Assembly: GCA_012271015.1 (NCBI GenBank)
Contig: JAAXHD010000056.1
Coordinates: 10,115 to 74,114 of the forward strand
Reading direction: 5' to 3'
DNA length: 64,000 nucleotides
Source: Candidatus Poribacteria bacterium
Lineage (GTDB): Bacteria; Poribacteria; WGA-4E; WGA-3G
The notes under the pieces were generated by a model. That model was not told the DNA's origin and searched no databases. It saw only the letters and a program-made list of their open reading frames with translations. This document shows positions 1-64,000 of the stretch, one piece after another. Numbering within the stretch: the stretch's first letter is position 1; every line of letters starts with the position of its first letter. Made by a program: the position numbers and the translations under genes.

Positions 1-1109
1 ATTTTTCGCATATCCAATTCATTCGCCATCGCGTGCATCACGCTACCAGCGGTGAGGAACATCAGCCCTTTAAAGAAGGCATGCGTTACCAAATGGAAAA
101 TGCCAGAGGCATAAGCCCCAACACCAACACCAAGGAACATATACCCGAGTTGGCTTACAGTCGAATAGGCGAGGATACGTTTTATATCGTTCTGTGTAAG
201 TGCTATCGTTGCCGCGAAGAAGGCAGTCAAAACACCGATCCATGCGACCACTTCGCCGGTATGTGCTATATTATAAAGCACAGCGGAGCGTGCTATCATA
301 TATACACCCGCAGTCACCATTGTCGCGGCGTGGATCAAGGCACTAACAGGGGTCGGACCTTCCATTGCGTCCGGGAGCCATACATAGAGCGGAATCTGTG
401 CCGATTTACCTATTGCACCAACGAAAAGTAACAAGGTCGCAATGACGAGGGTACTCGCACCAAAGACTTTCTGAAAATTATCTGCCTCAGCGGCTTCAAA
501 TATCGATGCGAAATCGAGGGTTCCGAACGCAGCAAACAGGGTAAACATCCCCAGCAAGAATCCGAAGTCACCAATCCGGTTCACGATGAATGCCTTTTTC
601 CCAGCATCTGTCGCCGTTTGCTTCTCATACCAAAACCCTATGAGGAGATAGGAGCAGAGACCAACGCCTTCCCATCCGACGAACATCATCAGATAGTTGT
701 TTCCAAGGACCAAGATTAGCATTGCAAAGACGAACAGGTTCAGATAGGCAAAATAGCGTGTATATCCTTCATCGCCATGCATGTAGCCGATCGAATAGAC
801 GTGGATGAGAAACCCAACACCTGTAATCACTAACAACATCACTGACGTGAGTGCGTCCACACGGAACCCGATATTGAAAGCGAACGACTCGCCTGTAATC
901 CATTCATAGAGCGTTTCATCGAATGGTGCAGCACCGCCGTGCAAACTGGCAAAAGCGATAATCGAACAGACTAAAGAGACAAGCACTGCAAGCGAACCGA
1001 TCCACCCGCTGAGTTGTTCGTTCCCTTTTAGCCATTTTCCTAATAACCCGTTAATCAAGAACCCAATAAGTGGGGCAACTAACAGGACAACAATTAATTC
1101 TATTGTCAT
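1..1109 (-). CDS. nuoL: NADH-quinone oxidoreductase subunit L, partial (5' part; gene continues left of window)
   Basis: Absent from the ORF track because it has no stop in the window. Translation from ATG at 1109 gives MTIELIVVLLVAPLIGFLINGLL. At the window edge it reads FLTAGSVMHAMANELDMRK. Both are NuoL/ND5 hallmarks, and the gene follows nuoK in operon order. Confidence 0.85.
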   Translation of the reverse strand, partial: MTIELIVVLLVAPLIGFLINGLLGKWLKGNEQLSGWIGSLAVLVSLVCSIIAFASLHGGAAPFDETLYEWITGESFAFNIGFRVDALTSVMLLVITGVGFLIHVYSIGYMHGDEGYTRYFAYLNLFVFAMLILVLGNNYLMMFVGWEGVGLCSYLLIGFWYEKQTATDAGKKAFIVNRIGDFGFLLGMFTLFAAFGTLDFASIFEAAEADNFQKVFGASTLVIATLLLFVGAIGKSAQIPLYVWLPDAMEGPTPVSALIHAATMVTAGVYMIARSAVLYNIAHTGEVVAWIGVLTAFFAATIALTQNDIKRILAYSTVSQLGYMFLGVGVGAYASGIFHLVTHAFFKGLMFLTAGSVMHAMANELDMRK

Positions 1110-1210
1110 ATTTTATCCTTGCCTATTACATTCTTTTAACTGATGGACTTCAGTGATGAAAACCATTAGTTACGGCATAACGGAGTATGCCTACTACTTT
1201 AGCGAATTGC

Positions 1211-1510
1211 TTAGCCCTTCAACGAATTAACTTCATCCACATTAACTGTCTGTCGATGTTTGAAGACGCTCACAATAATTGCAAGCCCGATCGCGACTTC
1301 TGCAGCAGCGACCGTCATCACAAAGAAAACGAACACCTGTCCCGTTGCTTCGCCCAGACTACGACTGATAGCCACAAAGGCGAGATTCGCCGCATTCAGC
1401 ATCAGTTCAATACACATGAAGATGATAATAGCGTTCCTGCGGATGAGTACCCCGATTACTCCGATTGTAAACAAGAGCGCGCTCAATATGAGATAATATT
1501 CTAATGACAT
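1211..1510 (-). CDS. nuoK: NADH-quinone oxidoreductase subunit K
   Basis: Internal ATG (1510) of the 146-aa track ORF gives a 99-aa protein, [28 protein letters not shown]...MLNAANLAF...[11 protein letters not shown]. This is typical NuoK with three TM helices. Confidence 0.9.
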
Positions 1511-1540
1511 TTTTTTAACTTTCCTTGCAGTTCGATCAAG
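1511..1540 (-). promoter_or_regulatory. Conserved leader box abutting the nuoK start
   Basis: Minus-sense CTTGATCGAACTGCAAGGAAAGTTAAAAAAA-ATG. Confidence 0.6.
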
Positions 1541-1623
1541 CGGGTTTGGAACTTTGACAGTCCTTAGCGTAAATCTGGAGAAACACCCCAGCAAAAAACC
1601 CTTCCAAATGTAAAGCAAAGACA

Positions 1624-1647
1624 AATTATGCCATTTAAGGCATAATT
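1624..1647. repeat. Perfect 9-bp hairpin in the nuoJ-nuoK spacer
   Basis: AATTATGCC-ATTTAA-GGCATAATT. Confidence 0.7.
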
Positions 1648-1708
1648 TCATTACAGGCTACGTTTTTGACGCTATGAAGATAAATACCTCATCTACTGAT
1701 TACTGACT

Positions 1709-2242
1709 TTAGCTCTCCTCTTGACCTTCGCGTTTTACCAAGACGATAACACCAATCAATGCCGCCAACAAAATAAGTGAGGTAACCTCAAACGGTAAGA
1801 GGTACTTGCTGAACAAGAGTTCGCCAATGTCATAAGTGGTTGTCGTTACCGCTGCCGCCCCAGATTCTGCCGATGCCACTGCGGTGTCGTTGAGCGCATT
1901 CACCGCGATATAGATACCTTCAGCGGCAAAGAGGATGCCTAAGATAATAGCTAATCCTTTCAGTTTCCTCCCAATAGCCCCTTGCACCGAGAGTGTTTCC
2001 AAGTTCAGGAGCATAATCACAAAGAGGAACAGAACCATGATTGCACCGGCATAGACGATTACTTGTACTGCCGCAACAAAATGTGCACCCAACAGGACAA
2101 AAAGCCCCGCTTGTGCGAAAAACGTGACAATAAGCGAAAGCGCGCTATAAATCGGATGTCGGAACGAGATTACAGAAATCGCACCGATTAGCGAAACCGC
2201 TCCAAAGAGAATAAATAGAATCTGTTCTGCATTCATCAGCAT
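1709..2242 (-). CDS. nuoJ: NADH-quinone oxidoreductase subunit J
   Basis: 177-aa polytopic membrane protein, FGAVSLIGAISVISFRHPIYSALSLI...VQVIVYAGAIMVLFLFVIMLL. Operon position is between nuoH and nuoK. Confidence 0.9.
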   Translation of the reverse strand: MLMNAEQILFILFGAVSLIGAISVISFRHPIYSALSLIVTFFAQAGLFVLLGAHFVAAVQVIVYAGAIMVLFLFVIMLLNLETLSVQGAIGRKLKGLAIILGILFAAEGIYIAVNALNDTAVASAESGAAAVTTTTYDIGELLFSKYLLPFEVTSLILLAALIGVIVLVKREGQEES

Positions 2243-2247
2243 GCCTC

Positions 2248-3435
2248 CTACTCTATTGCGTCGAGAGCGGTCGGTGTGAGCCGATCATCGCTATCTTGGA
2301 TTGCCGGCTTAGGCGTTCTCATCACAAGGAGTCCTGCCACAATAGATACAACAATAAACGCGGAAACGACATTGCCGATACCCACGATTAGACGAGAGTT
2401 AGTCGTTATCCATAAAGTACCGGTTACGACGATTGAAGTCAAGGCGACAGGCAATAGAAATTTCCAACCGAAATTCATGAGTTGGTCATAGCGGAACCGA
2501 GGAAGCGTCCATCGAACCCAGATAAACACGAATAGGAAAATAGCAGTTTTGACAAAAAAGATACCAAACGAGATTATCCCGCTCCACACAGGACCGCCCA
2601 TATTTTCTAAACCGAAGAAATGCCATCCTCCTAAGAAGAGCGTCACCGTTACGGCAGAGCCGACAATCATATTCATATATTCAGCCATGAAAAACATCGC
2701 AAATTTCATGCTACTGTATTCGGTGTGATATCCCGCTACGAGCTCCTGTTCCGCTTCAGCGAGGTCAAAGGGTAATCGATTTGTTTCGGCAAACATTGCC
2801 GTTGTAAACGCCAGAAATGCGGGAAGGTGAATCAGGAAATTCCATTGCCATGGATATGCCCCTTGTTCTATTGCGATCGTCCGCAGACTGAGTGTGTTGC
2901 CTGTTAACATTAGTATGCCGATGATCCCCAATCCGAGCGTTAGTTCGTAACTAATCATCTGTGCCGAAGAGCGTAAACCGCCGAGGAGCGAATATTTGTT
3001 ATTAGACGCCCATGCCCCGAGTACAACACCGTAGACTCCAAGAGATGTTATCGCCAATATATACAGAATACCGATGTTGATATCTGCAATCTGGAGCGGT
3101 ATTTCATGTCCCAATACCGTAATAGAACTTCCAAATGGCACGACTGCAACCGCAACAAGTGCCGGGACTAACAGCATTGCTGGTGCCATCACATAAAGTG
3201 GTTTATCCACATGATCTGGGATGAGATCCTCTTTAAACAGAAACTTAAGCCCATCAGCAACAGGTTGGAGCAGACCTTGAGGTCCAACCCGGTTAGGTCC
3301 TAACCGATCTTGCATCCATCCACTCACCCGTCGTTCCGCCCAAATCATTATCATCACGCCAATCAGCAGCAGATGGACAACGATGAGAATCTTGACGAGT
3401 GAACTGATGATTAAAACGAGAGGGATATTTTCCAT
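2248..3435 (-). CDS. nuoH: NADH-quinone oxidoreductase subunit H (long C-terminal extension)
   Basis: GWMQDRLGPNRVGPQGLLQPVADGLKFLFKEDLIP, plus the FAETNRLPFDLAEAEQELVAGYHTEYS motif. At 395 aa it is longer than usual. Confidence 0.92.
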   Translation of the reverse strand: MENIPLVLIISSLVKILIVVHLLLIGVMIMIWAERRVSGWMQDRLGPNRVGPQGLLQPVADGLKFLFKEDLIPDHVDKPLYVMAPAMLLVPALVAVAVVPFGSSITVLGHEIPLQIADINIGILYILAITSLGVYGVVLGAWASNNKYSLLGGLRSSAQMISYELTLGLGIIGILMLTGNTLSLRTIAIEQGAYPWQWNFLIHLPAFLAFTTAMFAETNRLPFDLAEAEQELVAGYHTEYSSMKFAMFFMAEYMNMIVGSAVTVTLFLGGWHFFGLENMGGPVWSGIISFGIFFVKTAIFLFVFIWVRWTLPRFRYDQLMNFGWKFLLPVALTSIVVTGTLWITTNSRLIVGIGNVVSAFIVVSIVAGLLVMRTPKPAIQDSDDRLTPTALDAIE

Positions 3436-3457
3436 TTTTTTAATTATTATCTCTGGG

Positions 3458-3480
3458 CGTTGCCTCCGTTGTCGGCAACG
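3458..3480 (-). repeat. AACAACGG-loop hairpin, copy 1
   Basis: Minus-sense CGTTGCC-GACAACGGA-GGCAACG, 22 nt upstream of the nuoH ATG. Confidence 0.8.
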
Positions 3481-3540
3481 ATCTAAAATCGTTAAGAAAC
3501 CTCTTTCAGGTTATGAAAGGTTTATTAACAATGTGGAGTC

Positions 3541-3563
3541 CTGCCCTAACAACGGCAGGGCAG
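3541..3563 (+). repeat. AACAACGG-loop hairpin, copy 2
   Basis: CTGCCCT-AACAACGGC-AGGGCAG, located between the nuoG stop and nuoH. Confidence 0.8.
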
Positions 3564-3577
3564 CGTAACAACAATCG

Positions 3578-5230
3578 TCAGAGGCTTAATTTGATACCCA
3601 TGTCCCCAATTTTCTGATGTGTTGCGTCAGCATAGCCTGGGACATTCTCGGCAATTGCCAAGGCAATCTCACCAGCAAAGTGATAGTTCATCTCACCGCC
3701 CAACTGTTTGGCAAGTTGTTGCATAATTTCCCAATCCACACGCGCTTCACCCGGTGGATCAATCGTCTTACGAATCCGTTGCACCCAACCTGTTGAGTTC
3801 GTGAAGGTGCCATCCTTCTCAGCGAAGGTGGTCCCCGGTAGCACGACATCTGCCAACTGCGTTACTTCTGAAGGCAAAACGTCTTGTACAATAAGGAAAT
3901 CAACACGCTCCAACGCCGCTTTTTCAGCATCTTCGAGAGGTCGTTCCGGTCCACCGCTGACGAGATAAACGACTTTTGCGTCCGATACCTTCTCCCAAAG
4001 TGCCTCACCCTCCAAAACGACGTTGCCATTCCCAGAACCGAGTATTGTTCGGGCACCCGCCGCGTTTGGATTCTTGTCGGCTTCAATTGTAAACTGCGGG
4101 AACTTGTGTTCTTCACCAGGCAGTTGCCCAAAGAGTCCCAACTGCGTTGTTTTCAGCATATCATGCGCCAACTGCTGTAAAATGTAGTTGTCTTCATTGG
4201 TTCCCTGTGCAGAACCGATAACAACAATGTCCTCAGCTTCTATTTCCGACACGTTTTCTGTAATTACCGCTAAGGCATCTGCCCAATGTGTTGGCGTGAG
4301 TTCGTCATCAACCCGTTTGAGTGGAAGTTGGAGTCGGTCATCGCTGTTGACATAGTGGTAACCGAGCCGACCATCGTCACACATCCAATGCTGGTTAATG
4401 TCTTCATGGAAGCGCGGCTTAAGCCTGTACACACCATCGGCTTTATATTCTACGGTAATGTTGCAACCGACACTACATCCTGAGCAGACGCTGTTCGCTT
4501 TCTCCAAAAACCACGGACGAGACTTGAACAAGAAATCTTTGCTGATCAATGCCCCAACTGGACAGATATCAACGACATTTCCTGCCAATTTGTTATCCAG
4601 TACTTGCAAAGGGACGCCTTCGTGACTCCGCGGGATATCGATTTCGTCATGGGAGCCGCGGTGAACCAAGCCTAATTCGCCCGTCCCGGAGACCTCATCA
4701 GCGAATCGGATACATCGGGTGCAGACGACGCAGCGCGTTGCGTAAAGCAGTACGTCGGGTCCCAAGTCTTTCTTAGGCGGGACATTTTTTATTTCAAGAT
4801 AGCGACTCTTATCATATCCATGTCGATGTGAATAGTCTTGCAAATCGCACTCGCCAGCCTGATCACAGACAGGACAATCAAGTGGGTGATGCACAAGCAG
4901 AAATTCCAATATATCCGCTCGTGCCTTTTTGACGCGCTCGCTATCTGTGCGGACAATAAAGTCGTACTTTCCGTCAAGTTTCCTATCGGGTGGTGCTGTT
5001 CTCAGCACCGTAGTGCACCCAGTTGCGAGTTGCCGATCAGGGACGATTGCACCAGCAGGTGGAAAGAAAACATGCGGCTCAACGAGACACATTCTGCAAT
5101 TCGCTGGGCGGGTCAATCCTGGGTGATAACAGTAGTGAGGGACTTCAATGCCGTGTTGTCTTGCCGCCTCGACTACATTCGTTCCATCTTCAACCTCTAT
5201 CTCAAGGTCATTCAGTTTAACAAATGCCAT
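3578..5230 (-). CDS. nuoG: NADH-quinone oxidoreductase subunit G, short form (550 aa)
   Basis: N-terminal 2Fe-2S (CYHPGLTRPANCRMCLV). His/Cys 4Fe-4S (HPLDCPVCDQAGECDLQ). CVVCTRCIRF...CPVGAL cluster. A truncated molybdopterin-like domain follows. Confidence 0.88.
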   Translation of the reverse strand: MAFVKLNDLEIEVEDGTNVVEAARQHGIEVPHYCYHPGLTRPANCRMCLVEPHVFFPPAGAIVPDRQLATGCTTVLRTAPPDRKLDGKYDFIVRTDSERVKKARADILEFLLVHHPLDCPVCDQAGECDLQDYSHRHGYDKSRYLEIKNVPPKKDLGPDVLLYATRCVVCTRCIRFADEVSGTGELGLVHRGSHDEIDIPRSHEGVPLQVLDNKLAGNVVDICPVGALISKDFLFKSRPWFLEKANSVCSGCSVGCNITVEYKADGVYRLKPRFHEDINQHWMCDDGRLGYHYVNSDDRLQLPLKRVDDELTPTHWADALAVITENVSEIEAEDIVVIGSAQGTNEDNYILQQLAHDMLKTTQLGLFGQLPGEEHKFPQFTIEADKNPNAAGARTILGSGNGNVVLEGEALWEKVSDAKVVYLVSGGPERPLEDAEKAALERVDFLIVQDVLPSEVTQLADVVLPGTTFAEKDGTFTNSTGWVQRIRKTIDPPGEARVDWEIMQQLAKQLGGEMNYHFAGEIALAIAENVPGYADATHQKIGDMGIKLSL

Positions 5231-5244
5231 TTTTTTACTTTCCT

Positions 5245-5264
5245 TTTTCTAATTTTCCTTACGG
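5245..5264 (-). promoter_or_regulatory. Leader-box variant upstream of nuoG (left arm of an inverted pair)
   Basis: Minus-sense CCGTAAGGAAAATTAGAAAA. It is complementary to 5462-5482 (18/20 matches plus a 1-nt bulge). Confidence 0.55.
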
Positions 5265-5395
5265 AGAAACAACATGGGTGTTTTGCTTGGGTGTTTCCCC
5301 AGAACTATCCGCTGCCTTTCCTTAAATCCGCTCTCCATCTCATTACGAACTACGGTTTTTGGTTTTATCTTTAACGCCTGTAACTGAAAACGGTA

Positions 5396-5416
5396 GCTTG
5401 CAACAACGGCGCAAGC
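5396..5416 (+). repeat. AACAACGG-loop hairpin, copy 3
   Basis: GCTTGC-AACAACGGC-GCAAGC, in the nuoF-nuoG spacer. Confidence 0.8.
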
Positions 5417-5452
5417 GGGTCTACGTAAAGGCACGCTATTCATCAAACCGAA

Positions 5453-5482
5453 CTGACCGAACCGCAAGGAACAATTAAAAAA
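5453..5482 (+). repeat. Leader-box copy in inverted orientation, directly after the nuoF stop
   Basis: CTGACCGAACCGCAAGGAACAATTAAAAAA on the plus strand. Compare the trkA and nuoK leaders. Confidence 0.6.
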
Positions 5483-5483
5483 C

Positions 5484-6959
5484 CTACAGGTCAGCGAACT
5501 CTTTCGGAACAAACCGCTGTTGATACGCGTAATTTTCCTCCGGTGGGACGGTCGCCTCGGCAACAGGCAGCGTGACCAGTTTACCTTCTCGGATGGCGGC
5601 TTCAAATTCGGGACGGAATTTGCGCATATAACTCACGGCGGGCCAGGAAACTGCAATGCCAAAGACACAAATCGTATTCCACGTCATGGTATCCACATTC
5701 GCAATGTTATTGGCAACACTTTCCAGCAAATCTAAATCTTCGTAGATATCTTCTGTCTCACCCGTATCGCCCCATCTACCGTTTTCAGCAACACCAAATT
5801 TGGGACGGGTCATCGTGCTTTTCCGTCCGTTTCCGTCGGCGATACGTTGGACAATATCCCGGACCCACGGAGTTCCCCAGCGGCACGGCGTGCACTGTCC
5901 ACAAGACTCGTGCGCGTAGAATTTCATGATATTGAGTAAGCAATCGACGATATTCCGTGTCTCGTTCATGACAATGATGCCACCGGAACCAAGCATCGAT
6001 TTTGCGAGCGTGAGTGAGGTAAAATCAAGCCGCGTATCCAACTCATAATGCGTTAGAATCGGTGCGGAACTACCACCAGGGATAACCGCTTTCACCTCTT
6101 CACCGCGCAACCCTCCAGCGACTTCAATAAGCTCTGAACAAGTCAAACCCAGATCAAGCTCATAGACACCGGGTTCGTTAACATCACCACTAATGCAATA
6201 GAGTTTTGTGCCAGTGTTGGGATCGGGTGTCGGCGGATCAGATCGCGTATCGGCATACGTAGGTCCCATTTGGGTGTACCACTCCACCCCGTTGCCAACG
6301 ATAAAAGGCAGATTGCATAAGGTCTCCACATTCTGCACTACAGTCGGTTTTCCAAACACACCTTCGACAGCAGGGAATGGAGGTTTGTTCCGAGGTTGCC
6401 CGCGTTTGCCCTCCAGCGATTCAATGAGCCCTGTCTCTTCACCACAGATATAAGCACCGGCTCCTGGATGTGAATAGATGTCAATGTTGAGTCCTGTACC
6501 ACGGATGTCTTTGCCGAGATAGCCTTGTTCGTAAGCCTCTTTGATAGCGGCATCCAACATCTGTTTCCCAAGTGTGAATTCCCCGCGGATGTAGACATAA
6601 GTCGTCTCAATGCCCATCGCGTAACAGCAAATTAGGATACCTTCAATTAAGAGGTGTGGATTCTTTTCCAAAACGTAGCGATTACTGAACGTCCCCGGCT
6701 CACTTTCGTCGGCGTTGCAACAGAGATAACATGGCTTTATATCTCTTGGAACGAAACTCCATTTCAAGCCTGTCGAAAATCCGGCACCACCTCTACCCTT
6801 CAACCCGGAATCCATCACCATTTTCGCAATATCATCTGGTTGGTATTCCGTAATTGCCTTTTCAAAACGCGTGTAGCCATCGTATTGCCGAAAGACATCG
6901 AACGTGTTAATATCAGGCACATCCAGATGCTCGTAGAGAATTCGTCTTTCTTCTATCAT
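5484..6959 (-). CDS. nuoF: NADH-quinone oxidoreductase subunit F
   Basis: GLKGRGGAGFSTGLKWSF (FMN/NADH site). ESCGQCTPCRWG (4Fe-4S). At 491 aa it carries an extra segment near the C-terminus. Confidence 0.93.
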   Translation of the reverse strand: MIEERRILYEHLDVPDINTFDVFRQYDGYTRFEKAITEYQPDDIAKMVMDSGLKGRGGAGFSTGLKWSFVPRDIKPCYLCCNADESEPGTFSNRYVLEKNPHLLIEGILICCYAMGIETTYVYIRGEFTLGKQMLDAAIKEAYEQGYLGKDIRGTGLNIDIYSHPGAGAYICGEETGLIESLEGKRGQPRNKPPFPAVEGVFGKPTVVQNVETLCNLPFIVGNGVEWYTQMGPTYADTRSDPPTPDPNTGTKLYCISGDVNEPGVYELDLGLTCSELIEVAGGLRGEEVKAVIPGGSSAPILTHYELDTRLDFTSLTLAKSMLGSGGIIVMNETRNIVDCLLNIMKFYAHESCGQCTPCRWGTPWVRDIVQRIADGNGRKSTMTRPKFGVAENGRWGDTGETEDIYEDLDLLESVANNIANVDTMTWNTICVFGIAVSWPAVSYMRKFRPEFEAAIREGKLVTLPVAEATVPPEENYAYQQRFVPKEFADL

Positions 6960-6969
6960 ACTATCTCCT

Positions 6970-7488
6970 CTACAAATTATCTATGATTTCATCAACCTTT
7001 TCTGGGGTTAAATTTTTATGCAAATCATCGTTCACCATGATAACAGGAGCGACATCGCAAGAAGCAAGACATTCCACTTTCATGAGCGTGAACTTACCAT
7101 CAGCAGTTGTACCCTTCGCGAGATTTGTTTCAGAAGCGACATCCGTGTCCAACTTCGCCTTAAGATGATCCAAAACGATCTTACAGTCCCGTAAGGCACA
7201 AGGAAGGGTGTGGCATATCCGAATGACGTACTCTCCTACCGGCTCTTCAAAGAACATCGGATAGAAGGTAACGACATCTTTGACCTTCATCACAGAAACC
7301 TCGAGTTGCTCTGCGACATACTTCATGACAGCGGGCGTAATGTAACCTGCCTGCCTTTGGGCGAGATGAAGGGTTGGCAACATCGCGGCTTCTTTAACGG
7401 GATACCGCCCTATTAACGCGTTGAATTCCCTTTGGTTTTCTTCGTTAAACGCGAAAGGCGTTTCGATTTGAATGAGTTCATCTGACAT
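6970..7488 (-). CDS. nuoE: NADH-quinone oxidoreductase subunit E
   Basis: Thioredoxin-like 2Fe-2S subunit, with LPTLHLAQRQAGYIT, ICHTLPCALRDC and ECLASCDVAPVIMVND. Confidence 0.9.
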   Translation of the reverse strand: MSDELIQIETPFAFNEENQREFNALIGRYPVKEAAMLPTLHLAQRQAGYITPAVMKYVAEQLEVSVMKVKDVVTFYPMFFEEPVGEYVIRICHTLPCALRDCKIVLDHLKAKLDTDVASETNLAKGTTADGKFTLMKVECLASCDVAPVIMVNDDLHKNLTPEKVDEIIDNL

Positions 7489-7607
7489 CTACGTTTTCCT
7501 TTGCTACGAATGCCTCCTGTACTTTGCGAGGCAGTTCAACCAAAATGAAATAAGATTCCGGATACAAGTAATCTTCCTGATACTCATTAACAACTCGCAA
7601 ATAGCCT

Positions 7608-7907
7608 TCACGAGCTCGCTTCTTCATCAGATAGAATTTGGTAGAATTTTCGCTTCTCTATGTCTTCACAACCGTTGTTTTCGATGCAAAGTGCAAATAC
7701 AGATAAACACCCTTCAATTGCTTCATAAATATTTTCAAGTAATTCTTCAAAAGTGTCCCCTTGTGTAGCACAACCGACGATTGATGGCACTTCCGCCCAA
7801 TATCCGCCTTCTTCAGCTTTATGGATAACAACTTTTAGTTTCATGGAATTTAAGTCCACTCCCTTCAAAATTACTTTATCTGTCTTTGTGAAAACTTCCA
7901 AAATCAA
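7608..7907 (-). CDS. HicB-like (UPF0150) antitoxin-domain protein, possibly degenerate
   Basis: [47 protein letters not shown] is a typical HicB N-domain. The track start is TTG at 7907, which overlaps the VOC stop as TTGA. An alternative ATG lies at 7844. The C-terminus is atypical. Confidence 0.55.
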
Positions 7908-8245
7908 TAGTTGCCGTAAAACTGAATACGGTTGCCTTCTGGGTCGCGGATATCGAAAATGGCATGCCCATCGTTGTTCTCAAGTTTCCGTAATCGCTTC
8001 CCTTTCGATTTCAGTTGCTGATGAACAGCACTCACGCTTTCAACGTGAAACATCAGTTTTTGTCTCCCTTCGTTGGGTTTGCTGGCACTATGGAGACATA
8101 ACGTGCAAGCACCTGCATTAAAACGGAAAAACCGATGTTCTGGAAACGGCTGGTCTTCGTCCGGCACTAATCCGACAACGTCCCTATAAAATGCAATGAC
8201 AGCCTTCATGTTTTTGACGAAAAGCATAACGCCTTTGAGTTCCAT
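7904..8245 (-). CDS. Glyoxalase/bleomycin-resistance (VOC) family protein
   Basis: 113 aa, [26 protein letters not shown]...[16 protein letters not shown], the VOC beta-alpha-beta-beta-beta pattern. Confidence 0.7.
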
Positions 8246-8282
8246 TGAATCCTCCTAAAACAGACAGCAGGATCTGACAAAG

Positions 8283-9479
8283 CTACCGATCTAACTCCCC
8301 GGCAATAACATTCAGACTTCCCAAAACAGCCACGGTATCGGAAACCATTCCGCCCTCCAACATGTGCGGTAGTGCTTGGAAGTGTAAGAAACTCGGCGGA
8401 CGGATACGGATGCGATAAGCGGTTCCGCTGCCATCACTGACGATATAAAATCCGAGTTCGCCGTTCGGTGACTCGGTGGCACAATAATGTTCACCCTTTG
8501 GCGTCTCCACGCCGTGCCCGTCCATAACAACCTTAAAATGATGAATCAAGCCTTCAATATGCCCATAAGCATCGGACTTATTTGGCATCGTAATCTTGTT
8601 ATCTTCGAGGTTGACCGGTCCGTCAGGCATATTATCCAGGACTTGGGTAACGATACCACAACTCTGAATCATCTCTTCCATCCGGACAAGGTAGCGGTCG
8701 TAGGCATCGCCGTTGGTTCCAACTGGCACCTCAAATGTGACTTCATCGTAACTGGAGTAGGGTTCAGCCTTGCGTATATCATGCGACACACCGGTGGCTC
8801 GGAGACAGGGACCTGTTAATCCGTAGCTTATAGCATCATCAGGTGAAATGGGTCCGACATCTTTCGTCCGATCCATCCAGATACGGTTCCGCGTGAGGAG
8901 TGTATGCGTCTCCTTGAGTGCCTTTGGGAAGTTGCTGACGAATTGGTGTACATCTTCTTCACACCCAGCATAGAGGTCGCGAAGCACACCGCCAATACGC
9001 GTGTAACTGGTCGTCAATCGTGCTCCAGTCGTCTTTTCAAAGATGCTATACAACTTTTCGCGTTCGCGGAAACTATAGAGGAATACAGAGAACGCTCCTA
9101 AGTCCAAGGCAGCAGTTCCCAACCATAGTAAGTGATCTGCGACTCGTGAGAGCTCCGCCATCAACATACGGATGTATTGACACCGCTTTGGGACCTCAAT
9201 GTCGAGCAACTGCTCGACAGCAAGCACATAACCGAAATTGTTAGACAACGGCGATAGATAGTTCATCCGGTCGGTTACAACAATATACTGGTTGTAATCC
9301 AAATGTTCACCGAGCTTCTCAAATCCGGTATGCAGGTAGCCGGCATGTGGTGTTGCCTTCAAAACGGATTCACCATCAAGCTCCAACACGATACGAAGAG
9401 TACCGTGAGTTGCCGGATGTTGCGGACCGAAGCTGAGAACCATCTTCTCACCTGTGGCGCGTTCCTGCCCACCTTGCAT
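8283..9479 (-). CDS. nuoD: NADH-quinone oxidoreductase subunit D
   Basis: FGPQHPATHGTLRIVLELDGE and C-terminal IAGELDR. SD AAAGGAG lies 6 nt upstream of the ATG. Confidence 0.95.
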   Translation of the reverse strand: MQGGQERATGEKMVLSFGPQHPATHGTLRIVLELDGESVLKATPHAGYLHTGFEKLGEHLDYNQYIVVTDRMNYLSPLSNNFGYVLAVEQLLDIEVPKRCQYIRMLMAELSRVADHLLWLGTAALDLGAFSVFLYSFREREKLYSIFEKTTGARLTTSYTRIGGVLRDLYAGCEEDVHQFVSNFPKALKETHTLLTRNRIWMDRTKDVGPISPDDAISYGLTGPCLRATGVSHDIRKAEPYSSYDEVTFEVPVGTNGDAYDRYLVRMEEMIQSCGIVTQVLDNMPDGPVNLEDNKITMPNKSDAYGHIEGLIHHFKVVMDGHGVETPKGEHYCATESPNGELGFYIVSDGSGTAYRIRIRPPSFLHFQALPHMLEGGMVSDTVAVLGSLNVIAGELDR

Positions 9480-9499
9480 AGCATACTCCTTTTTTTAGA

Positions 9500-9585
9500 G
9501 GTATAAGTTGTAGGTGGTAGGTTATAAGTTAAGAGGTTTTCGCTTAATCAGCCTCTCTTATAACTTGTAACTTATAACTTATACC
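9500..9585. repeat. Long imperfect palindrome built from TATAAGTT/AACTTATA octamers in the nuoC-nuoD spacer
   Basis: Outer arms GGTATAAGTT (9500-9509) and AACTTATACC (9576-9585) are perfect. Inner TTATAAGTTAAGAGG pairs with CCTCTCTTATAACTT. There are at least four octamer copies. Confidence 0.75.
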
Positions 9586-9594
9586 CCCTTTGTT

Positions 9595-10143
9595 TTAGGC
9601 ATTCTGTTTATCAAAATTAAAGCTTTCGCGCTCGCCACGTCCGCGAAGCGGATAATCCTTTTGAAGTGGGTGTCCCTCAAAATCGTCTGGCATCAAGATC
9701 CTGCGAAGGTCGGGGTGCCCCTCAAAATTAATACCGAACATGTCATAAGTTTCACGCTCCAACCAGTTCGCACCTTTCCACAATGCAGTCACAGATGGAA
9801 TACTTAGGTCGTTTTCATGGACCGGCACCTTTACTCGGAGGCGACACTGTCCCTGATAGGAATAGAGCTGGTAGACCACCATAAACCTTGCATAATCAAA
9901 CTGCATCAATTCGGATTCCATCCGAGAATTGTCGACAGCAGTAACATCAACGAGAAAGGTATAGGCGAGTTCAGAATCTGTTTTCAGATACTCCAACACG
10001 GCGTAAACCTGTTCTTTACGTACAACAACGACAACAGTACCACGTGTTTCGTCCTGTGCCAAAAGAGCATCTGCGTGATGTTCCTCTAATTTTTCCAGTA
10101 CAATAGGTTTCGGCTGTTCTTCAACTTCTTTCTCTTCATTCAT
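9595..10143 (-). CDS. nuoC: NADH-quinone oxidoreductase subunit C
   Basis: [29 protein letters not shown] is the NuoC/30-kDa subunit signature. Confidence 0.9.
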
Positions 10144-10670
10144 ACGACTGTCTCTACTCCCTTAGGTGAAGCACCACTGGTGATTTTCTGTTGCACCTGT
10201 AGCACCGCATCAATGAGATCTTCGGGTCGCGGTGGGCATCCGGGTATGTAGACATCTACGGGGATGAACTGATCGACGCCTTGAATAAGCGTATAGGTAT
10301 CAAACACGCCACCACAGGAAGCACATGCCCCCATCGAAATGACCCACTTCGGATCCGGCATCTGGTCATAGATACGTTTGAGTACCGGCATCATTTTGAT
10401 GGAAATCCTACCAGAAACGATGAGCAGATCGGATTGGCGGGGTGAAAAGCGGATCGCTTCAGAACCGAACCGAGAGAGGTCGAATTTGGAAGCCAAGGTC
10501 GCCATCATCTCAATTGCACAACATGCTGTCCCGAACGGCATGGGCCACAACGAATTTTTCCGTCCCCAGTTGACGACCTTATCAATAGTCGTTGTGATAA
10601 TATTCCCATCCGTTTCTCCGACCCCTTGTCCAACAAAATCTAATCCCATGTTAAGCCTCCTTTCTTCCAA
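10140..10670 (-). CDS. nuoB: NADH-quinone oxidoreductase subunit B
   Basis: [25 protein letters not shown] and IPGCPPRPE (N2 cluster ligands). The start may instead be the ATG at 10649. Confidence 0.93.
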
Positions 10671-11008
10671 GCGTAAATATAGCCGAGAAGAAGAATGCCG
10701 ATAAACACCAGCATTTCAATTAAAATAAACAAACCACTCGTCTCAGAGAATTTCTTGAAGACCACTGCCCAAGGGTAGAGGAACACCACTTCGATATCGA
10801 AGATGATAAAGAGCATCGCGATGAGGTCAAACCGAATTGTAAATCGTTGCCTCGCATCGCCGATTGGGCGGACACCAGATTCGTAAACGGAGAGTTTGAC
10901 GCGGTTCGGGCGTTTGGGTCCAAGAATATGGGTTAGGGCGAGATTAATACCCGCAAAGAGGACTGCGAAGAGTCCTAACAACAAGATTGGAAGATAATCT
11001 ATTAACAT
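10640..11008 (-). CDS. nuoA: NADH-quinone oxidoreductase subunit A
   Basis: 122-aa three-TM protein containing [39 protein letters not shown]. It is the first gene of the nuo cluster. Confidence 0.9.
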
Positions 11009-11286
11009 TGTTTCTAATCTATTTGGTTTCCCTCACACATCTTAATATTGGATTGCGAACTTCACCAAAGTTACAGGTTAATGCAAACTCCGAAACACAA
11101 TTTTCTAATATGCTTAATAGTTTCTCATATTTTAAAAATATTGTCAAGTTTTTTTTAAAAAATATAAAGTATTTACAAATTCTCCAGTGCCCATTCGTTT
11201 GGTTTACTAAAACCTTAATTTTGAAGTTAAGATCGTCCCCATAACTCCAGATTCAAACTGGAGCAGATAGCCTGTTATTCCTATGT

Positions 11287-12042
11287 CTAAAACTGCTTCA
11301 ATTGTCCCCATGTCGTCGCGAGTTTTCCTTGGGGCGTTACGGCAAACCCACCGTTATTCGGAATGTTATCGCCAGTGACAGTAATGTTATCAAAGAGTGC
11401 CGTGTAATTTGCAAGACCGAGACCCACACCGCCAGTCCGAAAACTGGTCAGTTTACCCGCCTTTGTCTTAATTTTTTGCCCGTTGTGCGGCGGCGCAAAA
11501 TCATCTCCGGTTTCCGCAATTTCCTTGCCATTTAAGAAAAAAATGAAATTTGTCCCCTTAACGCTTAACTTTAGATGCGACCACTTGTTCAACCTTAAAA
11601 GCGGATGGGGTTCAAAGTAGAGGACTGAAAATTCTGCATCGTGCAAATCACCGTTCATACAACTCAAAAATGGTCCGAGGAGCGGATCCTTATTACCGAA
11701 GATCACTTGGTCCGCAAAACTACAGTAGAATAACAGACTGCCTTTAACCCGTGCTGCAATCGCTATAGCACCCCTACCGTGTTTTTTCAGCGGCTTGACA
11801 TCAAACGTAAGGGTATAATCTTCCCATGTATCATCACCCGTTGCGAGTAGATGCGGAAACCCCTCATGACTTACGGCGTGAAGTTCATCATTAATAACGT
11901 TCCAAGAACCAGCTGTCTCATTCAGATGGACCAGTTCCTGCCATCCTTCCAAATCTCTGTCATCAAAAGTTTCAAAAAATGTTCCTGCGCATACGGAAAA
12001 TGTGAAAAGAAAAAGTAGGGCTATAATGGATGTGAGTTGCAT
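11287..12042 (-). CDS. Secreted concanavalin/LamG-like (DUF1080-like) protein with a K-L-A-T-T-W-G-Q-L-K C-terminal tail
   Basis: Signal peptide MQLTSIIALLFLFTFSVCAG. FETFDDRDLEGWQ...WNVINDEL...LFDNITV resembles the DUF1080 layout. SD GGAGATAGGAG lies upstream. Confidence 0.5.
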   Translation of the reverse strand: MQLTSIIALLFLFTFSVCAGTFFETFDDRDLEGWQELVHLNETAGSWNVINDELHAVSHEGFPHLLATGDDTWEDYTLTFDVKPLKKHGRGAIAIAARVKGSLLFYCSFADQVIFGNKDPLLGPFLSCMNGDLHDAEFSVLYFEPHPLLRLNKWSHLKLSVKGTNFIFFLNGKEIAETGDDFAPPHNGQKIKTKAGKLTSFRTGGVGLGLANYTALFDNITVTGDNIPNNGGFAVTPQGKLATTWGQLKQF

Positions 12043-12141
12043 CTCCTATCTCCTTTATAGTAAAATCTACAATATACTTATACGTCCTATTGTAGCATAA
12101 ACTAACAGTTCGTGCTACATTGTAATTTCAGAACGATGGAC

Positions 12142-12786
12142 TCACGGTGATAAACGTGTCATTTCCCATGTTCCATCGGGCTGTAGCGTATAACACAGCC
12201 TATCATGAAGGCGGTTTGGACATCCTTGCCAAAACTCAAATAGATTCGGCACAAGTCGGTATCCACCCCAATGGGGTGGACGTGGTATGTCATCCGCGGA
12301 ATATGTCTGTTCTGCCCGTTGGAACGCCTCTGTGAGATGTTCCCGTCCGCCAATGACAAGGCTCTGGCGTTCTGTCCACACAGCGAGTTGACTGCTTAGA
12401 GGACGGCTGGCAAAATAAGCATCGGATTCTTCTGCTGTCATCTTTTCAACAGTGCCAGTACTGCGGACCTGCCGATCGAGTTCACGCCAATAGAATACCA
12501 ACGCGGCATTCGGATTCTCAGCAAGCTCCATCCCCTTCTGGCTCTCATAATCGGTATAGAAACAGAAACCTCTCGCATCGAAGCCTCTGAGGACTACCAT
12601 TCGAGCGGAAGGAATACCTTGTGGTGTTGCCGTTGCTAAGGTCATCGCATCCGGCAGATCAAGTTTGGCGGCAATCGCATCAGAGAACCACCGGTCAAAT
12701 TGGTCAAACGGATCGGACGCAGCATTCTTTTCAAGCAGATGCCCACTATAGGCTCTATATTCTCTGCGTAGTTTTTCGGTGTCCAT
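12142..12786 (-). CDS. pdxH: Pyridoxamine 5'-phosphate oxidase
   Basis: RMVVLRGFDARGFCFYTDYESQKG, FASRPLSSQLAVW, and HWGGYRLVPNLFEFWQGCPNRLHDRL...RLSP. Confidence 0.9.
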   Translation of the reverse strand: MDTEKLRREYRAYSGHLLEKNAASDPFDQFDRWFSDAIAAKLDLPDAMTLATATPQGIPSARMVVLRGFDARGFCFYTDYESQKGMELAENPNAALVFYWRELDRQVRSTGTVEKMTAEESDAYFASRPLSSQLAVWTERQSLVIGGREHLTEAFQRAEQTYSADDIPRPPHWGGYRLVPNLFEFWQGCPNRLHDRLCYTLQPDGTWEMTRLSP

Positions 12787-12789
12787 AGT

Positions 12790-14295
12790 TTACCTTTTCC
12801 AGAAATTCGGTGAAAAGAGGATAAGCACGGTATAAAGTTCTAAACGTCCCAGTAACATACAGAAGGACAGCACATATTTTCCAACTGTATGAATATGGGC
12901 ATAGTTATCGGTCGGTCCGACACTACCGAGACCGGGACCGATGTTTCCCATCGTAGCGATTGTTGCCCCAGCAGCACTCACAAGGTCAAGTCCCAAAGTT
13001 GCCATAATGCACGTTACAATCGCAAAAATCCCGATGAAAAAGAAAAAGAATCCGAGGACATTCGTCATGACTTCGGGTGGAACGACCCGATCGTTAACGC
13101 GAATCGGAAGCACGGCATGCGGAAAGAGGAGGCGTTTAATTTCAGCACCGCTCTGCTTGATGAGAAGTAGAAATCGCACCTGCTTCATACCGCCACCAGT
13201 GGAACCTGCACATCCCCCGTAGAACATAAGCGTGACCAAAATGAATATGGAAAGGGCGGGCCAGCGTTCATAGTCAGCAGTCCCATAGCCGGTGGTCGTA
13301 ATAATAGACATGACCTGAAACGTTGCATAGCGTAGCGATGTCCACATCGAATCATAGGGGATATCCCCATCGACCCGAAATCTAATCGTATTCCATGAGA
13401 TTACGGTAATGCTCACTGCGATAACAATACAGTAGAATTTGAATTCCGTATCTTGGAGATAAGCTTTGACATTGCCCCGGAGGGCTCGATAGTGAAGTGC
13501 GAAATTGGTCCCGGCGAGGAACATGAAGCAACTGATTACCATGTCGATATAAACACTATTGTAGTGCCCGATGCTCTGGTTCTTCGTAGAAAACCCACCG
13601 GTTGCCATCGTGCCAAAGGTGTGGCAGAGGGCATCAAAAAGCGACATTCCGCCGAGCATTAGTAGCACCGTTTCTAAAAAAGAGAGAAGAAGATAAACGC
13701 CCCAGAGAAGTTTAGCGGTCTGGGCAATACGGGGGGTGAGTCGATCGGTCTGCGGTCCTGGAGCCTCAGCGCGAAAAAGCTGCATACCCCCGATGCCGAG
13801 CATTGGAAGAATCGCGACAGCAAGCACAACAATTCCCATCCCACCAAGCCAGTGGGAAAGACTCCGCCAGAAGAGTACGGCGTGTGAAAGATGTTCAATT
13901 TCGGTGAGGACAGTGGCACCGGTCGTCGAGAACCCCGCCATAGACTCAAAATAACAGAAAGAAAACTCCACCCACGAGGAGCGCCCCTCACTGTGAAACA
14001 CATCTGCAAATATGTAGGGGAGCGAACCAAAAAGAGCGACTGTCACCCATCCCAACGCAACAACTGCGAAGCCTTCGCGTATGCCGAGCTCCTCCTGCCG
14101 CGCGCGAATACTTAAACGGAGAGCTAAACCAACGACTACGGTAAATATTGCCGAGATGACAAATGCTGTCAAATTACTCTCGGTTTCACCCGCTCTTCCC
14201 TGATAATTGATAGCCACTCCCAAGGGAAGCAGCATCGTTCCCGCGAGACAAATAAGTAAATTACCAAGCGTATAAGCGATTAATTTAAGACTCAT
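12790..14295 (-). CDS. trkH: Trk-type potassium uptake protein, membrane subunit
   Basis: 501-aa polytopic protein with repeated pore-loop motifs (GFSTTGAT, TGGFST, TTTGYGT, GGCAGSTGGGMK). Confidence 0.88.
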   Translation of the reverse strand: MSLKLIAYTLGNLLICLAGTMLLPLGVAINYQGRAGETESNLTAFVISAIFTVVVGLALRLSIRARQEELGIREGFAVVALGWVTVALFGSLPYIFADVFHSEGRSSWVEFSFCYFESMAGFSTTGATVLTEIEHLSHAVLFWRSLSHWLGGMGIVVLAVAILPMLGIGGMQLFRAEAPGPQTDRLTPRIAQTAKLLWGVYLLLSFLETVLLMLGGMSLFDALCHTFGTMATGGFSTKNQSIGHYNSVYIDMVISCFMFLAGTNFALHYRALRGNVKAYLQDTEFKFYCIVIAVSITVISWNTIRFRVDGDIPYDSMWTSLRYATFQVMSIITTTGYGTADYERWPALSIFILVTLMFYGGCAGSTGGGMKQVRFLLLIKQSGAEIKRLLFPHAVLPIRVNDRVVPPEVMTNVLGFFFFFIGIFAIVTCIMATLGLDLVSAAGATIATMGNIGPGLGSVGPTDNYAHIHTVGKYVLSFCMLLGRLELYTVLILFSPNFWKR

Positions 14296-14436
14296 TTTAA
14301 TAGTTATCGGTTGTCAGTTGTCAGTGAAGAGGTCTTGACATATCAATCCACGACCTCTCGGAGTCATCCAAATTAGGGTAGATTGTTACAAAGGCACCTC
14401 TTTACCGTTAACCGATACCTGAAAGCTGACAACCAT

Positions 14437-15843
14437 TTAGATTCGGCGTTCGGCGAACAAGTCTTCGACAATTGGAATCGCGCCTGGCATACTAAAGACG
14501 ATCACACGATCTGCGGGTTGGATAACAGACTGACCGGTTGGAATAATGAGTTTTTCCCGTCGAATAACGGCACCGATAAAGGCATTTTCTGGGAATTTCG
14601 TTTTGAAAGAGATGAGTTCCTTGTGGACAATTTTCGCGTTGACACCAGCGACAATCTCAATAACTTCCGCATCTATTCCGTGGAGCGAAGCAACAGAAAC
14701 TATATTGCCACGCCGGATGAGCCGCAGGATATTGCTAACAACAGTAAGATGTCGGCTGACGGCACCATCAAGTCTCGGAATACGTGCCAACAAGGGGAGA
14801 TAACGGGGTCGCTGAACGAGTGCGAGTACGCGCTGGGCACCGTTCTCTTTGGCAGTCATACATGCCATAATATCGTTTTCATCGTCTCCAGTAACGGAGA
14901 CGAATCCGTTAACACCATCTATACCCGCTTCTTCAAGGAGTCTGTATTGGAGATAGTCTCCCTGTAAAACGGTGGTGCGTTTTAGCGTTCGGGATGCCAG
15001 TTGTGCTTGCGTTTCATCGGCTTCAATGAGTTTGACGTTGGTGTCGTTTTCTTCAAGCACACGGGCAAGCCCAATGCCGATAGGACTTGCGCCAACAATG
15101 ATAACGCGGTCAAGTCGCTGATTAAACGTGATACCACTAATACGTAACAATTGTTCCACTGCCAACGCACTGCCGATGACAAAGACTTCGTCCCCTTGTT
15201 GCAAAGCATTTGTCCCTCTCGGAATGATAATATGCCTGCTACCATTACTGATCGGGTTGCCGTTACTGGAGGTTTCTCGACGACTAATAGCAGCAAAACG
15301 GATATCAGTGAGCAGGCCACTCGCGTCTAACTCCGCGAGCGATTTTCCGATTAAAGGGTTTGACTGTCTGGCGCGAAAGGAAACAAGCTGGACTTTTCCG
15401 TCTTCAAACTCGACAATCTCCCGCGCCTCAGGTATCTGCAAGAGTCGGACGAATTCAGCAATACAGTGCTGCTCTGGATTCACCAGAAGATCAATGCCGA
15501 AATCTTTAGGGGTCAGTCCGCTTTCCGTGGAGAAATAGTCAGGATTTGAGACACGTGCAATTTTTGTGATGACACTGTACCTGCTGGCTATCTGACAAGC
15601 GAGCATATTAATCTCATCGCTATTTGTAACAGCAATGAGGAGTTCAGCTTCGTCAATTCCAGCGGTTTTGAGAAGGCGCGGCGATGCCCCGGATCCATGC
15701 AGCGTTTGTAAGTCCAATTGTTCATTAACCCGGTCGCAGGCGGCATTGGACTCATCAATGAGAACAACATCGTTATCTTGGACAGTGAGAAGTTTGGCGA
15801 TATGGAATCCTACCTCTCCTGCACCTATAATTATGGCTTTCAT
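14437..15843 (-). CDS. trkA: Trk system NAD-binding subunit (two RCK N/C modules)
   Basis: MKAIIIGAGEVGFHIAKLL, and a second Rossmann motif VIIVGASPIGIGLARVL. Confidence 0.9.
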   Translation of the reverse strand: MKAIIIGAGEVGFHIAKLLTVQDNDVVLIDESNAACDRVNEQLDLQTLHGSGASPRLLKTAGIDEAELLIAVTNSDEINMLACQIASRYSVITKIARVSNPDYFSTESGLTPKDFGIDLLVNPEQHCIAEFVRLLQIPEAREIVEFEDGKVQLVSFRARQSNPLIGKSLAELDASGLLTDIRFAAISRRETSSNGNPISNGSRHIIIPRGTNALQQGDEVFVIGSALAVEQLLRISGITFNQRLDRVIIVGASPIGIGLARVLEENDTNVKLIEADETQAQLASRTLKRTTVLQGDYLQYRLLEEAGIDGVNGFVSVTGDDENDIMACMTAKENGAQRVLALVQRPRYLPLLARIPRLDGAVSRHLTVVSNILRLIRRGNIVSVASLHGIDAEVIEIVAGVNAKIVHKELISFKTKFPENAFIGAVIRREKLIIPTGQSVIQPADRVIVFSMPGAIPIVEDLFAERRI

Positions 15844-15872
15844 ATTTTAATTTTACCTTGCGGTTTGGTCAG
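15844..15872 (-). promoter_or_regulatory. Conserved leader box abutting the trkA start
   Basis: Minus-sense CTGACCAAACCGCAAGGTAAAATTAAAAT-ATG. Confidence 0.6.
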
Positions 15873-15908
15873 GTGGATTGGGGACATCAAGCACATCTCC
15901 ATAGATCC

Positions 15909-15929
15909 GCCTGCGCCGTTGTTGCAGGC
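15909..15929 (-). repeat. AACAACGG-loop hairpin, copy 4
   Basis: Minus-sense GCCTGC-AACAACGGC-GCAGGC, 65 nt upstream of the trkA ATG. Confidence 0.8.
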
Positions 15930-16084
15930 TACTATTTCGGTTCAATGAAAGCACTACTAAACTTTGGATAATTTTAAGGAAGATACACCTTAGGTTTCCC
16001 CGCTGGGCTAAAGAGGTCGTTGATGAACAGGAAACCAACGGGCTCTTATGCTACAATTGTCCAAACTATAGTAAGTCCTAATGT

Positions 16085-18976
16085 TTAATATTCGTCAAGT
16101 GGTGGGCAAGCACACATAAGGTTTCTATCCCCATAAACCTCGTTGATACGTGCGACTGCGGGCCAAAATTTAGCCTCGCGGACCCAAGGTTTTGGAAACG
16201 CTGCTTTTTCACGTGAATAGGAGTACCTCCACTCGGATTGTGTAACCACTTCCACAGTGTGGGGGGCATTCTTTAATATATTGTCTACCTGATCAGCAAC
16301 GCCCGCTTCAATCTCCGCTATCTCTTCACGTATTGAAATGAGAGCGTCACAGAACCGTTCCAACTCCGCCTTGGATTCGCTCTCTGTCGGTTCAATCATC
16401 ATCGTCCCCAGTACGGGCCAGGAGACAGTCGGTGCGTGGAATCCATAGTCCATCAGTCGCTTTGCGACATCGGTCACATCTATATCGGCACTTTTCTTGA
16501 AAGCCCGCAAATCAATGATGCATTCGTGAGCAACCAAGCCGTTCTTTCCAGTATAAAGGACAGGATAATGAGGGGCAAGCCGTTTGGCAATATAGTTAGC
16601 GTTCAGGATCGCAACTTCTGTCGCGGTTGTAAGCCCTTGCGTTCCCATCATCGCAATATATGCCCAAGAGATAGGCAGAATTCCTGGACTCCCCCACGGG
16701 GCAGCAGACACGGCACCAATTCCAGCATCACCCCCAACAGGGACAAGCGGATGCGTGGGCAAGAAATCTGTGAGATGCGCCTTGACACCAATAGGTCCCA
16801 TCCCTGGGCCACCGCCACCGTGTGGGATACAGAAAGTTTTGTGAAGATTCAAATGGCATACATCCGCTCCAATATCTGCGGGCTGTCCGATTCCGACAAG
16901 GGCATTCAGATTCGCCCCGTCCATATAGACCTGTCCACCGGATTGATGAACAATATCACAAATCTCTCGAATTTTCTCTTCAAAGACCCCGTGTGTTGAA
17001 GGGTATGTAATCATAGCAGCGGCAAGATTTTGGCGATGCTCGTCAGCTTTCAATCGGAGATCTTCGAGGTCAATATTCCCATCGGTATCGCACGCGACAA
17101 CGACGACTTGCATACCCGCCATCACAGCACTCGCAGGATTTGTGCCGTGGGCGGAGGTCGGGATCAAACAGACATTCCGATGTGCTTCATTACGGCTTTC
17201 ATGGTATTTTCGAATGACCAATAGTCCTGCATATTCGCCCTGTGAACCCGCATTTGGTTGCAGTGAAATACCACTATAACCGGTTATCTCAGCTAACCAC
17301 GTTTCCAACTGTGAAAATAGAGTCTGATAGCCTTCTGCTTGCTCTCGTGGTGCGAAGGGGTGCAGTCCGCCAAATTCGTTCCACGTCACCGGGACCATCT
17401 CCGCTGTAGCGTTGAGTTTCATGGTACAAGAACCGAGCGGTATCATGGCATTCACAAGGGAAAGATCTTTGGTTTGAAGTTTGTGGATATAGCGAAGCAT
17501 CTCGGTTTCAGAATGGTAACTATTGAACACAGGATGCGTCAGGTAGGAACTCTTCCGTTGCAAATCTATTGGAATTTCACGTGTAGGGACGCTTTCCAAA
17601 CTCGTCCGCGCACCAAATATCCGCAGGATTTCTTCGACATCAGCAGATGTTGTGGTTTCGTCTAAAGAGATACCGATATGTGTTGAATCAATCGTCCGAA
17701 GATTGATTTGTTTCGCCTGTGCAGATTCGAGCAACGCCTCCACTGTTCCTGATGAGACACCAACGGAGAGGGTATCAAAACAGGGGAATTCCCCTGTTGC
17801 AAACCCAAGTTTTTCAAGTCCTGCACGTAATGTGCAAGTGAGTGAATGGACGCGTTCAGCGATGTGCTTAAGTCCTGTGGGTCCGTGGTAGACGGCGTAC
17901 ATCCCTGCCATCACAGCGAGCAGGACCTGCGCGGTGCATATATTGCTCGTCGCCTTTTCACGCCGAATATGTTGCTCCCGCGTTTGGAGTGCCAAGCGGA
18001 TCGCGGGTTTGCCGGTCGCATCTTGAGAAACACCCGCAATCCGTCCGGGAATACTACGTTTAAGCTCTTCATGTGTGGAAAGAAAAGCTGCGTGGGGCCC
18101 CCCGTATCCGAGCGGCACACCAAACCGCTGTGCGCTACCGATAGCGATGTCAGCACCAAACTCACTGGGGGGATGTAAGAGCGTTAGTGCCAACAGGTCC
18201 GTCGCAGTAACGAATAAACCGTCAGCGGCATGCACTTGTTCAGCGAACTCACTGTAATCGTAAATCGCTCCATCTGTAGCCGGATATTGCACGAGGGCAC
18301 CTAAGATCGGTGTGTCAAAATTGGCATCGCGATGGTCACCGATTTGTAATTCAATGCCGAGCGGTTCAGCGCGTGTTTGTAGGACAGCAATTGTTTGTGG
18401 ATGACAGGTTTCTGACACAAAAAAGTTTCGACTGATCTTCTGCGGTACATTCGCAACACACATCCCCATCGCCTCAGCGGCGGCTGTTGCTTCATCCAGA
18501 AGAGAAGCATTCGCGACAGGTAAGCCGGTTAAATCAATCACCATCGTTTGGAAGTTAAGCAATGCTTCCAAGCGTCCCTGTGAAATCTCGGCTTGATAGG
18601 GTGTGTATTGGGTGTACCAACCCGGATTCTCCAGAATGTTTCGCTGGATGACGGGGGGAACAAAGCAATTATAGTATCCCATTCCAATAAAAGAGCGAAA
18701 GACCTGGTTTTGCGCAGCAAGTTTCTTTAGAGCGGCAAGCACCTCCGACTCTGACTTTGCAATATGGGCTTGCAAGCTACGCCCTGGGCCAGATGCATCA
18801 CCATCTAAACTGAAAGGGGAGGATATACGAATGTCCGTTGGTACAACATCTTCAACGAAATCAGCCATTGAAGAATAGCCGAGCGTTGACAACATCAATT
18901 CAATATCCTCTGGACGAGGACCGATGTGTCGATTTGCGAAGGTCACAGTTATCTTTCCTTGAAATAAAAATGCCAT
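16085..18976 (-). CDS. gcvP: Glycine dehydrogenase (decarboxylating), single-chain P protein
   Basis: FANRHIGP near the N-terminus and the PLP-site region [16 protein letters not shown]. The track start at 19030 is TTG. The ATG at 18976 places FANRHIGP at about the same distance from the N-terminus as in E. coli GcvP and leaves a hairpin-filled spacer. Confidence 0.9.
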
Positions 18977-18978
18977 AA

Positions 18979-19001
18979 GCAAGCCAACAACGGAGGCTTG
19001 C
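18979..19001 (+). repeat. AACAACGG-loop hairpin, copy 5
   Basis: GCAAGCC-AACAACGGA-GGCTTGC, 2 nt upstream of the preferred gcvP ATG (18976). Confidence 0.8.
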
Positions 19002-19066
19002 GGATCTTCATCGAACTTGCTGTTAAACAAACGGCGTAATTTAACGCTTGGCGCATGGATAAAAAG

Positions 19067-19453
19067 TCAAGCATGCTCTGCCTCAATATGTGCATGATAA
19101 CTATCGGCATCAAGAAGGGCATCAAGTTCGCTGGTGTCTGTCATTCTGATTTTGAGAAACCACCCCTCATCATAAGGAGATTCATTGACTTGTTCTGGGG
19201 TATCAAGGAGGGATTCGTTTACCTCAATAACTTCCCCGCTAACAGGGGCATACAGGTCAAATGCGGCTTTGACAGATTCTATCACGCCAAATTCTGTTTT
19301 CTGTGTTAATTGGGTGCCTACTTCAGGTAATTCGACGTAGACAATATCTTGGATTTCAGATTGGGCATAGTCACTGATACCGATAGTGGCAATGTCATCT
19401 TCCTGCTTTGCCCATTCATGGCTTTCCATGTATTTTAAGTTTTCTGGAATCAT
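19067..19453 (-). CDS. gcvH: Glycine cleavage system H protein
   Basis: YMESHEWAK...IGISDYAQSEIQDIVYVELPEVG...ESVKAAFDLYAPVSGEV, including the lipoyl-Lys motif. Confidence 0.93.
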   Translation of the reverse strand: MIPENLKYMESHEWAKQEDDIATIGISDYAQSEIQDIVYVELPEVGTQLTQKTEFGVIESVKAAFDLYAPVSGEVIEVNESLLDTPEQVNESPYDEGWFLKIRMTDTSELDALLDADSYHAHIEAEHA

Positions 19454-19475
19454 ATTTTTAACTATTAAATCTGGT

Positions 19476-19503
19476 CAGCACGGACGATGCCCGTGCTGTT
19501 TTT
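19476..19503 (+). other. GC-rich hairpin in the gcvT-gcvH spacer, terminator-shaped only on the antisense (+) strand
   Basis: CAGCACGG-ACGATGC-CCGTGCTG followed by TTTTT on the plus strand. On the sense strand the A-tract comes first. Confidence 0.4.
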
Positions 19504-19560
19504 CGGTTAAATTAATGCCGAGATTAGGCAGTCTACGCATATTCTATACTCGTAAAAAAA

Positions 19561-20649
19561 TTAAGTTCCTTTTGAAAGAAAAGGGACTTCTACAATCTTC
19601 GCTGGATGTAATTTACCTCGAATTTCTACATCAATTTTTTCATTTTCAGACACCGCTTGTGATTCAATAGAAGCGAAACCTATACTGCATTTAAGACTCG
19701 GTGAAGGGGCACCGCTGGTCACACTACCTACGCGTTCATTACCGTGATAAATCGCATAACCCGCACGTGCTACAGCACGGTCAAGCATTTGAAAGCCTAT
19801 CATCTGTTTCGCAATACCTTTCCGTTTCTGCGCAAAGAGTGCGTTTTTCCCAATAAATTGTCGATTCTTAAATTTGACGAACCGACCCAACCCAACTTCA
19901 AATGGATTCGTGTCATCGTTCATGTCCACACCGTAGAGACGAAGCCCGGCTTCAAGACGTAATGTGTCGCGCGCACCGAGTCCTACGGGTTGCCCTCCAG
20001 CCGCGATGACAGGTGGATACAGAGCAGTCCACAAACGCTCGGCATCCGCTGCAGGAACATACAACTCAAAGCCAACTTCCCCTGTATAACCCGTACGTGA
20101 AATAACAGTAGGGACACCAGCGACCTCACCGGCTGTAAACCGGAAATACGGAATCTCGGAGACATCTCTCTCAGGAACGAAAGGATTCAGAAGGGCTATT
20201 GCCTTTGGCCCCTGCAGTGCGATGAGAGCCGTCTCCTCGGACATGTCTTTTACTTCTGCACCTGTATCGTTACAGGATTCCATCCACGCCAGATCTTTTT
20301 CTATATTGGCGGCATTGACCACCAGCATATAGTGATGATCAGCATGTCGGTAAACGAGTAGGTCGTCGACGATTCCACCTATTTCATTGCAGAATAGGGT
20401 ATACAACACACGCCCATCGCTTAAACGACTCACATCGTTCGTGCTGAGCTTCTGCACCAATTCGTTCGCCCCTTGTCCAGAGACTTCAATCTCTCCCATA
20501 TGCGATAGGTCAAACAAACCGACGATGCTCCGGACAGCCAAATGTTCCGTGACGATGCTGCTATACTGAATGGGCATCTCCCAACCGCCGAATTCGGTGA
20601 ATTTCGCGTTAAGGGACTTATGGACTTGATAAAGGGGCGTTTTCTTCAT
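19561..20649 (-). CDS. gcvT: Aminomethyltransferase (glycine cleavage T protein)
   Basis: MKKTPLYQVHKSLNAKFTEFGGWEMPIQY...GLFDLSHMGEIEVSG. Confidence 0.93.
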   Translation of the reverse strand: MKKTPLYQVHKSLNAKFTEFGGWEMPIQYSSIVTEHLAVRSIVGLFDLSHMGEIEVSGQGANELVQKLSTNDVSRLSDGRVLYTLFCNEIGGIVDDLLVYRHADHHYMLVVNAANIEKDLAWMESCNDTGAEVKDMSEETALIALQGPKAIALLNPFVPERDVSEIPYFRFTAGEVAGVPTVISRTGYTGEVGFELYVPAADAERLWTALYPPVIAAGGQPVGLGARDTLRLEAGLRLYGVDMNDDTNPFEVGLGRFVKFKNRQFIGKNALFAQKRKGIAKQMIGFQMLDRAVARAGYAIYHGNERVGSVTSGAPSPSLKCSIGFASIESQAVSENEKIDVEIRGKLHPAKIVEVPFLSKGT

Positions 20650-20652
20650 TAT

Positions 20653-21405
20653 TTAAAGCCCATAGATACGGGCGAGATTTCCGCCGAAAATCTGTGCTTC
20701 GGCCTCATCGCCGAGTTCCAACCGCTTGAGGGCGTTGATAACCTGAATAGGACGGTACTCAGGTAAATTAGAACCGAAGACTATCTGCTCAGGTCCAAGC
20801 TCGTCAACAGCGGTTTTTACTTCCGTTGGAACAATGGTATCCGGATCCGTCCCCCAACGCCGATGAAAGCGTAAGATAGTCGTCCCCAACGAGATATTTT
20901 TGTTACCTTTTGCGACAGAGATCGCCGAATCTAAATCGTCTGGAAATCCCATGTGATCCATGATAACCGGGGTTTCTGGGACCCAGCTTGCCACAGTCCC
21001 GATCCGGTTCGGATGGCAATTGTTGGGTCCGGAATGAATTGAAACAATAAGTCCGTAATCACGGGCAGCTTCAACGACAGGACGCACAATTTCATCGTCC
21101 ACATCGTAGTTGTGAACTGCCGGCATAAGTTTGATCCCGCGCATTCCCCACGCCTCGGCTGCCAACTTCACCTGTTCAACGGGTTCTGGTTCCGTTGGAT
21201 GCACGAGGGCACAGCCAAGTGCCCGCGAATTACCGCGAATCGCGTCGGCGAGTTCACCATTTTCGGGAAGTGGTTGGGTATTCGGCATAATAACTGCGAC
21301 ATCCATGTCGGCTTCATCCTCTAATACCAACAACGATGCTAAATCAAGCTTCCCATTTTCATCACGAAATGAATCGTTGAGATAGGCTTCAAAATCTCCT
21401 CGCAT
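20653..21405 (-). CDS. Amidohydrolase-2 (TIM-barrel metal-dependent hydrolase) family protein
   Basis: GIKLMP, VSIHSG, IMDHMG, and C-terminal IFGGNLARIYGL, which is typical of the family. The N-terminal HxH motif was not seen. Confidence 0.5.
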   Translation of the reverse strand: MRGDFEAYLNDSFRDENGKLDLASLLVLEDEADMDVAVIMPNTQPLPENGELADAIRGNSRALGCALVHPTEPEPVEQVKLAAEAWGMRGIKLMPAVHNYDVDDEIVRPVVEAARDYGLIVSIHSGPNNCHPNRIGTVASWVPETPVIMDHMGFPDDLDSAISVAKGNKNISLGTTILRFHRRWGTDPDTIVPTEVKTAVDELGPEQIVFGSNLPEYRPIQVINALKRLELGDEAEAQIFGGNLARIYGL

Positions 21406-21428
21406 AAAAAAACTCCTTTTCTGCTCGA

Positions 21429-22508
21429 CTATGGAGCCAAAGACTCGTTCACAAGAATCGGTCCAGTTGTGCCAACTTCAAGAGGCAGTGCCGCTTCCAT
21501 CACGGAATTCCGGTAACTAGTATAGGCAGATTCCGCCGCAGAAGGATCGGAAAAACGGATGATAAACACGATCTGTGCCTCCATCCAATTTTTTAAATCT
21601 GGGTTATCTCGATAGCGAGCGGATACTCCAAGTGCCATATCACTCATTTGTGGCACATTGGCGGGCAATGTGTTGTAAAGCTGACGCAACACCCAATTCG
21701 ATCGGAATAACTTGACACTTCCACTCATCTTATTGCTTGGGAGTAAAGTCAGTAACCCTGGTTCTGCAGCAGGCTCTTTAATCCGTGCGGCGATATTTTT
21801 TGCGAGCATCACCATCGCTTCACGAATACCGGTCGCGAATTCGTAGCCTTCGATCTGAATGAAATATTTCCCTTTTGAAAATCGGAGATACCCACCCGAA
21901 AGGATCGCCTTGCTGCCGACCCACTCAAATTTTACTTGCGGATAGATGTGAAAGTTATAAATCCCAAAGGCATTTTCAGGGGTGTCCATATCGAAAATTT
22001 CGAGCAAAATCAAAGGCTTTGAACCAAATCGAGGTGTTTGATATTCCACCTCCGCTTGCCGCTGGAAGCCGTAAGCATATAACAGATCAGGGGACTCGGC
22101 TCTATCCCGATAGAGGCTTTTGCCTTCGTAGGTTGATGGTGCGCGCGACTGCACCCAATCCAATATGGCACCATCGCCCGGCAAAAGAAACTCAGGCGAA
22201 ATATTTGTTTGTCCATCGTTTTGTGCCGTTAGTGATTCTGTCGATAGTGTCGACGCGCTTCTAATGTTTTCAAAGACTTCCAGCATCGCCTGTTCTGCTC
22301 TCTGCAGTGTAGTACTGTGCCAAACCCCGTAGATATATTCGCCCTCCTGTTGAACGGCTGTCCAATTTCCTTTTTCTTCACTGCACGAGATCAGCACTAT
22401 ATTGCAAAAAAAGGTCATACAAAGCAAAAAACGATGAAGTCTATGAAAAGGACATCCTGTCTTACAGTTCATTCGGGCGAGGCCTCCTACGCAGTGTTCT
22501 GCTACCAC
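21429..22508 (-). CDS. Hypothetical lipoprotein
   Basis: Lipobox-like VLISC followed by SEEKG. No family recognised. The start is uncertain (ATGs at 22508, 22472 and 22418). Confidence 0.45.
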   Translation of the reverse strand: MVAEHCVGGLARMNCKTGCPFHRLHRFLLCMTFFCNIVLISCSEEKGNWTAVQQEGEYIYGVWHSTTLQRAEQAMLEVFENIRSASTLSTESLTAQNDGQTNISPEFLLPGDGAILDWVQSRAPSTYEGKSLYRDRAESPDLLYAYGFQRQAEVEYQTPRFGSKPLILLEIFDMDTPENAFGIYNFHIYPQVKFEWVGSKAILSGGYLRFSKGKYFIQIEGYEFATGIREAMVMLAKNIAARIKEPAAEPGLLTLLPSNKMSGSVKLFRSNWVLRQLYNTLPANVPQMSDMALGVSARYRDNPDLKNWMEAQIVFIIRFSDPSAAESAYTSYRNSVMEAALPLEVGTTGPILVNESLAP

Positions 22509-23017
22509 TGCTCAGCAAGCTGGTTGTAAAGGTCTTCGATCAACTCTTCCACAATAAGCCTTCTGGCTTCTTCAGGGGATTCCATGGGTTCGGCCCGATT
22601 GGGGACAATATAGAAATCGTGAACTTGGAGGTAGTTATCACTTTCCTCAATAATTTGACCCCGGACCCTATCTATAAATTGATACTCTATCTGAAGGGTC
22701 ATCCGTATGAGTTCGACCTCACCATTCGGTCCGAATCCGTGCTCCTTCACATTGTAATCCTGTATCCGCATCGTAAATTCGGCATCGTTGCCGTCTCGCC
22801 ATTTACGATTGAAGCGTTGGGTGAGTTTCTCGTGAATGACTTCATCATTGGGACGCTGGGAGGCATTATCATAAGCAAAATCTGCGTCCAAGATTTCAAT
22901 GGGTGTAATCCGAATAGTTGAGATGTGTTCCAAATACTCCGATTTGGAAACATAACCGCATCCAGAGATCAAAATTAGCAATATCGGTAATATTAAGATG
23001 AACAACGTTTTAGACAT
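22502..23017 (-). CDS. LptE-like outer-membrane lipoprotein (tentative)
   Basis: Signal peptide plus lipobox LILISGCGY. Size and layout resemble LptE. The assignment is by eye only. Confidence 0.35.
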   Translation of the reverse strand: MSKTLFILILPILLILISGCGYVSKSEYLEHISTIRITPIEILDADFAYDNASQRPNDEVIHEKLTQRFNRKWRDGNDAEFTMRIQDYNVKEHGFGPNGEVELIRMTLQIEYQFIDRVRGQIIEESDNYLQVHDFYIVPNRAEPMESPEEARRLIVEELIEDLYNQLAEQW

Positions 23018-23111
23018 TTCTTTCCCCCGAGTTTCTTCGGAAAATGCGATCCAACTGGTGTTCTAAAGTGAGTTTTACGTCTCTTAATTGTCGCGGTTTT
23101 GTCTGTTCCGT

Positions 23112-23372
23112 TTAAAACATCAGACCATTCGTTAGTGCAGGTCGCTGAAACTTTACTGGAGCCGCTTTCGGTCGCGGTGCTGTCTGCTTTCCACCATAAA
23201 ACACAGATTTAACAGTATCAACAACATACCGCTTATAGGTAGGCGACAATAGAACAACAAAGACAAGAACAAGGAGTATTAGAACAACGGCTAAAAAATA
23301 GGTGAGCCATTTCTGATCAAGCAAATCTCCTTTATCAAAGGCATGTTTTGTTAGATTACGTCGTGCTTTCAT
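23112..23372 (-). CDS. Small single-pass membrane protein, hypothetical
   Basis: 86 aa with one strong TM helix (WLTYFLAVVLILLVLVFVVLL). Confidence 0.4.
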   Translation of the reverse strand: MKARRNLTKHAFDKGDLLDQKWLTYFLAVVLILLVLVFVVLLSPTYKRYVVDTVKSVFYGGKQTAPRPKAAPVKFQRPALTNGLMF

Positions 23373-23564
23373 CGGTTTGCCCTCATTTCAGTAGTGTGTT
23401 TTACCTCGTCTATACGAGCGGCTGTATCGTTCTTGTTAAAGATTCGGATTCCTTTATGGTATCCATATTATAGCATAAACACGGGGAACATGCCAAATTT
23501 TTAATTTTCGCTGCCTATAAGTTCAATTGCCTAAAGTCAACTGTATTGAGGCTTCAATATAGAA

Positions 23565-23594
23565 ATAGGGTAAAGGAATCACCCTTCACCCTAT
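23565..23594 (-). terminator. Hairpin downstream of pnp (12-bp stem with one G-U)
   Basis: Minus-sense ATAGGGTGAAGG-GTGATT-CCTTTACCCTAT followed by TTCTATATTG, 40 nt after the pnp stop. Confidence 0.45.
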
Positions 23595-23634
23595 TTTGTG
23601 GTCTATGAAAATTGGTTGTTACAACGCGTTCCTA

Positions 23635-25971
23635 TTACCGAGAACGCCCTTTGGGAATGCGTGGTGAGCGTTGGTTACGGAAGTCACGGGAATTATCTCG
23701 TTGGTCATAGCGATTCCCGCGCCGGTCGCGTGAGTCATTAGAACGCCTATCACGGTCACGGTAGTCACGAGAATCTCGATTATCACGGTAGTTAGAGCGC
23801 CCGCCGGAGTCTCGGGATTCTCTGGAATTATTCCAATCGGATGAGAACTCGCGGTCCTCACTCGATTCAATATTCAGTTCTGCAACAGGCACGCCCCCTG
23901 CGGCAACAAGTGTAAGATCTACGCGATCCTGTTCATCAATAGTGAGAATGCGGACGGTAACCTCGTCACCAACCTGCATAACATCTTCGGCACGGCGGAC
24001 ATACCCATCCCCCATTTGTGAAATATGGACAAGCCCATCCTTACCCGGCAGGATCTCGACAAACGCCCCAAAAGGTGCTGTTCGTACCACTTTACCAGTG
24101 TATTCTTTGCCAATCTCAGGCATAGCGGTGATTGCCCGAATTTGCTCCTCAGCGCGTTTAACATCCTCTGCGCTTGTCGCGGCAATCTCAACAGTTCCAT
24201 CATCTTCGATATTGATGGTCGTGCTTGTCTCCTCTTGGATGCCCTGCACAGTTTTACCCCGCGGACCGATGAGGTCTTTGATTTTCTGCTGTGCAATCTG
24301 GAGGGAGTAAATCCGAGGCGCGTAGGGTGACAATTCCGCACGCGGTTCAGGGATGACAGCGTTCATCTGTTCGATGACCGACAGGCGTGCCTCTCTTGCC
24401 TGATGAATTGCCCGACGCATCAACTCAGGCGTGACACCGGCAATCTTGATGTCCATCTGTATAGCGGTGACACCGTCACTGGTTCCCGCCACTTTGAAGT
24501 CCATATCTCCGAGAAAATCCTCAGTTCCGAGCATATCGGTAAGAATGGCTTCCTGTTCGCCTTCCTTGATAAGACCGACACCGATCCCAGCGACGGGTCT
24601 TTTAAGTGGCACACCTGCATCTAATAGTGCGAGTGTTGCCCCGCAGACGCTTGCCATTGAAGATGAGGCATTAGACTCCAAAATCTCGGAGACAACCCGA
24701 ATGGTATAATGAAATTCTTCTTTATCGGGGATGACCGGTTCAAGAGCCTTTTGCGCGAGTGCCCCGTGCCCGATTTCGCGGCGACCGGGTCCCATCATAC
24801 GTTTGACTTCACCGGTACTGAAAGGTGGGAAGTTATAATGTAAAAAGAAGGCGCGTCTTGCTTCGCCATCAAGTCCGCGCTGGACATCTTCATCACCGGA
24901 TGTACCAAGCGTTGTTACACAGAGTGCTTGTGTTTGCCCCCTGCTGAACAGGGCGGAACCGTGGGTGTGCGGAAGCAATGCAACTTCTCCTGCGATCGGA
25001 CGAATGTCGGCTACACCTCGACCATCAACCCGTTTTCCCTGTGTGAGAATTGCCTCACGCATCTCTTCTTTTTCGATTTCACTTAAGATGGCAATGGTAT
25101 CTTTTGTTGCATTGGGATCGACTTCGTCAGCGGTATCCTCAAGAATTTCTGAGAGCACCTCTTCCTGCACCTGTTCGAGATAATCCTCACGTGCCTTCTT
25201 GTCTGCCATCCCGATGGACTCTCGAATGCGGGAAGTGGCGAGATGCCGGACACGGCTACTGAGGTCAGACTCAACACTTTTAGAGGCATAATCGCGTTTT
25301 GTGTTACTGCAACCAGCAGCCAACCCCTCTTGAAGTTTGATGATCTCTTGTATCTGCTCGTGGGCGGTGATAATTGTGTCAATGACTTCATCTTCAGGAA
25401 TTTCATGCCCACTGCCTTCAACAGACATAACAGCATCAGCCTTGCCACTGACGAACAATTCCATACTTGAGGCGTGTAATTCTTCGTAAGTAGGATTGAT
25501 GATTAATCTGTCTTCAACTTTTCCGACGGTGACAGCAGCGACAGGTCCATCAAAGGGTACATCGGAAATCGACAATGCTGCAGAAGTCCCAATAAGGGCA
25601 GGCACATCCGCAGGATGAATACCATCCGATGAAAACACGTTACATAAAACTTGCACCTCAGCCTTAAACTCCTTTGGAAAGAGAGGGCGGATGCAGTGGT
25701 CAATTAAACGCGCGACCAACTGTTCTGATGTCCCGGGACGTGGCTCGCGCCTACCATAAACTGTTGGGATTCGCCCAGTGGCGTATGCCCTTTCACGATA
25801 ATCCACTGTTAAAGGAAAAAAATCCAGATCTTGTTCAGCATCATCGGCTACCACCGTGACTAAAACAACCGTTCCACCGTATTGCACCCAAACGGCACCA
25901 TCTGCCTGTTTCGCAACTTTTCCGGTTTCAATTGATAACTTCTCGCTCCCAAGTTGCATTTCAACTTTCAT
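23635..25971 (-). CDS. pnp: Polyribonucleotide nucleotidyltransferase (PNPase) with a 76-aa Arg/Asp/Ser-rich C-terminal tail
   Basis: Two RNase PH domains, a KH domain (IGPRGKTVQGIQEET) and an S1 domain (GKVVRTAPFGAFVEILPGKDGLVHISQM). The tail reads ...SRDSGGRSNYRDNRDSRDYRDRDRRSNDSRDRRGNRYDQRDNSRDFRNQRSPRIPKGRSR. Confidence 0.95.
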   Translation of the reverse strand: MKVEMQLGSEKLSIETGKVAKQADGAVWVQYGGTVVLVTVVADDAEQDLDFFPLTVDYRERAYATGRIPTVYGRREPRPGTSEQLVARLIDHCIRPLFPKEFKAEVQVLCNVFSSDGIHPADVPALIGTSAALSISDVPFDGPVAAVTVGKVEDRLIINPTYEELHASSMELFVSGKADAVMSVEGSGHEIPEDEVIDTIITAHEQIQEIIKLQEGLAAGCSNTKRDYASKSVESDLSSRVRHLATSRIRESIGMADKKAREDYLEQVQEEVLSEILEDTADEVDPNATKDTIAILSEIEKEEMREAILTQGKRVDGRGVADIRPIAGEVALLPHTHGSALFSRGQTQALCVTTLGTSGDEDVQRGLDGEARRAFFLHYNFPPFSTGEVKRMMGPGRREIGHGALAQKALEPVIPDKEEFHYTIRVVSEILESNASSSMASVCGATLALLDAGVPLKRPVAGIGVGLIKEGEQEAILTDMLGTEDFLGDMDFKVAGTSDGVTAIQMDIKIAGVTPELMRRAIHQAREARLSVIEQMNAVIPEPRAELSPYAPRIYSLQIAQQKIKDLIGPRGKTVQGIQEETSTTINIEDDGTVEIAATSAEDVKRAEEQIRAITAMPEIGKEYTGKVVRTAPFGAFVEILPGKDGLVHISQMGDGYVRRAEDVMQVGDEVTVRILTIDEQDRVDLTLVAAGGVPVAELNIESSEDREFSSDWNNSRESRDSGGRSNYRDNRDSRDYRDRDRRSNDSRDRRGNRYDQRDNSRDFRNQRSPRIPKGRSR

Positions 25972-26212
25972 TCTATATAATACTCCTGTATTTCCTATTT
26001 ATTTTTTCGTGTCACCAAGTAGAGACATAAAAAAGCGGTTAAGAATAGCCATCACCGGAAAAAAGTCTCGTCGATTTGAGAACAATGCATACAGTCTTTA
26101 AAATATCAGACGATGCTACTGGGACAATTCTCACGGCATTTATTACAAGATACGACTTATTCGTTTCCCGCTTAGCACCGAGACGACAAACTCGCCCGGT
26201 GTCAGTATAAAT

Positions 26213-26503
26213 CTAACTCCTCCTCGATCCGATAGTGTCACGAATTCCGAGTTCATTAATTAAACGGTAATAGCGCGTTGCGTCTTTCTTGTAAAGATAC
26301 CGTAACAAGCGGCGCTGCTTGCCAACCAATCGGAAAAGTCCATGGCGCGAATGATAGTCCTTTCGGTGTGTCCGAAAATGTTCAGTTAACTGTTGAATAC
26401 GCGCATTCAAAATTGCCACTTGCGTCTCCGGGGAACCAGTGTCTTGTTGGTGCATCTGGTACTGTTGGATCAATTCCTTCTTCTCTGCTGCATCAATTGC
26501 CAA
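26213..26503 (-). CDS. rpsO: 30S ribosomal protein S15
   Basis: [54 protein letters not shown] start with SD AAAGGAGGTG 7 nt upstream. Confidence 0.93.
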
Positions 26504-26689
26504 TTGCGTTCACCTCCTTTTGGTCGAACAACCAATTTTTGTAAAACATATATGGAATAAAAACTCAATCGTATCGGGAGATCGCTCTCCCTCTATCTAT
26601 ATTTGATACATATATAATATCACAAACCAACCCAAATTTCAAATTAAACTCACAACCCCACGGCGGCACCTAAGTTTAAGCGGCATCAT

Positions 26690-27682
26690 CTATGAGGTGG
26701 TAGACGCAGCGAGAATCTCTGTCGCGGCTGCGATATCGCGCTGTATTTGTTGAATCAGAAATTCAGGGTTTGGGAATTTCCGTTCACTTCTAATCTTCTC
26801 TACGAGGAATATTTCTATCGGTTTACCATAGATGATTTCATCAAAATTGAAGAAGTGTCCCTCCACCTGAATATTGACACCGTTGAACGTAGGGCGTATT
26901 CCGATGTTCAATACCCCATCTAACCACCGTTCCTCCAACTTTGCACGGACCGCATAAACACCATTAGGCGGGTAAACTTGATTCTGGGTCTCTATATTCG
27001 CGGTAGGGAACCCAATTTGCCTTCCACGACCATCGCCATGAACGACATTACCGATCAAAGAATAGGGACGTCCCAACAACTGTAAACTCCGCTCAAGATC
27101 ACCTTGTGCGAGTGCTTCTCGGATACGAGTGCTATGGACTGAGGCACCATCTACCTCCGTAGGTGGAACAATAGAAACATCGAAGGGATACCCTTGGCTA
27201 AGCACCACCAATCGCTCTGCATTCCCAGCACGATCTTTGCCAAATTGGCAAGCATATCCGACAACAACATGCCTCGCTCGACATTTCTCTAAGAGCACAT
27301 ATTCCACAAAGGATTCAGGAGACATTGATGCAATCTGGGCGTCAAAACTGAGCATGATAATTTCATCAATGCCAAATTGTTGAAGTATTTCGACGCGCTT
27401 GGAGAGGGGTGTCAGGAGAGGTGGACATCGTTCTGGGGCAAGGAAGGCAAGTGGATGCGGGTAAAAACCGACCAATACACTCATCAAGTTCTCGTGTGCA
27501 GCGCGTTTCAGAAGGGTCTTAATAACCGCTTGGTGTCCAAGATGGATACCGTCAAACACACCAAAAGTGACAGCAGTCTCCCTATCGAATTCAACTATGT
27601 CGTTTAAACTACAAGATGTGGTTGCGATCTGTAGATCGCTTCCACTACCGGAATTTTCCACGTTCCTCAATCCTTTTGACAA
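26690..27682 (-). CDS. ribF: Bifunctional riboflavin kinase / FMN adenylyltransferase
   Basis: VTFGVFDGIHLGHQAVI, and the riboflavin-kinase part GDGRGRQIGFPTANI...GIRPTF. Confidence 0.9.
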   Translation of the reverse strand: MSKGLRNVENSGSGSDLQIATTSCSLNDIVEFDRETAVTFGVFDGIHLGHQAVIKTLLKRAAHENLMSVLVGFYPHPLAFLAPERCPPLLTPLSKRVEILQQFGIDEIIMLSFDAQIASMSPESFVEYVLLEKCRARHVVVGYACQFGKDRAGNAERLVVLSQGYPFDVSIVPPTEVDGASVHSTRIREALAQGDLERSLQLLGRPYSLIGNVVHGDGRGRQIGFPTANIETQNQVYPPNGVYAVRAKLEERWLDGVLNIGIRPTFNGVNIQVEGHFFNFDEIIYGKPIEIFLVEKIRSERKFPNPEFLIQQIQRDIAAATEILAASTTS

Positions 27683-28698
27683 TCACCATATCCCAAGTGA
27701 TTCGGATCAATATAGCGTTGAGAAGCTTGAACAAGGGCAGCAATAGCTAATGGGTAAGGCATGGCAATCCGACATCCCGCTGCGCGAGCATGTCCTCCCC
27801 CTTGAAACTCTGCGGCAAGTTGACTAACGTCAACATTCCCTTGGCTCCGGAGACTCACTTTTGTACTTCGATCTGTCATCTCAGACGCACAGAGTGCCAC
27901 TTCGACACCCACTATTGCTTGAATCTGGTTGACAACCCCTTCCACAGCATCAGCAGTCGTTCCAGTTTTGCGAAACATCGCTTGTGTCGCATAGACCGAG
28001 GCTATCTTTCCATCATCTGTTGTTTGCAATGTGCTGAGGATTTTACTTAACAGATGTATCTTCGCAACAGGAACCTGTTCATAGACATTCCGATAGACTT
28101 CGTCTGCAGTGACCCCCGCGATCTCAATTAATTCTGCGGCGATTCGATGTATCTCGGCGGTAGTATTACTATGTCGAAAACAGCCGGTATCAAACATCAG
28201 TCCTGTATAGAGACAAAGCGCACATGCTTCGCATATTGGGAATTGATGGTGTTTAATGAGTTTGTAAACAATCTCTGAGGTGGAAGAGGCGGTAGGGACA
28301 ATGAGATTGATGTCGCCAAATGCCTCTGCTGTGGCGTGATGGTCAATATTAACGAGGCTATGTATAGGGTGTAAGGTGTTGGAAAGCCTTTTTCCAATGC
28401 GCTCCAGCGTACTTGCATCTAAAACAATCAACACCTCAGGACGATACGTCCCGACGGAATGCGCACCCTCAATACTATCCCAAAATGGGAGAAACCGATA
28501 GTTCGGGGGTACTATATCCGTGTTAAATATTTTAACAGATTTCCCGAGATTTGTGAGAAAGAGGTAAAGCCCCAACTCGGAACCGATTGCATCACCATCA
28601 GGATTAATATGCGTTGAAAGGGCGAAGTTATGGTATCGTTCAAATAGGGTTAGGAGTGCGCTGTAGTCTTGCGTATTAGCCATTTGTAGAGTGTTCAT
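27667..28698 (-). CDS. DHH/DHHA1 phosphoesterase (NrnA-like)
   Basis: HINPDGDAIGS, NIDHHAT, and GGGHARAAG at the C-terminus. The start was chosen at ATG 28698; the track ORF extends to 28761. Confidence 0.8.
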   Translation of the reverse strand: MNTLQMANTQDYSALLTLFERYHNFALSTHINPDGDAIGSELGLYLFLTNLGKSVKIFNTDIVPPNYRFLPFWDSIEGAHSVGTYRPEVLIVLDASTLERIGKRLSNTLHPIHSLVNIDHHATAEAFGDINLIVPTASSTSEIVYKLIKHHQFPICEACALCLYTGLMFDTGCFRHSNTTAEIHRIAAELIEIAGVTADEVYRNVYEQVPVAKIHLLSKILSTLQTTDDGKIASVYATQAMFRKTGTTADAVEGVVNQIQAIVGVEVALCASEMTDRSTKVSLRSQGNVDVSQLAAEFQGGGHARAAGCRIAMPYPLAIAALVQASQRYIDPNHLGYGDCQKD

Positions 28699-28717
28699 GA
28701 AGTTCCGCTGCGTGGTC

Positions 28718-29077
28718 TTATGTCGTTTCGTCGTCAGTCTCCACAGACTTGAGGAGCCCATCTATTTTGAAGAGATAGTCAGCAGATTCATCTATAGCGA
28801 ACCGAAGCTCTGGTGAATAGCGAAGCGTCAGGCGACTCCCGATCTCACGCCTAAGGAACCCTGCCGCACTCTTTAGACCTGCAAGCGTTTTGCTTTTCTG
28901 CTCCTCGTCGCCGATAACGCTCACTTTCACATCCACATATTTTAGATCCGGGGACACAGATGCCTGTGTGACAGTACAAAATGCGACGCGCGGATCCTTG
29001 ACAGAACGTTGGATAATCTCGCTTAATTCTCGCTGAATGAGCACTCCCACTCGATCTTGTCTTCTATTATCTACCAT
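28718..29077 (-). CDS. rbfA: Ribosome-binding factor A
   Basis: RVGVLIQRELSEIIQRSVKDPRV...VTQASVSPDLKYVDVKVSV. Confidence 0.9.
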   Translation of the reverse strand: MVDNRRQDRVGVLIQRELSEIIQRSVKDPRVAFCTVTQASVSPDLKYVDVKVSVIGDEEQKSKTLAGLKSAAGFLRREIGSRLTLRYSPELRFAIDESADYLFKIDGLLKSVETDDETT

Positions 29078-29120
29078 GTCAATTCTATCCCTTGCTGCAA
29101 GTTTTGGCTTGCGATCTTTA

Positions 29121-29426
29121 TCAAAAGAAAAATTCCGTTTCGTAATCTACTAATTCAGCATCTACATTCGTCTCAATAAAAGTAATGAGATGTGAGATAA
29201 TCTTATTCAGGTGTACAACATCGTTGGAAACTGAAACTGCAGCCAATATGGCGAACTGGTGTGCCTCCAACGCCTCAACTTCAGCAATAGCAACATTGAA
29301 GCGATTTTTGAGTCTCGCGGTGAGGCTTTTGATAACCCGGCGTTTCGCTTTCAGCGAATGACTTTCCGGAATTCGGAGACGGATTTTACAAACACCGATG
29401 TGCATGAAAGTGTCAATGTCGATCAA
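29121..29426 (-). CDS. DUF503 (YlxP-like) protein
   Basis: CKIRLRIPESHSLKAKRRVIKSLTARLKNRFNVAIAEV, in the conserved position after infB. Confidence 0.8.
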   Translation of the reverse strand: MIDIDTFMHIGVCKIRLRIPESHSLKAKRRVIKSLTARLKNRFNVAIAEVEALEAHQFAILAAVSVSNDVVHLNKIISHLITFIETNVDAELVDYETEFFF

Positions 29427-29489
29427 TTGTGGGTGCGATTGACAACCGCACCCCTTATGAAAATACGCTACTATACAAACAGGACTAAT

Positions 29490-31532
29490 TTACGAAAGTG
29501 AACGCGCTACCTGTTCGTAAACATAACATTCAAGGACATCACCAACCTTCAAATCATCAAACGTCTCAATTCCTATCCCACATTCGTAGTTCGCTTGCAC
29601 CTCATTGACATTATCCTTGAACCGGCGAAGCGAATTGACTTTGCCTTCGTGAATCAATCGATTGTCACGCAGGATACGAAGCGGTTGATTGAAGGAAATT
29701 CGTCCCCAATTGACGTAACTACCGGCAACCAAACCGAGGCGCGGCACTCTAAATAATTCACGGACCTCAGCACGTCCGATAACGACTTCTCGTACTTCAG
29801 GATCAAGCAAGCCTTCCATAGCCGAACGGATATAGGAGATGAGATTATAAATGACGTTGTAAGTCCGCACATCAATCCCCTCAGTCTCTTTAGCCTGTAC
29901 CGCCTCCGTCGTAGGATGCACGTTGAAGCCGACGACAATTGCGTCAGAAGCAGAAGCGAGCAAAATGTCCGTCTCGGTAATCCCTCCGACGGCTTGATGA
30001 ATAATATTGATCTTAACCTCATCGGTACTCAACTCGAGCAGTGATGAAGCGACGGCTTGTACGGAACCCTGCACATCGCCTTTAAGAACAACGTTCAATT
30101 CTTTAATCTCGCCTTCCTGAATTTGTTGGAACAAGTTATCCAAACTGACGTGGCTATTTGACCCGAGTTTTTCATTGCGATACTGGTCTTGACGGGTTTC
30201 ACTGATAGCACGTGCGTCCTTATCAGACTCAACGACATAGAATCTGTCGCCTGCCTCCGGTACGCCGGTAAAACCGAGCACCTCAACAGGGCATGAAGGT
30301 CCAGTTTCCTTCATCCGTTTTCCGAAATCGTCCATCATTGCTCTAACTCTTCCGGAGTACCTACCTGAAACAAACACATCACCTACCCTCAATGTTCCAG
30401 ATTGTACGAGCACGGTTGCGATCGCCCCTCGACCTTTGTCAACCTCTGCTTCAATAACAACACCACGTGCTGGCTTATTTGGGTTCGCCTTGAGTTCCAG
30501 CAGAGCCGCTTCCAACAGAAGCATTTCAAGCAAAAAGTCAATCCCCGTTCCATCTATAGCCGAAGTCTCAACACAAATCGTTTGTCCACCCCAGTCCTCT
30601 GGCAGAAGTTCCTGTTCTGCCAATTGTTGTTTGACGTAGTCGGAGCGCGCTCCGGGCACATCTATTTTGTTAATGGCGACCACAATCGGAACCTTCGCAG
30701 CCTTTGCATGACTGATCGCCTCAATTGTCTGAGGCATGACTCCATCGTCAGCCGCGACAATGAGAACGACAATATCGGTTACTTGTGCGCCACGAGCTCG
30801 CATCGCCGTAAAGGCGGCATGCCCCGGCGTATCTAAAAAAACGATGCTTCCACCTTTTAATTTTACGTGATACGCTCCAATATGTTGTGTTATGTTACCT
30901 GCTTCAGATTCACTGATATTTGATTGACGAATAGAGTCCAAAAGAGATGTTTTGCCATGGTCCACATGTCCCATAATTGTAACGACCGGAGCTCGAGGTT
31001 GTAAAGATTCTGGGTCATCCGGTATCTCGGTCAACAATTCTTCTTCAAGTGTTCTCGACCGAACCGGTTCAAAATTCAAGTGCTCTCCAAGCATCACAAG
31101 CGTATTGTAATCAAGCCGCTGATTTATACTCGCCATCACCCTTAACTTCATGAGCCGCATAATCAACGCTGAAGGTTGCAACTCCAATGATGTTGCGAGG
31201 TCAGCGACAGTTGTGCCTTCCTCAACCTGCAAACCACCGTTTGTGTCAATTGCTTCCGACTCCGAAGTGTTTTCAACCCCCTCTTCGGACGCATCCTCGG
31301 TTTTATCAACCGGTTCGTCAGCCAATTCTGATTCAATAAGCGCGACGGTGTCCGGATCGAGGCTACTCATCCCGTTTTTAACGCGAACTCCATGCTCCTC
31401 AAGTAGAGCGATAAGTTCCTTATTTGTTAGGTTGTATTCTTTCGCCAATTCATAAACCCGCATACCAGAGTCTTGACTTTCCTCTTGACTATCTTTGGCA
31501 GATTTCCGCCGCTGTCGTTGGGCTTTGCTCAT
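29490..31532 (-). CDS. infB: Translation initiation factor IF-2
   Basis: GTPase motifs [14 protein letters not shown] and NKID, plus the C-terminal IF-2 domains. Confidence 0.95.
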
Positions 31533-31548
31533 AGGACTTTCTCCTTTT

Positions 31549-31842
31549 TTATTTTACGCTCGTGGACTTTTGGGTCCTCTGAAGAAGCATCTGTTCAAAT
31601 TGTGTTATATTCTCACTTGCCAGTTGTACACGTAATAAAGAATTAATCCGTTTGGGAAACTTAAACGCTTTCCGAATGCAGTCTTGAGAGGGACAAACGT
31701 AAGCCCCGCGCCCGCCTAACTTCTTGTGACAGTCGATTTTCAGTTTTCCGCCGTCCTGACATACGAACCGAATCAACACTTTCTTCGGTAACTTCCCACG
31801 ACACCCAATACAAGTGCGAATAACATCTCTCAATGACTCCAC
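31549..31842 (-). CDS. ylxR: YlxR/DUF448 RNA-binding protein
   Basis: RTCIGCRGKLPKKVLIRFV...GRGAYVC, located between nusA and infB. Confidence 0.85.
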   Translation of the reverse strand: MESLRDVIRTCIGCRGKLPKKVLIRFVCQDGGKLKIDCHKKLGGRGAYVCPSQDCIRKAFKFPKRINSLLRVQLASENITQFEQMLLQRTQKSTSVK

Positions 31843-31866
31843 CTACTTTTAGACTCAGTATCAAAA

Positions 31867-33165
31867 TCACCCACGCTCAGGAGTGGCAGATGTGTCCGCC
31901 TCCATCTCCTCGTCTGAAGTCTCCACCACCTCAGCCTCAACAGCATCCGCGTCTGCGTCTATTTCAACGCCCTCCGCCAAATCAACTACTTGTTCAACTT
32001 CCGTTGAATCCGACGCATCAACAGTTTCCTGTTCTTGCGGACTTTGGTCAGGACTTTCTTCTTCGCTGTGCGAGGTTTGCGCATCTGTATTATCAGAATC
32101 TTCCGGTTTAAAGAGTTCATCCATCGAAACGCTTGCCTCAGATTCACCCTTTATGTCAACTTTCCAACCCGTCAATTTGGCAGCCAGTCGCGCATTCTGA
32201 CCCCGCTGTCCAATTGCTAAAGAGAGTTGATCGTCAGGAACAATCACAAGAGCACTCTGATCTTCCTCATTCAGCTCAACCCTACGCACACCGACTCGCG
32301 CACCCAGAGCATTCGCAATAAAGACGCTGGGATCCTCACTCCATTCCAGTAAATCTATCTTCTCATCATCAAGTTCACCGACAACCGTCTGGACACGGAT
32401 CCCTTTGACACCAACACATGTCCCTACGGCATCTATACCTTCTTCTGTCGCTCTGACCGCTACCTTCGCTCGATTCCCAGGATCTCGGGCAACTGCCATA
32501 ATCTGCACTTGACCCTCATAAATCTCAGGTACTTCGTGCTCAAATAACATCGCTACCAGATCCCGATGCGTCCGAGATACAATAATAGGAGCACCACGCA
32601 TCTCATTCTTTACCGACAGAATTAGACACTGCAAACGTTTACCACGTTCATAGTTGTGTGAACGCGGCAACTCGCGGGGTGGTAAAAACGCTTCCGTCTG
32701 CTCAAGATCCAAGATGATACCACCACGTTCAAAACGTTGAACATACCCCGTGACGACCTCACCCTCGCGTCCCTCAAACTCTTGATAAATCTTCTCTCGT
32801 TCCGCCTGCTTAATCTTTTGGAAAAGGATTTGCTTCGCCAACTGTGCAGGAATCCGTCCAAACTCATTGGGATTGATTTCAACGTCCAGCATCTCCCCAA
32901 CCTCAATGTCCTCTTGGAGCTGCACAGCTTGCTCTATCGGAATCTCTGTTGAGAAATCACGCATAATATTGACCACTTTTTTCGGGACATAGCAGCGTAT
33001 ATCCCCTGCTTCCAAGTTAATCTCAACAGAAACATTGGCATCAGCACCGTACACTCGGCGTGCAGCAGCACGTAGTGCCTCCTCTATCGCCTCAATGAAA
33101 ACCTCTTCAGGTAAATCCGTCTGTGCCGTATTCTGCCGTATAGCGTTTTGGAGATTCTCTAACAT
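31867..33165 (-). CDS. nusA: Transcription termination/antitermination factor NusA (acidic C-terminal tail)
   Basis: S1 and two KH domains (GVKGIRVQ, AIGQRGQNARLAAKLTGWKVDI). About 85 acidic residues at the C-terminus. Confidence 0.93.
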   Translation of the reverse strand: MLENLQNAIRQNTAQTDLPEEVFIEAIEEALRAAARRVYGADANVSVEINLEAGDIRCYVPKKVVNIMRDFSTEIPIEQAVQLQEDIEVGEMLDVEINPNEFGRIPAQLAKQILFQKIKQAEREKIYQEFEGREGEVVTGYVQRFERGGIILDLEQTEAFLPPRELPRSHNYERGKRLQCLILSVKNEMRGAPIIVSRTHRDLVAMLFEHEVPEIYEGQVQIMAVARDPGNRAKVAVRATEEGIDAVGTCVGVKGIRVQTVVGELDDEKIDLLEWSEDPSVFIANALGARVGVRRVELNEEDQSALVIVPDDQLSLAIGQRGQNARLAAKLTGWKVDIKGESEASVSMDELFKPEDSDNTDAQTSHSEEESPDQSPQEQETVDASDSTEVEQVVDLAEGVEIDADADAVEAEVVETSDEEMEADTSATPERG

Positions 33166-33281
33166 AATAATCGTCAGCGGTTTTTTATTATACAGGTTGG
33201 CAAGTGTTCCCCTGTATCAACAGTCCGCGTGCTCCTTTCCATATTTTTATATTTACAACGTGCGTCTTTGGCTCTTATTCG

Positions 33282-33731
33282 CTACCATCTCAAATGTATA
33301 TGGGCATTGAGAATTTGCGATATTTTAATGGAGATATCCTTTCCATCAGACTGTGCTAAGACGACTTCTTCAGGACGCACCTCTACGACGGTGCCTTGTA
33401 CTTGACGCTCGTGTTCATTTTCTGAGACGATTTCTATCTGAACGGTCCGTCCGCAATTCCGCTGAAAATCCTTAGCAGTTCGCAAGGGTCTGTCTATGCC
33501 GGGGGAAGCCACTTCCAATTGAGCATAGTTTGCTAAGTGCTCATGAACTTCTAAAATCGGACGTACGACTTGGTTCACCGCTTGACAATCTGCCACCGAA
33601 AGTCCATCTGGTTTATGAATGAGGAGCCGCAGCGTTTTTGAATGTGTTTCCACATCCACAAGCTCAATACCATCACTATCAAGCATCGGTGCTAACATCT
33701 CAATAATTGAGTTTTTCTCGTCTGCTGTCAT
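33282..33731 (-). CDS. rimP: Ribosome maturation factor RimP
   Basis: GIELVDVE...LRLLIHKPDGLSVADC...LEVASPGIDRPL. ATG 33731 is preferred over the track start at 33767. Confidence 0.85.
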   Translation of the reverse strand: MTADEKNSIIEMLAPMLDSDGIELVDVETHSKTLRLLIHKPDGLSVADCQAVNQVVRPILEVHEHLANYAQLEVASPGIDRPLRTAKDFQRNCGRTVQIEIVSENEHERQVQGTVVEVRPEEVVLAQSDGKDISIKISQILNAHIHLRW

Positions 33732-33880
33732 ACCTAAATATAAAATAAAAAAACGCGATACTCCCAATCGTAGAGGTTCTTCGCGGTTTCTATGATGTCG
33801 CAGTACACAGTTGAAAAGAACAGATAAATTAAGGACGAAAGATCTTTTAAATTCTAAAGACTGTGTTTTACGACCCTACC

Positions 33881-33902
33881 GATGCCGAAGCAACGGGGTA
33901 TC
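33881..33902 (+). repeat. Degenerate AACAACGG-loop hairpin
   Basis: GATGCC-GAAGCAACGG-GGTATC (one G-T pair, loop one mismatch from the others), upstream of rimP. Confidence 0.4.
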
Positions 33903-34146
33903 AATTCTCGCCCATCCACCTCTATTGTTACATAATACCCGTTTTCCTTTTTTCAGTCAAGCCAATTATCAGTAATCCTAACCCTGAGGATCAAAGGCTA
34001 ATGCGTTTCAAAAACCTGTCGCTAAAAGCAAGTTTCGTAAAGATTATGACATAATTGTATCATATTCAGTGCTATAAGTCAAATTAAAATCCAAGCTACC
34101 CACGCCTGTTGATGGCGGCAAAAGAAATTTTTATTCCTACGATTAA

Positions 34147-34785
34147 GTGTGCTATACTATCCTTATGAGTATGTTTCGCGAACACTGGATCGGCGGGTTA
34201 GTCGCTTATAGTACCTTCTTCACCATTTCGCTTGTCGTTACCTTCGTCGTTCCACTTCTTTATAATACTGTGCCACAGGGGTGGAATCCAACTATTCCAC
34301 CGGTGACAGACATTGTAAAAATCGTCGGTTGTTTCGCTGTCGCAGTCCTCTTCGGATTGTGGCCAGACGTTGATATTAAGAGCAAGAGTCAGAAAATATT
34401 TTATACCGTACTCTTTGCGCTGAATGTAGTGCTAATCGTTTTTTTGCAAAAGTATCTGGAATCCGCGCTGCTCGGTCTATTCGCAATGCTTCCAATCATG
34501 AGCAAACACCGTGGATGGACACACGCCAAAATTACGATGATTTTAATCCCCAGTGTGTTCCTGTTCATTCCGATCTATGCGGCATATTCAGACTGGGAAA
34601 CATCTGGCACCCTCGTAGACTCACTCAGTGCTTTACGAGAATGGGAAGGACTTACGGATGCCGTCCGCAGCGGTTTCCCGTTCTATGTGGCAAGTTTTAT
34701 CGGCTACGCAACACATCTCCATTTGGATGGGATCTTATTTCGCTCCCGGAAAGCACAACGACAGAAGGCACGAGCCAACCCATGA
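34147..34785 (+). CDS. Membrane-bound metal-dependent hydrolase, DUF457/YdjM-like
   Basis: Polytopic protein with LWPDVDIKSK, KHRGWTHA and THLHLDG motifs. The start is GTG 34147, or ATG 34165/34171. Confidence 0.55.
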   Translation: MCYTILMSMFREHWIGGLVAYSTFFTISLVVTFVVPLLYNTVPQGWNPTIPPVTDIVKIVGCFAVAVLFGLWPDVDIKSKSQKIFYTVLFALNVVLIVFLQKYLESALLGLFAMLPIMSKHRGWTHAKITMILIPSVFLFIPIYAAYSDWETSGTLVDSLSALREWEGLTDAVRSGFPFYVASFIGYATHLHLDGILFRSRKAQRQKARANP

Positions 34786-36113
34786 AAATAGCAACACAGA
34801 TACTCCAAGAACCATTTGACCACCCGACTATGCAGGCACTCACCATTTTCGCAAAAGAGCGAGGTGCACAACTTTATCTCGTCGGAGGGAGCGTGAGAGA
34901 TTTGTTGCTTGGCCGTCAGACGACAGATATTGATTTTACGTTGGCTTCCGATGCAATCCAGTTTGCTAAAGCGTTTGCGATCGACATCGGAGCAGTTGCC
35001 ATCGCCTTAGAGGAAAACCCACCCACAGCTCGCGTGATTGTTAAGCAGGATGACATTTCTCGTACCCCTCAGATCAGCATGGATTTCACACAATTCCGAG
35101 CCACATCGCTCACCGACGACTTACGTCTACGGGACCTGACGATTAATGCCATGGCAATCGCCTTTGAAAATGCACAGACATTTACAAATAGGTCGCACGA
35201 ACATCATCTCTCCCGGGTAATTGATCCGTGCGGTGGCATGAAAGACTTGGAAACAGGCCTGCTTCGATTCCCGAGCAAGCAAGTTGTGATAGCAGATCCG
35301 TTACGTCTTTTACGGATTTACAGATTCGCAGCGCAGTTAGACTTCCATATCTCCCAGAATGCAATCGATCTGGTGACAGCGTACAGGTCGATGCTGCCTA
35401 ATGTAGCGGCGGAACGATGCCGGGACGAATTGATGAAAATTTTTTACGTTAAGAAAGCCTATCCATATTTACAACAAATGGATGCAACAGGACTCCTCAC
35501 ACAGGTCGTACCGATCAGAAAGGGTGCCCGCCAAACTTGGATTTCACTTGAGACCTTCGAGGAAAGCCCAATCCCTGCGGACCTCGATGCTTATCGCAAG
35601 AAAATTAATCACTATCTCCAAGAGGAACTCAGCGTAGAAATCAATAGGCGTTCACTCATCAAATTGTGCCTACTCTTGGGAGATAATTTGGATGGTATCG
35701 GCGAACGTCTTCGGTTCAGCCGAAAAGTGGTGCAGTTTATGGAATGTCTCATCTCTGGAAGCAAGAAACTTAGAAACATCATCCCACAATTGACACAGAA
35801 ACAGATAAATCGCTTCCTTAGAACTTATGCGTCCGATTGGTGGGGTATTCTTCTGTATTCCGCAGCGTCATCTCCGATTGATTCGGCGATTCTAAAACAG
35901 ATCGCTGATACTTATTATGAACACATGCTGCCAATCTACAAGCAGGGGAGACTGATCACGGGGAACGATCTGATTCAGGAATTTCACTTGAAAGAAGGGG
36001 AGCAAGTTGGAGATTTGTTAAAAGAGATTGAGGACCGTCAATTTGACGGTGAAATCCGAACCCGTAAAGAAGCATTTGCTGCTGTAGCGGCGTTAATTCA
36101 GAAGCACCCGTGA
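34782..36113 (+). CDS. CCA-adding enzyme / poly(A) polymerase family nucleotidyltransferase
   Basis: LYLVGGSVRDLLLGRQTTDIDF...RDLTINAMA. ATG 34782 overlaps the upstream stop as ATGA. The track ORF's 89-codon upstream extension overlaps the DUF457 gene. Confidence 0.85.
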   Translation: MKIATQILQEPFDHPTMQALTIFAKERGAQLYLVGGSVRDLLLGRQTTDIDFTLASDAIQFAKAFAIDIGAVAIALEENPPTARVIVKQDDISRTPQISMDFTQFRATSLTDDLRLRDLTINAMAIAFENAQTFTNRSHEHHLSRVIDPCGGMKDLETGLLRFPSKQVVIADPLRLLRIYRFAAQLDFHISQNAIDLVTAYRSMLPNVAAERCRDELMKIFYVKKAYPYLQQMDATGLLTQVVPIRKGARQTWISLETFEESPIPADLDAYRKKINHYLQEELSVEINRRSLIKLCLLLGDNLDGIGERLRFSRKVVQFMECLISGSKKLRNIIPQLTQKQINRFLRTYASDWWGILLYSAASSPIDSAILKQIADTYYEHMLPIYKQGRLITGNDLIQEFHLKEGEQVGDLLKEIEDRQFDGEIRTRKEAFAAVAALIQKHP

Positions 36114-36140
36114 CGCACCCGCTCCACCGGTATCCCTTAG

Positions 36141-36869
36141 CTACAATTTCGTCTGATATTTTCGTAGCAATCTCGGAATCAGGGACAGCAAGAGCATAAG
36201 CACACCAGCTATTCCAAGATAAAGCAGCGTCTTCCAAATATTTCCCTCACCACTCACAAACGCCCCACCGAGCTGGACAAATACTGCCGTTCCCGGCAAC
36301 ATAAAGATAGCAGAGACCAGTACATAAGTGGAGAACCGAATACTCGTTAGCCCATAGGCATAGTTTTGAAGGTTAAATGGGAAAATCGGGACCAAGCGCG
36401 TAAACATCAAGATACGCCATCCCTGTTCTTCCACCTGCTCATCTATTTTACGGAAGTGTGCATTGTCTTTGACCCAACCTTCAACGAGGTCACGGGCAAC
36501 ATATCGGGCAATCAGAAAAGCTACGGAGACAGAGATAATAGAAGCTACGGACGCGTAAAAGACACCCCACAAGGGTCCGAAGACGAAACCCGCTAATACA
36601 GTCACCGGGGAACCGGGAAGGAAAAAGACAGTGGATACCAGATAAAGTCCAATGTAAATCAAGGGAGCTATTTTCCCGAAACTCGCCACCCATGTTTTGA
36701 TTTTCGGTACGTTCTCTAAGCGAATTTCGTCTGTCACGCCGTAGGACCTCAACACGAGATACACCGCCGCAACGACTCCAACAGTAATAAAAATTTTAAT
36801 TATCCTCTTTTTCATATCTTGTGGAAACTGCCTCCAAATAGGATTTAATCTGTGTCTGATATCGGACAA
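36141..36869 (-). CDS. TVP38/TMEM64 (DedA-related) membrane protein
   Basis: YLVSTVFFLPGSPVTVLAGFVFGPLWG and RLVPIFPFNLQNYAYG. Confidence 0.75.
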   Translation of the reverse strand: MSDIRHRLNPIWRQFPQDMKKRIIKIFITVGVVAAVYLVLRSYGVTDEIRLENVPKIKTWVASFGKIAPLIYIGLYLVSTVFFLPGSPVTVLAGFVFGPLWGVFYASVASIISVSVAFLIARYVARDLVEGWVKDNAHFRKIDEQVEEQGWRILMFTRLVPIFPFNLQNYAYGLTSIRFSTYVLVSAIFMLPGTAVFVQLGGAFVSGEGNIWKTLLYLGIAGVLMLLLSLIPRLLRKYQTKL

Positions 36870-38304
36870 GAATACGGTTATTTTCTATTGCCTCAGCATA
36901 CGCACGCGACGCATTGAGGACTACATCGGCAAAGGGTAAATAGGCAGGAGCCTCGTCGGTAACCTCACCCGTAAAGACGCGAGAGAAACCTTCAGCATCA
37001 CCAGATGCACCTGCTGTAAGCGTCAACCGTTCTCCATTCCCCTGTGCGACTGGTGTCTCCTCACCCATCAGTGGCGTTGTAGAATCTGCATTGTCTGCTC
37101 CGCTTTCCATTCCGTTTGACCGGGCTGTCTGTGATTCTGAGGATGGATCGGAATTCGACGCACCTTCACGAGTTCCTTGTACCTCGCTACTCCCGGCATC
37201 TTGTCCAGGGGCACCATCGCTATTCGCGACTCCACCACCTGGAGATTCAGTTTCAATAGTTGCCAATGCCAACTCCTTCTGACTTGCCGTGAGTTGTGCG
37301 TCCAGATGTGCGAGGTCTGTTGACTTTTCCATCTCCTCAAGCGCAGTGATGATGTCTTGCAACGTTTCCGCAGGGACCGCCTTGCCCTGAATCTGATTCA
37401 GTGAATCACTGAGCGCGCCCTTCGGCAGATTCTCAGCCAAACGTTCAAAGAGTTCCATCAGTTCTATTTGGAGCACCGGTGGTATATCAGTCTGCTCAGT
37501 GAGGTCTTTTAGTTCTGCAGCGAGTTGGTTGGCATCCATACCACGAAAACTTTGACTCGCTTCCGTGGCTTCGGTAATAGTAGTTTGCACCGATTGCTGC
37601 TTGCGAACCTCTTTCTTTAAGTTGCTGATATGTTTTTGTGCCGTATTGAGATCTGGTACGGTTTTCAACTTTTTTACAGTGTCAGTCATCTGACGCTTTA
37701 ATGCCGAATCCTCAACCTGTTCTCCCTCAAGATTATGAATTGCTCCATCTAACGCTTGCCGCTGTGAATCAGTCAGTGGCTGCGGTACTTCATAAAGGGG
37801 TGAAACAGCGAAAGAAAACCCTATCAGCAACACAGGAATCGGAAACAGTTTCAGGAACTTTGGCGGACGATACGGGCTTATTTTTTCAATGTCTAAGGTT
37901 GTAGCAGTCTCTACCGCATCTTGAATCTGGAGTTGAGCGAACTCACTTCGGGGATCGTGTTGCACCAACCCAAGTGCCGTACTGAGACGTTCGCTGAGTC
38001 CCATCTTTTCGTCAACAACTCGCGCGACAAAGTTTAAGCCCTTACGATATTTCAAACTGAGGCAGATACCTACAATCGCTGCAATAGACATGACAAGCCA
38101 ACTGATCTTTGATACAGGCATCGGTAGAAGAATCACTCGATTCAGAAGGCACAGAATACCGAGCAGGATAAGTCCACAGAACAATGTAAGCGTGATTGCC
38201 TCAAAGAGGGACTGTCGATACATCCTATCACGAATATCGGTTAGACGATTTTTGATGAGTTGCGCATGCAATCCTACAACTCGGTCGCGTTCAGAATTTA
38301 CCAT
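36796..38304 (-). CDS. Hypothetical membrane-anchored coiled-coil protein
   Basis: Two or three N-terminal TM helices, a long Q/E/L-rich region, a low-complexity G/S/D segment, and a C-terminal RILVRYQTQIKSYLEAV. No family assigned. Confidence 0.5.
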   Translation of the reverse strand: MVNSERDRVVGLHAQLIKNRLTDIRDRMYRQSLFEAITLTLFCGLILLGILCLLNRVILLPMPVSKISWLVMSIAAIVGICLSLKYRKGLNFVARVVDEKMGLSERLSTALGLVQHDPRSEFAQLQIQDAVETATTLDIEKISPYRPPKFLKLFPIPVLLIGFSFAVSPLYEVPQPLTDSQRQALDGAIHNLEGEQVEDSALKRQMTDTVKKLKTVPDLNTAQKHISNLKKEVRKQQSVQTTITEATEASQSFRGMDANQLAAELKDLTEQTDIPPVLQIELMELFERLAENLPKGALSDSLNQIQGKAVPAETLQDIITALEEMEKSTDLAHLDAQLTASQKELALATIETESPGGGVANSDGAPGQDAGSSEVQGTREGASNSDPSSESQTARSNGMESGADNADSTTPLMGEETPVAQGNGERLTLTAGASGDAEGFSRVFTGEVTDEAPAYLPFADVVLNASRAYAEAIENNRILVRYQTQIKSYLEAVSTRYEKEDN

Positions 38305-39314
38305 GCGAGTTTCTCCACTGTCGCCATAACTGCATCTGGGGTAATCGCCTCAAGATTCTCGCGTGCGCGATCGGGATATGCGTCCCATTCTTTGGACGAT
38401 AGGGTTTTCATCAACGAACACGCTTTGCGCGCCACCACTGCATGTCTGTCCCACGGCGGTGCCCACTGGATAAGATTAGAGGCTCCAAACAAGGCAACCG
38501 TCGGTGTTTTCACTGCAGTGCTGAGGTGCATCGGTCCCGTATCGTTGCTAATGTATAGATTACACCGTTGCAGAAGTGCCGCAAGTTGCATCGGGGTCGC
38601 TTGATCGACAATCACCGGTGAATGTGCCATCTGCTTTGCAACTTGGTCTGCCAATTCACCTTCCCGTGGTCCAGTCGTGATAATAATATGTGCGCCGTAC
38701 CTTTCATGTAGCCGATCACCAAGAGAGGCAAAATTCGCGACATGCCAGCGGCGGTAAGCCGTCGCGGCACCCGGATTGAGACCGATAATGTATTTGCTAT
38801 CATTGAGCTTCCGGTTTTCAAGAAAATTGTTCACCCACACGATGCTCGCACTATTAACAAATACCTCGGGTTCACTGTCTACGACTTCAACACCCAGTGC
38901 ACGAACGACATCAAGGTAGCGTTGTGTCTCATGCTGCGCCGTGTTATTCGGGACTGCGAGATTCAACAATTTCTTTCCACCGGCGTTCGTTTCAAACCCA
39001 ACACGGAATGGGATTCTGGCAAGAAATGTATGAAGGACGAGACGGAACGTTGGTTGTAGCACAACCGCCATTTGGAATTGATGCCGAGCAATTTGATAGA
39101 TGAGTTTCGGTACTGAAGCCTGATAGGTAAGCACCTCATTCAAATGTGGATTTGCAGAAACTAAATCCTCTCGGGTCGGTGCTACCATGTAAGCGATATA
39201 GGCATCCCGAAAGTGCTGACGTAAGGCACGAATGACAGGCGTTGTTAAAACCGTTTCTCCCAAAGGTGCGAGTCTGATGATTAAGATTCGCTCGATTTGT
39301 TCAGTAGAAAACAT
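38298..39314 (-). CDS. Glycosyltransferase family 9 (LPS heptosyltransferase-like)
   Basis: ILIIRLAPLGETVLTTPVIRALRQHF and SNDTGPMHLSTAVKTPTVALFG. Confidence 0.8.
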   Translation of the reverse strand: MFSTEQIERILIIRLAPLGETVLTTPVIRALRQHFRDAYIAYMVAPTREDLVSANPHLNEVLTYQASVPKLIYQIARHQFQMAVVLQPTFRLVLHTFLARIPFRVGFETNAGGKKLLNLAVPNNTAQHETQRYLDVVRALGVEVVDSEPEVFVNSASIVWVNNFLENRKLNDSKYIIGLNPGAATAYRRWHVANFASLGDRLHERYGAHIIITTGPREGELADQVAKQMAHSPVIVDQATPMQLAALLQRCNLYISNDTGPMHLSTAVKTPTVALFGASNLIQWAPPWDRHAVVARKACSLMKTLSSKEWDAYPDRARENLEAITPDAVMATVEKLAW

Positions 39315-39388
39315 CTTAGTAAGAAATCGCGAGCAGGAGCTCGCTCCTACAGAAGGAGTGAATGCCCTTATCTCCTTTAAACTGCCTC

Positions 39389-39417
39389 TTGCTAAATTCC
39401 ACGAGTGACAGTATAAT
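39389..39417 (+). promoter_or_regulatory. Sigma70-like promoter, TTGCTA-17-TATAAT
   Basis: -35 TTGCTA at 39389-39394, a 17-nt spacer, and a perfect -10 TATAAT at 39412-39417. It lies 26 nt upstream of ATG 39443. Confidence 0.55.
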
Positions 39418-39442
39418 ACCGTAAAATCTATTGGATATCAAG

Positions 39443-39757
39443 ATGTATTCCCGTCTCCAAAGCTTAAAAGAAAAATATCTACGCGGTATTGTCAACGAGT
39501 CTGAGGTTCGGTTGGAGAAACGCATCACTTCTGAAAGTGAAGCACAAGGGAAACGTATTACGGATTTACGGGAGCGCATAAACTTCCAAGGCCATCTAAT
39601 CATTGCTTTAATCGTCGCCATTATCGGTTTTGTTGCTGTGCCGTTGAGTTTCCTTGTTTATCAATATAACAAACAACGCGACCGACAGCGAGAAGAAATC
39701 CAGGCACTCCGACGGAGAATAGAGGAACTCGAACGGAAGCCAATCATCCAGGCTTAA
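39443..39757 (+). CDS. Small coiled-coil protein with one TM helix, hypothetical
   Basis: MYSRLQSLKEKYLRG..., TM helix LIIALIVAIIGFVAVPLSFLVY, then REEIQALRRRIEELERK. The track start is TTG 39431. Confidence 0.5.
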   Translation: MYSRLQSLKEKYLRGIVNESEVRLEKRITSESEAQGKRITDLRERINFQGHLIIALIVAIIGFVAVPLSFLVYQYNKQRDRQREEIQALRRRIEELERKPIIQA

Positions 39758-39763
39758 CCGATA

Positions 39764-41101
39764 GTGCAATCGTTGGCGAGGGTTGAAGGGTTCCGCAACG
39801 CAAAAAACATGGACAATATTACTAAAATTGTAAACGATTTCGGTGAAAGCATTGTTCGGGTAGACGGAGATATTCCTGTTGACCTTCCAGCAAAAGAGGG
39901 CGACAGATTCCTATTCATAAGTTATGACCAGAGTTTCTTAACGCACGGCTTGCACAAGTATCCTGCCAAGTTTTTTCCAGAATTACCCCGTTGGCTCATC
40001 AAACGGTATTCTCAAGAAAACGAGCGGATTCTCGATCCTTTTGCGGGGAGCGGCACTACAAATGTTGAGGCTCTCCTCTCAAAGCGTTACTCTGTTGGAA
40101 TTGATGTCGATCCATTTTCCCGTTTTATTTCAAAGGTGAAGGTAACGCCTTTGGCGGAGAAAGAACTCAAGTTAGCTCAAAAAGTCCTTTTGGAAGCTAT
40201 TTCTCACTACCGCCCCTCACAAGTTGCCCAATGCGATTTACCAGACTTCCCTTATAGAGACAATTGGTTCAATAAAGAGATTCTCTTGGAGTTGAGCTAC
40301 TTAAGAAAGCAGATTCAGTCCCTTGATAGCAACGATAAAATCAAAGACTTTTTCAAAGTCTGTCTCTCCTCTATCATCCGCTCTGTTTCTAACGCTGATA
40401 ATAATTGCACCCGAACCGTAATCCGAAAGAAATTGAATAAAGTAGTTAATCCGAACGATGCTTTGAAGCGGTTCATGAAAGCATTGGAAGTCAAAGTTCC
40501 CAAAATGATAGAATTTTCCCGAAACTGTCCATCTGACATAACCGCTGAATTCCCAACGGACATGGATGCGAGAAACATTAAATACGGGGCAAATTACTTT
40601 GATTTAGCCTTAACTTCACCACCTTATGTCAATGCCGTTGATTATCCAAGAACTCACCAATTAGAAATGTATTGGCTTGGCTTTGCCCAGGAATCATTAC
40701 TTGCTTTGAAAAAACTGAATGTCGGAACAGAAAGCGTATCAGCCTTGCATTACAAGATTGAACACAAAATAGGCGTTCCAGAAGCAGACAGAGTGATAGT
40801 AAAGATTTTTAAGGAGGACCCAAGACGCGCATTCATAGCTTTCAAATATTTAGATGACATGCGGAAAAACCTGATTGAGGTTTATCAAGTCCTGCGTGAA
40901 GGTGGTAGGTACATTATCGTTGTAGGTAATAATCGTATCCGAGGACAGTTATTTGAGAACTGGAAGTATCTCATGCCAATCGCTGAAAATATTGGGTTTG
41001 AAGTTGAAACTTATTTCGGTTCGGAGATTATCAAACATTTTATTAAAGTCCCCAGAGGAGAACGTATCAACACTGATTGGGTTTTAGTCTTGAGAAAATG
41101 A
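39764..41101 (+). CDS. Site-specific DNA methyltransferase (N4-C/N6-A type, AdoMet motif before SPPY motif)
   Basis: HKYPAKFFPELPRWLIKRYSQENERILDPFAGSGTTNVEA (motif I, nt 40034-40060) and LALTSPPYVNAVDY (motif IV, nt 40613-40627). GTG start at 39764 or ATG at 39809. Confidence 0.75.
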   Translation: MQSLARVEGFRNAKNMDNITKIVNDFGESIVRVDGDIPVDLPAKEGDRFLFISYDQSFLTHGLHKYPAKFFPELPRWLIKRYSQENERILDPFAGSGTTNVEALLSKRYSVGIDVDPFSRFISKVKVTPLAEKELKLAQKVLLEAISHYRPSQVAQCDLPDFPYRDNWFNKEILLELSYLRKQIQSLDSNDKIKDFFKVCLSSIIRSVSNADNNCTRTVIRKKLNKVVNPNDALKRFMKALEVKVPKMIEFSRNCPSDITAEFPTDMDARNIKYGANYFDLALTSPPYVNAVDYPRTHQLEMYWLGFAQESLLALKKLNVGTESVSALHYKIEHKIGVPEADRVIVKIFKEDPRRAFIAFKYLDDMRKNLIEVYQVLREGGRYIIVVGNNRIRGQLFENWKYLMPIAENIGFEVETYFGSEIIKHFIKVPRGERINTDWVLVLRK

Positions 41102-41119
41102 GGGAACAGAGGCAGAAAC

Positions 41120-41855
41120 ATGCTTAAAATAGAAGAGAGAGGCAGGCTTCAGTAGATGGCTTTGCTCATGAGCATATCGCGGCTGGAATTTTGATGAAAA
41201 GATACCAGAATGTCTCGTTGGTCGATCTACCTTTATCGCCTTATGACATTATTATTGTCCGTAAGACAGCAGATGACAGTGAGGACATAATTCGAGCGCA
41301 AGTCAAAACAGCAAAACAATCGGTGCCCTTTACTGGTGGGGGTAGAGGTGGAGTTGATAGAGAGTACAAATCGGATGTAAAGACTTATACGCAGTCCACT
41401 GCAACCTCAGATGTTGTTATCGGAGTTCATCCAGCAGGCGATAACGCTTTTGAACTCTACTTTGTTCCGACCATTCTCATTGAAGAACTCAATCAACAGA
41501 GTATTTCTATTAACGCCTTGTGCTAATTGACCATGTGTTTTGTTAAATTTCACAGTTGTTGGGTTTTCGTTGTAAATTGGACCTTGATTTCATTTCCTTT
41601 TTGTTCTCATGTAGAGACTTTGGTTTAAAAATGGGGGCAATATGAACCGAAACTGTCAAACTACAAGTGGCAAAGGGTTAACACTGTGAAATCTAAATCT
41701 ACAAAGAGTTAATTAGCACAAGCCGTTCTATTAACAAAATTAGAGATTTGCAGGAAAACTACTTCATTCTGGAAAATTGTAAAAATAAGGAAGTAATAAT
41801 CGACAAATGTAGAGAATATGGGATTCTACCATCAGAAACTCGTTACCTCTTCTAA
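41120..41855 (+). pseudogene. PD-(D/E)xK (Mrr-like D...QxK) nuclease gene, disrupted by a MITE and probably by a 5' frameshift
   Basis: GFAHEHIAAGIL..., YDIIIVRK and IRAQVKT form the nuclease core. The ORF stops at TAA 41524 inside the element. The same frame reopens after the element for 41 codons, to TAA 41853-41855. Confidence 0.6.
41514..41725. mobile_element. 212-bp MITE-like element with 15-bp terminal inverted repeats and a 9-bp target duplication
   Basis: CGCCTTGTGCTAATT (41514-41528) versus AATTAGCACAAGCCG (41711-41725), matching 14/15. Flanking TTCTATTAA at 41505-41513 and 41726-41734. Subterminal ATTTCACAGT is inverted, 33 nt from each end. Confidence 0.7.
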
Positions 41856-41971
41856 AAATATCCCCAGCCACAACGAGGATCTTCCTGACGGTATTGCCGA
41901 AGCATTTATTGAATGGGCAAAGCGTGAAGATTTGAGTTTTTGGAGGTAATATGAGCGCAATCAGCAGTATG

Positions 41972-42340
41972 TTAGCATGCCCTCATGAAAGCGAGAATGA
42001 TGCCCAGAACAGCGAGGCCAGCTGTCATCGTCCATTGGAGCGTCTTGATTCCCGTCTCAATTCGGTCAAGACGTTGCCCTTGGGACCTAACATCGTCGCG
42101 AAGCGCGTTAACATCCGACTTAACGTCCGTAACATCCGACTTGTCGGCTTTCTGGTCTAACTTTTCGGCAACAGACTTGAGCTCTGCCCTAACGTCTTTG
42201 ACATCCGACTTAACGTCCGTAACATCCGACTTGTCGGCCTTTTCGTTTATGACATGATCCACGCGGCCTTCAAGCCGCTCCAATCGGAGTCCTACATCTT
42301 TGAGTGTCTGTAGTAACAATTCGTTGAAGTGATTTGACAT
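41972..42340 (-). CDS. Coiled-coil, C-terminally TM-anchored protein with an internal KADKSDVTDVKSDV repeat
   Basis: SD AGGAGG 8 nt upstream of the ATG. Heptad-like repeats, and a C-terminal TM helix WTMTAGLAVLGIILAFM. Confidence 0.6.
   Translation of the reverse strand: MSNHFNELLLQTLKDVGLRLERLEGRVDHVINEKADKSDVTDVKSDVKDVRAELKSVAEKLDQKADKSDVTDVKSDVNALRDDVRSQGQRLDRIETGIKTLQWTMTAGLAVLGIILAFMRAC
42111..42238. repeat. Two perfect 38-bp direct repeats with 90-bp period (in-frame, coding)
   Basis: ACATCCGACTTAACGTCCGTAACATCCGACTTGTCGGC occurs at 42111-42148 and 42201-42238. Confidence 0.9.
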
Positions 42341-42361
42341 CGGAAACGCCTCCTATAGTGT

Positions 42362-42391
42362 AGGATAACAGAAATGTGTGATGGATGTCAA
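42362..42391 (-). promoter_or_regulatory. Sigma70-like promoter, TTGACA-18-TATCCT, for the coiled-coil gene
   Basis: Minus-sense TTGACA (42391-42386) and TATCCT (42367-42362), about 20 nt upstream of the AGGAGG SD. Confidence 0.5.
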
Positions 42392-42522
42392 GTAATTAAA
42401 GGGGCTATTCAGTTTTTCAATCTGGCAACCGATTTTGAACACCAAACATTGCTGCCTATATTTACCCAAGTTGCTACGGACAAGTTTTTAGGCAGACAGA
42501 TGCCGTTTTTCAGCGAAAATCC

Positions 42523-42651
42523 TTAACGCTCTCTGTAGCTCTTATTGTACTCGTGTAAAGCATTTTCGATATCTGCCTTTAACTCGTAGTGTTTTTTCTC
42601 AGTTGATTCACAAACTTTTTTGTAAATTTCTGTTATGACTCCTGAAAACAT
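42523..42651 (-). CDS. Possible 42-aa small protein
   Basis: MFSGVITEIYKKVCESTEKKHYELKADIENALHEYNKSYRER, with AAGGGGA 8 nt upstream of the ATG. It is below the ORF-track length cutoff and has no other support. Confidence 0.25.
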   Translation of the reverse strand: MFSGVITEIYKKVCESTEKKHYELKADIENALHEYNKSYRER

Positions 42652-42849
42652 TGCCTATCCCCTTGTTCTAATCAGTATCAAGGTGAGTTGAAGGAAAATC
42701 TGTGAAAAATGATATGCGTGCCGGTGGGTGTTCTATTAACAGAACTACTCGTAAGACCAAACTTTTTTGCCTAACATATTCGCTCCCTTTTGCCTTTGTG
42801 AGGGAGAATTTCAAAATCCTTGATTCTATGATTTAGTCAATCGCAATGC

Positions 42850-43167
42850 TCAAGTATAATTCGGATAACCTGTATTTTTCAGACAACGCTTAAGTGCGTT
42901 CAATAGGGTTTGGAACCTATCCAACCGTGGTGCCTCTTCGTTAGAGAGCATATTTAAAAGTGTTTCAGTATCAATACCCGTTCGTTTGGAAAGTTCGGAA
43001 ACTCCACCTTGCGATTCCACAAAAGTCCGGAAGCCCTTTAGAAAGAAGGGCAGATCGCCATCAGCGAGGTATTTCTCCAATGTCAACTGAAGATAATCAA
43101 TCGCTGCCTCGCGGTCGGTGACAAGGTATCCAATAAAGTACTCGTTCCAGTTCCCCATCTCTCTCAT
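42850..43167 (-). CDS. higA: Addiction-module antidote protein (HI1420/HigA-type HTH)
   Basis: DYLQLTLEKYLADGD...GGVSELSKRTGIDTETLLNMLSNEEAPRLDRFQTLLNAL. The ATG overlaps the reconstructed toxin stop as ATGA. Confidence 0.75.
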   Translation of the reverse strand: MREMGNWNEYFIGYLVTDREAAIDYLQLTLEKYLADGDLPFFLKGFRTFVESQGGVSELSKRTGIDTETLLNMLSNEEAPRLDRFQTLLNALKRCLKNTGYPNYT

Positions 43168-43492
43168 CGGCGTGTCCCCTTATATTCTATCAAATATGAT
43201 TTAGCAAATTCAATATCCACTTGTTGTGATTTCTTATCTCCACCACAAAGCAAAAGGACGAGTATATTTCAATTTGACCAAAATAGATGCGATATCCTGG
43301 TCCAAAATGGAGACGCAATTCAAAGACACCTCCACCGACAGATTGGCAATCACCAAAATTGCCATTTTCAAGCCTTGCAAGCCGTTTGTCAATTCTCTGT
43401 TTCGTTATTTTATCTCGGATGGATTCAAACCAGTCAATGAAAGGTTGTCTGCCGTTTGAACAAGAAATTTCGCTGAGAAGACTTAAAACCAT
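43164..43492 (-). pseudogene. higB: Addiction-module killer protein (HI1419/HigB-type, RelE/ParE fold), frameshifted
   Basis: [61 protein letters not shown] reads in one frame. [34 protein letters not shown]-stop reads in the -1 frame. The switch is at the A3 run (plus-strand TTT, 43267-43269). Confidence 0.7.
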
Positions 43493-43584
43493 TGATCGGA
43501 ATCCTTTCTTTGTCGTCTGTTTTCGTATCACTTCTCCAACCCTAAACATCCGTGAAAAATCTGTAAGTTCCTCTCTTGTAAGGG

Positions 43585-44577
43585 CTATTTTGCTTTCAGC
43601 TGTCCCCATTGTGTTGCGATTTTCTCACTCGCCGAAACAGATAGGCTGTTGTGCGGGGTCCAGTCCATCCCCCAATTATCGCTCGGATGAGGTGTGAGAT
43701 TCGTGATCTGCCCATCGCTCAACCGATATTTATAGATTTTGTAAATGTTCCCTAAACCCTTAGGCACTCCCGCAAAGAGCACGGCACCCCCATCATCAGT
43801 CCAGCACACTTTATTGATCTTCCAACCTTTCGGTGTATCCAGCACTTTCAGATGCCGAGTCCTCACATTTACTATAAGAATGGAGTCGGCAGCCCATTTA
43901 TTACCGAGAAACTCTTGTTCACTGTAGAGAATGTATTCACCGTCTGGGGACCATTTTGCAAAACTACTCACCATGATGGAAGTTCCGAAGCGTCCTTTGC
44001 GGAGCCGCCGGAGGAGTGGACGAATATTTCTGCCATTCGCATTCATGGTGTAGACATGTCGTCCCTCCGGTCCTTCGTGTTCAAAAGCAATATACTTCCC
44101 ATCCGGCGACCAGTCAGGATCTGCCGCGAACCCCAAATGCGTTAATTGGCGTACTTCACGGGTCGCTATCTCCATCCGATAGAGTTCCCAACCCCCATTC
44201 CGACTACTTGTAAAGGCAAGCAATTTCCCATCAGGAGACCAGGATGCCCCTCCATCAAGCGCGGGATGTTGTGTGAGATTCTGTTCATCCGTGCCATCCG
44301 CATTTATCAGAAAGATGTCAATCTGTTGCTGTCGGCGATGGTCTTCCGAATTTAGGTCCGGTGCATAGAGAAGCTGCTGCCCATCAGGAGACCACGCCAG
44401 ATCACCCTTTCTAAAGGATGTATCTGTGATTTGGCGAACACTGCTGCCATCATCGTTCATCACATACACATTACTCTTTCCATCCCGGTCAGAGAGGAAG
44501 GCGATATCTGCGACAGACGGCATGCAGACTATCAGAAAGAAACCTGTAACTATCCAAAGTTTCCACATTTTTAACAC
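43585..44577 (-). CDS. Secreted TolB-like PD40 beta-propeller protein with a [11 protein letters not shown]-terminal tail
   Basis: Signal peptide, then repeated SPDG(Q/K) PD40 motifs ([40 protein letters not shown]). Confidence 0.75.
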
Positions 44578-44711
44578 TCCTTTCTAAGACATTTCAGTGA
44601 GTTACACCCTAAAACGCGCTCTGTGTGGGAGGCAAGGTTTCTGCCCCTAATGAGGGCATGAAAAAAGACCTCGCCTGTTTTAAGGAATCCTATAATCTAC
44701 TAAAATAACCT

Positions 44712-45188
44712 CTACTGGTGCCTAAATCCGTATTCTCTACAGATACCCCAGGAGGGATCGCCGGTAACACGAAGCGCAGTATAGGTTTTTAGAATATACT
44801 TTCTATCACGCCGCACATTGTGTAGAGACGCAGACCGTGTCTCAAGATGCCATTCCGTCTCACCTGGCTCCACAGTATGAGGTCCAAACTCACGGGTCGC
44901 ATCAGCAACGATTATGTTATCATTTGCATCGTCTATAACAACGACGTGGCTACATTCATATTTATACTCTACGGCATCGTCAGTCCGATTTTCAATCGTC
45001 ACGCGATGACTGCTTTGTGTATAGGAGTTCATATGGTAACCCAGGTCATACACTTCAACTATGCCCAAGATATTCTCTTGCACACCATTTGACGGGTCGT
45101 CACAGGGATCCGCCCACATGGGAGCGTCTAAACCGAACAGAGCTAACCCCAGAAGGGTTAGGATTTTCATCAAACTCATGGTTCTCAT
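44712..45188 (-). CDS. Secreted hypothetical protein
   Basis: 158 aa with signal peptide MSLMKILTLLGLALFGLDAPMWA. No family recognised. Confidence 0.45.
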   Translation of the reverse strand: MRTMSLMKILTLLGLALFGLDAPMWADPCDDPSNGVQENILGIVEVYDLGYHMNSYTQSSHRVTIENRTDDAVEYKYECSHVVVIDDANDNIIVADATREFGPHTVEPGETEWHLETRSASLHNVRRDRKYILKTYTALRVTGDPSWGICREYGFRHQ

Positions 45189-45341
45189 TTCAACATCTCC
45201 TTTTGACTCGCTCTAAGGAGTCTTCCTTTTCGCGGAAGGTGTGATAATAAATCACATCTCTACTGCTGTGAATACCTCTGCTAAATGCTTCCTTAAACGG
45301 AGACGATCTAAATAAGTTTACCTTAAAAAAAGTCAGAACCC

Positions 45342-45372
45342 AAAAAGCGAGGCACCGTAAGGTGCTTCCTCG
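45342..45372 (-). terminator. Intrinsic terminator (9-bp bulged stem, TTAC loop, T5)
   Basis: Minus-sense CGAG(GAA)GCACC-TTAC-GGTGCCTCG followed by CTTTTTGGG. Confidence 0.55.
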
Positions 45373-45599
45373 GTCCCATCAATACCATTATTGCCTCTAT
45401 AAACATATCATTAGCAAAGGAGAGATCGTCTTCTATAAATGCTTCTGCTTCTTCATCAATAGGTTGTGTGTCCTCGGTTTCAAGGAGTGTTTCCGCTTGT
45501 TCAAAGTCTGCCCAGCAGACTAAGTCAGAAAAAAGTCGTGAATTTCACAGAAAAGTGCTATAATACGCATCGGAGAACTCCTTTTGGTGAAGGTGTGAT
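45373..45599 (-). ncRNA. Candidate small transcript or leader between a strong promoter and the terminator (contains a 16-codon ORF)
   Basis: Promoter TTGTAT-17-TATAAT (45634-45606). SD AAAGGAG 7 nt before ATG 45570. ORF MRIIALFCEIHDFFLT ends at 45520. The terminator lies at 45342-45372. Confidence 0.3.
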
Positions 45600-45788
45600 A
45601 ACTTCATTATACCCAAAGGGTTCTCTTTATACAAAAATACTTCAGTTATTTATCAAATTCACGTTATAGACGCTCCTAAGGCGGTTTAATTGAGACGGAT
45701 AACAAATAGATGGAATAAAATATCGGTGGTGTATGAAGATTTACGGAACTTCTGGTAGATCCTCGTAATCCGACACAAATAGTTGCGG

Positions 45789-45816
45789 TTGACATTTAAC
45801 CATTTTCCAATAAAAT
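45789..45816 (+). promoter_or_regulatory. Sigma70-like promoter, TTGACA-16-TAAAAT, upstream of acs
   Basis: TTGACA at 45789-45794 and TAAAAT at 45811-45816. The acs ATG is at 45892, preceded by AAAGGAGA. Confidence 0.55.
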
Positions 45817-45891
45817 ATGTCCTATACAACTTGTAGAGATGTTTTGAGAGCGTGCTCCAGATTGATCCTATAAAGGAGATAATAACATAAG

Positions 45892-47835
45892 ATGGCTAAC
45901 AATGTTTTTCCACCAGCAGAAACTGCTTATCCGATTGGTGACGCTCACGTCAATAGTTTAGAAACATATCAAGCACAATACGCCGAATCGATTCAAGATC
46001 CGGAAGTATTTTGGGAAACGATCGCGGAACGATTGACGTGGTATCAGAAATGGCATACGATTCGAGATTACGATTTCGTTAACGGCGAGATTAAATGGTT
46101 CGACGGCGGCACGCTGAACGCTTGCTACAATTGCCTCGATCGACATATAGAAGCCGGTTACGGCGATGCAACCGCCATCATCTGGGAAGGGAATGACCCA
46201 TCCGAAGATAAAACCTTCAGCTACAGTGAACTCCTCGCCGAGGTCAAAAAGTTTGCCAATGTCCTGAAGGCACAAGGCGTTGAAAAAGGCGATCGCGTCT
46301 GTATCTACTTACAGATGGTTCCAGAATTGGCAATCGCGATGTTAGCGTGTGCGAGGATTGGTGCTGTTCACTCCATCGTCTTTGGAGCATTTTCAGCGGA
46401 ATCCCTCCGAGACAGGATTAACGATTCGGCTTGTAAACTACTGATAACACAAGACACCGCAATGCGTGGTCCCCGCAGCGATATACCGATGAAGGCAAAT
46501 GCTGATGCGGCAGTGGCGGAATGTCCATCTATTGAAAAGGTCGTTGTCGTGGCGCGCACTGGAAATGCAGTCGATTTTGATACTTCGCGAGATATATGGT
46601 GGCACGAAGCGATAGCGAACGCCGATACAGACTGTGAACCGGCAGTTATGAATGCGGAAGATCCGCTTTTCATCCTGTATACCTCCGGCTCAACCGGTAA
46701 ACCGAAAGGTGTTTTGCATACTACAGGTGGTTACCTCGTCTACACGTCTTACACACATCAACAGGTTTTTGACTACCATGCAGGCGATGTCTACTGGTGC
46801 ACAGCTGACATAGGCTGGATTACTGGACATTCTTACATTATCTACGGTCCACTTGCGAATCGTGCAATTAGCGTGATGTTTGAAGGTGTACCAAACTATC
46901 CGGACTTCGGACGTTTTTGGCAGGTCGTTGAGAAGCACAATATTAATATCTTCTACACTGCTCCGACAGCATTACGCGCCCTGATGAAAGAAGGGAATAC
47001 ATGGGTCGAAAAGTACGACAGATCCACGCTCAGACTTCTCGGTACGGTGGGTGAACCGATCAAAGAACCTGAGTGGCTGTGGTACTACAATATCGTCGGT
47101 GCCAACCGGTGCCCAATCGTGGATACATGGTGGCAAACCGAAACGGGTGGGATTCTGATGACCCCCCTGCCTGCCGCAACACCACTGAAACCCGGCTCGG
47201 CAACCTACCCGTTCTTCGGAATTGAACCGGTGATACTTGATGAAAGTGGGAACGAAGTGGAGGGGAATCCGGCCACTGGTTACCTCTGTATCAAAACGGC
47301 GTGGCCCGGCATCATGCGAACCGTTTACGGAGACCATGAACGGTTTTTGGACACCTATTTCCGCCGATTCCCCGGCTACTATATGACGGGCGATGGGGTC
47401 CTACGGGACGAAGACGGATATTATTGGATTACAGGACGCGTGGACGATGTTCTGAACGTCTCCGGACACCGATTGGGCACAGCAGAGGTTGAAGGGGCAA
47501 TCGGTCAACACGAGTCAGTGGCAGAAGCCGCAGTCGTCGGTTATCCACACGACATCAAGGGACAAGGCATCTACGCGTATGTTACGCTCATGACGGGTGA
47601 ATCTGCGTCTGATACCGTAGAAACAGGCATCAAACAGGCAGTCCGACAACAAATCGGACCTATCGCTACGCCTGACAAGATTCAGTTTACTCCTGCACTG
47701 CCGAAGACAAGATCTGGCAAGATCATGCGGCGTATTCTCCGCAAAATCGCGGAAGGCGACATCTCTGACCTCGGTGATACCTCTACGCTCGCCGATCCAA
47801 CAGTGGTTGACTCTTTGGTTGAAGGAAGACGATAG
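45892..47835 (+). CDS. acs: Acetyl-CoA synthetase
   Basis: [28 protein letters not shown], and [17 protein letters not shown]. Confidence 0.95.
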
Positions 47836-47850
47836 AAATTACAATCGTCC

Positions 47851-47944
47851 GGGCAGGCACAATGTCCGCCCATAGTTTAATTATTTTTCCCACAAGAATA
47901 GGACAGGACTTACGCAAAATTGAGTAATGTGCGGGCAGGCACAA
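47851..47944 (+). repeat. Two copies of GGGCAGGCACAA (REP-like, first one in a short hairpin)
   Basis: Copies at 47851-47862 and 47933-47944. The first forms GGGC(A)GG-CACAATGT-CCGCCC, just after the acs stop. Confidence 0.4.
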
Positions 47945-48060
47945 GACCGGTTTCCCCTACACGGGTTTTCTGGAATAGAATTACCGAAATATTTTATTAA
48001 ACTTCATGAAACCGCACCTACCAGCGAAGTGTGTAAGTCCCATAGGATTAGGAGCAGACC

Positions 48061-48555
48061 TTGGCATCAGCACAAATGATAGTAAATGAATTAAAGAAAC
48101 AGGAGATCACCCACGCTGTTGGCGTTCCAGATAACGGCAGTGCCCGAATTTATGAACTCCTACGATCAGAGCCTGGTATCGAAGTCATTACGGTCACTCG
48201 CGAAGGAGAAGCATTTGCCATTGCGTCAGGGTTGTACGTTGGCGACCAAAAGCCAGTGATCATTATCCAAAACACGGGGTTCTTGGAATCAGGCGATGCG
48301 ATCCGAGGCACCGTCGTCAATATGAAGGTTCCAGTCGTGGTATTTATTGGATATCGGGGTTACCACAACCGGGATAGAGATGGACAGTGGATCGATTCTG
48401 TAGCGACTTTCCTTGAACCGACGCTAAAAGCATGGAATCTCCCTTACGAGATGCTCGAAACAGATTCGGATGTTCCCTGCATCGCAAGAGCCTTTGAACA
48501 GGCGGCAGAGACTTCACTACCATCAGCGGTGCTCTTAATCGGGCATTCTACATAG
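48061..48555 (+). CDS. Sulfopyruvate/phosphonopyruvate decarboxylase alpha-subunit-like (TPP enzyme N-terminal Pyr domain only)
   Basis: ITHAVGVPDNGSARIYELL...REGEAFAIASGLYVGDQKPVIIIQNTGFLESGDAI...PVVVFIGYRGY. TTG start with AGGAG 6 nt upstream. Confidence 0.6.
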   Translation: MASAQMIVNELKKQEITHAVGVPDNGSARIYELLRSEPGIEVITVTREGEAFAIASGLYVGDQKPVIIIQNTGFLESGDAIRGTVVNMKVPVVVFIGYRGYHNRDRDGQWIDSVATFLEPTLKAWNLPYEMLETDSDVPCIARAFEQAAETSLPSAVLLIGHST

Positions 48556-48763
48556 AATCCTTTCCTACATTTGAATCTCATGGATCAAGAAGAGGATTAT
48601 TTTCCAGAAGTTTACAGGGTCCTTTTCCCGTCATTGAGAGTATTTCGCGCGAATTTTTACGTGAAATGATGACGCGATTGCCGTGTCGCGCTCTTTTTTT
48701 CGGTAAAATCCTTGTTTTTTCGGATTTTTTGGCGTAATTACGCTTTTTTATTAAACATTTTAC

Positions 48764-48793
48764 TTGACAAATCGTTTTAACATAATGTATCAT
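48764..48793 (+). promoter_or_regulatory. Sigma70-like promoter, TTGACA-18-TATCAT, upstream of the sigma factor gene
   Basis: TTGACA at 48764-48769 and TATCAT at 48788-48793, 57 nt before ATG 48850 (SD AAGGAGAGGAG). Confidence 0.5.
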
Positions 48794-48849
48794 TAATTTT
48801 TGTTTTATCAAAATTCTATAGAGTATCCTATAGTAAGGAGAGGAGAAAG

Positions 48850-50112
48850 ATGGAAGCCGAGTTTTTCGGTGAAACAGCAAGTATTGAAAGTGTTGATCCA
48901 TACATGGATGCAACATATCCACCAGATGAAACAGAACCCTCGGAAAGTTATAAAGGTAGCGATCAGAGCGCTTTAACAAGTTGGCTTCGGAGCGTAGCAG
49001 GTCACCGTCTGTTAACCCGCGAGGAAGAAGTTCAATTAGCGAAACGGATTGAAACTGCAGAGGCTAAAGCATTAGACGGACTCTTAGATGCCTTAGTGGA
49101 AGTAAACCTACTGTCTCGCGAGAAGAAAGAACAACTTGAAACTGCAGAGGCTAAAGCATTAGACGGACTCTTAGATGCCTTAGTGGAAGTAAACCTATTG
49201 CCTCGCGAGAAGAAAGAACAACTGGCAGAACAACTTGAAACTGGCAGGAGCGAAGCAAGAAAAGCACTGGTAAGCGAACTACAAGACGCACTGGTGAAAG
49301 GTGACTCATTATCTGACGAACAAAAAGAGAAACTGACGAAACGGATTGGAGCAGCAGAGAACGAAGCACGTAGTGCACGAGATGAACTTGTCCAAGCGAA
49401 TTTACGGCTCGTTATTTCTATCGCAGTTAAATACCAGGGTCACAACGTTCCACTCGAAGATTTGATTCAAGAAGGAAACATCGGACTGATTAAAGCGGCA
49501 AGCAAGTTTGACTATCAGAAGGGTTTTAAATTCAGCACGTACGCGATCTGGTGGATTAAACAAGCAATTATGCGTACGCTTGACAATTTTTCCCGTTCCA
49601 TTCGATTACCTTCCTATGTAGTTGCAAAAATGAATAAGTTCGACGCCGTCTACGCAACACTATGTCAAGAACTACAGCGTGAACCGCGGCGCGACGAAAT
49701 AGCAGACGCTTTAGACTTGACAGTGAAACAGGTCGAAGAAATTTTAACGTTTAACGCTGATACTATCTCAATGGATTTACCACTTAGCGACGAACGTTCT
49801 GCTGCAACGTTAGGCGACTTAATCGAAGATCCAACAACGAGTGGAGAAGACGGTCCGATCGCAGAAATGATTAATAAGGATCTGACCGCTCAATTGCTCA
49901 AATCTGGATTGTCAGAGCGAGAACAAAGAGTCTTGAAGATGCGCTTCGGACTTGAGGACGGAGAACGGAAAACACTCCGAGAAATCGGGGTCGCCTTGAA
50001 AATCACACGAGAACGAGTTCGTCAACTCGAAATAGAGGCAATCAACCGATTGAAGGGCAGGTATGACGAGATGGGCGAATCTCGGTCGAATTCTCAATAT
50101 CGAGCCGCATAA
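48850..50112 (+). CDS. rpoD: RpoD-like primary-type sigma-70 factor
   Basis: Region 2 (NLRLVISIAVKYQGHNVPLEDLIQEGNIGLIKAASKFDYQKGFKFSTYAIWWIKQAI), region 3, and region 4 (TLREIGVALKITRERVRQLE). Confidence 0.85.
   Translation: MEAEFFGETASIESVDPYMDATYPPDETEPSESYKGSDQSALTSWLRSVAGHRLLTREEEVQLAKRIETAEAKALDGLLDALVEVNLLSREKKEQLETAEAKALDGLLDALVEVNLLPREKKEQLAEQLETGRSEARKALVSELQDALVKGDSLSDEQKEKLTKRIGAAENEARSARDELVQANLRLVISIAVKYQGHNVPLEDLIQEGNIGLIKAASKFDYQKGFKFSTYAIWWIKQAIMRTLDNFSRSIRLPSYVVAKMNKFDAVYATLCQELQREPRRDEIADALDLTVKQVEEILTFNADTISMDLPLSDERSAATLGDLIEDPTTSGEDGPIAEMINKDLTAQLLKSGLSEREQRVLKMRFGLEDGERKTLREIGVALKITRERVRQLEIEAINRLKGRYDEMGESRSNSQYRAA
49051..49224 (+). repeat. Tandem 2 x 87-bp in-frame duplication (3 mismatches) inside the sigma factor N-terminal region
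   Basis: Unit 1 at 49051-49137 and unit 2 at 49138-49224. Each encodes ETAEAKALDGLLDALVEVNLL(S/P)REKKEQL. Confidence 0.9.
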
Positions 50113-50133
50113 CACCACTCATGGAAGGCAACT

Positions 50134-50748
50134 ATGAAGAATTTCTTGAAGAAGTTCAAGGGCACTGAAACTCCTTTGCTTACAGTCACAGAAGCCGCAC
50201 AAGAGAAGATTCAGACAGTGATAGAAACCGAAGAGGTTGAAGTTGAAGGACTACGCATTAGTATCCAAGGCAGAACTGCCACCGCTTTCCAATACAGCCT
50301 CGGTTTAGCTACTGAAGCACAAGAGGATGACCTTATTGTTGAATGTGAGAATTTTAATGTACTTGTCGACGCAGAAAGCGCACCTGATCTTCAAGGTACT
50401 GTGATTGACTACGTCGATGACCTGAATTCGAGCGGGTTTAATATTGAAAACCCAAACACACCAACATGGAACAATCCAAAAGCACAAGAGGTTCAGAAGC
50501 TTATTGATGAACGGATTAATCCGGCGGTTGCAGCACATGGTGGTCAGATAGAACTCCTGAACGTTGAGGACGACGCTGTATACATTCATATGGGGGGCGG
50601 TTGTCAAGGCTGTGGCATGGCAAATGTTACCCTCAAACACGGTATTGAGGCGATGATTCAAGAGGTCTTTCCTGAGATTAAGCACGTGATTGACACGACG
50701 GATCACGATGCCGGAGACAACCCATACTATTCCCCAAGTAAGGGGTAA
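50134..50748 (+). CDS. nfuA: NfuA-type Fe-S cluster carrier (degenerate A-type domain + Nfu domain)
   Basis: N-terminal HesB/IscA-like fold lacking Cys (GLRISIQG...VIDYVDDLNSSGFNIENPN). The C-terminal Nfu domain has GGGCQGCGMANVTLKHGIE. Confidence 0.8.
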   Translation: MKNFLKKFKGTETPLLTVTEAAQEKIQTVIETEEVEVEGLRISIQGRTATAFQYSLGLATEAQEDDLIVECENFNVLVDAESAPDLQGTVIDYVDDLNSSGFNIENPNTPTWNNPKAQEVQKLIDERINPAVAAHGGQIELLNVEDDAVYIHMGGGCQGCGMANVTLKHGIEAMIQEVFPEIKHVIDTTDHDAGDNPYYSPSKG

Positions 50749-50756
50749 TACCAATA

Positions 50757-50791
50757 ACGGGCGGATGTCACCATCCGCCCGTTTCTATTTT
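50757..50791. terminator. Bidirectional intrinsic terminator between the convergent nfuA and RFAP-synthase-like genes
   Basis: Perfect 11-bp stem ACGGGCGGATG-TCAC-CATCCGCCCGT, followed by TTCTATTTT on the plus strand. Confidence 0.75.
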
Positions 50792-51759
50792 CAACCCGAC
50801 ACAACTTCTGCTCCCACGTCGTTTGCCTGCGTAACAAAACAGGAACCGCCATCCGGGAGCGTTTTTAAGAATGCCTCAGTGTCCTGTCTTAACCGCTCAA
50901 TATCCGCGCCCACCACGCAAATTGCCGATCCCCAACTGCTAACACCTGCCCCGAAAGCCCCACTGTCGCGTAGGAAGTCAAGTGTCAATTGGAGCTCGGC
51001 ACCCTGTGCGTCAATCTCCACTCTTTTCCACCCAAATGTTTGAATTTGATTTAAGGCTTTGCCGAAGGCAGGCATATCCCCTTCAATCAGAGCAGGTAGT
51101 ATCTGCATCAATAGGATATGTGAAAGCTTCTGGGCAACCCATTCGGGTTGTGGACAGAGCGTCTTAAACAACTCAATTTCTTTATCACCATAAATCCGTG
51201 AACAATTCGGCATGACAATCAGCAACGGCACCTCTGGAAACGAGTAACGGAGTAAAACCGGAGGCGGCGAAATATCCCCAACTGCAGAAGAAGGCAGAAA
51301 TGATGACTTCTGCTCAGGGAAACGATGTCCGCCATCGACAATGAACCCGCCAGTCCTGAATGCCGCAATCCCAATGCCTGAAGTACCACCGCGCCCAACA
51401 ACCCTTGCCAGTTCTTCTACATCTAACCCAAGTTCGTATAGTACATTGACTGCCTGCGCAACACCAAGAGAAAGTTGCGTTCCAGATCCGAATCCGCAAT
51501 GCATTGGGATTTCGGATTGAAATGTTAATCTAATGCCGGGGAAAGGATAGGTTTTTTGAAGTCGCTCAAGGATTGTAGCCGCCCGATCGCGATATACAGA
51601 AGATGGTAGATGAATACCGGTTGCCTGCTCAGCAACAATTTGAAAATTAGGATCAGCAATTGCGAGACCGAACCCTCCATCAATCCGTCCCAATGCACCG
51701 TTCAAATCAAGCAGAGAAAAGTGTAAGCGGGATGGAGTGGTAATTTTGACATGGTGCAT
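50791..51759 (-). CDS. Beta-ribofuranosylaminobenzene 5'-phosphate synthase-like GHMP-kinase-fold protein
   Basis: ITTPSRLHFSLLDLNGALGRIDGGFGLAIADP and GFGSGTQLSLGVAQAV...GRGGTSGIGIAAFRTGGFIVDGGH. Confidence 0.65.
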   Translation of the reverse strand: MHHVKITTPSRLHFSLLDLNGALGRIDGGFGLAIADPNFQIVAEQATGIHLPSSVYRDRAATILERLQKTYPFPGIRLTFQSEIPMHCGFGSGTQLSLGVAQAVNVLYELGLDVEELARVVGRGGTSGIGIAAFRTGGFIVDGGHRFPEQKSSFLPSSAVGDISPPPVLLRYSFPEVPLLIVMPNCSRIYGDKEIELFKTLCPQPEWVAQKLSHILLMQILPALIEGDMPAFGKALNQIQTFGWKRVEIDAQGAELQLTLDFLRDSGAFGAGVSSWGSAICVVGADIERLRQDTEAFLKTLPDGGSCFVTQANDVGAEVVSG

Positions 51760-51776
51760 AGCGGACTTTCCGTAGA

Positions 51777-52481
51777 TTAACCAGTATCACCGCCATTCTG
51801 CCCATTCTGCCTGACATCCCGTTCGATTAAACCGTCCCGAATATGCAACACACGTTTGGCATGTTCAGCGACTTCAGGTTCGTGTGTCACCATAATGATG
51901 GTGTTTCCTTCATCATTCAAGCGGTTGAAAATCGCCATAATTTCGTCCCCAGAACGGGTATCCAGGTTACCTGTCGGCTCATCAGCAAAAATCATTGAAG
52001 GTCTATTAACCAAAGCACGCGCAATCGCTACACGCTGAATTTGTCCACCAGACAACTCGGTCGACTTGTGATCGACTCGGTCTGCTAACCCCACTGCTTC
52101 TAAGGATTCAAAGGCGCGCCGTTTGCGTTCCTTCCTGCCCAAACCGGAGTAAATAAGCGGTAATTCAACATTGTTAAGTGCGCTGGTTCGCGGCAACAGG
52201 TTAAACGACTGAAACACAAAACCGATCTTTTTATTCCGAATGTCAGCCAAACGATTATCGGACAACTTCCCAACCTCTTCACCCTCAAGAAAATACTGTC
52301 CGGATGTCGGCGTTGCAAGACACCCCAGGATATCCATCATGGTTGATTTGCCTGAACCAGATGGTCCCATGATCGCAATAAATTCGCCTTGTGTTATCTC
52401 GAAGGACACACCCCGTAAAGCATGTACCTGCACATCGCCCATCTGATAGACTTTTGTCAAATCTCTCACATCTATTAACAC
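51777..52481 (-). CDS. ABC transporter ATP-binding protein (MacB/LolD-type)
   Basis: Walker [10 protein letters not shown], signature [15 protein letters not shown], Walker [13 protein letters not shown]. Confidence 0.9.
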
Positions 52482-52558
52482 AGCGTTTCCTCCTTAACCT
52501 TGATCTTATGAAGGTAAAGCAATAAACGAAAAATACAATTTAGCACGTTTAGGTTGAC

Positions 52559-54532
52559 CTATTTCTCTTCCCTTTCCTCTGACTCTTCTTGTCCCTTTGT
52601 GAGTTCTTGCATAGAAGGCACAAAAACGCGGTCCCCTTCCTTCAAACCACCAGTGATTTGAAAGTGGGTGTTATTACGCTGTCCGATTGTAATGTGGGTT
52701 TTAACCCCTTTTTGCTCTTTGCCATTTTTACTGGATTCACCTGTATCTAACATAACAAAATACTGCCGCTCGCTACTCACTGTGGCTTCTATATTGGGAA
52801 GCACATTTCCTTCGGAGATAACAATTGATATCTCTATCGGGCCGTTTTTCAAGCCTTTCTGCTCCTCTTCAACTAATATTTCAAGATTACCGCGGGTTTC
52901 CTCTGGGGCAATCTTGCCGACCCGTCCATCGAACTCCTTTCCGATCAAACTTCGGATTTTGAGTTCCTGACCGCTCTGAAATTGCGAAAGATCCGCTGAA
53001 TTTACCTTCGCTTTAACAGTGAAAACTTTAGGACTCAGCACAGTGGGTATTGGAAGTTGAAGGATATCGGATTCTTCAAACACAATGATGTCAACATCGG
53101 CAGACATACCGGGCAGTAGTTCTGGTGGTGAACCGATGACCTCTACATCTACCTCAAAGGTAATCACAGAACTCTGGTTCTGCGGACCGCGTGGTGTCGC
53201 ACTCGGTGAAATCTCGCTGACTCTCCCCGGAAAGACCCGTCCGGGATAGCTATCAACGCTGATTTCGGCGCGTTGGTCTTGCTTGATTTTTCCGATCTCC
53301 ACCTGATTTATCTGGGTCCTCACAATCATCTGATCGAGGTCAGCGATACGCATAATCGCATCACCACGTGAAAAAGCAGAGCGTCCCGAGGTGATAATCT
53401 CACCCTCCTCGACAGTGATACGCGTAATCGTGCCAGACATAGGTGCTATGACTGTCGTCCATTCGTAGCGTTCCTGTTGAGAGTCGAGTTGGCTTTGGGC
53501 TTGGAGCAAACTCGCTTCCGCACCGACCTTCGCATGACGGGTGAGTTCTTTTTCTTCTTCAGTCGTTTCTTCTAACTGTTGAAGCCGCGTGCGAGCATTC
53601 TCCATTTCCGCTTCCAATTGCTTTTTCCGTCCTTCTTCCGATTCTTTAAGGGTCAGAACATTCTTTTTGTTCAGTTCAAGCGTTGATTCACGACTCTGAA
53701 TCGCTTCTTTCCGGACATTAATATTTTCTTCTTGGGACTTAATGGTTTCCTGTTGGGACTCGACCTCTTTCTGTGCGTTTTCATATTGCGACTTCGCCCC
53801 AGCGAGTTGATTTTGTGATTCCTCTAATGTCCGTTTTGAAACTAATTTTTTATCAAATAACTCTTTATTTCGCTTGTACTCGGACTCCGCAGTTTGGAGT
53901 GACACCTTTGTGGATTCAACACCCGTTTTTGCCCGATCAAGCATTAGTTTTGCTTGTGCCAAAGCGATCTCAGCCTGCTTTAAGCCAATTTGATCACGAT
54001 TGAGGTCAATCTGCGTAGTCGCCACCTGTGTTTCCGCTTCTGTAATTCGTTGCTGTGTCGTTGCCACAAATGAATCTAAAGTTGCCTGTGCCATAGCGAC
54101 AGAATTGCGTGCTTGGACAAGACCACTCACTTGCTGTTTTTCAGTAATCTGGATTTGGAGTTCCGCCTGTTGGAGTTGGGCTTTTCGAGCATCGCGATTA
54201 GCTTCCGCCTGTCTCCTTTGTTCTAAAATCTCATCATCATCAATTCTAAGCAAAGAGTCTCCCAATTCGACCTTGTGCCCCTCATCGACGAAAATCTCAA
54301 CTATCTCGCCCTCCACGTTTGAACGGACATCCACCTCAAGAAAGGAACGTAGATTGCCAGACTCACGTACCCGAACGATAAATTCGCCGCGGCGTACAAT
54401 CTCCTGCTTATCCTCGGTTTCCTTCTTGTTTTGACCGAAACTGAAGTCCATCCGAGTAGCACCAATTGCTCCAACAGCGATCACAACCAAGGCAACTACT
54501 CCGATGATAATCCACTTTTTTTGAATTTTCAT
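52559..54532 (-). CDS. HlyD/MacA-family periplasmic adaptor, unusually long (657 aa)
   Basis: N-terminal TM helix and lipoyl-like half-motifs (GEIVEIFVDEGHKVELGDSLLRID ... GTITRITVEEGEIITSG). A coiled coil of about 270 aa, plus extra C-terminal beta-rich domains. Confidence 0.8.
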   Translation of the reverse strand: MKIQKKWIIIGVVALVVIAVGAIGATRMDFSFGQNKKETEDKQEIVRRGEFIVRVRESGNLRSFLEVDVRSNVEGEIVEIFVDEGHKVELGDSLLRIDDDEILEQRRQAEANRDARKAQLQQAELQIQITEKQQVSGLVQARNSVAMAQATLDSFVATTQQRITEAETQVATTQIDLNRDQIGLKQAEIALAQAKLMLDRAKTGVESTKVSLQTAESEYKRNKELFDKKLVSKRTLEESQNQLAGAKSQYENAQKEVESQQETIKSQEENINVRKEAIQSRESTLELNKKNVLTLKESEEGRKKQLEAEMENARTRLQQLEETTEEEKELTRHAKVGAEASLLQAQSQLDSQQERYEWTTVIAPMSGTITRITVEEGEIITSGRSAFSRGDAIMRIADLDQMIVRTQINQVEIGKIKQDQRAEISVDSYPGRVFPGRVSEISPSATPRGPQNQSSVITFEVDVEVIGSPPELLPGMSADVDIIVFEESDILQLPIPTVLSPKVFTVKAKVNSADLSQFQSGQELKIRSLIGKEFDGRVGKIAPEETRGNLEILVEEEQKGLKNGPIEISIVISEGNVLPNIEATVSSERQYFVMLDTGESSKNGKEQKGVKTHITIGQRNNTHFQITGGLKEGDRVFVPSMQELTKGQEESEEREEK

Positions 54533-54534
54533 GG

Positions 54535-55932
54535 CTACTGTAACACTCCCATTGCATCTTGTAAACGGGTTTGCGCTATTTTGTAATCGTAGAACGTATT
54601 CACCTCATCCGTCAATGCTTGCGCGTAACTCGTCTGTGCATCAAGGAGTTCAAGCAAAATTGCTTTGTCAACATCAAAACGTCCTTGAATGACCTCCAAA
54701 CTGAGCCGAGCATTGGTAACGATAGTTTTGGCGATATCGACAGCGGCTTCACTGCGCTTGAGGTTTAGATACGCTTGCCGGACATCTAAGGCGACGGAAC
54801 GTTCCAAATCACTTGCGTTTTCACGAGCCTGTTCTAATTGCATCCCTAATTCTTTGACGCGATTTCCCAAAATACCACCGTCAAAAAGCGTGAAATTTAG
54901 TGATACTCCGAGACTCCAACTTCGGAAGTCAGAGAAATTCTCACGCTCACGCAGGTAATCGTCAAGATTGACGTTATAGTCGGCATCGGCATTCAGGCGG
55001 GGCCAACGTTGCAGTTTCGCGAGCGTCAACGACCATTCCTGTGATTTTAATTGCGCTTGCGTCTCCTTAAATTCTGGACGATTGTCGAGGGCAATTTGGA
55101 TGGCTTCCTCAACTGGTATTTGTATTCTTTCAATAGTCCCGCGTTGCTGATATAACTGAAACGCTTCATCCGCCGAAACAGTAATTAAAACACCCGGGTC
55201 CAAACCAAGAAGCCGTGGTAAGCGTGCTTTTGCAACTTGAAGTGAATTTTGGTTATTTAGTAGCGTTAATCTTCTATTGCCCTCCTGTACCTCTGCGGTC
55301 GCTACATCTGCTGGAATGAGTGAACCTGCCTCCACGAAATCCTTAGTTCGCTGGGTGTTGTCCTGTGCTCTCGCCAAATTCTGTTCGCTCACTTCGACAA
55401 GTGCTTGAAATTGGAGAACATCATAGTAGGCTTCTGTGATTTGCAAAATTACATTCTGTTTAATTCCTTCATTGCGACTCTCAGTGGCACTCAGTGATTC
55501 TTTCGCCTGTGCGAAACCGCCCTCGCGTTGACCATTGTCCCAAATTGTATATTGACCGCGCAGTCCCAAATCGTAGTTTTCAGGTTCAAAGCCGAAATCA
55601 ATTTGGTCAGAAAAATCGTAAACACCGGTTGAAAAAATTCGTGGAAAATAGTCAGCACGCGCAGTTTTTACCCGAAGTTCCTGTATCGCAAGATTCAAAC
55701 GCGCATTGCGCATACTCGTCGATTTTTCCAAGCCCATTTGAATACATTGCTCAAGTGTCAAAGGTTGGTTTAAATCAACTTCGGTGGCAGATTCCTGTGC
55801 GCCGACACAAAAAACGACTGCGAATTGAACAGTAAGGATGAATTTTAAGAGCAAATTTTGGAAACCCGCACGGCGCGCTCCTTTACACTTTGACAAAACA
55901 GTGAACATAACTTTCCCGTGAAACATTAACAT
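54535..55932 (-). CDS. TolC-like outer membrane efflux protein
   Basis: Two OEP repeats (LTLEQCIQMGLEKSTSMRNARLNLAIQELRVKTARADYFP...; ...AQTRLQDAMGVL). The start may be ATG 55908. Confidence 0.8.
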   Translation of the reverse strand: MLMFHGKVMFTVLSKCKGARRAGFQNLLLKFILTVQFAVVFCVGAQESATEVDLNQPLTLEQCIQMGLEKSTSMRNARLNLAIQELRVKTARADYFPRIFSTGVYDFSDQIDFGFEPENYDLGLRGQYTIWDNGQREGGFAQAKESLSATESRNEGIKQNVILQITEAYYDVLQFQALVEVSEQNLARAQDNTQRTKDFVEAGSLIPADVATAEVQEGNRRLTLLNNQNSLQVAKARLPRLLGLDPGVLITVSADEAFQLYQQRGTIERIQIPVEEAIQIALDNRPEFKETQAQLKSQEWSLTLAKLQRWPRLNADADYNVNLDDYLRERENFSDFRSWSLGVSLNFTLFDGGILGNRVKELGMQLEQARENASDLERSVALDVRQAYLNLKRSEAAVDIAKTIVTNARLSLEVIQGRFDVDKAILLELLDAQTSYAQALTDEVNTFYDYKIAQTRLQDAMGVLQ

Positions 55933-56229
55933 CTCCTTGTCCGTTCCAACATTTATAGGCGCGCTTCTTGGCGGACGCCTGGTGTCGGTTTTACACTACT
56001 ATTATAAATCGTGGTATCATTGTGAGTCTCTCTAATTTTTCTAATGCGCCTACTGCTAACCTTGTGAGCCGAATACCCAACAGCAGCCCCTCATACATGA
56101 CAGACTCTGAAATTTTAACAGTTAAGCTTTAACTTTCAAGGCACGCCAAAAAGATTTATTTTTTAACATTTTGACGCAGTTTCTTGATAAAAGTTTAGAC
56201 ATTTTAACACCTAAAGAGGTTCTTTTTTC

Positions 56230-56258
56230 TTGCAATCTCCCAGAATTTCTGTTAAACT
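56230..56258 (+). promoter_or_regulatory. Sigma70-like promoter, TTGCAA-17-TAAACT
   Basis: TTGCAA at 56230-56235 and TAAACT at 56253-56258, 44 nt upstream of ATG 56302. Confidence 0.4.
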
Positions 56259-56301
56259 ACTGCTAAATTAGTAACTCTGAAACACACTTCGGACGAAAGA
56301 C

Positions 56302-57939
56302 ATGTCACAGCAACGTATCCTTCTGATCCGCATCTTTATAGGCATCGCATTCGCTATTTTCGTATCCCCACCAGTACTCTTGGCTGATTCTGGCACACAC
56401 TGGCTAATTGTGGACGCAACACCGGAAGCACGTGCCTATGAACAGGTAAACTCACTGATCGAACTCCTAACAACACGCGGAAAAGTACCCAGTGCGCAGA
56501 TCCACCGTGTTGAAGGTGACACTGCCACGCCTGAAGAGATCCATGCCATGCTTCAAGAAATTGGGAGGCAAACCGAGGTTCAGGATACTCTGGTATTTCT
56601 ATATCACGGGATGGTTACCAAACCGAGAGGCATGAACGCCATGCATCTGCTAACACAAGGAGACGAACAAGGGATCCAAGATGCCACCCTCAATGACTGG
56701 TTCAGAGAAACAAAAAGAAAAGACACCATTGTTATTGTCGACGGTTACACGGAGGATACGAACCTAAACGCCTACTACGCGAACCGTGAGACGCTCGGCA
56801 CTGCCGCTCTCAACTCAATACAACCCGCAGAGAACACAGATACTACACTCCTTTTCCAACAACTCCACGATGCACTCGCCACAGGAACAACCGATACAAA
56901 CGATAATCGACAACTCAGCATAATAGAATGCTACGAATTGTTGCGAACCAATCCCGGTTTTGTGGACGGAATTCTTGCCCCAACTGGTGATGTCGAAATG
57001 GCACTGCTCAAACTTAGCCCCGCGCTTAAGATCACAACATTCCCCGAAGACGCAGATATTTTCATCAATAACGTAGAGATGGGAAGCACACCGAAGCTCA
57101 TCACAGAAAATCTGCAACAAGGCACCTCCACTGTAACTGTAAAGAAAGCAGGGTACATCATCCCACCACCCAAAACTGCTGAATTGCAGTTAGAACTTGG
57201 AAAATCCGTCCATCTTGGCTGGGCACTTGAGCCTATTGCCGTTCAGGGAGCTGTTACAGGTGTGTCCGATGTGTCACCTGCCGGGGCTGTTGTTTGGATT
57301 GATGGAACGGCCCACCAACAGACTGTGGAAGCGGATGGAATCTACCGTTTCGATGAGTGGAAGGATTCAGGTTTACTGAGTCTCGGAGACACTTATACGC
57401 TCTATGTGAAACAGGGTAACCTGAATTACGGTTCGGCAACTTTTACATTTGATGGCTATACCGACATAGCACAACCCCTGCAGCTTGTGCAGCGAACTTG
57501 GTTTGAAGTGTCACAAATCGAATTCGACCGGCATAATCATCAAGGGGCTGTCACTGCCTTTCAGAATGGCATTGAACTCACGAGCGATTTTCCACAAATG
57601 TCCCCTGATCTAACAGTTCTATTGCTCAGCTCCTTCGCCGATGCCGTAGAGAAACAAGACGTTCAGGATGTTACCTACCTCGTCGTTACAGCAAAACTTG
57701 CCGACCAGCATGGTCAGCCCGAACTTGCCAAAAAGTATTGGGAAGAGGTGAAAATAAAAGCGGAAAGCGGAAGTTCTGCCGCTAAACTGGCGAGCCAACG
57801 ACTCTGGGATCTCAACCGTGGACGTTATCTCTTGAATATCGGCTTAATTGTGTTGCTGGCAGTCCTACTGGCATCAGGTGTGTGGACGTTTATAAGATTC
57901 CGCAAATCCAAGCGAACTGTGCCAGGAGATGCGCAATGA
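56302..57939 (+). CDS. Secreted multidomain protein: caspase-like domain without the catalytic Cys, PEGA domain, CarboxypepD_reg-like domain, C-terminal TM anchor
   Basis: Signal peptide. DTLVFLYHGMV...TIVIVDGYTED. PEGA-like LKITTFPEDADIFINNVEMGSTPKLI...VTVKKAGY. C-terminal TM helix LLNIGLIVLLAVLLASGVWTFI. Confidence 0.5.
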   Translation: MSQQRILLIRIFIGIAFAIFVSPPVLLADSGTHWLIVDATPEARAYEQVNSLIELLTTRGKVPSAQIHRVEGDTATPEEIHAMLQEIGRQTEVQDTLVFLYHGMVTKPRGMNAMHLLTQGDEQGIQDATLNDWFRETKRKDTIVIVDGYTEDTNLNAYYANRETLGTAALNSIQPAENTDTTLLFQQLHDALATGTTDTNDNRQLSIIECYELLRTNPGFVDGILAPTGDVEMALLKLSPALKITTFPEDADIFINNVEMGSTPKLITENLQQGTSTVTVKKAGYIIPPPKTAELQLELGKSVHLGWALEPIAVQGAVTGVSDVSPAGAVVWIDGTAHQQTVEADGIYRFDEWKDSGLLSLGDTYTLYVKQGNLNYGSATFTFDGYTDIAQPLQLVQRTWFEVSQIEFDRHNHQGAVTAFQNGIELTSDFPQMSPDLTVLLLSSFADAVEKQDVQDVTYLVVTAKLADQHGQPELAKKYWEEVKIKAESGSSAAKLASQRLWDLNRGRYLLNIGLIVLLAVLLASGVWTFIRFRKSKRTVPGDAQ

Positions 57940-57997
57940 ATTGCGCGACTACGAACCGGGTTTATCTCTAATTTGAAATTGGATAAAACACTATCCG

Positions 57998-59077
57998 TTA
58001 CGGCACCTGTATATTCGGCATAAGCTTCTCTAACACGACAGTCGCATACCCACCTGCAGGTAGTGTAAAATCGAGATGTCCCCCCTTGCTATTGACAGAT
58101 GACACCTCATGCAATTGCATCGGCATCCGTAAAGGTCTACGCGTCCCCGGCAAACGGATACCGACAACCTTACGAAAGGCTTCAAACCGAACCCTTTCAT
58201 CTGCGAGGAGCGATGTCTCCAAAGTGAGTACGTCGCCAGTCGGTAGACGCATCTTATATCCGAAAATCGGACCCGAAGGACTAATTTCAAATGCATCTGC
58301 TCGCGATTGCTCAGTAGTAGCATCTGTAACGAGAAAAGGTGCTCCATTGTCGTGTTTCACAGCGATGTCCCCCTCAAGGAGTTTGTCCAAATAAGGAAGC
58401 CGCTTTTCTAAGAGGCAGTTAAAGAGATACGCTTGGTACGCCGACAAATACAACTTGCGCAGCCGATGTGGAATACCCATTATGACCCTTTCGACGGGTT
58501 TTCTTTCTAATTCCCGTTGTACATGGCGTGAGACATGATCATCCTGTAGTGCGTCATCTGTGAGGATATAACGCATCACCGTCTCCCAATCCGCTTTTAC
58601 TAACGCTTTACCAACCAGATGTGAATTGTTTTTGTTCCCAAACCGCTGTGCTCCAAAGCGATTCGGTACACCTTCAGTTGCCATCCGCTTCATCACCGAT
58701 TCGACACGCAGTAGGGCATCGTGAGGAATATCGCGGAGGATTATCTGAAACCTGTTGCCCCGGAGATGTCCCACTCTTAATTTATGGGGATGCCGTTCCG
58801 CCCAAAGGACTTCAATATCCGGTTGCTCAATTTTCAGAACTCGCTCCGGTAACACCCCTTCAACAGACAGTACTTGTGTTGTGACGGCGTTCTTATCCTT
58901 CAAGCCTGCGTAACCAAACTGCCGAGTATGTACCTGCAAGTCTCGGGCTATTCGGTTAATCGCCTCCAAGGTACCGAGATTCCGTTTCCGAATAGCGAAA
59001 AAGGTATGCGTCCCTGTTCCGGTAGGCTCATAAAGTGCTAATTCTTCGACAATAAAATCTTCAGGTTTTTTAATCAT
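57998..59077 (-). CDS. truD: tRNA pseudouridine(13) synthase TruD
   Basis: FIVEE...GTGTHTFFAIRKRNLGTLEAINRIARDL...FGYAGLKDKNAVTTQ. Confidence 0.85.
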   Translation of the reverse strand: MIKKPEDFIVEELALYEPTGTGTHTFFAIRKRNLGTLEAINRIARDLQVHTRQFGYAGLKDKNAVTTQVLSVEGVLPERVLKIEQPDIEVLWAERHPHKLRVGHLRGNRFQIILRDIPHDALLRVESVMKRMATEGVPNRFGAQRFGNKNNSHLVGKALVKADWETVMRYILTDDALQDDHVSRHVQRELERKPVERVIMGIPHRLRKLYLSAYQAYLFNCLLEKRLPYLDKLLEGDIAVKHDNGAPFLVTDATTEQSRADAFEISPSGPIFGYKMRLPTGDVLTLETSLLADERVRFEAFRKVVGIRLPGTRRPLRMPMQLHEVSSVNSKGGHLDFTLPAGGYATVVLEKLMPNIQVP

Positions 59078-59097
59078 ATTTTAATTATTCCTTGCGG
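59078..59097 (-). promoter_or_regulatory. Conserved leader box abutting the truD start
   Basis: Minus-sense CCGCAAGGAATAATTAAAAT-ATG. Confidence 0.6.
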
Positions 59098-59115
59098 ATA
59101 AGTTTCGTAACTTAT
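59098..59115. repeat. Palindrome ATAAGTT-TCGT-AACTTAT upstream of truD
   Basis: Same half-site as the 9500-9585 array. It lies immediately distal to the truD leader box. Confidence 0.6.
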
Positions 59116-59344
59116 TATTGGAAAGGTTTTGATTTTGAGTCACACTCCATTTCATTCCGTGCTTGGTTTTTGATGTTATGAATCTTAATTGTTCCTTTGG
59201 CTCCTCTTACGTCCTTTAGTATTTGCGCCATTATAGTCATCATCAGCCCGTTTGTCAAACTGTGAAAAACAGAAATATTTCTTTGCTATCAACGATTAAA
59301 TGTGGTATACTTAATAGAGGCATATTTATAAAAAGGAGGGTGAG

Positions 59345-60604
59345 ATGGCTTACATAATTTGCGAACCGTGCGTTGATGTCATGGACACCGCATGCGTTGA
59401 TGTCTGTCCGGTCGATTGTATACACACTACTGAAGGCGAAAATCAACTTTACATAAATCCAGACGAATGTATCGACTGCGCGGCATGTGAACCTGCGTGT
59501 CCGGTTGACGCGATCTCTATGCAAAGTGACGTCCCCAGTGAATGGGAACCGTTTATTGAGATTAACCGTAAATTTTTCGAGACCTTCGTTAAACCTGAAA
59601 CCGCGGATGAAGGAACCGGTGAAGCAGGAAAAACCGCACAAGGGAAGCAGCAAGGTATACCGGAAGAATTTGTACAAATACCAGAGGTTCCAGACTCAAG
59701 ACTTCGCGCACCATACAATGTCTTAACAATGCTCGGACAACCACTTCTTGGTGCCTTTTCAGCCAAGTTCAAAACACGGCTTGAGGAGATGGCTGGCAAT
59801 ACGCTTGTCTTTAGTTCTGCGGTATCAACAGGTATCAACAGCCTCATCAACTTGACGCTCTATCCGCTTATCCTCTTCTTCATCGGGGTCAAAGGGCAAA
59901 GTGCCAACCTTTTTACGAGTGAAGGCAACCTGATGATTTTCTTAGGGATCATCATCGCCATTTCTGAAGGCATTTACCGATTCAAAGACGAGTTCAATTC
60001 CACAGTTGAACAACCGCGCTACGGTGCCGCTTTCTACGGATGGTTCCCATCACTCATTGCAACCCCACTCCTGAGCGGCTTACGTTCAGCACTCACCGTT
60101 CAGCGAACCGAAGAACGCAGAACGATGCCCGGATCGGTCCTCACAGATGGTGAAATCTATTCCGACGACTTACGGGAACGTTACCGACGCTACGGTATGG
60201 TAAATCGCCTTACGGAGCTGGCAAATCACTACGAGGTGGAAATTGAATTCCCGAGATGGGTTCCAAATTCCGTCACCAAAGAAGAACATGAACTCCCTGA
60301 TAGAATGCCAGACTACACTTATGAAATTCAACTCAGTTCACCGTATGCCCCCGGTGAACCACCGGCACCTGAAAGTATTTTAACTGTTCAGACACAATTG
60401 GACGATCCAAGGTTTACCTCTGTTGTGGGACGCACAAGTTCATTCCCGAACGGTTTCACAAATATCATGCCGATCTCAGGACAACCAGAGGATTTTCAGG
60501 CAACCTACCGGGATAAAGTGTTGACGATTATCGTTTCTAAAAGCGGCACATGTGAATCACTCGGACTTGAACCCACAGTGCATTATGCCAAACTGAAGGG
60601 ATAG
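59345..60604 (+). CDS. 7Fe (FdxA-type) ferredoxin domain fused to a hydrophobic segment and an uncharacterised C-terminal domain
   Basis: MAYIICEPCVDVMDTACVDVCPVDCIH...LYINPDECIDCAACEPACPVDAI...VPSEWEPFIEINRKFF. About three hydrophobic helices follow, then about 150 aa ending ...FQATYRDKVLTIIVSK. Confidence 0.7.
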   Translation: MAYIICEPCVDVMDTACVDVCPVDCIHTTEGENQLYINPDECIDCAACEPACPVDAISMQSDVPSEWEPFIEINRKFFETFVKPETADEGTGEAGKTAQGKQQGIPEEFVQIPEVPDSRLRAPYNVLTMLGQPLLGAFSAKFKTRLEEMAGNTLVFSSAVSTGINSLINLTLYPLILFFIGVKGQSANLFTSEGNLMIFLGIIIAISEGIYRFKDEFNSTVEQPRYGAAFYGWFPSLIATPLLSGLRSALTVQRTEERRTMPGSVLTDGEIYSDDLRERYRRYGMVNRLTELANHYEVEIEFPRWVPNSVTKEEHELPDRMPDYTYEIQLSSPYAPGEPPAPESILTVQTQLDDPRFTSVVGRTSSFPNGFTNIMPISGQPEDFQATYRDKVLTIIVSKSGTCESLGLEPTVHYAKLKG

Positions 60605-60625
60605 CGAAACTTGCAACTATAGGCT

Positions 60626-61990
60626 ATGGTTGATAAAGAAACGCTTGTCGATTGGGATAAGCGTTACCTCTGGCACCCGTTCACACAAATGCAGGACTGG
60701 CTGGCGGAGGAACCGGTCATCATTGAAAGGGGTGAGGGGTGCTATCTCATCGATATTACCGGAAATCGGTATATTGATGGCATCGCTTCCATGTGGACAA
60801 ACGTCCACGGGCATAACCATCCAGCACTGAACGCTGCACTCAAAACGCAGATAGACAAGATCGCACACACTACACTGCTCGGGTACAGCAATATCCCTGC
60901 GATCCAACTTGCACAAAAATTGGTGGAACTCACACCGGCTGGACTGAACAAGGTATTTTACTCCGACAACGGTTCAACCGCTGTCGAAGTCGCCTTGAAG
61001 ATAGCGTATCAGTATTGGCAACACAAGAAAACACCACAACGGAAACTGTTTATCCATTTCGACAATTCATACCACGGCGATACGATAGGTGCGATGAGTG
61101 TCGGTGGTATTGATAGTTTCCATACTACCTTTGATTCCCTCCTTTTCAAAGGTATCCGTGTGTCCGCTCCTGAAACCTATCCCCCCTCGCGCGCTGTGGA
61201 TACATCCGATAATGCATCTGCGGTTAAAATTCGTTGGCTCAATGCGGTGGAACGCGCACTCTCCGAACATGAAGAACAAATTGCGGGTATTATTTTAGAA
61301 CCGCTCATTCAGGGTGCCGGTGGCATGCTTATCGCACCGCAAGGATTTCTAAAGGAACTCGCCGCATTAGCAAGACGGTGGGAAACACTGCTTATTGTTG
61401 ATGAAGTGATGACCGGGTTTGGTCGCACTGGCAAAATGTGGGCATGCGAGCACGAGGACGTTACACCCGACCTCTTATGCACAGCAAAAGGACTCGCAGG
61501 TGGTTATCTACCTCTTGCGGCTACACTCACTACCGACGAAATCTATAACGCCTTCCTCGGTGAGTACCGAGACCTCAAAACCTTTTTCCACGGACACACC
61601 TTCACGGGAAACCCATTGGCATGTGCAGTCGCATTAGAAAACATCGCTATTTTCGAGCGCGAAAATCTCCTTTCCCAACTCCAATCTACTATTGAACACT
61701 TCAGGAATCGGCTTCAGGAATTTTACAAGTTGCCGCACGTCGGAGATGTCCGAGTGTGTGGCTTTGCCGCCGGTGTAGAATTAATGAAAAACTCGGACAC
61801 CTGCACACCTTATCCCTTGGAGGAGAAGGTAGGTATCCGAGTCTGTAAAGAGGCACTCACCCGTGGGGCGATACTTCGACCGCTTGTCAACACTATCGTC
61901 CTGATGCCCCCTCTACAAATCTCGATTTCAGAATTAGATACCTTGCTGGATATCGCCTATTCATCCATTGAAATTGTGACAAACGGATAA
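60626..61990 (+). CDS. bioA: Adenosylmethionine-8-amino-7-oxononanoate aminotransferase
   Basis: YLWHPFTQM, DNGSTAVEVALK, IVDEVMTGFGRTGKMWA, and TFTGNPLACA. Confidence 0.9.
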   Translation: MVDKETLVDWDKRYLWHPFTQMQDWLAEEPVIIERGEGCYLIDITGNRYIDGIASMWTNVHGHNHPALNAALKTQIDKIAHTTLLGYSNIPAIQLAQKLVELTPAGLNKVFYSDNGSTAVEVALKIAYQYWQHKKTPQRKLFIHFDNSYHGDTIGAMSVGGIDSFHTTFDSLLFKGIRVSAPETYPPSRAVDTSDNASAVKIRWLNAVERALSEHEEQIAGIILEPLIQGAGGMLIAPQGFLKELAALARRWETLLIVDEVMTGFGRTGKMWACEHEDVTPDLLCTAKGLAGGYLPLAATLTTDEIYNAFLGEYRDLKTFFHGHTFTGNPLACAVALENIAIFERENLLSQLQSTIEHFRNRLQEFYKLPHVGDVRVCGFAAGVELMKNSDTCTPYPLEEKVGIRVCKEALTRGAILRPLVNTIVLMPPLQISISELDTLLDIAYSSIEIVTNG

Positions 61991-62037
61991 TTTAAGTTCA
62001 TTACGGTGCCTATAGGGGATTGAAGACCGATACTGGA

Positions 62038-63672
62038 TTAATGCACACGGATGATCCGGCGTCCTGTGAAGGTTTGACCAAACATATCCGTTGTCCGGAC
62101 GTGGATAACGTGCGTTCCTTTGCGGACATCCGATGGGAGTTTAGCTTGCCAGATGTGCGTTGATTTTACAGCTCCGTTAATCACTCGTCCCCTTTGTGGC
62201 AGCTCGCTCTCCTCCTTCAACTGTGGCTTCATCGTTTCCCGAAGGGCGATATGCAGTTTTCGTTCAAGTTGGTCGGTATCGTCCCGTGCCTTGAGGGCTT
62301 TATAGTATGGATCTTCCTGAGGCATATAGGTCATCGGTTCCCATGTACCGACCTCGCCAAGACGAATTTCAACCGTTGAGCGTTTGGTGCCTCCAAACAC
62401 GTTAACGATTACATCTGTCTCACCAGTTTCTGCAGACGCAACTTCCCAGGGTGCCCATATATTCATCTGATAATCCGCTGGACGACGAGCGGCTTTAAAC
62501 CGAATTGAATATTGATTCCCACTGAATGTGAAGACACCATATCCATTCGGTGCACCATCTCTCATGGTTGTGTGAGGTATACCGACTTCATCAAACGTGC
62601 CCCGCCACCAACTGCCCGATGTGGTTGCATGATTGTGATGATGATGTGAGTCATCTCCATGCCAACCGTGCTCCGGTCCAACGAAGTCATCCCGTTGGAA
62701 GTGCGTGTGTGCTGACAGAGATAACGTGTAAGGTCGATCGCCGAGTAGATTCATCAATTCCTTCACATCCCGCATCTCCGTCAAGGGAATATGTAGGGAT
62801 ATAACGACGAGCTGATCCTTCGGCACAAGAGCAAGATCGTTTCGAATGAACGTCAACTGTCGTTCTCCGACCTCACTTGAGTAGCGAGGCCTGTTCTCCT
62901 CATCGTTGAAGAAGTACACATTATCAATGTTGATGAAATGGACAGGTCCCCAATCATAAGAATAGCAGGCGGGCCCATAAACACGTTCAAAGGTCTCATC
63001 TGCGTACTGGTCGTCTGTAGCAAGAAAGTTCATATCATGGTTACCATGGACGTTATACCATGGTATCCCAACGGTAGCCATCACCTCGTTAAGGGGGTGG
63101 AATAAGTCTAAATCGTCACCTACCAAATCGCCGAGACTGATTCCGAACACCGCATCAATTCCAATAACTTCTTCAATTACATCATGTGCTAACCACTCAA
63201 TCTCTTGCATATTATAGGGCTGTGTATCCCCGAAAACGAGCACCTTGAAGGTATCCGCCTCAGACTGTTCAGTGAGCGGAAAATCAATCGATTCCGGTAA
63301 TGGACCTGTTGGTGCGATGCCGGCATACTTCAGTCCTTCTGGCGAACCGTATGGTTTGTGAATGTAATAAAACCGCGGGAGACGATTCCCATCAACCGGC
63401 GTCATAAACCCACGGGGCTTAATAACAAAGAGGATCACGTCATCACTGACTGCGAGCGAGTATTGACCGTTGGCATCGGTTTTTACAATATCCTGCCCAT
63501 TAGAGACGCGAATCTCAGGCAACCCTTTTTCGTTGTCGTCCATCACTTGGTTTCCGTTTGTATCAAGAAATACAGTGCCGGTTGCGGTTGAATTTTCTGC
63601 GATACTGTTTCCAACATAGCAAAAAATCGAGATGACGATTAAAACCGCTAAATTCCATTGCTTATAATCCAT
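62038..63672 (-). CDS. Secreted calcineurin-like metallophosphoesterase with an N-terminal SdrD-B/CarboxypepD_reg-like domain
   Basis: GTVFLDTNGNQVMDDNEKGL, VLVFGDTQPY, SLGDLVGDD, NVHGNHD and LSAHTHF. Confidence 0.75.
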   Translation of the reverse strand: MDYKQWNLAVLIVISIFCYVGNSIAENSTATGTVFLDTNGNQVMDDNEKGLPEIRVSNGQDIVKTDANGQYSLAVSDDVILFVIKPRGFMTPVDGNRLPRFYYIHKPYGSPEGLKYAGIAPTGPLPESIDFPLTEQSEADTFKVLVFGDTQPYNMQEIEWLAHDVIEEVIGIDAVFGISLGDLVGDDLDLFHPLNEVMATVGIPWYNVHGNHDMNFLATDDQYADETFERVYGPACYSYDWGPVHFINIDNVYFFNDEENRPRYSSEVGERQLTFIRNDLALVPKDQLVVISLHIPLTEMRDVKELMNLLGDRPYTLSLSAHTHFQRDDFVGPEHGWHGDDSHHHHNHATTSGSWWRGTFDEVGIPHTTMRDGAPNGYGVFTFSGNQYSIRFKAARRPADYQMNIWAPWEVASAETGETDVIVNVFGGTKRSTVEIRLGEVGTWEPMTYMPQEDPYYKALKARDDTDQLERKLHIALRETMKPQLKEESELPQRGRVINGAVKSTHIWQAKLPSDVRKGTHVIHVRTTDMFGQTFTGRRIIRVH

Positions 63673-63798
63673 ACGAAAGCCTCCTTTTACACCAATGCGT
63701 TGAGTGAAATTTTCTGATAGACCTAATATTGTGAACGTGAATGTGATATAAGTCCGTCTTATCAGTGAGCATTTTTATTTAATTTAAAGGTAAAGGTA

Positions 63799-64000
63799 TC
63801 ATTCCAATCCCCACTCCTGCCGGAGTTCTGTTATCGGTCTGTAACTTGCACCTTTGTTGTAGAAATTACCGAGCCAACTGCCATCTTCACGAAAAAAGAA
63901 ACGGTCATCTTTCTCTTCGCAAGCGAGTTGGTATCGCGTATCAATACTGATACGATAGCGATCAGAGCGATTGGGAGCACTGCTGTGCATCATGTAAAGC
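63799..64000 (-). CDS. Phytanoyl-CoA dioxygenase (PhyH)-like protein, C-terminal part (gene continues right of window)
   Basis: ...HSSAPNRSDRYRISIDTRY resembles the PhyH C-terminal His/Arg motif. The track Met is probably internal. Confidence 0.45.
   Translation of the reverse strand, partial: LYMMHSSAPNRSDRYRISIDTRYQLACEEKDDRFFFREDGSWLGNFYNKGASYRPITELRQEWGLE

Follow-up and report, generated by a model that had tools for sequence, protein, structure and literature searches.

What are the hairpins that recur between genes in this 64,000-nt stretch of a Candidatus Poribacteria MAG (the window), and what reads them? A preliminary description had proposed an intergenic family whose stems vary but stay complementary around a conserved 9-nt loop. 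We found all five of its examples at exactly the coordinates and on the strands given, with perfect stems of 6–7 bp and the loop RACAACGGM (class 1). The window holds eight RACAACGGM sites, five of them enclosed by a perfect stem of 6 bp or more; 100 first-order Markov simulations averaged 2.67 sites and never produced a hairpin, which places the family far beyond chance. Only 23 hairpins in the window combine a 9-nt loop with a stem of this length, and these five are among them; when all hairpins with such stems were counted over the window and nine related loci, the top loop 5-mers were ACAAC, GACAA, AACGG, CAACG and ACGGA. Location in spacers and occurrence in both orientations were also borne out: co-directional genes flank all five hairpins, two of which are sense and three antisense to these genes. 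As for the looser variants proposed earlier, 1174–1191 does form a hairpin, tagged by GTAG and belonging to a related leader element, but its loop is different (6 nt) and it was missed by the covariance model described below; 33881–33902 has a stem of only 2 bp, was not detected by the model and was rejected. Another candidate, 23279–23294, was rejected as well: its stem has 4 bp, it falls within a probable small ORF and the model did not detect it.

The hairpins had been treated as free-standing units. Instead, each is a module of a longer repeat whose end, at a gene boundary, is a ribosome-binding region:

3458..3480 (−): class-1 hairpin CGTTGCC-GACAACGGA-GGCAACG, right (sense) hairpin of a Type II doublet, 22 nt upstream of the nuoH ATG (3435); model score 33.2 bits, −10.2 kcal/mol.
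3541..3563 (+): class-1 hairpin CTGCCCT-AACAACGGC-AGGGCAG, left hairpin of the Type II doublet, antisense to the operon, 14 nt past the nuoG stop (3578).
3436..3577 (−): entire nuoG-nuoH spacer, a Type II head-to-head palindromic doublet in the order left hairpin, ATTGTTAATAAACC, central hairpin (3497–3523), GGTTTCTTAACGATTTTAGAT, right hairpin, CCCAGAGATAATAATTAAAAAA, ATG; same architecture at L017 2915–3050, L017/L019 9872–9978 and L091 4982–5091.
5388..5483 (+): Type I element, antisense to the nuo operon; GTAG 5393–5396, class-1 hairpin GCTTGC-AACAACGGC-GCAAGC (5396–5416), 67-nt tail ending CCGCAAGGAACAATTAAAAAA and abutting the nuoF stop (5484).
5231..5353 (−): Type I element, sense, upstream of nuoG; GTAG, class-2 hairpin GTTC-GTAATGAGATGGA-GAGC (5330–5350), GGAT, CCGTAAGGAAAATTAGAAAAAGGAAAGTAAAAAA, ATG; forms with 5388–5483 a head-to-head pair filling the nuoF-nuoG spacer.
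15844..15932 (−): Type I element, sense, upstream of trkA; GTAG 15932–15929, class-1 hairpin GCCTGC-AACAACGGC-GCAGGC (15909–15929), GGATCTATGG, CCACCTGACCAAACCGCAAGGTAAAATTAAAAT, ATG (15843).
18979..19066 (+): antisense, degenerate Type I element that occupies most of the gcvH-gcvP spacer; class-1 hairpin GCAAGCC-AACAACGGA-GGCTTGC (18979–19001), GGATCT, 65-nt tail ending GCGCATGGATAAAAAG at the gcvH stop (19067); gcvP most likely starts at a GTG near 18947, after AAGGAAAG.
1511..1661 (−): Type I element, sense, upstream of nuoK; class-2 loop split by a ~39-nt insertion with a 10-bp hairpin (1623–1648); also bears a GTTTTTTGCTGGGGTGTTTC module (about 1580–1599); compare L016 6176–6289.
1110..1194 (−): Type I-like leader upstream of nuoL; GTAG-GCATA-CTCCGT-TATGCC, ~67 nt, GGCAAGGATAAAAT, ATG; loop neither class 1 nor class 2, undetected by model R1.
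59078..59162 (−): Type I-like leader; class-2-like hairpin GCAC-GGAATGAAATGGA-GTGT (59142–59162), tail end CCGCAAGGAATAATTAAAAT adjoining the ATG (59077); part of a 5' UTR that follows a 12/12 sigma-70 promoter match (59230–59258).
10140..10143 (−): empty site, the ATGA overlap of the nuoB stop and nuoC start, at which L017 has a 163-nt Type II doublet.

The unit comprises a 5' hairpin (perfect stem of 4–8 bp; loop RACAACGGM or, in sister units, GWAAYGWARTGGA) and a tail of ~22 or ~65 nt whose end is a Shine-Dalgarno-like, A-rich translation-initiation region abutting the gene boundary. Type I elements (~95 nt) run GTAG, hairpin, CGGAT, variable middle and then AACCGCAAGGAAAAATTAAAAA adjoining the ATG; Type II elements (~125–165 nt) are head-to-head palindromic pairs. 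Units occur singly or as inverted pairs (dimer spacing 27–60 nt) that fill whole intercistronic spacers. A 93-nt repeat pair connects 5388–5480 with 15845–15937, and in an alignment of 27 copies the end blocks were conserved, the middle was variable and no conserved structure was present besides the short hairpin. Of 18 Type I copies that had not been selected by it, 14 have GTAG immediately 5' of the stem (the rest have GTAA, GCAG or ATAG); it is missing from three of the five window hairpins (3458, 3541 and 18979) and all Type II–V hairpins. The single loop class first proposed proved incomplete, as a second class, GWAAYGWARTGGA (class 2), occupies the same contexts as class 1.

The family is limited to one clade of sponge-symbiont Poribacteria. 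Covariance model matches at E<1e-3 numbered 17, all within the window and its nine closest relatives (L011–L019), with none in 15 more distant Poribacteria loci (L020–L034) or 56 loci of other phyla. The element had not been recognized as a described one; comparison with Rfam gave no matching family, viral contigs contained no match to the motif, and no publication describing the family was found in the literature searched. A metagenome scan yielded 23 distinct Type I contexts. The largest subfamily, at about 20 loci, combines the GTAG tag with a nearly constant stem, GCCTGC; thus, the view that the family is the opposite of REP elements holds in that loops are more conserved than stems, but was overstated.

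Stem complementarity is maintained. Over 12 distinct copies the seven stem pairs were 96% paired, with changes on both sides in every pair, a statistic that is partly circular since copies were picked because they had stems. The metagenome scan pattern left three stem positions free and provided an unbiased check: all real elements were complementary there (CCT/AGG, TCT/AGA, CAC/GTG, or with a G-T wobble), and no chance match was (8 loci, 5 distinct sequences). The antisense hairpin at 5396 differs from its orthologue in L011 (8028) only by one compensated pair (GCTTGC vs GCCTGC), while the tails have strongly diverged; similarly, the antisense hairpin at 3541 and its L019 orthologue (9874) have the same stem and both keep a class-1 loop, GACAACGGA in L019, but differ in their flanks. 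The 7-nt loop core is invariant and stems differ at almost every position.

Comparison of filled and empty sites shows that the units insert. Seven relatives, including the window, have the ATGA overlap where L017 carries its nuoB-nuoC doublet; no clean target-site duplication was seen at the L017 site, where 11 nt were replaced. The nuoF-nuoG spacer measures 106–244 nt with elements vs 5–60 nt in several Poribacteria loci that are more distant. One 43-nt hairpin unit recurs without change at non-orthologous sites (upstream of nuoF in L016 and of nuoL in L018), and the orthologous nuoG-nuoH spacer has different family members in different genomes. An inserted element can provide the stop codon of the upstream gene and the leader of the downstream gene; the nuoF stop in L014 is apparently supplied by GTAG, although ORF calls put it ~75 nt upstream.

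The best explanation, which we consider about an even prospect, is that these are new and unusual, clade-restricted GTAG-type REP/REPIN-like miniature interspersed repeats with hairpins as recognition modules. The earlier suggestion of a site recognized in single-stranded form, or a transposition substrate, fits the insertion, the identical copies at non-orthologous sites and the antisense copies that keep loop and pairing. A trans-acting HUH/Y1 enzyme of the TnpAREP (RAYT) type would read the folded single-stranded DNA hairpin in a strand-specific manner. Recognition would rest on the loop and a perfect stem, whatever the stem's bases, and this would account for the persistence of loop and pairing in copies of both orientations. 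Hairpin-templated (quasipalindrome) correction may help to keep complementarity perfect. In operon junctions, the survivors would be only those insertions that bring their own ribosome-binding site, which could account for the sense bias (about 45 of 55 independent copies, ~80%, are sense to the next gene). Inserted elements would be co-transcribed, and the two tails of paired units could pair, tying the upstream stop region to the downstream ribosome-binding site.

Several observations point away from REPs: GTAG is missing from many hairpins, the conserved loops are long, the filled site lacks a clean target-site duplication, G-T wobbles exceed A-C only weakly on the motif strand, copies show the sense bias and a fixed distance to the start codon (13–26 or about 65 nt), and they directly adjoin Shine-Dalgarno-like sequences. 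The last three are features expected of an RNA-level element. The preliminary description had argued from the two orientations against an RNA motif; both orientations do occur, but given the ~80% sense copies and the fixed distances this exclusion does not hold. An RNA-level protein-binding role is a serious, if rather unlikely, rival to the REP-like reading. The mRNA hairpin loop would be a cis-regulatory operator through which either the ribosome or an RNA-binding protein acting as a global post-transcriptional regulator controls how the downstream cistron is translated or how stable it is; the module's spread would be secondary, and antisense copies would be by-products of palindromic pairs. 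Besides sense bias and spacing, with Type II/IV hairpins ending 3–4 nt before AGGAG or AAGGA, this agrees with the conservation of the single-stranded flanks GGAAAC and CCCAGR and the loop around a compensated stem, with G-T wobbles on the sense strand (about 8–9 G-T vs 4 A-C on the motif strand, a weak excess), with the AAYGG(A) common to both loop classes, and with the copy whose 5' UTR follows a perfect sigma-70 promoter match. However, the antisense copies keep loop and pairing while flanks diverge; four Type I copies occupy convergent spacers, where a leader would serve no gene; the genes downstream have mixed functions (nuo subunits, trkA, gcvP, an oxidoreductase); the commonest loop has GGC, not GGA, at its end and thus misfits CsrA-type ANGGA sites; and there is no conserved structure beyond the short hairpin.

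It is improbable that the hairpins are purely structural mRNA punctuation that stabilizes cistron ends or marks processing sites, with the inverted tails of pairs forming a closing helix from upstream stop region to downstream ribosome-binding site (translational coupling) and the loop conserved only by shared descent or gene conversion, without any reader. REPs are known to stabilize mRNA (PMC3733652), antisense hairpins lie 8–14 nt past stop codons, and predicted folds pair the post-stop region with the downstream ribosome-binding/start region in nuoF-nuoG, nuoG-nuoH and L017 nuoB-nuoC (z-scores −2.4, −3.1 and −1.8), yet these z-scores are modest and any palindromic pair is expected to fold so; moreover, the invariant loop core among stems that vary nearly everywhere, the two discrete loop classes and the singletons without a partner tail are left unexplained. 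A double-stranded site for a sequence-specific DNA-binding protein or recombinase, with the core CAACGG/TAACGG within an inverted repeat, would suit both orientations and the retention of YAACGG in the variants AACTAACGG and AACCAACGG, but is very improbable: a dimeric binder would read the arms, which are the least conserved part and keep only complementarity, and stem G-T wobbles are meaningless in duplex DNA.

Under the REP-like reading, the closest known kind is the GTAG-tagged REP/REPIN (BIME) elements mobilized by RAYT/TnpAREP (Di Nocera et al. 2013, PMC3733652; Corneloup et al. 2021, PMC8266576). Published GTAG families have complementary stem variants, large loops and inverted dimers (PMC3733652), and group-3 TnpAREP, which acts on one strand specifically, requires a perfect stem and particular bases in the loop while accepting changes of stem sequence (PMC8266576). 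The Poribacteria family shares with GTAG REPs the short perfect palindromes at many intergenic sites, the unpaired GTAG that adjoins the stem on its 5' side (Type I), a division into subfamilies whose stem variants stay complementary and include G-T pairs, the occurrence of both singletons and inverted dimers 20–100 bp apart, and placement between co-directional or convergent ORFs, where GTAG can provide a TAG stop codon; as in group-3 substrates, loop and perfect stem outweigh stem sequence. Unlike GTAG REPs, it has a long loop (9 or 13 nt, against 2–3 nt in most published REPs) that is the most conserved part, two discrete loop classes in the same contexts, many hairpins without GTAG (Types II–V), a hairpin fused to a 22- or 65-nt tail ending in a ribosome-binding region, and most copies upstream of a start codon rather than just past a stop codon; also, a crude motif regex identified no RAYT/Y1 transposase in ~0.9 Mb of Poribacteria sequence. 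To our knowledge, REPs have not been reported from this phylum.

Other systems are more distant. Like IS200/IS605-derived PATEs and the substrates of IS608/ISDra2 TnpA, the elements have hairpins 10–20 nt from their ends, which may likewise be recognized as folded single-stranded DNA through loop or unpaired bases, as well as conserved ends with a variable middle. However, both end hairpins of IS200/IS605 are on the same strand, whereas the paired hairpins here are inverted, and neither tnpA nor tnpB was seen. Origin hairpins of Rep (HUH) replicons, for example geminiviruses and circoviruses, have a variable stem and an invariant nonanucleotide loop, within which the enzyme recognizes and nicks the folded single strand. 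The invariant 9-nt loop and variable stems here resemble them by analogy only, as such origins occur once per replicon beside the rep gene and the Poribacteria hairpins as dozens to hundreds of chromosomal copies with no nearby rep gene. Neisseria Correia elements, enterobacterial ERIC/IRU and Rickettsia RPEs are co-transcribed MITE-like repeats with expression signals, whose conserved terminal inverted repeats are read as duplex DNA or whose mobilization is unknown; we know of none with a loop-conserved mini-hairpin and a ribosome-binding site replacing the native one. The Poribacteria elements would be like them in being small palindromes tolerated within transcription units, in changing or supplying the expression signals of their neighbors and in forming large RNA hairpins.

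All five hairpins of the preliminary description were present in the window, with exact coordinates and strands, and each had a perfect stem of 6–7 bp closed by the nine-nucleotide loop RACAACGGM (class-1 loop). Two of them belong to one larger unit, a head-to-head pair that we designated the Type II doublet:

3436–3577: Type II doublet, filling the whole nuoG–nuoH spacer
3458–3480, minus strand: hairpin in the nuoG–nuoH spacer
3541–3563, plus strand: hairpin in the nuoG–nuoH spacer
5396–5416, plus strand: hairpin in the nuoF–nuoG spacer
15909–15929, minus strand: hairpin before trkA
18979–19001, plus strand: hairpin in the gcvH–gcvP spacer

Fold energies of the corresponding RNA hairpins (motif strand) were −7 to −10.3 kcal/mol. 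RACAACGGM occurred at eight sites in the window, five of which had a perfect stem of at least 6 bp, whereas 100 first-order Markov simulations contained no hairpin and a mean of 2.67 sites. The window contained only 23 hairpins that combine a 9-nt loop with 6 bp or more of stem, including these five. When loop 5-mers were counted with no prior motif, using all hairpins of 6 bp or longer from the window and nine related loci, the commonest were ACAAC, GACAA, AACGG, CAACG and ACGGA. The feature is real and strongly non-random, and the hairpin family is undescribed. Two looser variants had also been proposed: the one at 33881–33902 has a stem of 2 bp and is not a family member, and the one at 1174–1191 is a related hairpin with a GTAG tag but has a different loop. 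A further candidate at 23279–23294 was rejected.

The hairpins are parts of larger repeat units. Type I (approximately 95 nt) starts with an A-rich flank, GTAG, the hairpin and CGGAT(C/A)TACGG, followed by a variable middle of approximately 35 nt, CAAAC and ...ACCGAACCGCAAGGAAAAATTAAAAA adjoining the ATG; two copies in the window, at 5388–5480(+) and 15845–15937(−), form a repeat pair of 93 nt. An alignment of 27 copies showed two conserved end blocks around the variable middle. Its consensus structure contained only the 5' hairpin and a 2-bp CC-GCAA-GG mini-hairpin (RNAalifold), and a larger conserved RNA structure was rejected. Type II is a palindromic pair, composed in order of an antisense left hairpin, ATTGTTAAnAAACC, a central hairpin, GGTTTnTTAACRATTTTAGAT, a sense right hairpin and YCCAGA..TAAT..TTAAAAAA, followed by ATG. 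It recurs in the nuoG–nuoH spacer of L017 and L019 (two of the nine closest relatives of the window, loci L011–L019) and between nuoB and nuoC of L017. In two further contexts, Types III and IV, this loop is located 13–26 nt before start codons. In the nuoF–nuoG spacer of the window, an antisense Type I element containing the hairpin at 5396 lies head-to-head with a sense Type I element before nuoG, and the 18979 hairpin is part of a degenerate antisense Type I element which fills most of the gcvH–gcvP spacer. A pseudoknot between 5' flank and loop was considered and is not general, since a CCGTT flank complementary to AACGG was found only in the Type IV copy of L011/L012.

Several copies carried additional insertions. 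The class-2 loop (described below) of the Type I leader element of nuoK (1511–1661) is split by approximately 39 nt, which include a perfect 10-bp hairpin, AAATTATGCC-ATTTAA-GGCATAATTT, at 1623–1648. Several Type I copies contain a module of approximately 22 nt, GTTTTTGCTGGGGYGTTTC, which separates the hairpin from GATCTACG (window ~1580–1599(−), L014 8104–8125, L016 ~6200 and L122 ~2510), and another module, CCAGGGGAAACACCCAAGCAAAAACACCC, was present at 5270–5300 of the window and in L107.

The stems had been described as variable in sequence yet complementary, and in relatives of the window this loop was enclosed by additional stems (GTTTCTC, CCGATTTT, CGGGGTG and TGCCCT). All seven stem pairs covaried and 96% of cells were paired, in copies chosen for having stems. 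A cleaner test of pairing came from a metagenome scan that left three stem positions free. These positions were complementary in every real element (CCT/AGG, TCT/AGA, CAC/GTG or a G-T wobble) and in none of the chance matches (8 loci with 5 distinct sequences, in high-GC coding DNA). Wobble counts were also considered as an indicator of strand-specific folding, but the excess of G-T over A-C was too weak to decide.

The same scaffolds carry a second, class-2 loop of 13 nt, GWAAYGWARTGGA, in approximately 19 distinct hairpins. Their stems were either six-base (CGTTGC, CACCGC, CACCGT, CATCGT, CTGTCC, CTGCGC and CATCAT) or four-base (GCCT, GCTC, GTTT, GCCC and GCTT), and their conserved flanks were GGAAAC and CCCAGR, or GTA and GGAT. 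For example, the stem and 3' flank of the window hairpin at 3458 (CGTTGC...GCAACG CCCAG) recur at L011 6439 and L012 6581, but with the other loop. Flanks and loop are thus constrained within one scaffold, whereas the stem can vary as long as it pairs. Further loop variants were AACTAACGGGC and AACCAACGGGC; the core common to all loops was AAYGG.

The minus strand of the window carries a nuo operon (nuoK/J/H/G/F/E/D...), trkH-trkA and gcvT-H-P. Every copy was intergenic, as had been noted, and was located in co-directional or convergent spacers. Both orientations indeed occurred, in unequal numbers: counting independent sites of both loop classes together, approximately 45 were sense and approximately 10 were antisense or in convergent spacers. 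Sense copies preceded the next start codon by 13–26 nt (Types II–IV) or 65–87 nt (Type I), and antisense copies were 8–14 nt or approximately 66 nt past the upstream stop codon, such that the tail reaches the gene boundary in either orientation. Inverted pairs had their GTAG (5') sides inward, 27–60 nt apart. A Type I-like leader at 59078–59162 precedes the gene at 57998–59077 and is part of its 5' UTR, as it lies approximately 70 nt downstream of a 12/12 match to a sigma-70 promoter (TTGACA-17-TATAAT, 59230–59258, minus strand). A promoter inside Type I was rejected because the best candidate matched at only 9/12 positions (CTGACC-17-TAAAAT) and would start transcription beyond the ATG. Intrinsic terminators were also rejected, as the hairpins have no T-run; the sole terminator-like call was the 15909 hairpin read on its reverse strand, where the tail is weak.

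Comparison of orthologous spacers revealed insertion and turnover. In L017, a Type II doublet of 163 nt was present between nuoB and nuoC, a position at which L019 (the closest relative of L017), L011, L012, L014, L015, L018 and the window share an ATGA stop/start overlap. With this insertion, which took the place of 11 nt, nuoB gained a new C-terminus and stop codon and nuoC a new leader. The nuoF–nuoG spacer is 106–244 nt long with elements compared to 5–60 nt in several more distant Poribacteria loci, in some of which inserted genes occupy it. Members of the family differed between genomes in the orthologous nuoG–nuoH spacer, and an identical 43-nt unit was found upstream of nuoF in L016 and of nuoL in L018. 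Between the antisense copy at 5396 and its ortholog (L011 8028), the hairpins differ by one compensated pair and the tails have strongly diverged, implying that something preserves the loop and pairing even in an orientation that is not mRNA sense.

Two local flips were also seen: CGCAAGG in the antisense Type I tail (window 5462–5469) corresponds to its reverse complement, CCTTGCG, at the orthologous position of L011 (~7975), and the 18979 stem (GCAAGC/GCTTGC) equals the 5396 stem with its arms swapped. Hairpin-mediated template switching may account for both. A strain-level indel within the nuo cluster was found in L001, a contig of the same population from another sample (NuoH identical): L001 5264–5467, compared with window ~7900–8250, has approximately 328 extra nt between nuoE and a glyoxalase gene, including a HicB-like antitoxin ORF which the window lacks. 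In addition, a small ORF of approximately 140 aa, which encodes TEAEVRLEKRITE-type repeats and a signal or transmembrane segment, was present in the nuoF–nuoG spacer of L016, L020, L021, L026 and L027, where the window has repeat elements.

We further checked the occurrence of the family with a covariance model built on 12 distinct copies. In a search space of 1.59 Mb, 17 matches were obtained at E<1e-3, all in the window and L011–L019; more distant Poribacteria loci (15) and loci of other phyla (56) gave none. These 17 matches in approximately 235 kb (window and closest relatives) come from a sample centered on the nuo operon, and from this nuo-centered sample the copy number would extrapolate to hundreds per genome. 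Metagenome contigs contained 23 distinct Type I contexts. NuoH of the window shares 95% identity with proteins from MAGs of Candidatus Poribacteria. A phage or plasmid origin was rejected: three scans of viral contigs gave one chance match, with a non-complementary stem and 60% GC. At the gathering score, neither the 64-kb window nor the related loci (138 kb) matched any Rfam family; at E<=10, regions 3400–5500 and 15780–16000 matched only irrelevant eukaryotic RNA families, none overlapping a hairpin, and the window contained no tRNA or tmRNA. Identity with a 'Poribacteria-1' motif was also considered and rejected: the name did not occur in two Weinberg papers and supplements searched, and the Rfam scans hit no family on the elements.

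GTAG-tagged REPs form a superfamily, dispersed over the genome in high copy number, with an unpaired GTAG (or GYAG/GTRG) tag on one side of the palindrome, stems of 6–13 bp, subfamilies with complementary stem variants, frequent G-T pairs and loops mostly of 2–3 nt, or 9–15 nt in some families; they occur as singletons and as inverted dimers 20–100 bp apart between co-directional or convergent ORFs, and the tag often provides a TAG stop codon (Di Nocera et al., PMC3733652). Given such stem variants (PMC3733652), the initial contrast of these elements as the opposite of REPs was overstated. Units of 21–25 nt with perfect stems of 5–8 bp correspond to the small palindromic stem-loop (20–40 bp) of REP type, and the elements are likewise extragenic and occur as singletons and inverted dimers. 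Type I is a good fit, with GTAG in 14 of the 18 copies that were not selected through GTAG and GTAA, GCAG or ATAG in the remainder. In L014, GTAG seemingly overlaps the nuoF stop codon, but ORF calls place that stop approximately 75 nt upstream. Types II–V have no GTAG tag, and their 5' flanks are TTTTAGAT, GGAAAC, CGAAAAC, CCGTTC, GGAGTC or CCATAA; copies without GTAG include three of the five in the window (3458, 3541 and 18979). Other differences from REPs are the long loop, which is the most conserved part, the two loop classes on shared scaffolds, the fusion of each hairpin to a tail with a ribosome-binding region, and the position of most copies near the downstream start, whereas typical REPs are near the upstream stop. 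We classified the elements as an unusual variant of REP-like interspersed repeats, in which the loop rather than the stem is conserved, and not as a new kind of element. Integron attC sites, which follow each cassette ORF, have extrahelical bases and an R''/R' core GTTRRRY, and are accompanied by an adjacent integrase, were rejected: the hairpins are located inside conserved nuo and gcv operons rather than cassette arrays, have perfect stems with no extrahelical bases, and have no GTTRRRY core.

Insertion, modularity, clade restriction and the conservation pattern of the family are all evident from these comparisons, and the most likely explanation, to which we give about an even chance, is a REP/REPIN-like family of miniature mobile elements. 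REPs are mobilized by Y1/HUH enzymes (RAYT/TnpAREP), and group-3 TnpAREP enzymes act on perfect palindromes, bind only a single strand, require specific loop bases and an intact stem, and tolerate changes in stem sequence (Corneloup et al., PMC8266576). A Y1/HUH enzyme would similarly recognize the loop and perfect stem of the Poribacteria hairpin in folded single-stranded DNA. The conservation of antisense copies and the weak G-T over A-C excess are the only indirect hints of strand-specific binding and cleavage, and the earlier idea of single-stranded recognition is plausible but unproven. In a REPtron, REPs flank the gene of their cognate RAYT/TnpAREP, a PF01797-like Y1/HUH transposase of the same genome. 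A crude regular-expression search for HUH and YxxNP motifs found no Y1/HUH transposase in the window, L001–L034 and L091–L124, a sample of <1 Mb in which a single-copy gene is not expected. An element with its own stop codon and ribosome-binding site would allow insertions to survive in operon junctions, and such survival would in turn produce the sense bias. Hairpin-templated (quasipalindrome) correction could keep the stems perfect without selection, but cannot account for loop conservation.

The main rival, that an RNA-binding protein or the ribosome reads the loop in mRNA, is distinctly less probable. Sense bias, fixed spacing and adjoining Shine-Dalgarno-like sequences argue for it, and conserved antisense and convergent-spacer copies argue against it. 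Moreover, a CsrA/RsmA-type ANGGA site was rejected because the commonest class-1 loop, which all Type I copies have, lacks GGA and terminates in ACGGC, although AUGGA or ACGGA forms the end of class-2 loops and of some class-1 loops; CsrA/RsmA sites also usually overlap the Shine-Dalgarno sequence, whereas these hairpins precede the ATG by 13–87 nt and are clear of that sequence. A purely structural role of the elements, in punctuation and coupling, is improbable. Folds of three doublet spacers, in which the region past the stop codon is predicted to pair with the downstream ribosome-binding site (z-scores −1.8 to −3.1), are consistent with it, but such folds are expected of any palindromic pair, and the loop is left unexplained.

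A further reading, which we regard as possible but rather unlikely, is that the elements are self-propagating 'junction cassettes', the loop-conserved hairpin, in both loop classes, serving as the operator of a putative loop-specific protein. Each miniature element would be able to colonize operon junctions because it would bring a stop codon, a hairpin, a Shine-Dalgarno-like sequence and an A-rich leader, and in the paired form an anti-RBS tail would restore translational coupling. The candidate protein would be either an HUH enzyme with long-loop recognition or an RNA-binding regulator, which would have captured 10–15% of the genes of the clade.

Little is known of genome dynamics in Poribacteria, which are uncultivated symbionts of sponges, and the present elements would be their first described family of interspersed repeats. 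Because each unit has a ribosome-binding region, an element can replace whole intercistronic spacers in the essential nuo operon with no visible breakage. Such markers are useful for strain typing, MAG assembly breaks and gene-start annotation; annotation is affected at the gcvP start and at the new nuoB C-terminus of L017. Should there be a cognate Y1 transposase, the family would add to the recognition modes known for TnpAREP enzymes, and if the loop is instead read in RNA, a large post-transcriptional regulon would be present in a candidate phylum.

Other repeats were also detected in the window. One example is a second palindromic family at 9487–9590 (nuoC–nuoD spacer; arms 9500–9528 and 9557–9585) and 14290–14440 (trkA–trkH spacer), which was also present in the nuoG–nuoH spacers of L011, L012, L014 and L021. 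Its arms consist of degenerate 6–8-nt tandem units (TTATAAG, CAGTTAT and GACAACT types) around a core, AAGAGGT...ACCTCTT, and it often starts directly past a stop codon. Another example involved an inverted repeat of 45 nt (41512–41556 and 41683–41727; 78% complementary, arms 126 nt apart) with the motif GCCTTGTGCTAATTG, which also flanks a segment in the L021 nuoG–nuoH spacer, suggesting a third small mobile element. In addition, we found an 87-nt tandem duplication (98% identical, 49049–49222) inside the ORF at 48850–50112, and a cluster of approximately 21-nt direct repeats (TTAACATCCGACTTAACGTCCGTAACATCCGAC) at 42108–42249.

Follow-up and report, generated by a model that had tools for sequence, protein, structure and literature searches.

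A MITE-like insertion and a 4-bp deletion disrupt the predicted nuclease of a probable restriction-modification pair in Candidatus Poribacteria

Introduction

Insertion-sequence-derived MITEs are found in bacteria, the Correia elements of Neisseria, which duplicate TA at their target, being one example. Terminal inverted repeats (TIRs) with a flanking target duplication are the hallmark of DDE-type cut-and-paste transposition and set an element apart from introns and REP elements, and duplications of 9 bp are known for the IS4 family (IS10/IS50), the IS903 subgroup of IS5, IS1, ISLre2 and some members of IS256. Solitary ('orphan') methyltransferases, for their part, arise from decayed restriction-modification (R-M) systems. 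Among the nucleases considered below, the homing endonuclease I-Ssp6803I has been described as closest to R.PvuII and Hjc (PMC3384342).

Here we describe a locus in a 64-kb window (the whole stretch of Candidatus Poribacteria DNA that was analysed, 64,000 nucleotides) in which a predicted nuclease gene downstream of a DNA methyltransferase gene is interrupted by a 212-bp element. Bacterial MITEs such as Correia are likewise 100-300 bp long, non-coding, bounded by TIRs and a target duplication, able to form hairpins, directed to AT-rich targets and disruptive of genes; the element in the window differs from Correia elements in duplicating 9 bp instead of TA, and its TIR CGSCTTGTGCTAATT with the conserved TTTCACAG at position +35 was unmatched in the collections searched. 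Two members of this kind are known and their cores are unrelated. By general description, the element resembles the 9-bp-duplicating insertion-sequence families in duplication length and short TIRs, with no transposase found, and its ends are unlike those of the IS5-family (1005 bp, 3-bp duplication), IS630-family and IS3-family elements carried by a related contig, L014. As in the origin of orphan methyltransferases, the nuclease has been destroyed and the methyltransferase kept, an outcome repeated independently in L014 and in L016/L017; the window represents an intermediate stage at which both lesions remain legible and no sign of drift is yet seen. With I-Ssp6803I, the PF11645 family and small Type IIP enzymes such as R.PvuII, the nuclease shares a predicted PD-(D/E)XK core fold and a size of ~150-170 aa, whereas it differs from I-Ssp6803I in that its gene is linked to a methyltransferase rather than to a group I intron and in an extra predicted FTGGxRGGxDR loop.

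Results

A 212-bp element with inverted termini and a 9-bp duplication

The non-autonomous element occupies positions 41514-41725 (+ strand), has a GC content of 37% compared with 46.6% in the window, and is missing from the orthologous loci L001 and L002. Direct copies of TTCTATTAA flank it at 41505-41513 and 41726-41734; the left junction (41505-41528) is TTCTATTAA followed directly by CGCCTTGTGCTAATT, and the right junction (41711-41734) is AATTAGCACAAGCCG followed directly by TTCTATTAA. The left TIR, CGCCTTGTGCTAATT (41514-41528, +), resembles the end at position 2101 of a further related contig, L015, which reads CGGCTTGTGCTAATT; the right TIR (41711-41725, −) reads AATTAGCACAAGCCG on the + strand and has CGGCTTGTGCTAATT as its reverse complement. 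A sequence-only reading of this DNA had proposed 15-bp TIRs matching at 14 of 15 positions, a 9-bp direct duplication on both sides of a 212-bp body and a second inverted block 33 nt inside each end, and every one of these features was confirmed base by base. The second block is ATTTCACAGT at 41547-41556 (+), with its counterpart at 41683-41692 (−) reading ACTGTGAAAT on the + strand, so that both copies fall at positions 34-43 from their respective ends. Taken out to 45 nt, the ends still match as a weaker inverted repeat (78%). When up to two mismatches were allowed, the TIR occurred at just these two sites in the 64-kb window (0.08 expected), and none of 100 shuffled sequences contained two. 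The direct repeat looks 10 bp long, since the right copy, too, is followed by a C; 9 bp was taken as the duplication length because it keeps both ends symmetrical and in register.

The longest open stretch in the element is 44 codons, a six-frame protein search of the element returned no match, and a search of positions 40500-42800 against Rfam likewise gave none. It folds into a long hairpin (z = -5.2). The element is therefore small, without coding capacity for a transposase, and bounded by TIRs and a duplication for which empty sites exist elsewhere, all of which are features of MITEs. The sequence-only reading was also borne out in finding no transposase in the window: there is none among the large open reading frames with Pfam results (20 scanned directly, together with the annotation of neighbours), and those checked were housekeeping genes (nuo, trk, glycine cleavage system, pnp, infB, nusA, CCA-adding enzyme and a sigma factor).

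Empty-site alleles in relatives, which the same reading had named as a check, are present in two contigs. In L001, a syntenic Tara scaffold whose flanks share ~90% DNA identity with those of the window, and in L002, a second syntenic contig with an intact homologue, the nuclease gene is uninterrupted and carries a single TTCTATTAA (L001) or TTCTATCAA (L002) exactly at the insertion point; when the window segments on either side of the element are aligned to either contig by BLAST, their positions there share exactly nine bases. We consider it likely that a MITE-type cut-and-paste transposon inserted into codon 133 of a 172-aa PD-(D/E)XK nuclease, the restriction partner of the upstream Type II methyltransferase. 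In such an event, a transposase supplied in trans from an element outside the window would bind the 15-nt TIRs and, 34 nt in from each end, the TTTCACAG motif, and would cut the two strands of the AT-rich target TTCTATTAA 9 bp apart, after which gap repair would yield the 9-bp duplication.

A related element and the search for further copies

One related element was found, at 2101-2321 of L015, a contig from a related genome, where it is 221 bp long and intergenic rather than in the nuclease gene. It starts with CGGCTTGTGCTAATT, ends with the complement of CGACTTGTGCTAAAT and carries TTTCACAG at the same offset from both ends, so that this core motif lies at positions 35-42 in all four known ends of the two elements. 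Its flanks, GTAATTATA and TTAATTATA, that is (G/T)TAATTATA, form an AT-rich duplication matching at 8 of 9 positions. At their left ends the two elements share ~75% identity across 55 nt, and beyond ~55 nt at each end the cores are unrelated, which is not as expected from simple internal deletions of a single parent. The core of the L015 element (2160-2245) contains two copies of ATAAACATATCGTCCCTACGGGACT ~60 nt apart, each with a GTCCC-TAC-GGGAC hairpin, and in this is unlike the core in the window. The existence of an element family is thinly supported, the L015 copy being the sole sequence evidence for it.

Further copies, which the sequence-only reading had put forward for a search, thus amount to this one relative; a second copy was found neither in the 64-kb window nor, L015 aside, in ~100 kb of related Poribacteria loci. 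A profile built from the four known 55-nt ends (consensus CGNCTTGTGCTAAWT…TTTCACAG) and applied with nhmmer turned up no further ends, either in the window or among the fetched loci, a blastn search of plasmids with the element gave no match, and a protein search with all six-frame open stretches concatenated revealed no spurious open reading frames called in other copies. L021, the downstream extension of the source scaffold, contains no copy, and the upstream extension consists of short contigs only. Scans of larger collections produced chance matches: genome contigs searched with CTTGTGCTAATTN{14,22}TTTCACAGT gave two hits, both within one Clostridia coding sequence and otherwise dissimilar to the element; metagenome contigs, searched for the two TIR cores at a spacing of 167-197 nt, yielded a single perfect palindrome at an unrelated contig end; and viral contigs gave just phage coding sequences lacking a paired end. 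These collection negatives carry little weight because the patterns (…CACAGT, exact CTAATT) were too strict and would miss the L015 copy, and the source genome apparently lies outside the representative genomes scanned, because its own copy of the element was not returned. A literature search found no report of MITEs in Poribacteria.

No autonomous element with matching ends was found either, and it is in this respect that one may ask whether the 212 bp are instead what is left of a full-length insertion sequence whose interior was deleted in place, the small form never having been mobile. The lack of an autonomous partner or second copy across the window, the collection scans and the fetched loci agrees with this, as does L014, where a complete 1005-bp IS5-family element (6397-7401) lies within this very 9-bp target of the orthologous nuclease gene, showing that full-length elements do land here. 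That element, however, encodes DUF4096 and DDE_Tnp_1_2 open reading frames between the ends GAACTCATAGCGAGTA and GAAGTCATATTGAGTA and made a 3-bp duplication (ATT), so that with different ends and a different duplication it is not the parent; the other insertion sequences of L014 also end differently. Furthermore, the 221-bp element of L015, with the same 55-nt ends and a duplication of its own at another locus, is more easily explained by small elements that were mobilised. An in-place remnant is accordingly unlikely in our judgement, and insertion of an already small MITE-type element is preferred. Elements of the IS630 and IS3 families lie just downstream of the IS5-family element in L014. 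The tail ELIASTR of a truncated homologue, P0125, was considered as the translated end of a MITE; it really derives from the IS5-family element.

Two lesions in the nuclease gene

The nuclease gene is now broken into segments in different frames. A 5' stub (41121-41156, +) begins at the native ATG and encodes MLKIEERGR before running out of frame into LQ and a stop; the body (41143-41513, +), shifted in frame relative to that ATG, comprises codon 10 to the second base of codon 133 and includes E19, D44 and Q62-x-K64; and the detached 3' end (41735-41855, +) completes codon 133 with its third base and continues through 39 codons (KIRDLQENYF...ETRYLF) to the stop, its DNA being 95.5% identical to L001 10390-10523. 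From the body, the reading frame enters the element, where three foreign codons lead to a stop (…SISIN-ALC-stop); the 39 residues thereby lost from the C-terminus are predicted to form two helices.

The sequence-only reading had held that the insertion cut the nuclease off at ...INALC, and indeed no intact homologue ends in this way. Its in-silico deletion of 41514-41734 does join SISIN in frame to KIRDLQENYF...RYLF and a stop, with 39 residues added after N133 instead of the 41 codons it had counted, and its claim that these downstream codons are the C-terminus of the nuclease stands, since they align with the C-termini of intact 172-aa homologues and the 39 detached codons agree with them residue for residue. 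The protein repaired in silico proved to be 172 aa long, not 190-200 aa, and shares 95-96% identity with the intact homologues across 99% of its length, in a search that found >1,000 homologues in all. Proteins that are at least 90% identical are labelled Candidatus Poribacteria in their source names.

That reading had attributed the inactivation to the transposon, which does interrupt the gene but is not the sole lesion. A 4-bp deletion near 41143 (about 41141-41147) frameshifts the nuclease at codon 9-10, within the tract GAGAGAGG(C/T)AGACAGG, a short purine repeat; in the DNA alignment, the window has GAGAGAGG and, after a four-base gap, CAGGC, against GAGAGAGG(T/C)AGACAGGC in L001, L002 and L014, and intact homologues begin MLKIEERGRQASVDGF. 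With the insertion and this independent deletion, the nuclease is a pseudogene with two lesions. The sole open reading frame reported by the gene caller starts at the internal Met27 and is without both the first helix, which holds the conserved glutamate, and the C-terminal 39 residues.

The dN/dS ratio between the repaired nuclease and intact orthologues is 0.05-0.07, compared with 0.08 between two intact alleles; this shows no relaxation and indicates that inactivation was recent. Relative to L001, synonymous divergence (dS) is 0.22 in the nuclease gene (41143-41855) and 1.03 in the methyltransferase gene (39809-41101), both with dN/dS <0.1, a contrast in the aligned sequences that suggests either differing gene histories (recombination, recent spread of the nuclease) or constraint at the nucleotide level.

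The nuclease and its pairing with a methyltransferase

The window-type nuclease has no significant sequence match in Pfam, NCBIfam, PADLOC or PDB, and neither it nor P0004 matches PF11645 above the Pfam threshold. PF11645 (PDDEXK_5) is, however, matched by 12 of 24 diverse, more distant relatives (best E 1e-8), so that by sequence comparison the window nuclease appears to be a relative of PF11645 without being a recognised member by its own sequence. Its family is small, comprising 108 clusters at 50% identity in an exhaustive search of 1.84 billion cluster representatives, and in a diverse alignment of it (A5) the residues E19, D44 and Q62-x-K64 and the FTGGxRGGxDR loop are conserved. An AlphaFold2 model built on the diverse alignment (pLDDT 89.4, pTM 0.84), in which the FTGGxRGGxDR loop is predicted with low confidence, superseded a first model from 46 close homologues (pLDDT 54) whose fold search was meaningless; PDB profile-search matches were chromodomains and insignificant. 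With the later model, the best Foldseek match in the PDB was I-Ssp6803I (2ost; E 3.8e-4, probability 1.0, TM 0.59/0.68), followed by weaker matches (E >0.01) that include HinP1I, PvuII, MspI, EcoRV, SwaI, the SPARDA nuclease domain and the resolvase Hjc. The nuclease is thus predicted by its model to have a PD-(D/E)XK fold.

The DNA methyltransferase gene (39809-41101, +) has its true start at the ATG at 39809, the mechanically called open reading frame starting at a GTG at 39764. Its product matches PF01555 (N6_N4_Mtase) and, end to end, the PADLOC Type II methyltransferase model PDLC03362 (MTase_II; E 2e-78), is 97% identical to the 430-aa protein P0131 ('DNA methyltransferase, Candidatus Poribacteria') and is collinear with six homologues. 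It is full length and keeps all its motifs, DPFAGSGTT and SPPY among them, in agreement with the sequence-only reading that the methyltransferase had been left intact. The AdoMet motif DPFAGSGTT precedes the catalytic SPPY by ~190 residues, the reverse of the usual order in PF01555. SPPY presumably points to N4-cytosine methylation as the predicted specificity.

The methyltransferase gene adjoins the nuclease gene in L001, L002, L014 and L016. The pair recurs in L030 and L031 at 48% nuclease identity, in an unrelated neighbourhood and with a 4-bp gene overlap, and in L028 at 35% nuclease identity with the gene order reversed, the methyltransferase there being a sub-threshold Pfam hit (E 2e-4) in a gene cut by the contig end. 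As judged from these loci, a nuclease that is 48% identical is still paired with this type of methyltransferase, and one that is 35% identical probably is too. Methyltransferase motifs, an adjacent nuclease fold and linkage across divergent homologues and contexts together provide good evidence that the two genes form a Type II R-M pair of predicted activity, and the assignment of the nuclease to such a pair, made earlier from position, is now backed by fold and gene linkage.

The same structural evidence could be read differently, with the protein as a PD-(D/E)XK nuclease of homing or other type whose gene happens to lie beside that of a methyltransferase, in which case no R-M system was inactivated. 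I-Ssp6803I is after all its best structural match, half of the family members match PF11645, and no PADLOC restriction-enzyme model matches the protein; but linkage to the same methyltransferase type is seen where nuclease identity is down to 48%, and probably also where it is 35% (weak Pfam hit), with overlapping genes in one case and reversed order in the other, which runs against a chance neighbourhood, no intron or intein context is present, and I-Ssp6803I itself closely resembles R.PvuII (PMC3384342). We hold this reading to be as improbable as the in-place remnant and retain the view that the transposon entered the restriction partner of the methyltransferase. Because the methyltransferase is full length and the nuclease dead, the locus would now behave as a solitary methyltransferase.

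The insertion as a natural allele

The long stable hairpin formed by the insert might suggest another kind of insert, such as an intron, a gene for a small RNA or a palindromic repeat brought in by recombination; with no Rfam match, with TIRs and a target duplication that point to DDE-type transposition, and with a second element that has the same ends and its own duplication, any of these is very improbable. The insertion is also present in other assemblies. Positions 41000-41900 are 100% identical in L006-L009, four retrieved contigs that each come from a different assembly, two of which show a single SNP relative to the window over their full 3.5-4.1 kb, and the truncated 110-aa product, P0121, is recorded on nine contigs. 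This identity in four separate assemblies shows that the insertion is an allele truly carried in a natural population. A chimeric assembly or a sequencing error, which the metagenomic source and the single-copy element might suggest, is practically negligible as an explanation given that the four assemblies come from different samples, that two of them differ elsewhere by one SNP and that an exact 9-bp duplication with exact restoration of the frame is unlike a chimera.

Repeated loss of the nuclease in relatives

Besides the IS5-family insertion in L014, deletions of 2 bp were observed in L015 (~880-900), L016 (~2420-2440) and L017, all in the same GAAGAGAGAGG purine tract and each frameshifting the 5' end of the nuclease, although that in L015 may be a sequencing error because L015 is a 2x long-read contig. 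From its sequence, the purine tract looks like a slippage hot spot. In L032 (1143-1190), codon 11 of the methyltransferase is joined to about codon 22 of the nuclease by a 1.3-kb deletion that abolishes both functions at once; L014 and L016 keep a full-length methyltransferase. Sequence comparison thus indicates that relatives lost the same nuclease independently, by IS5-family insertion, by 2-bp deletions and by the 1.3-kb deletion.

Genes surrounding the locus

Several features of the neighbourhood were recorded separately. Downstream lie, on the − strand, a RelE/ParE-type toxin gene (TIGR02683; 43190-43609) and the adjacent HI1420-family antitoxin gene (42850-43167). The toxin matches positions 5-64 of the 95-position profile alone and is frameshifted, because the rest of the protein continues in another frame; the antitoxin looks intact, a pattern that mirrors the R-M pair, with the toxic partner dead and the antidote kept. 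Between these genes and the nuclease, positions 41972-42340 (−) encode a 122-aa coiled-coil protein with a C-terminal hydrophobic segment, in which a direct DNA repeat of ~50 nt (about 42100-42160 and 42198-42250) encodes ADKSDVTDVKSDV twice; this protein forms its own cluster and is found on contigs of this strain only. The coiled-coil gene and the toxin-antitoxin block (41860-43600) are missing from the syntenic L001. On the other side, an Rce1-like gene stands between a glycosyltransferase gene and the methyltransferase gene in L001, L002, L014, L016 and L032 and is missing from the window (39488-39801).

Discussion

The disruption of the toxic partner of an R-M system by a small transposon, leaving a solitary methyltransferase, is a well-known phenomenon, and the locus leaves current understanding unchanged as an ordinary example of R-M decay. 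The element and the nuclease family are probably undescribed, yet of known kinds. A more far-reaching reading would have the 172-aa protein found an uncatalogued Type II family with the I-Ssp6803I fold, represented mostly by near-identical copies, whose nuclease is frequently lost through two weak points, the purine-repeat tract of codons 5-10 and the AT-rich 9-mer of codons 130-133, and would place the element in a new MITE family. We regard this reading as doubtful; were it true, hosts would repeatedly turn the system into a solitary methyltransferase, and the MITE family would be one of conserved 55-nt ends with interchangeable cores.

For annotation, the 110-aa open reading frame becomes a pseudogene and the methyltransferase a solitary enzyme, and the intact alleles are a starting point for cloning the intact enzyme. 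For an uncultured phylum, the locus contributes a small mobile element whose ends were unseen elsewhere in the collections searched, together with a highly conserved, uncharacterised nuclease family that combines a predicted homing-endonuclease-like fold with the genomic behaviour of a restriction enzyme. With both lesions, the empty site and an intact allele available, it offers a legible snapshot of an R-M system turning into a solitary methyltransferase, to which the relatives add three more independent ways of losing the same nuclease.
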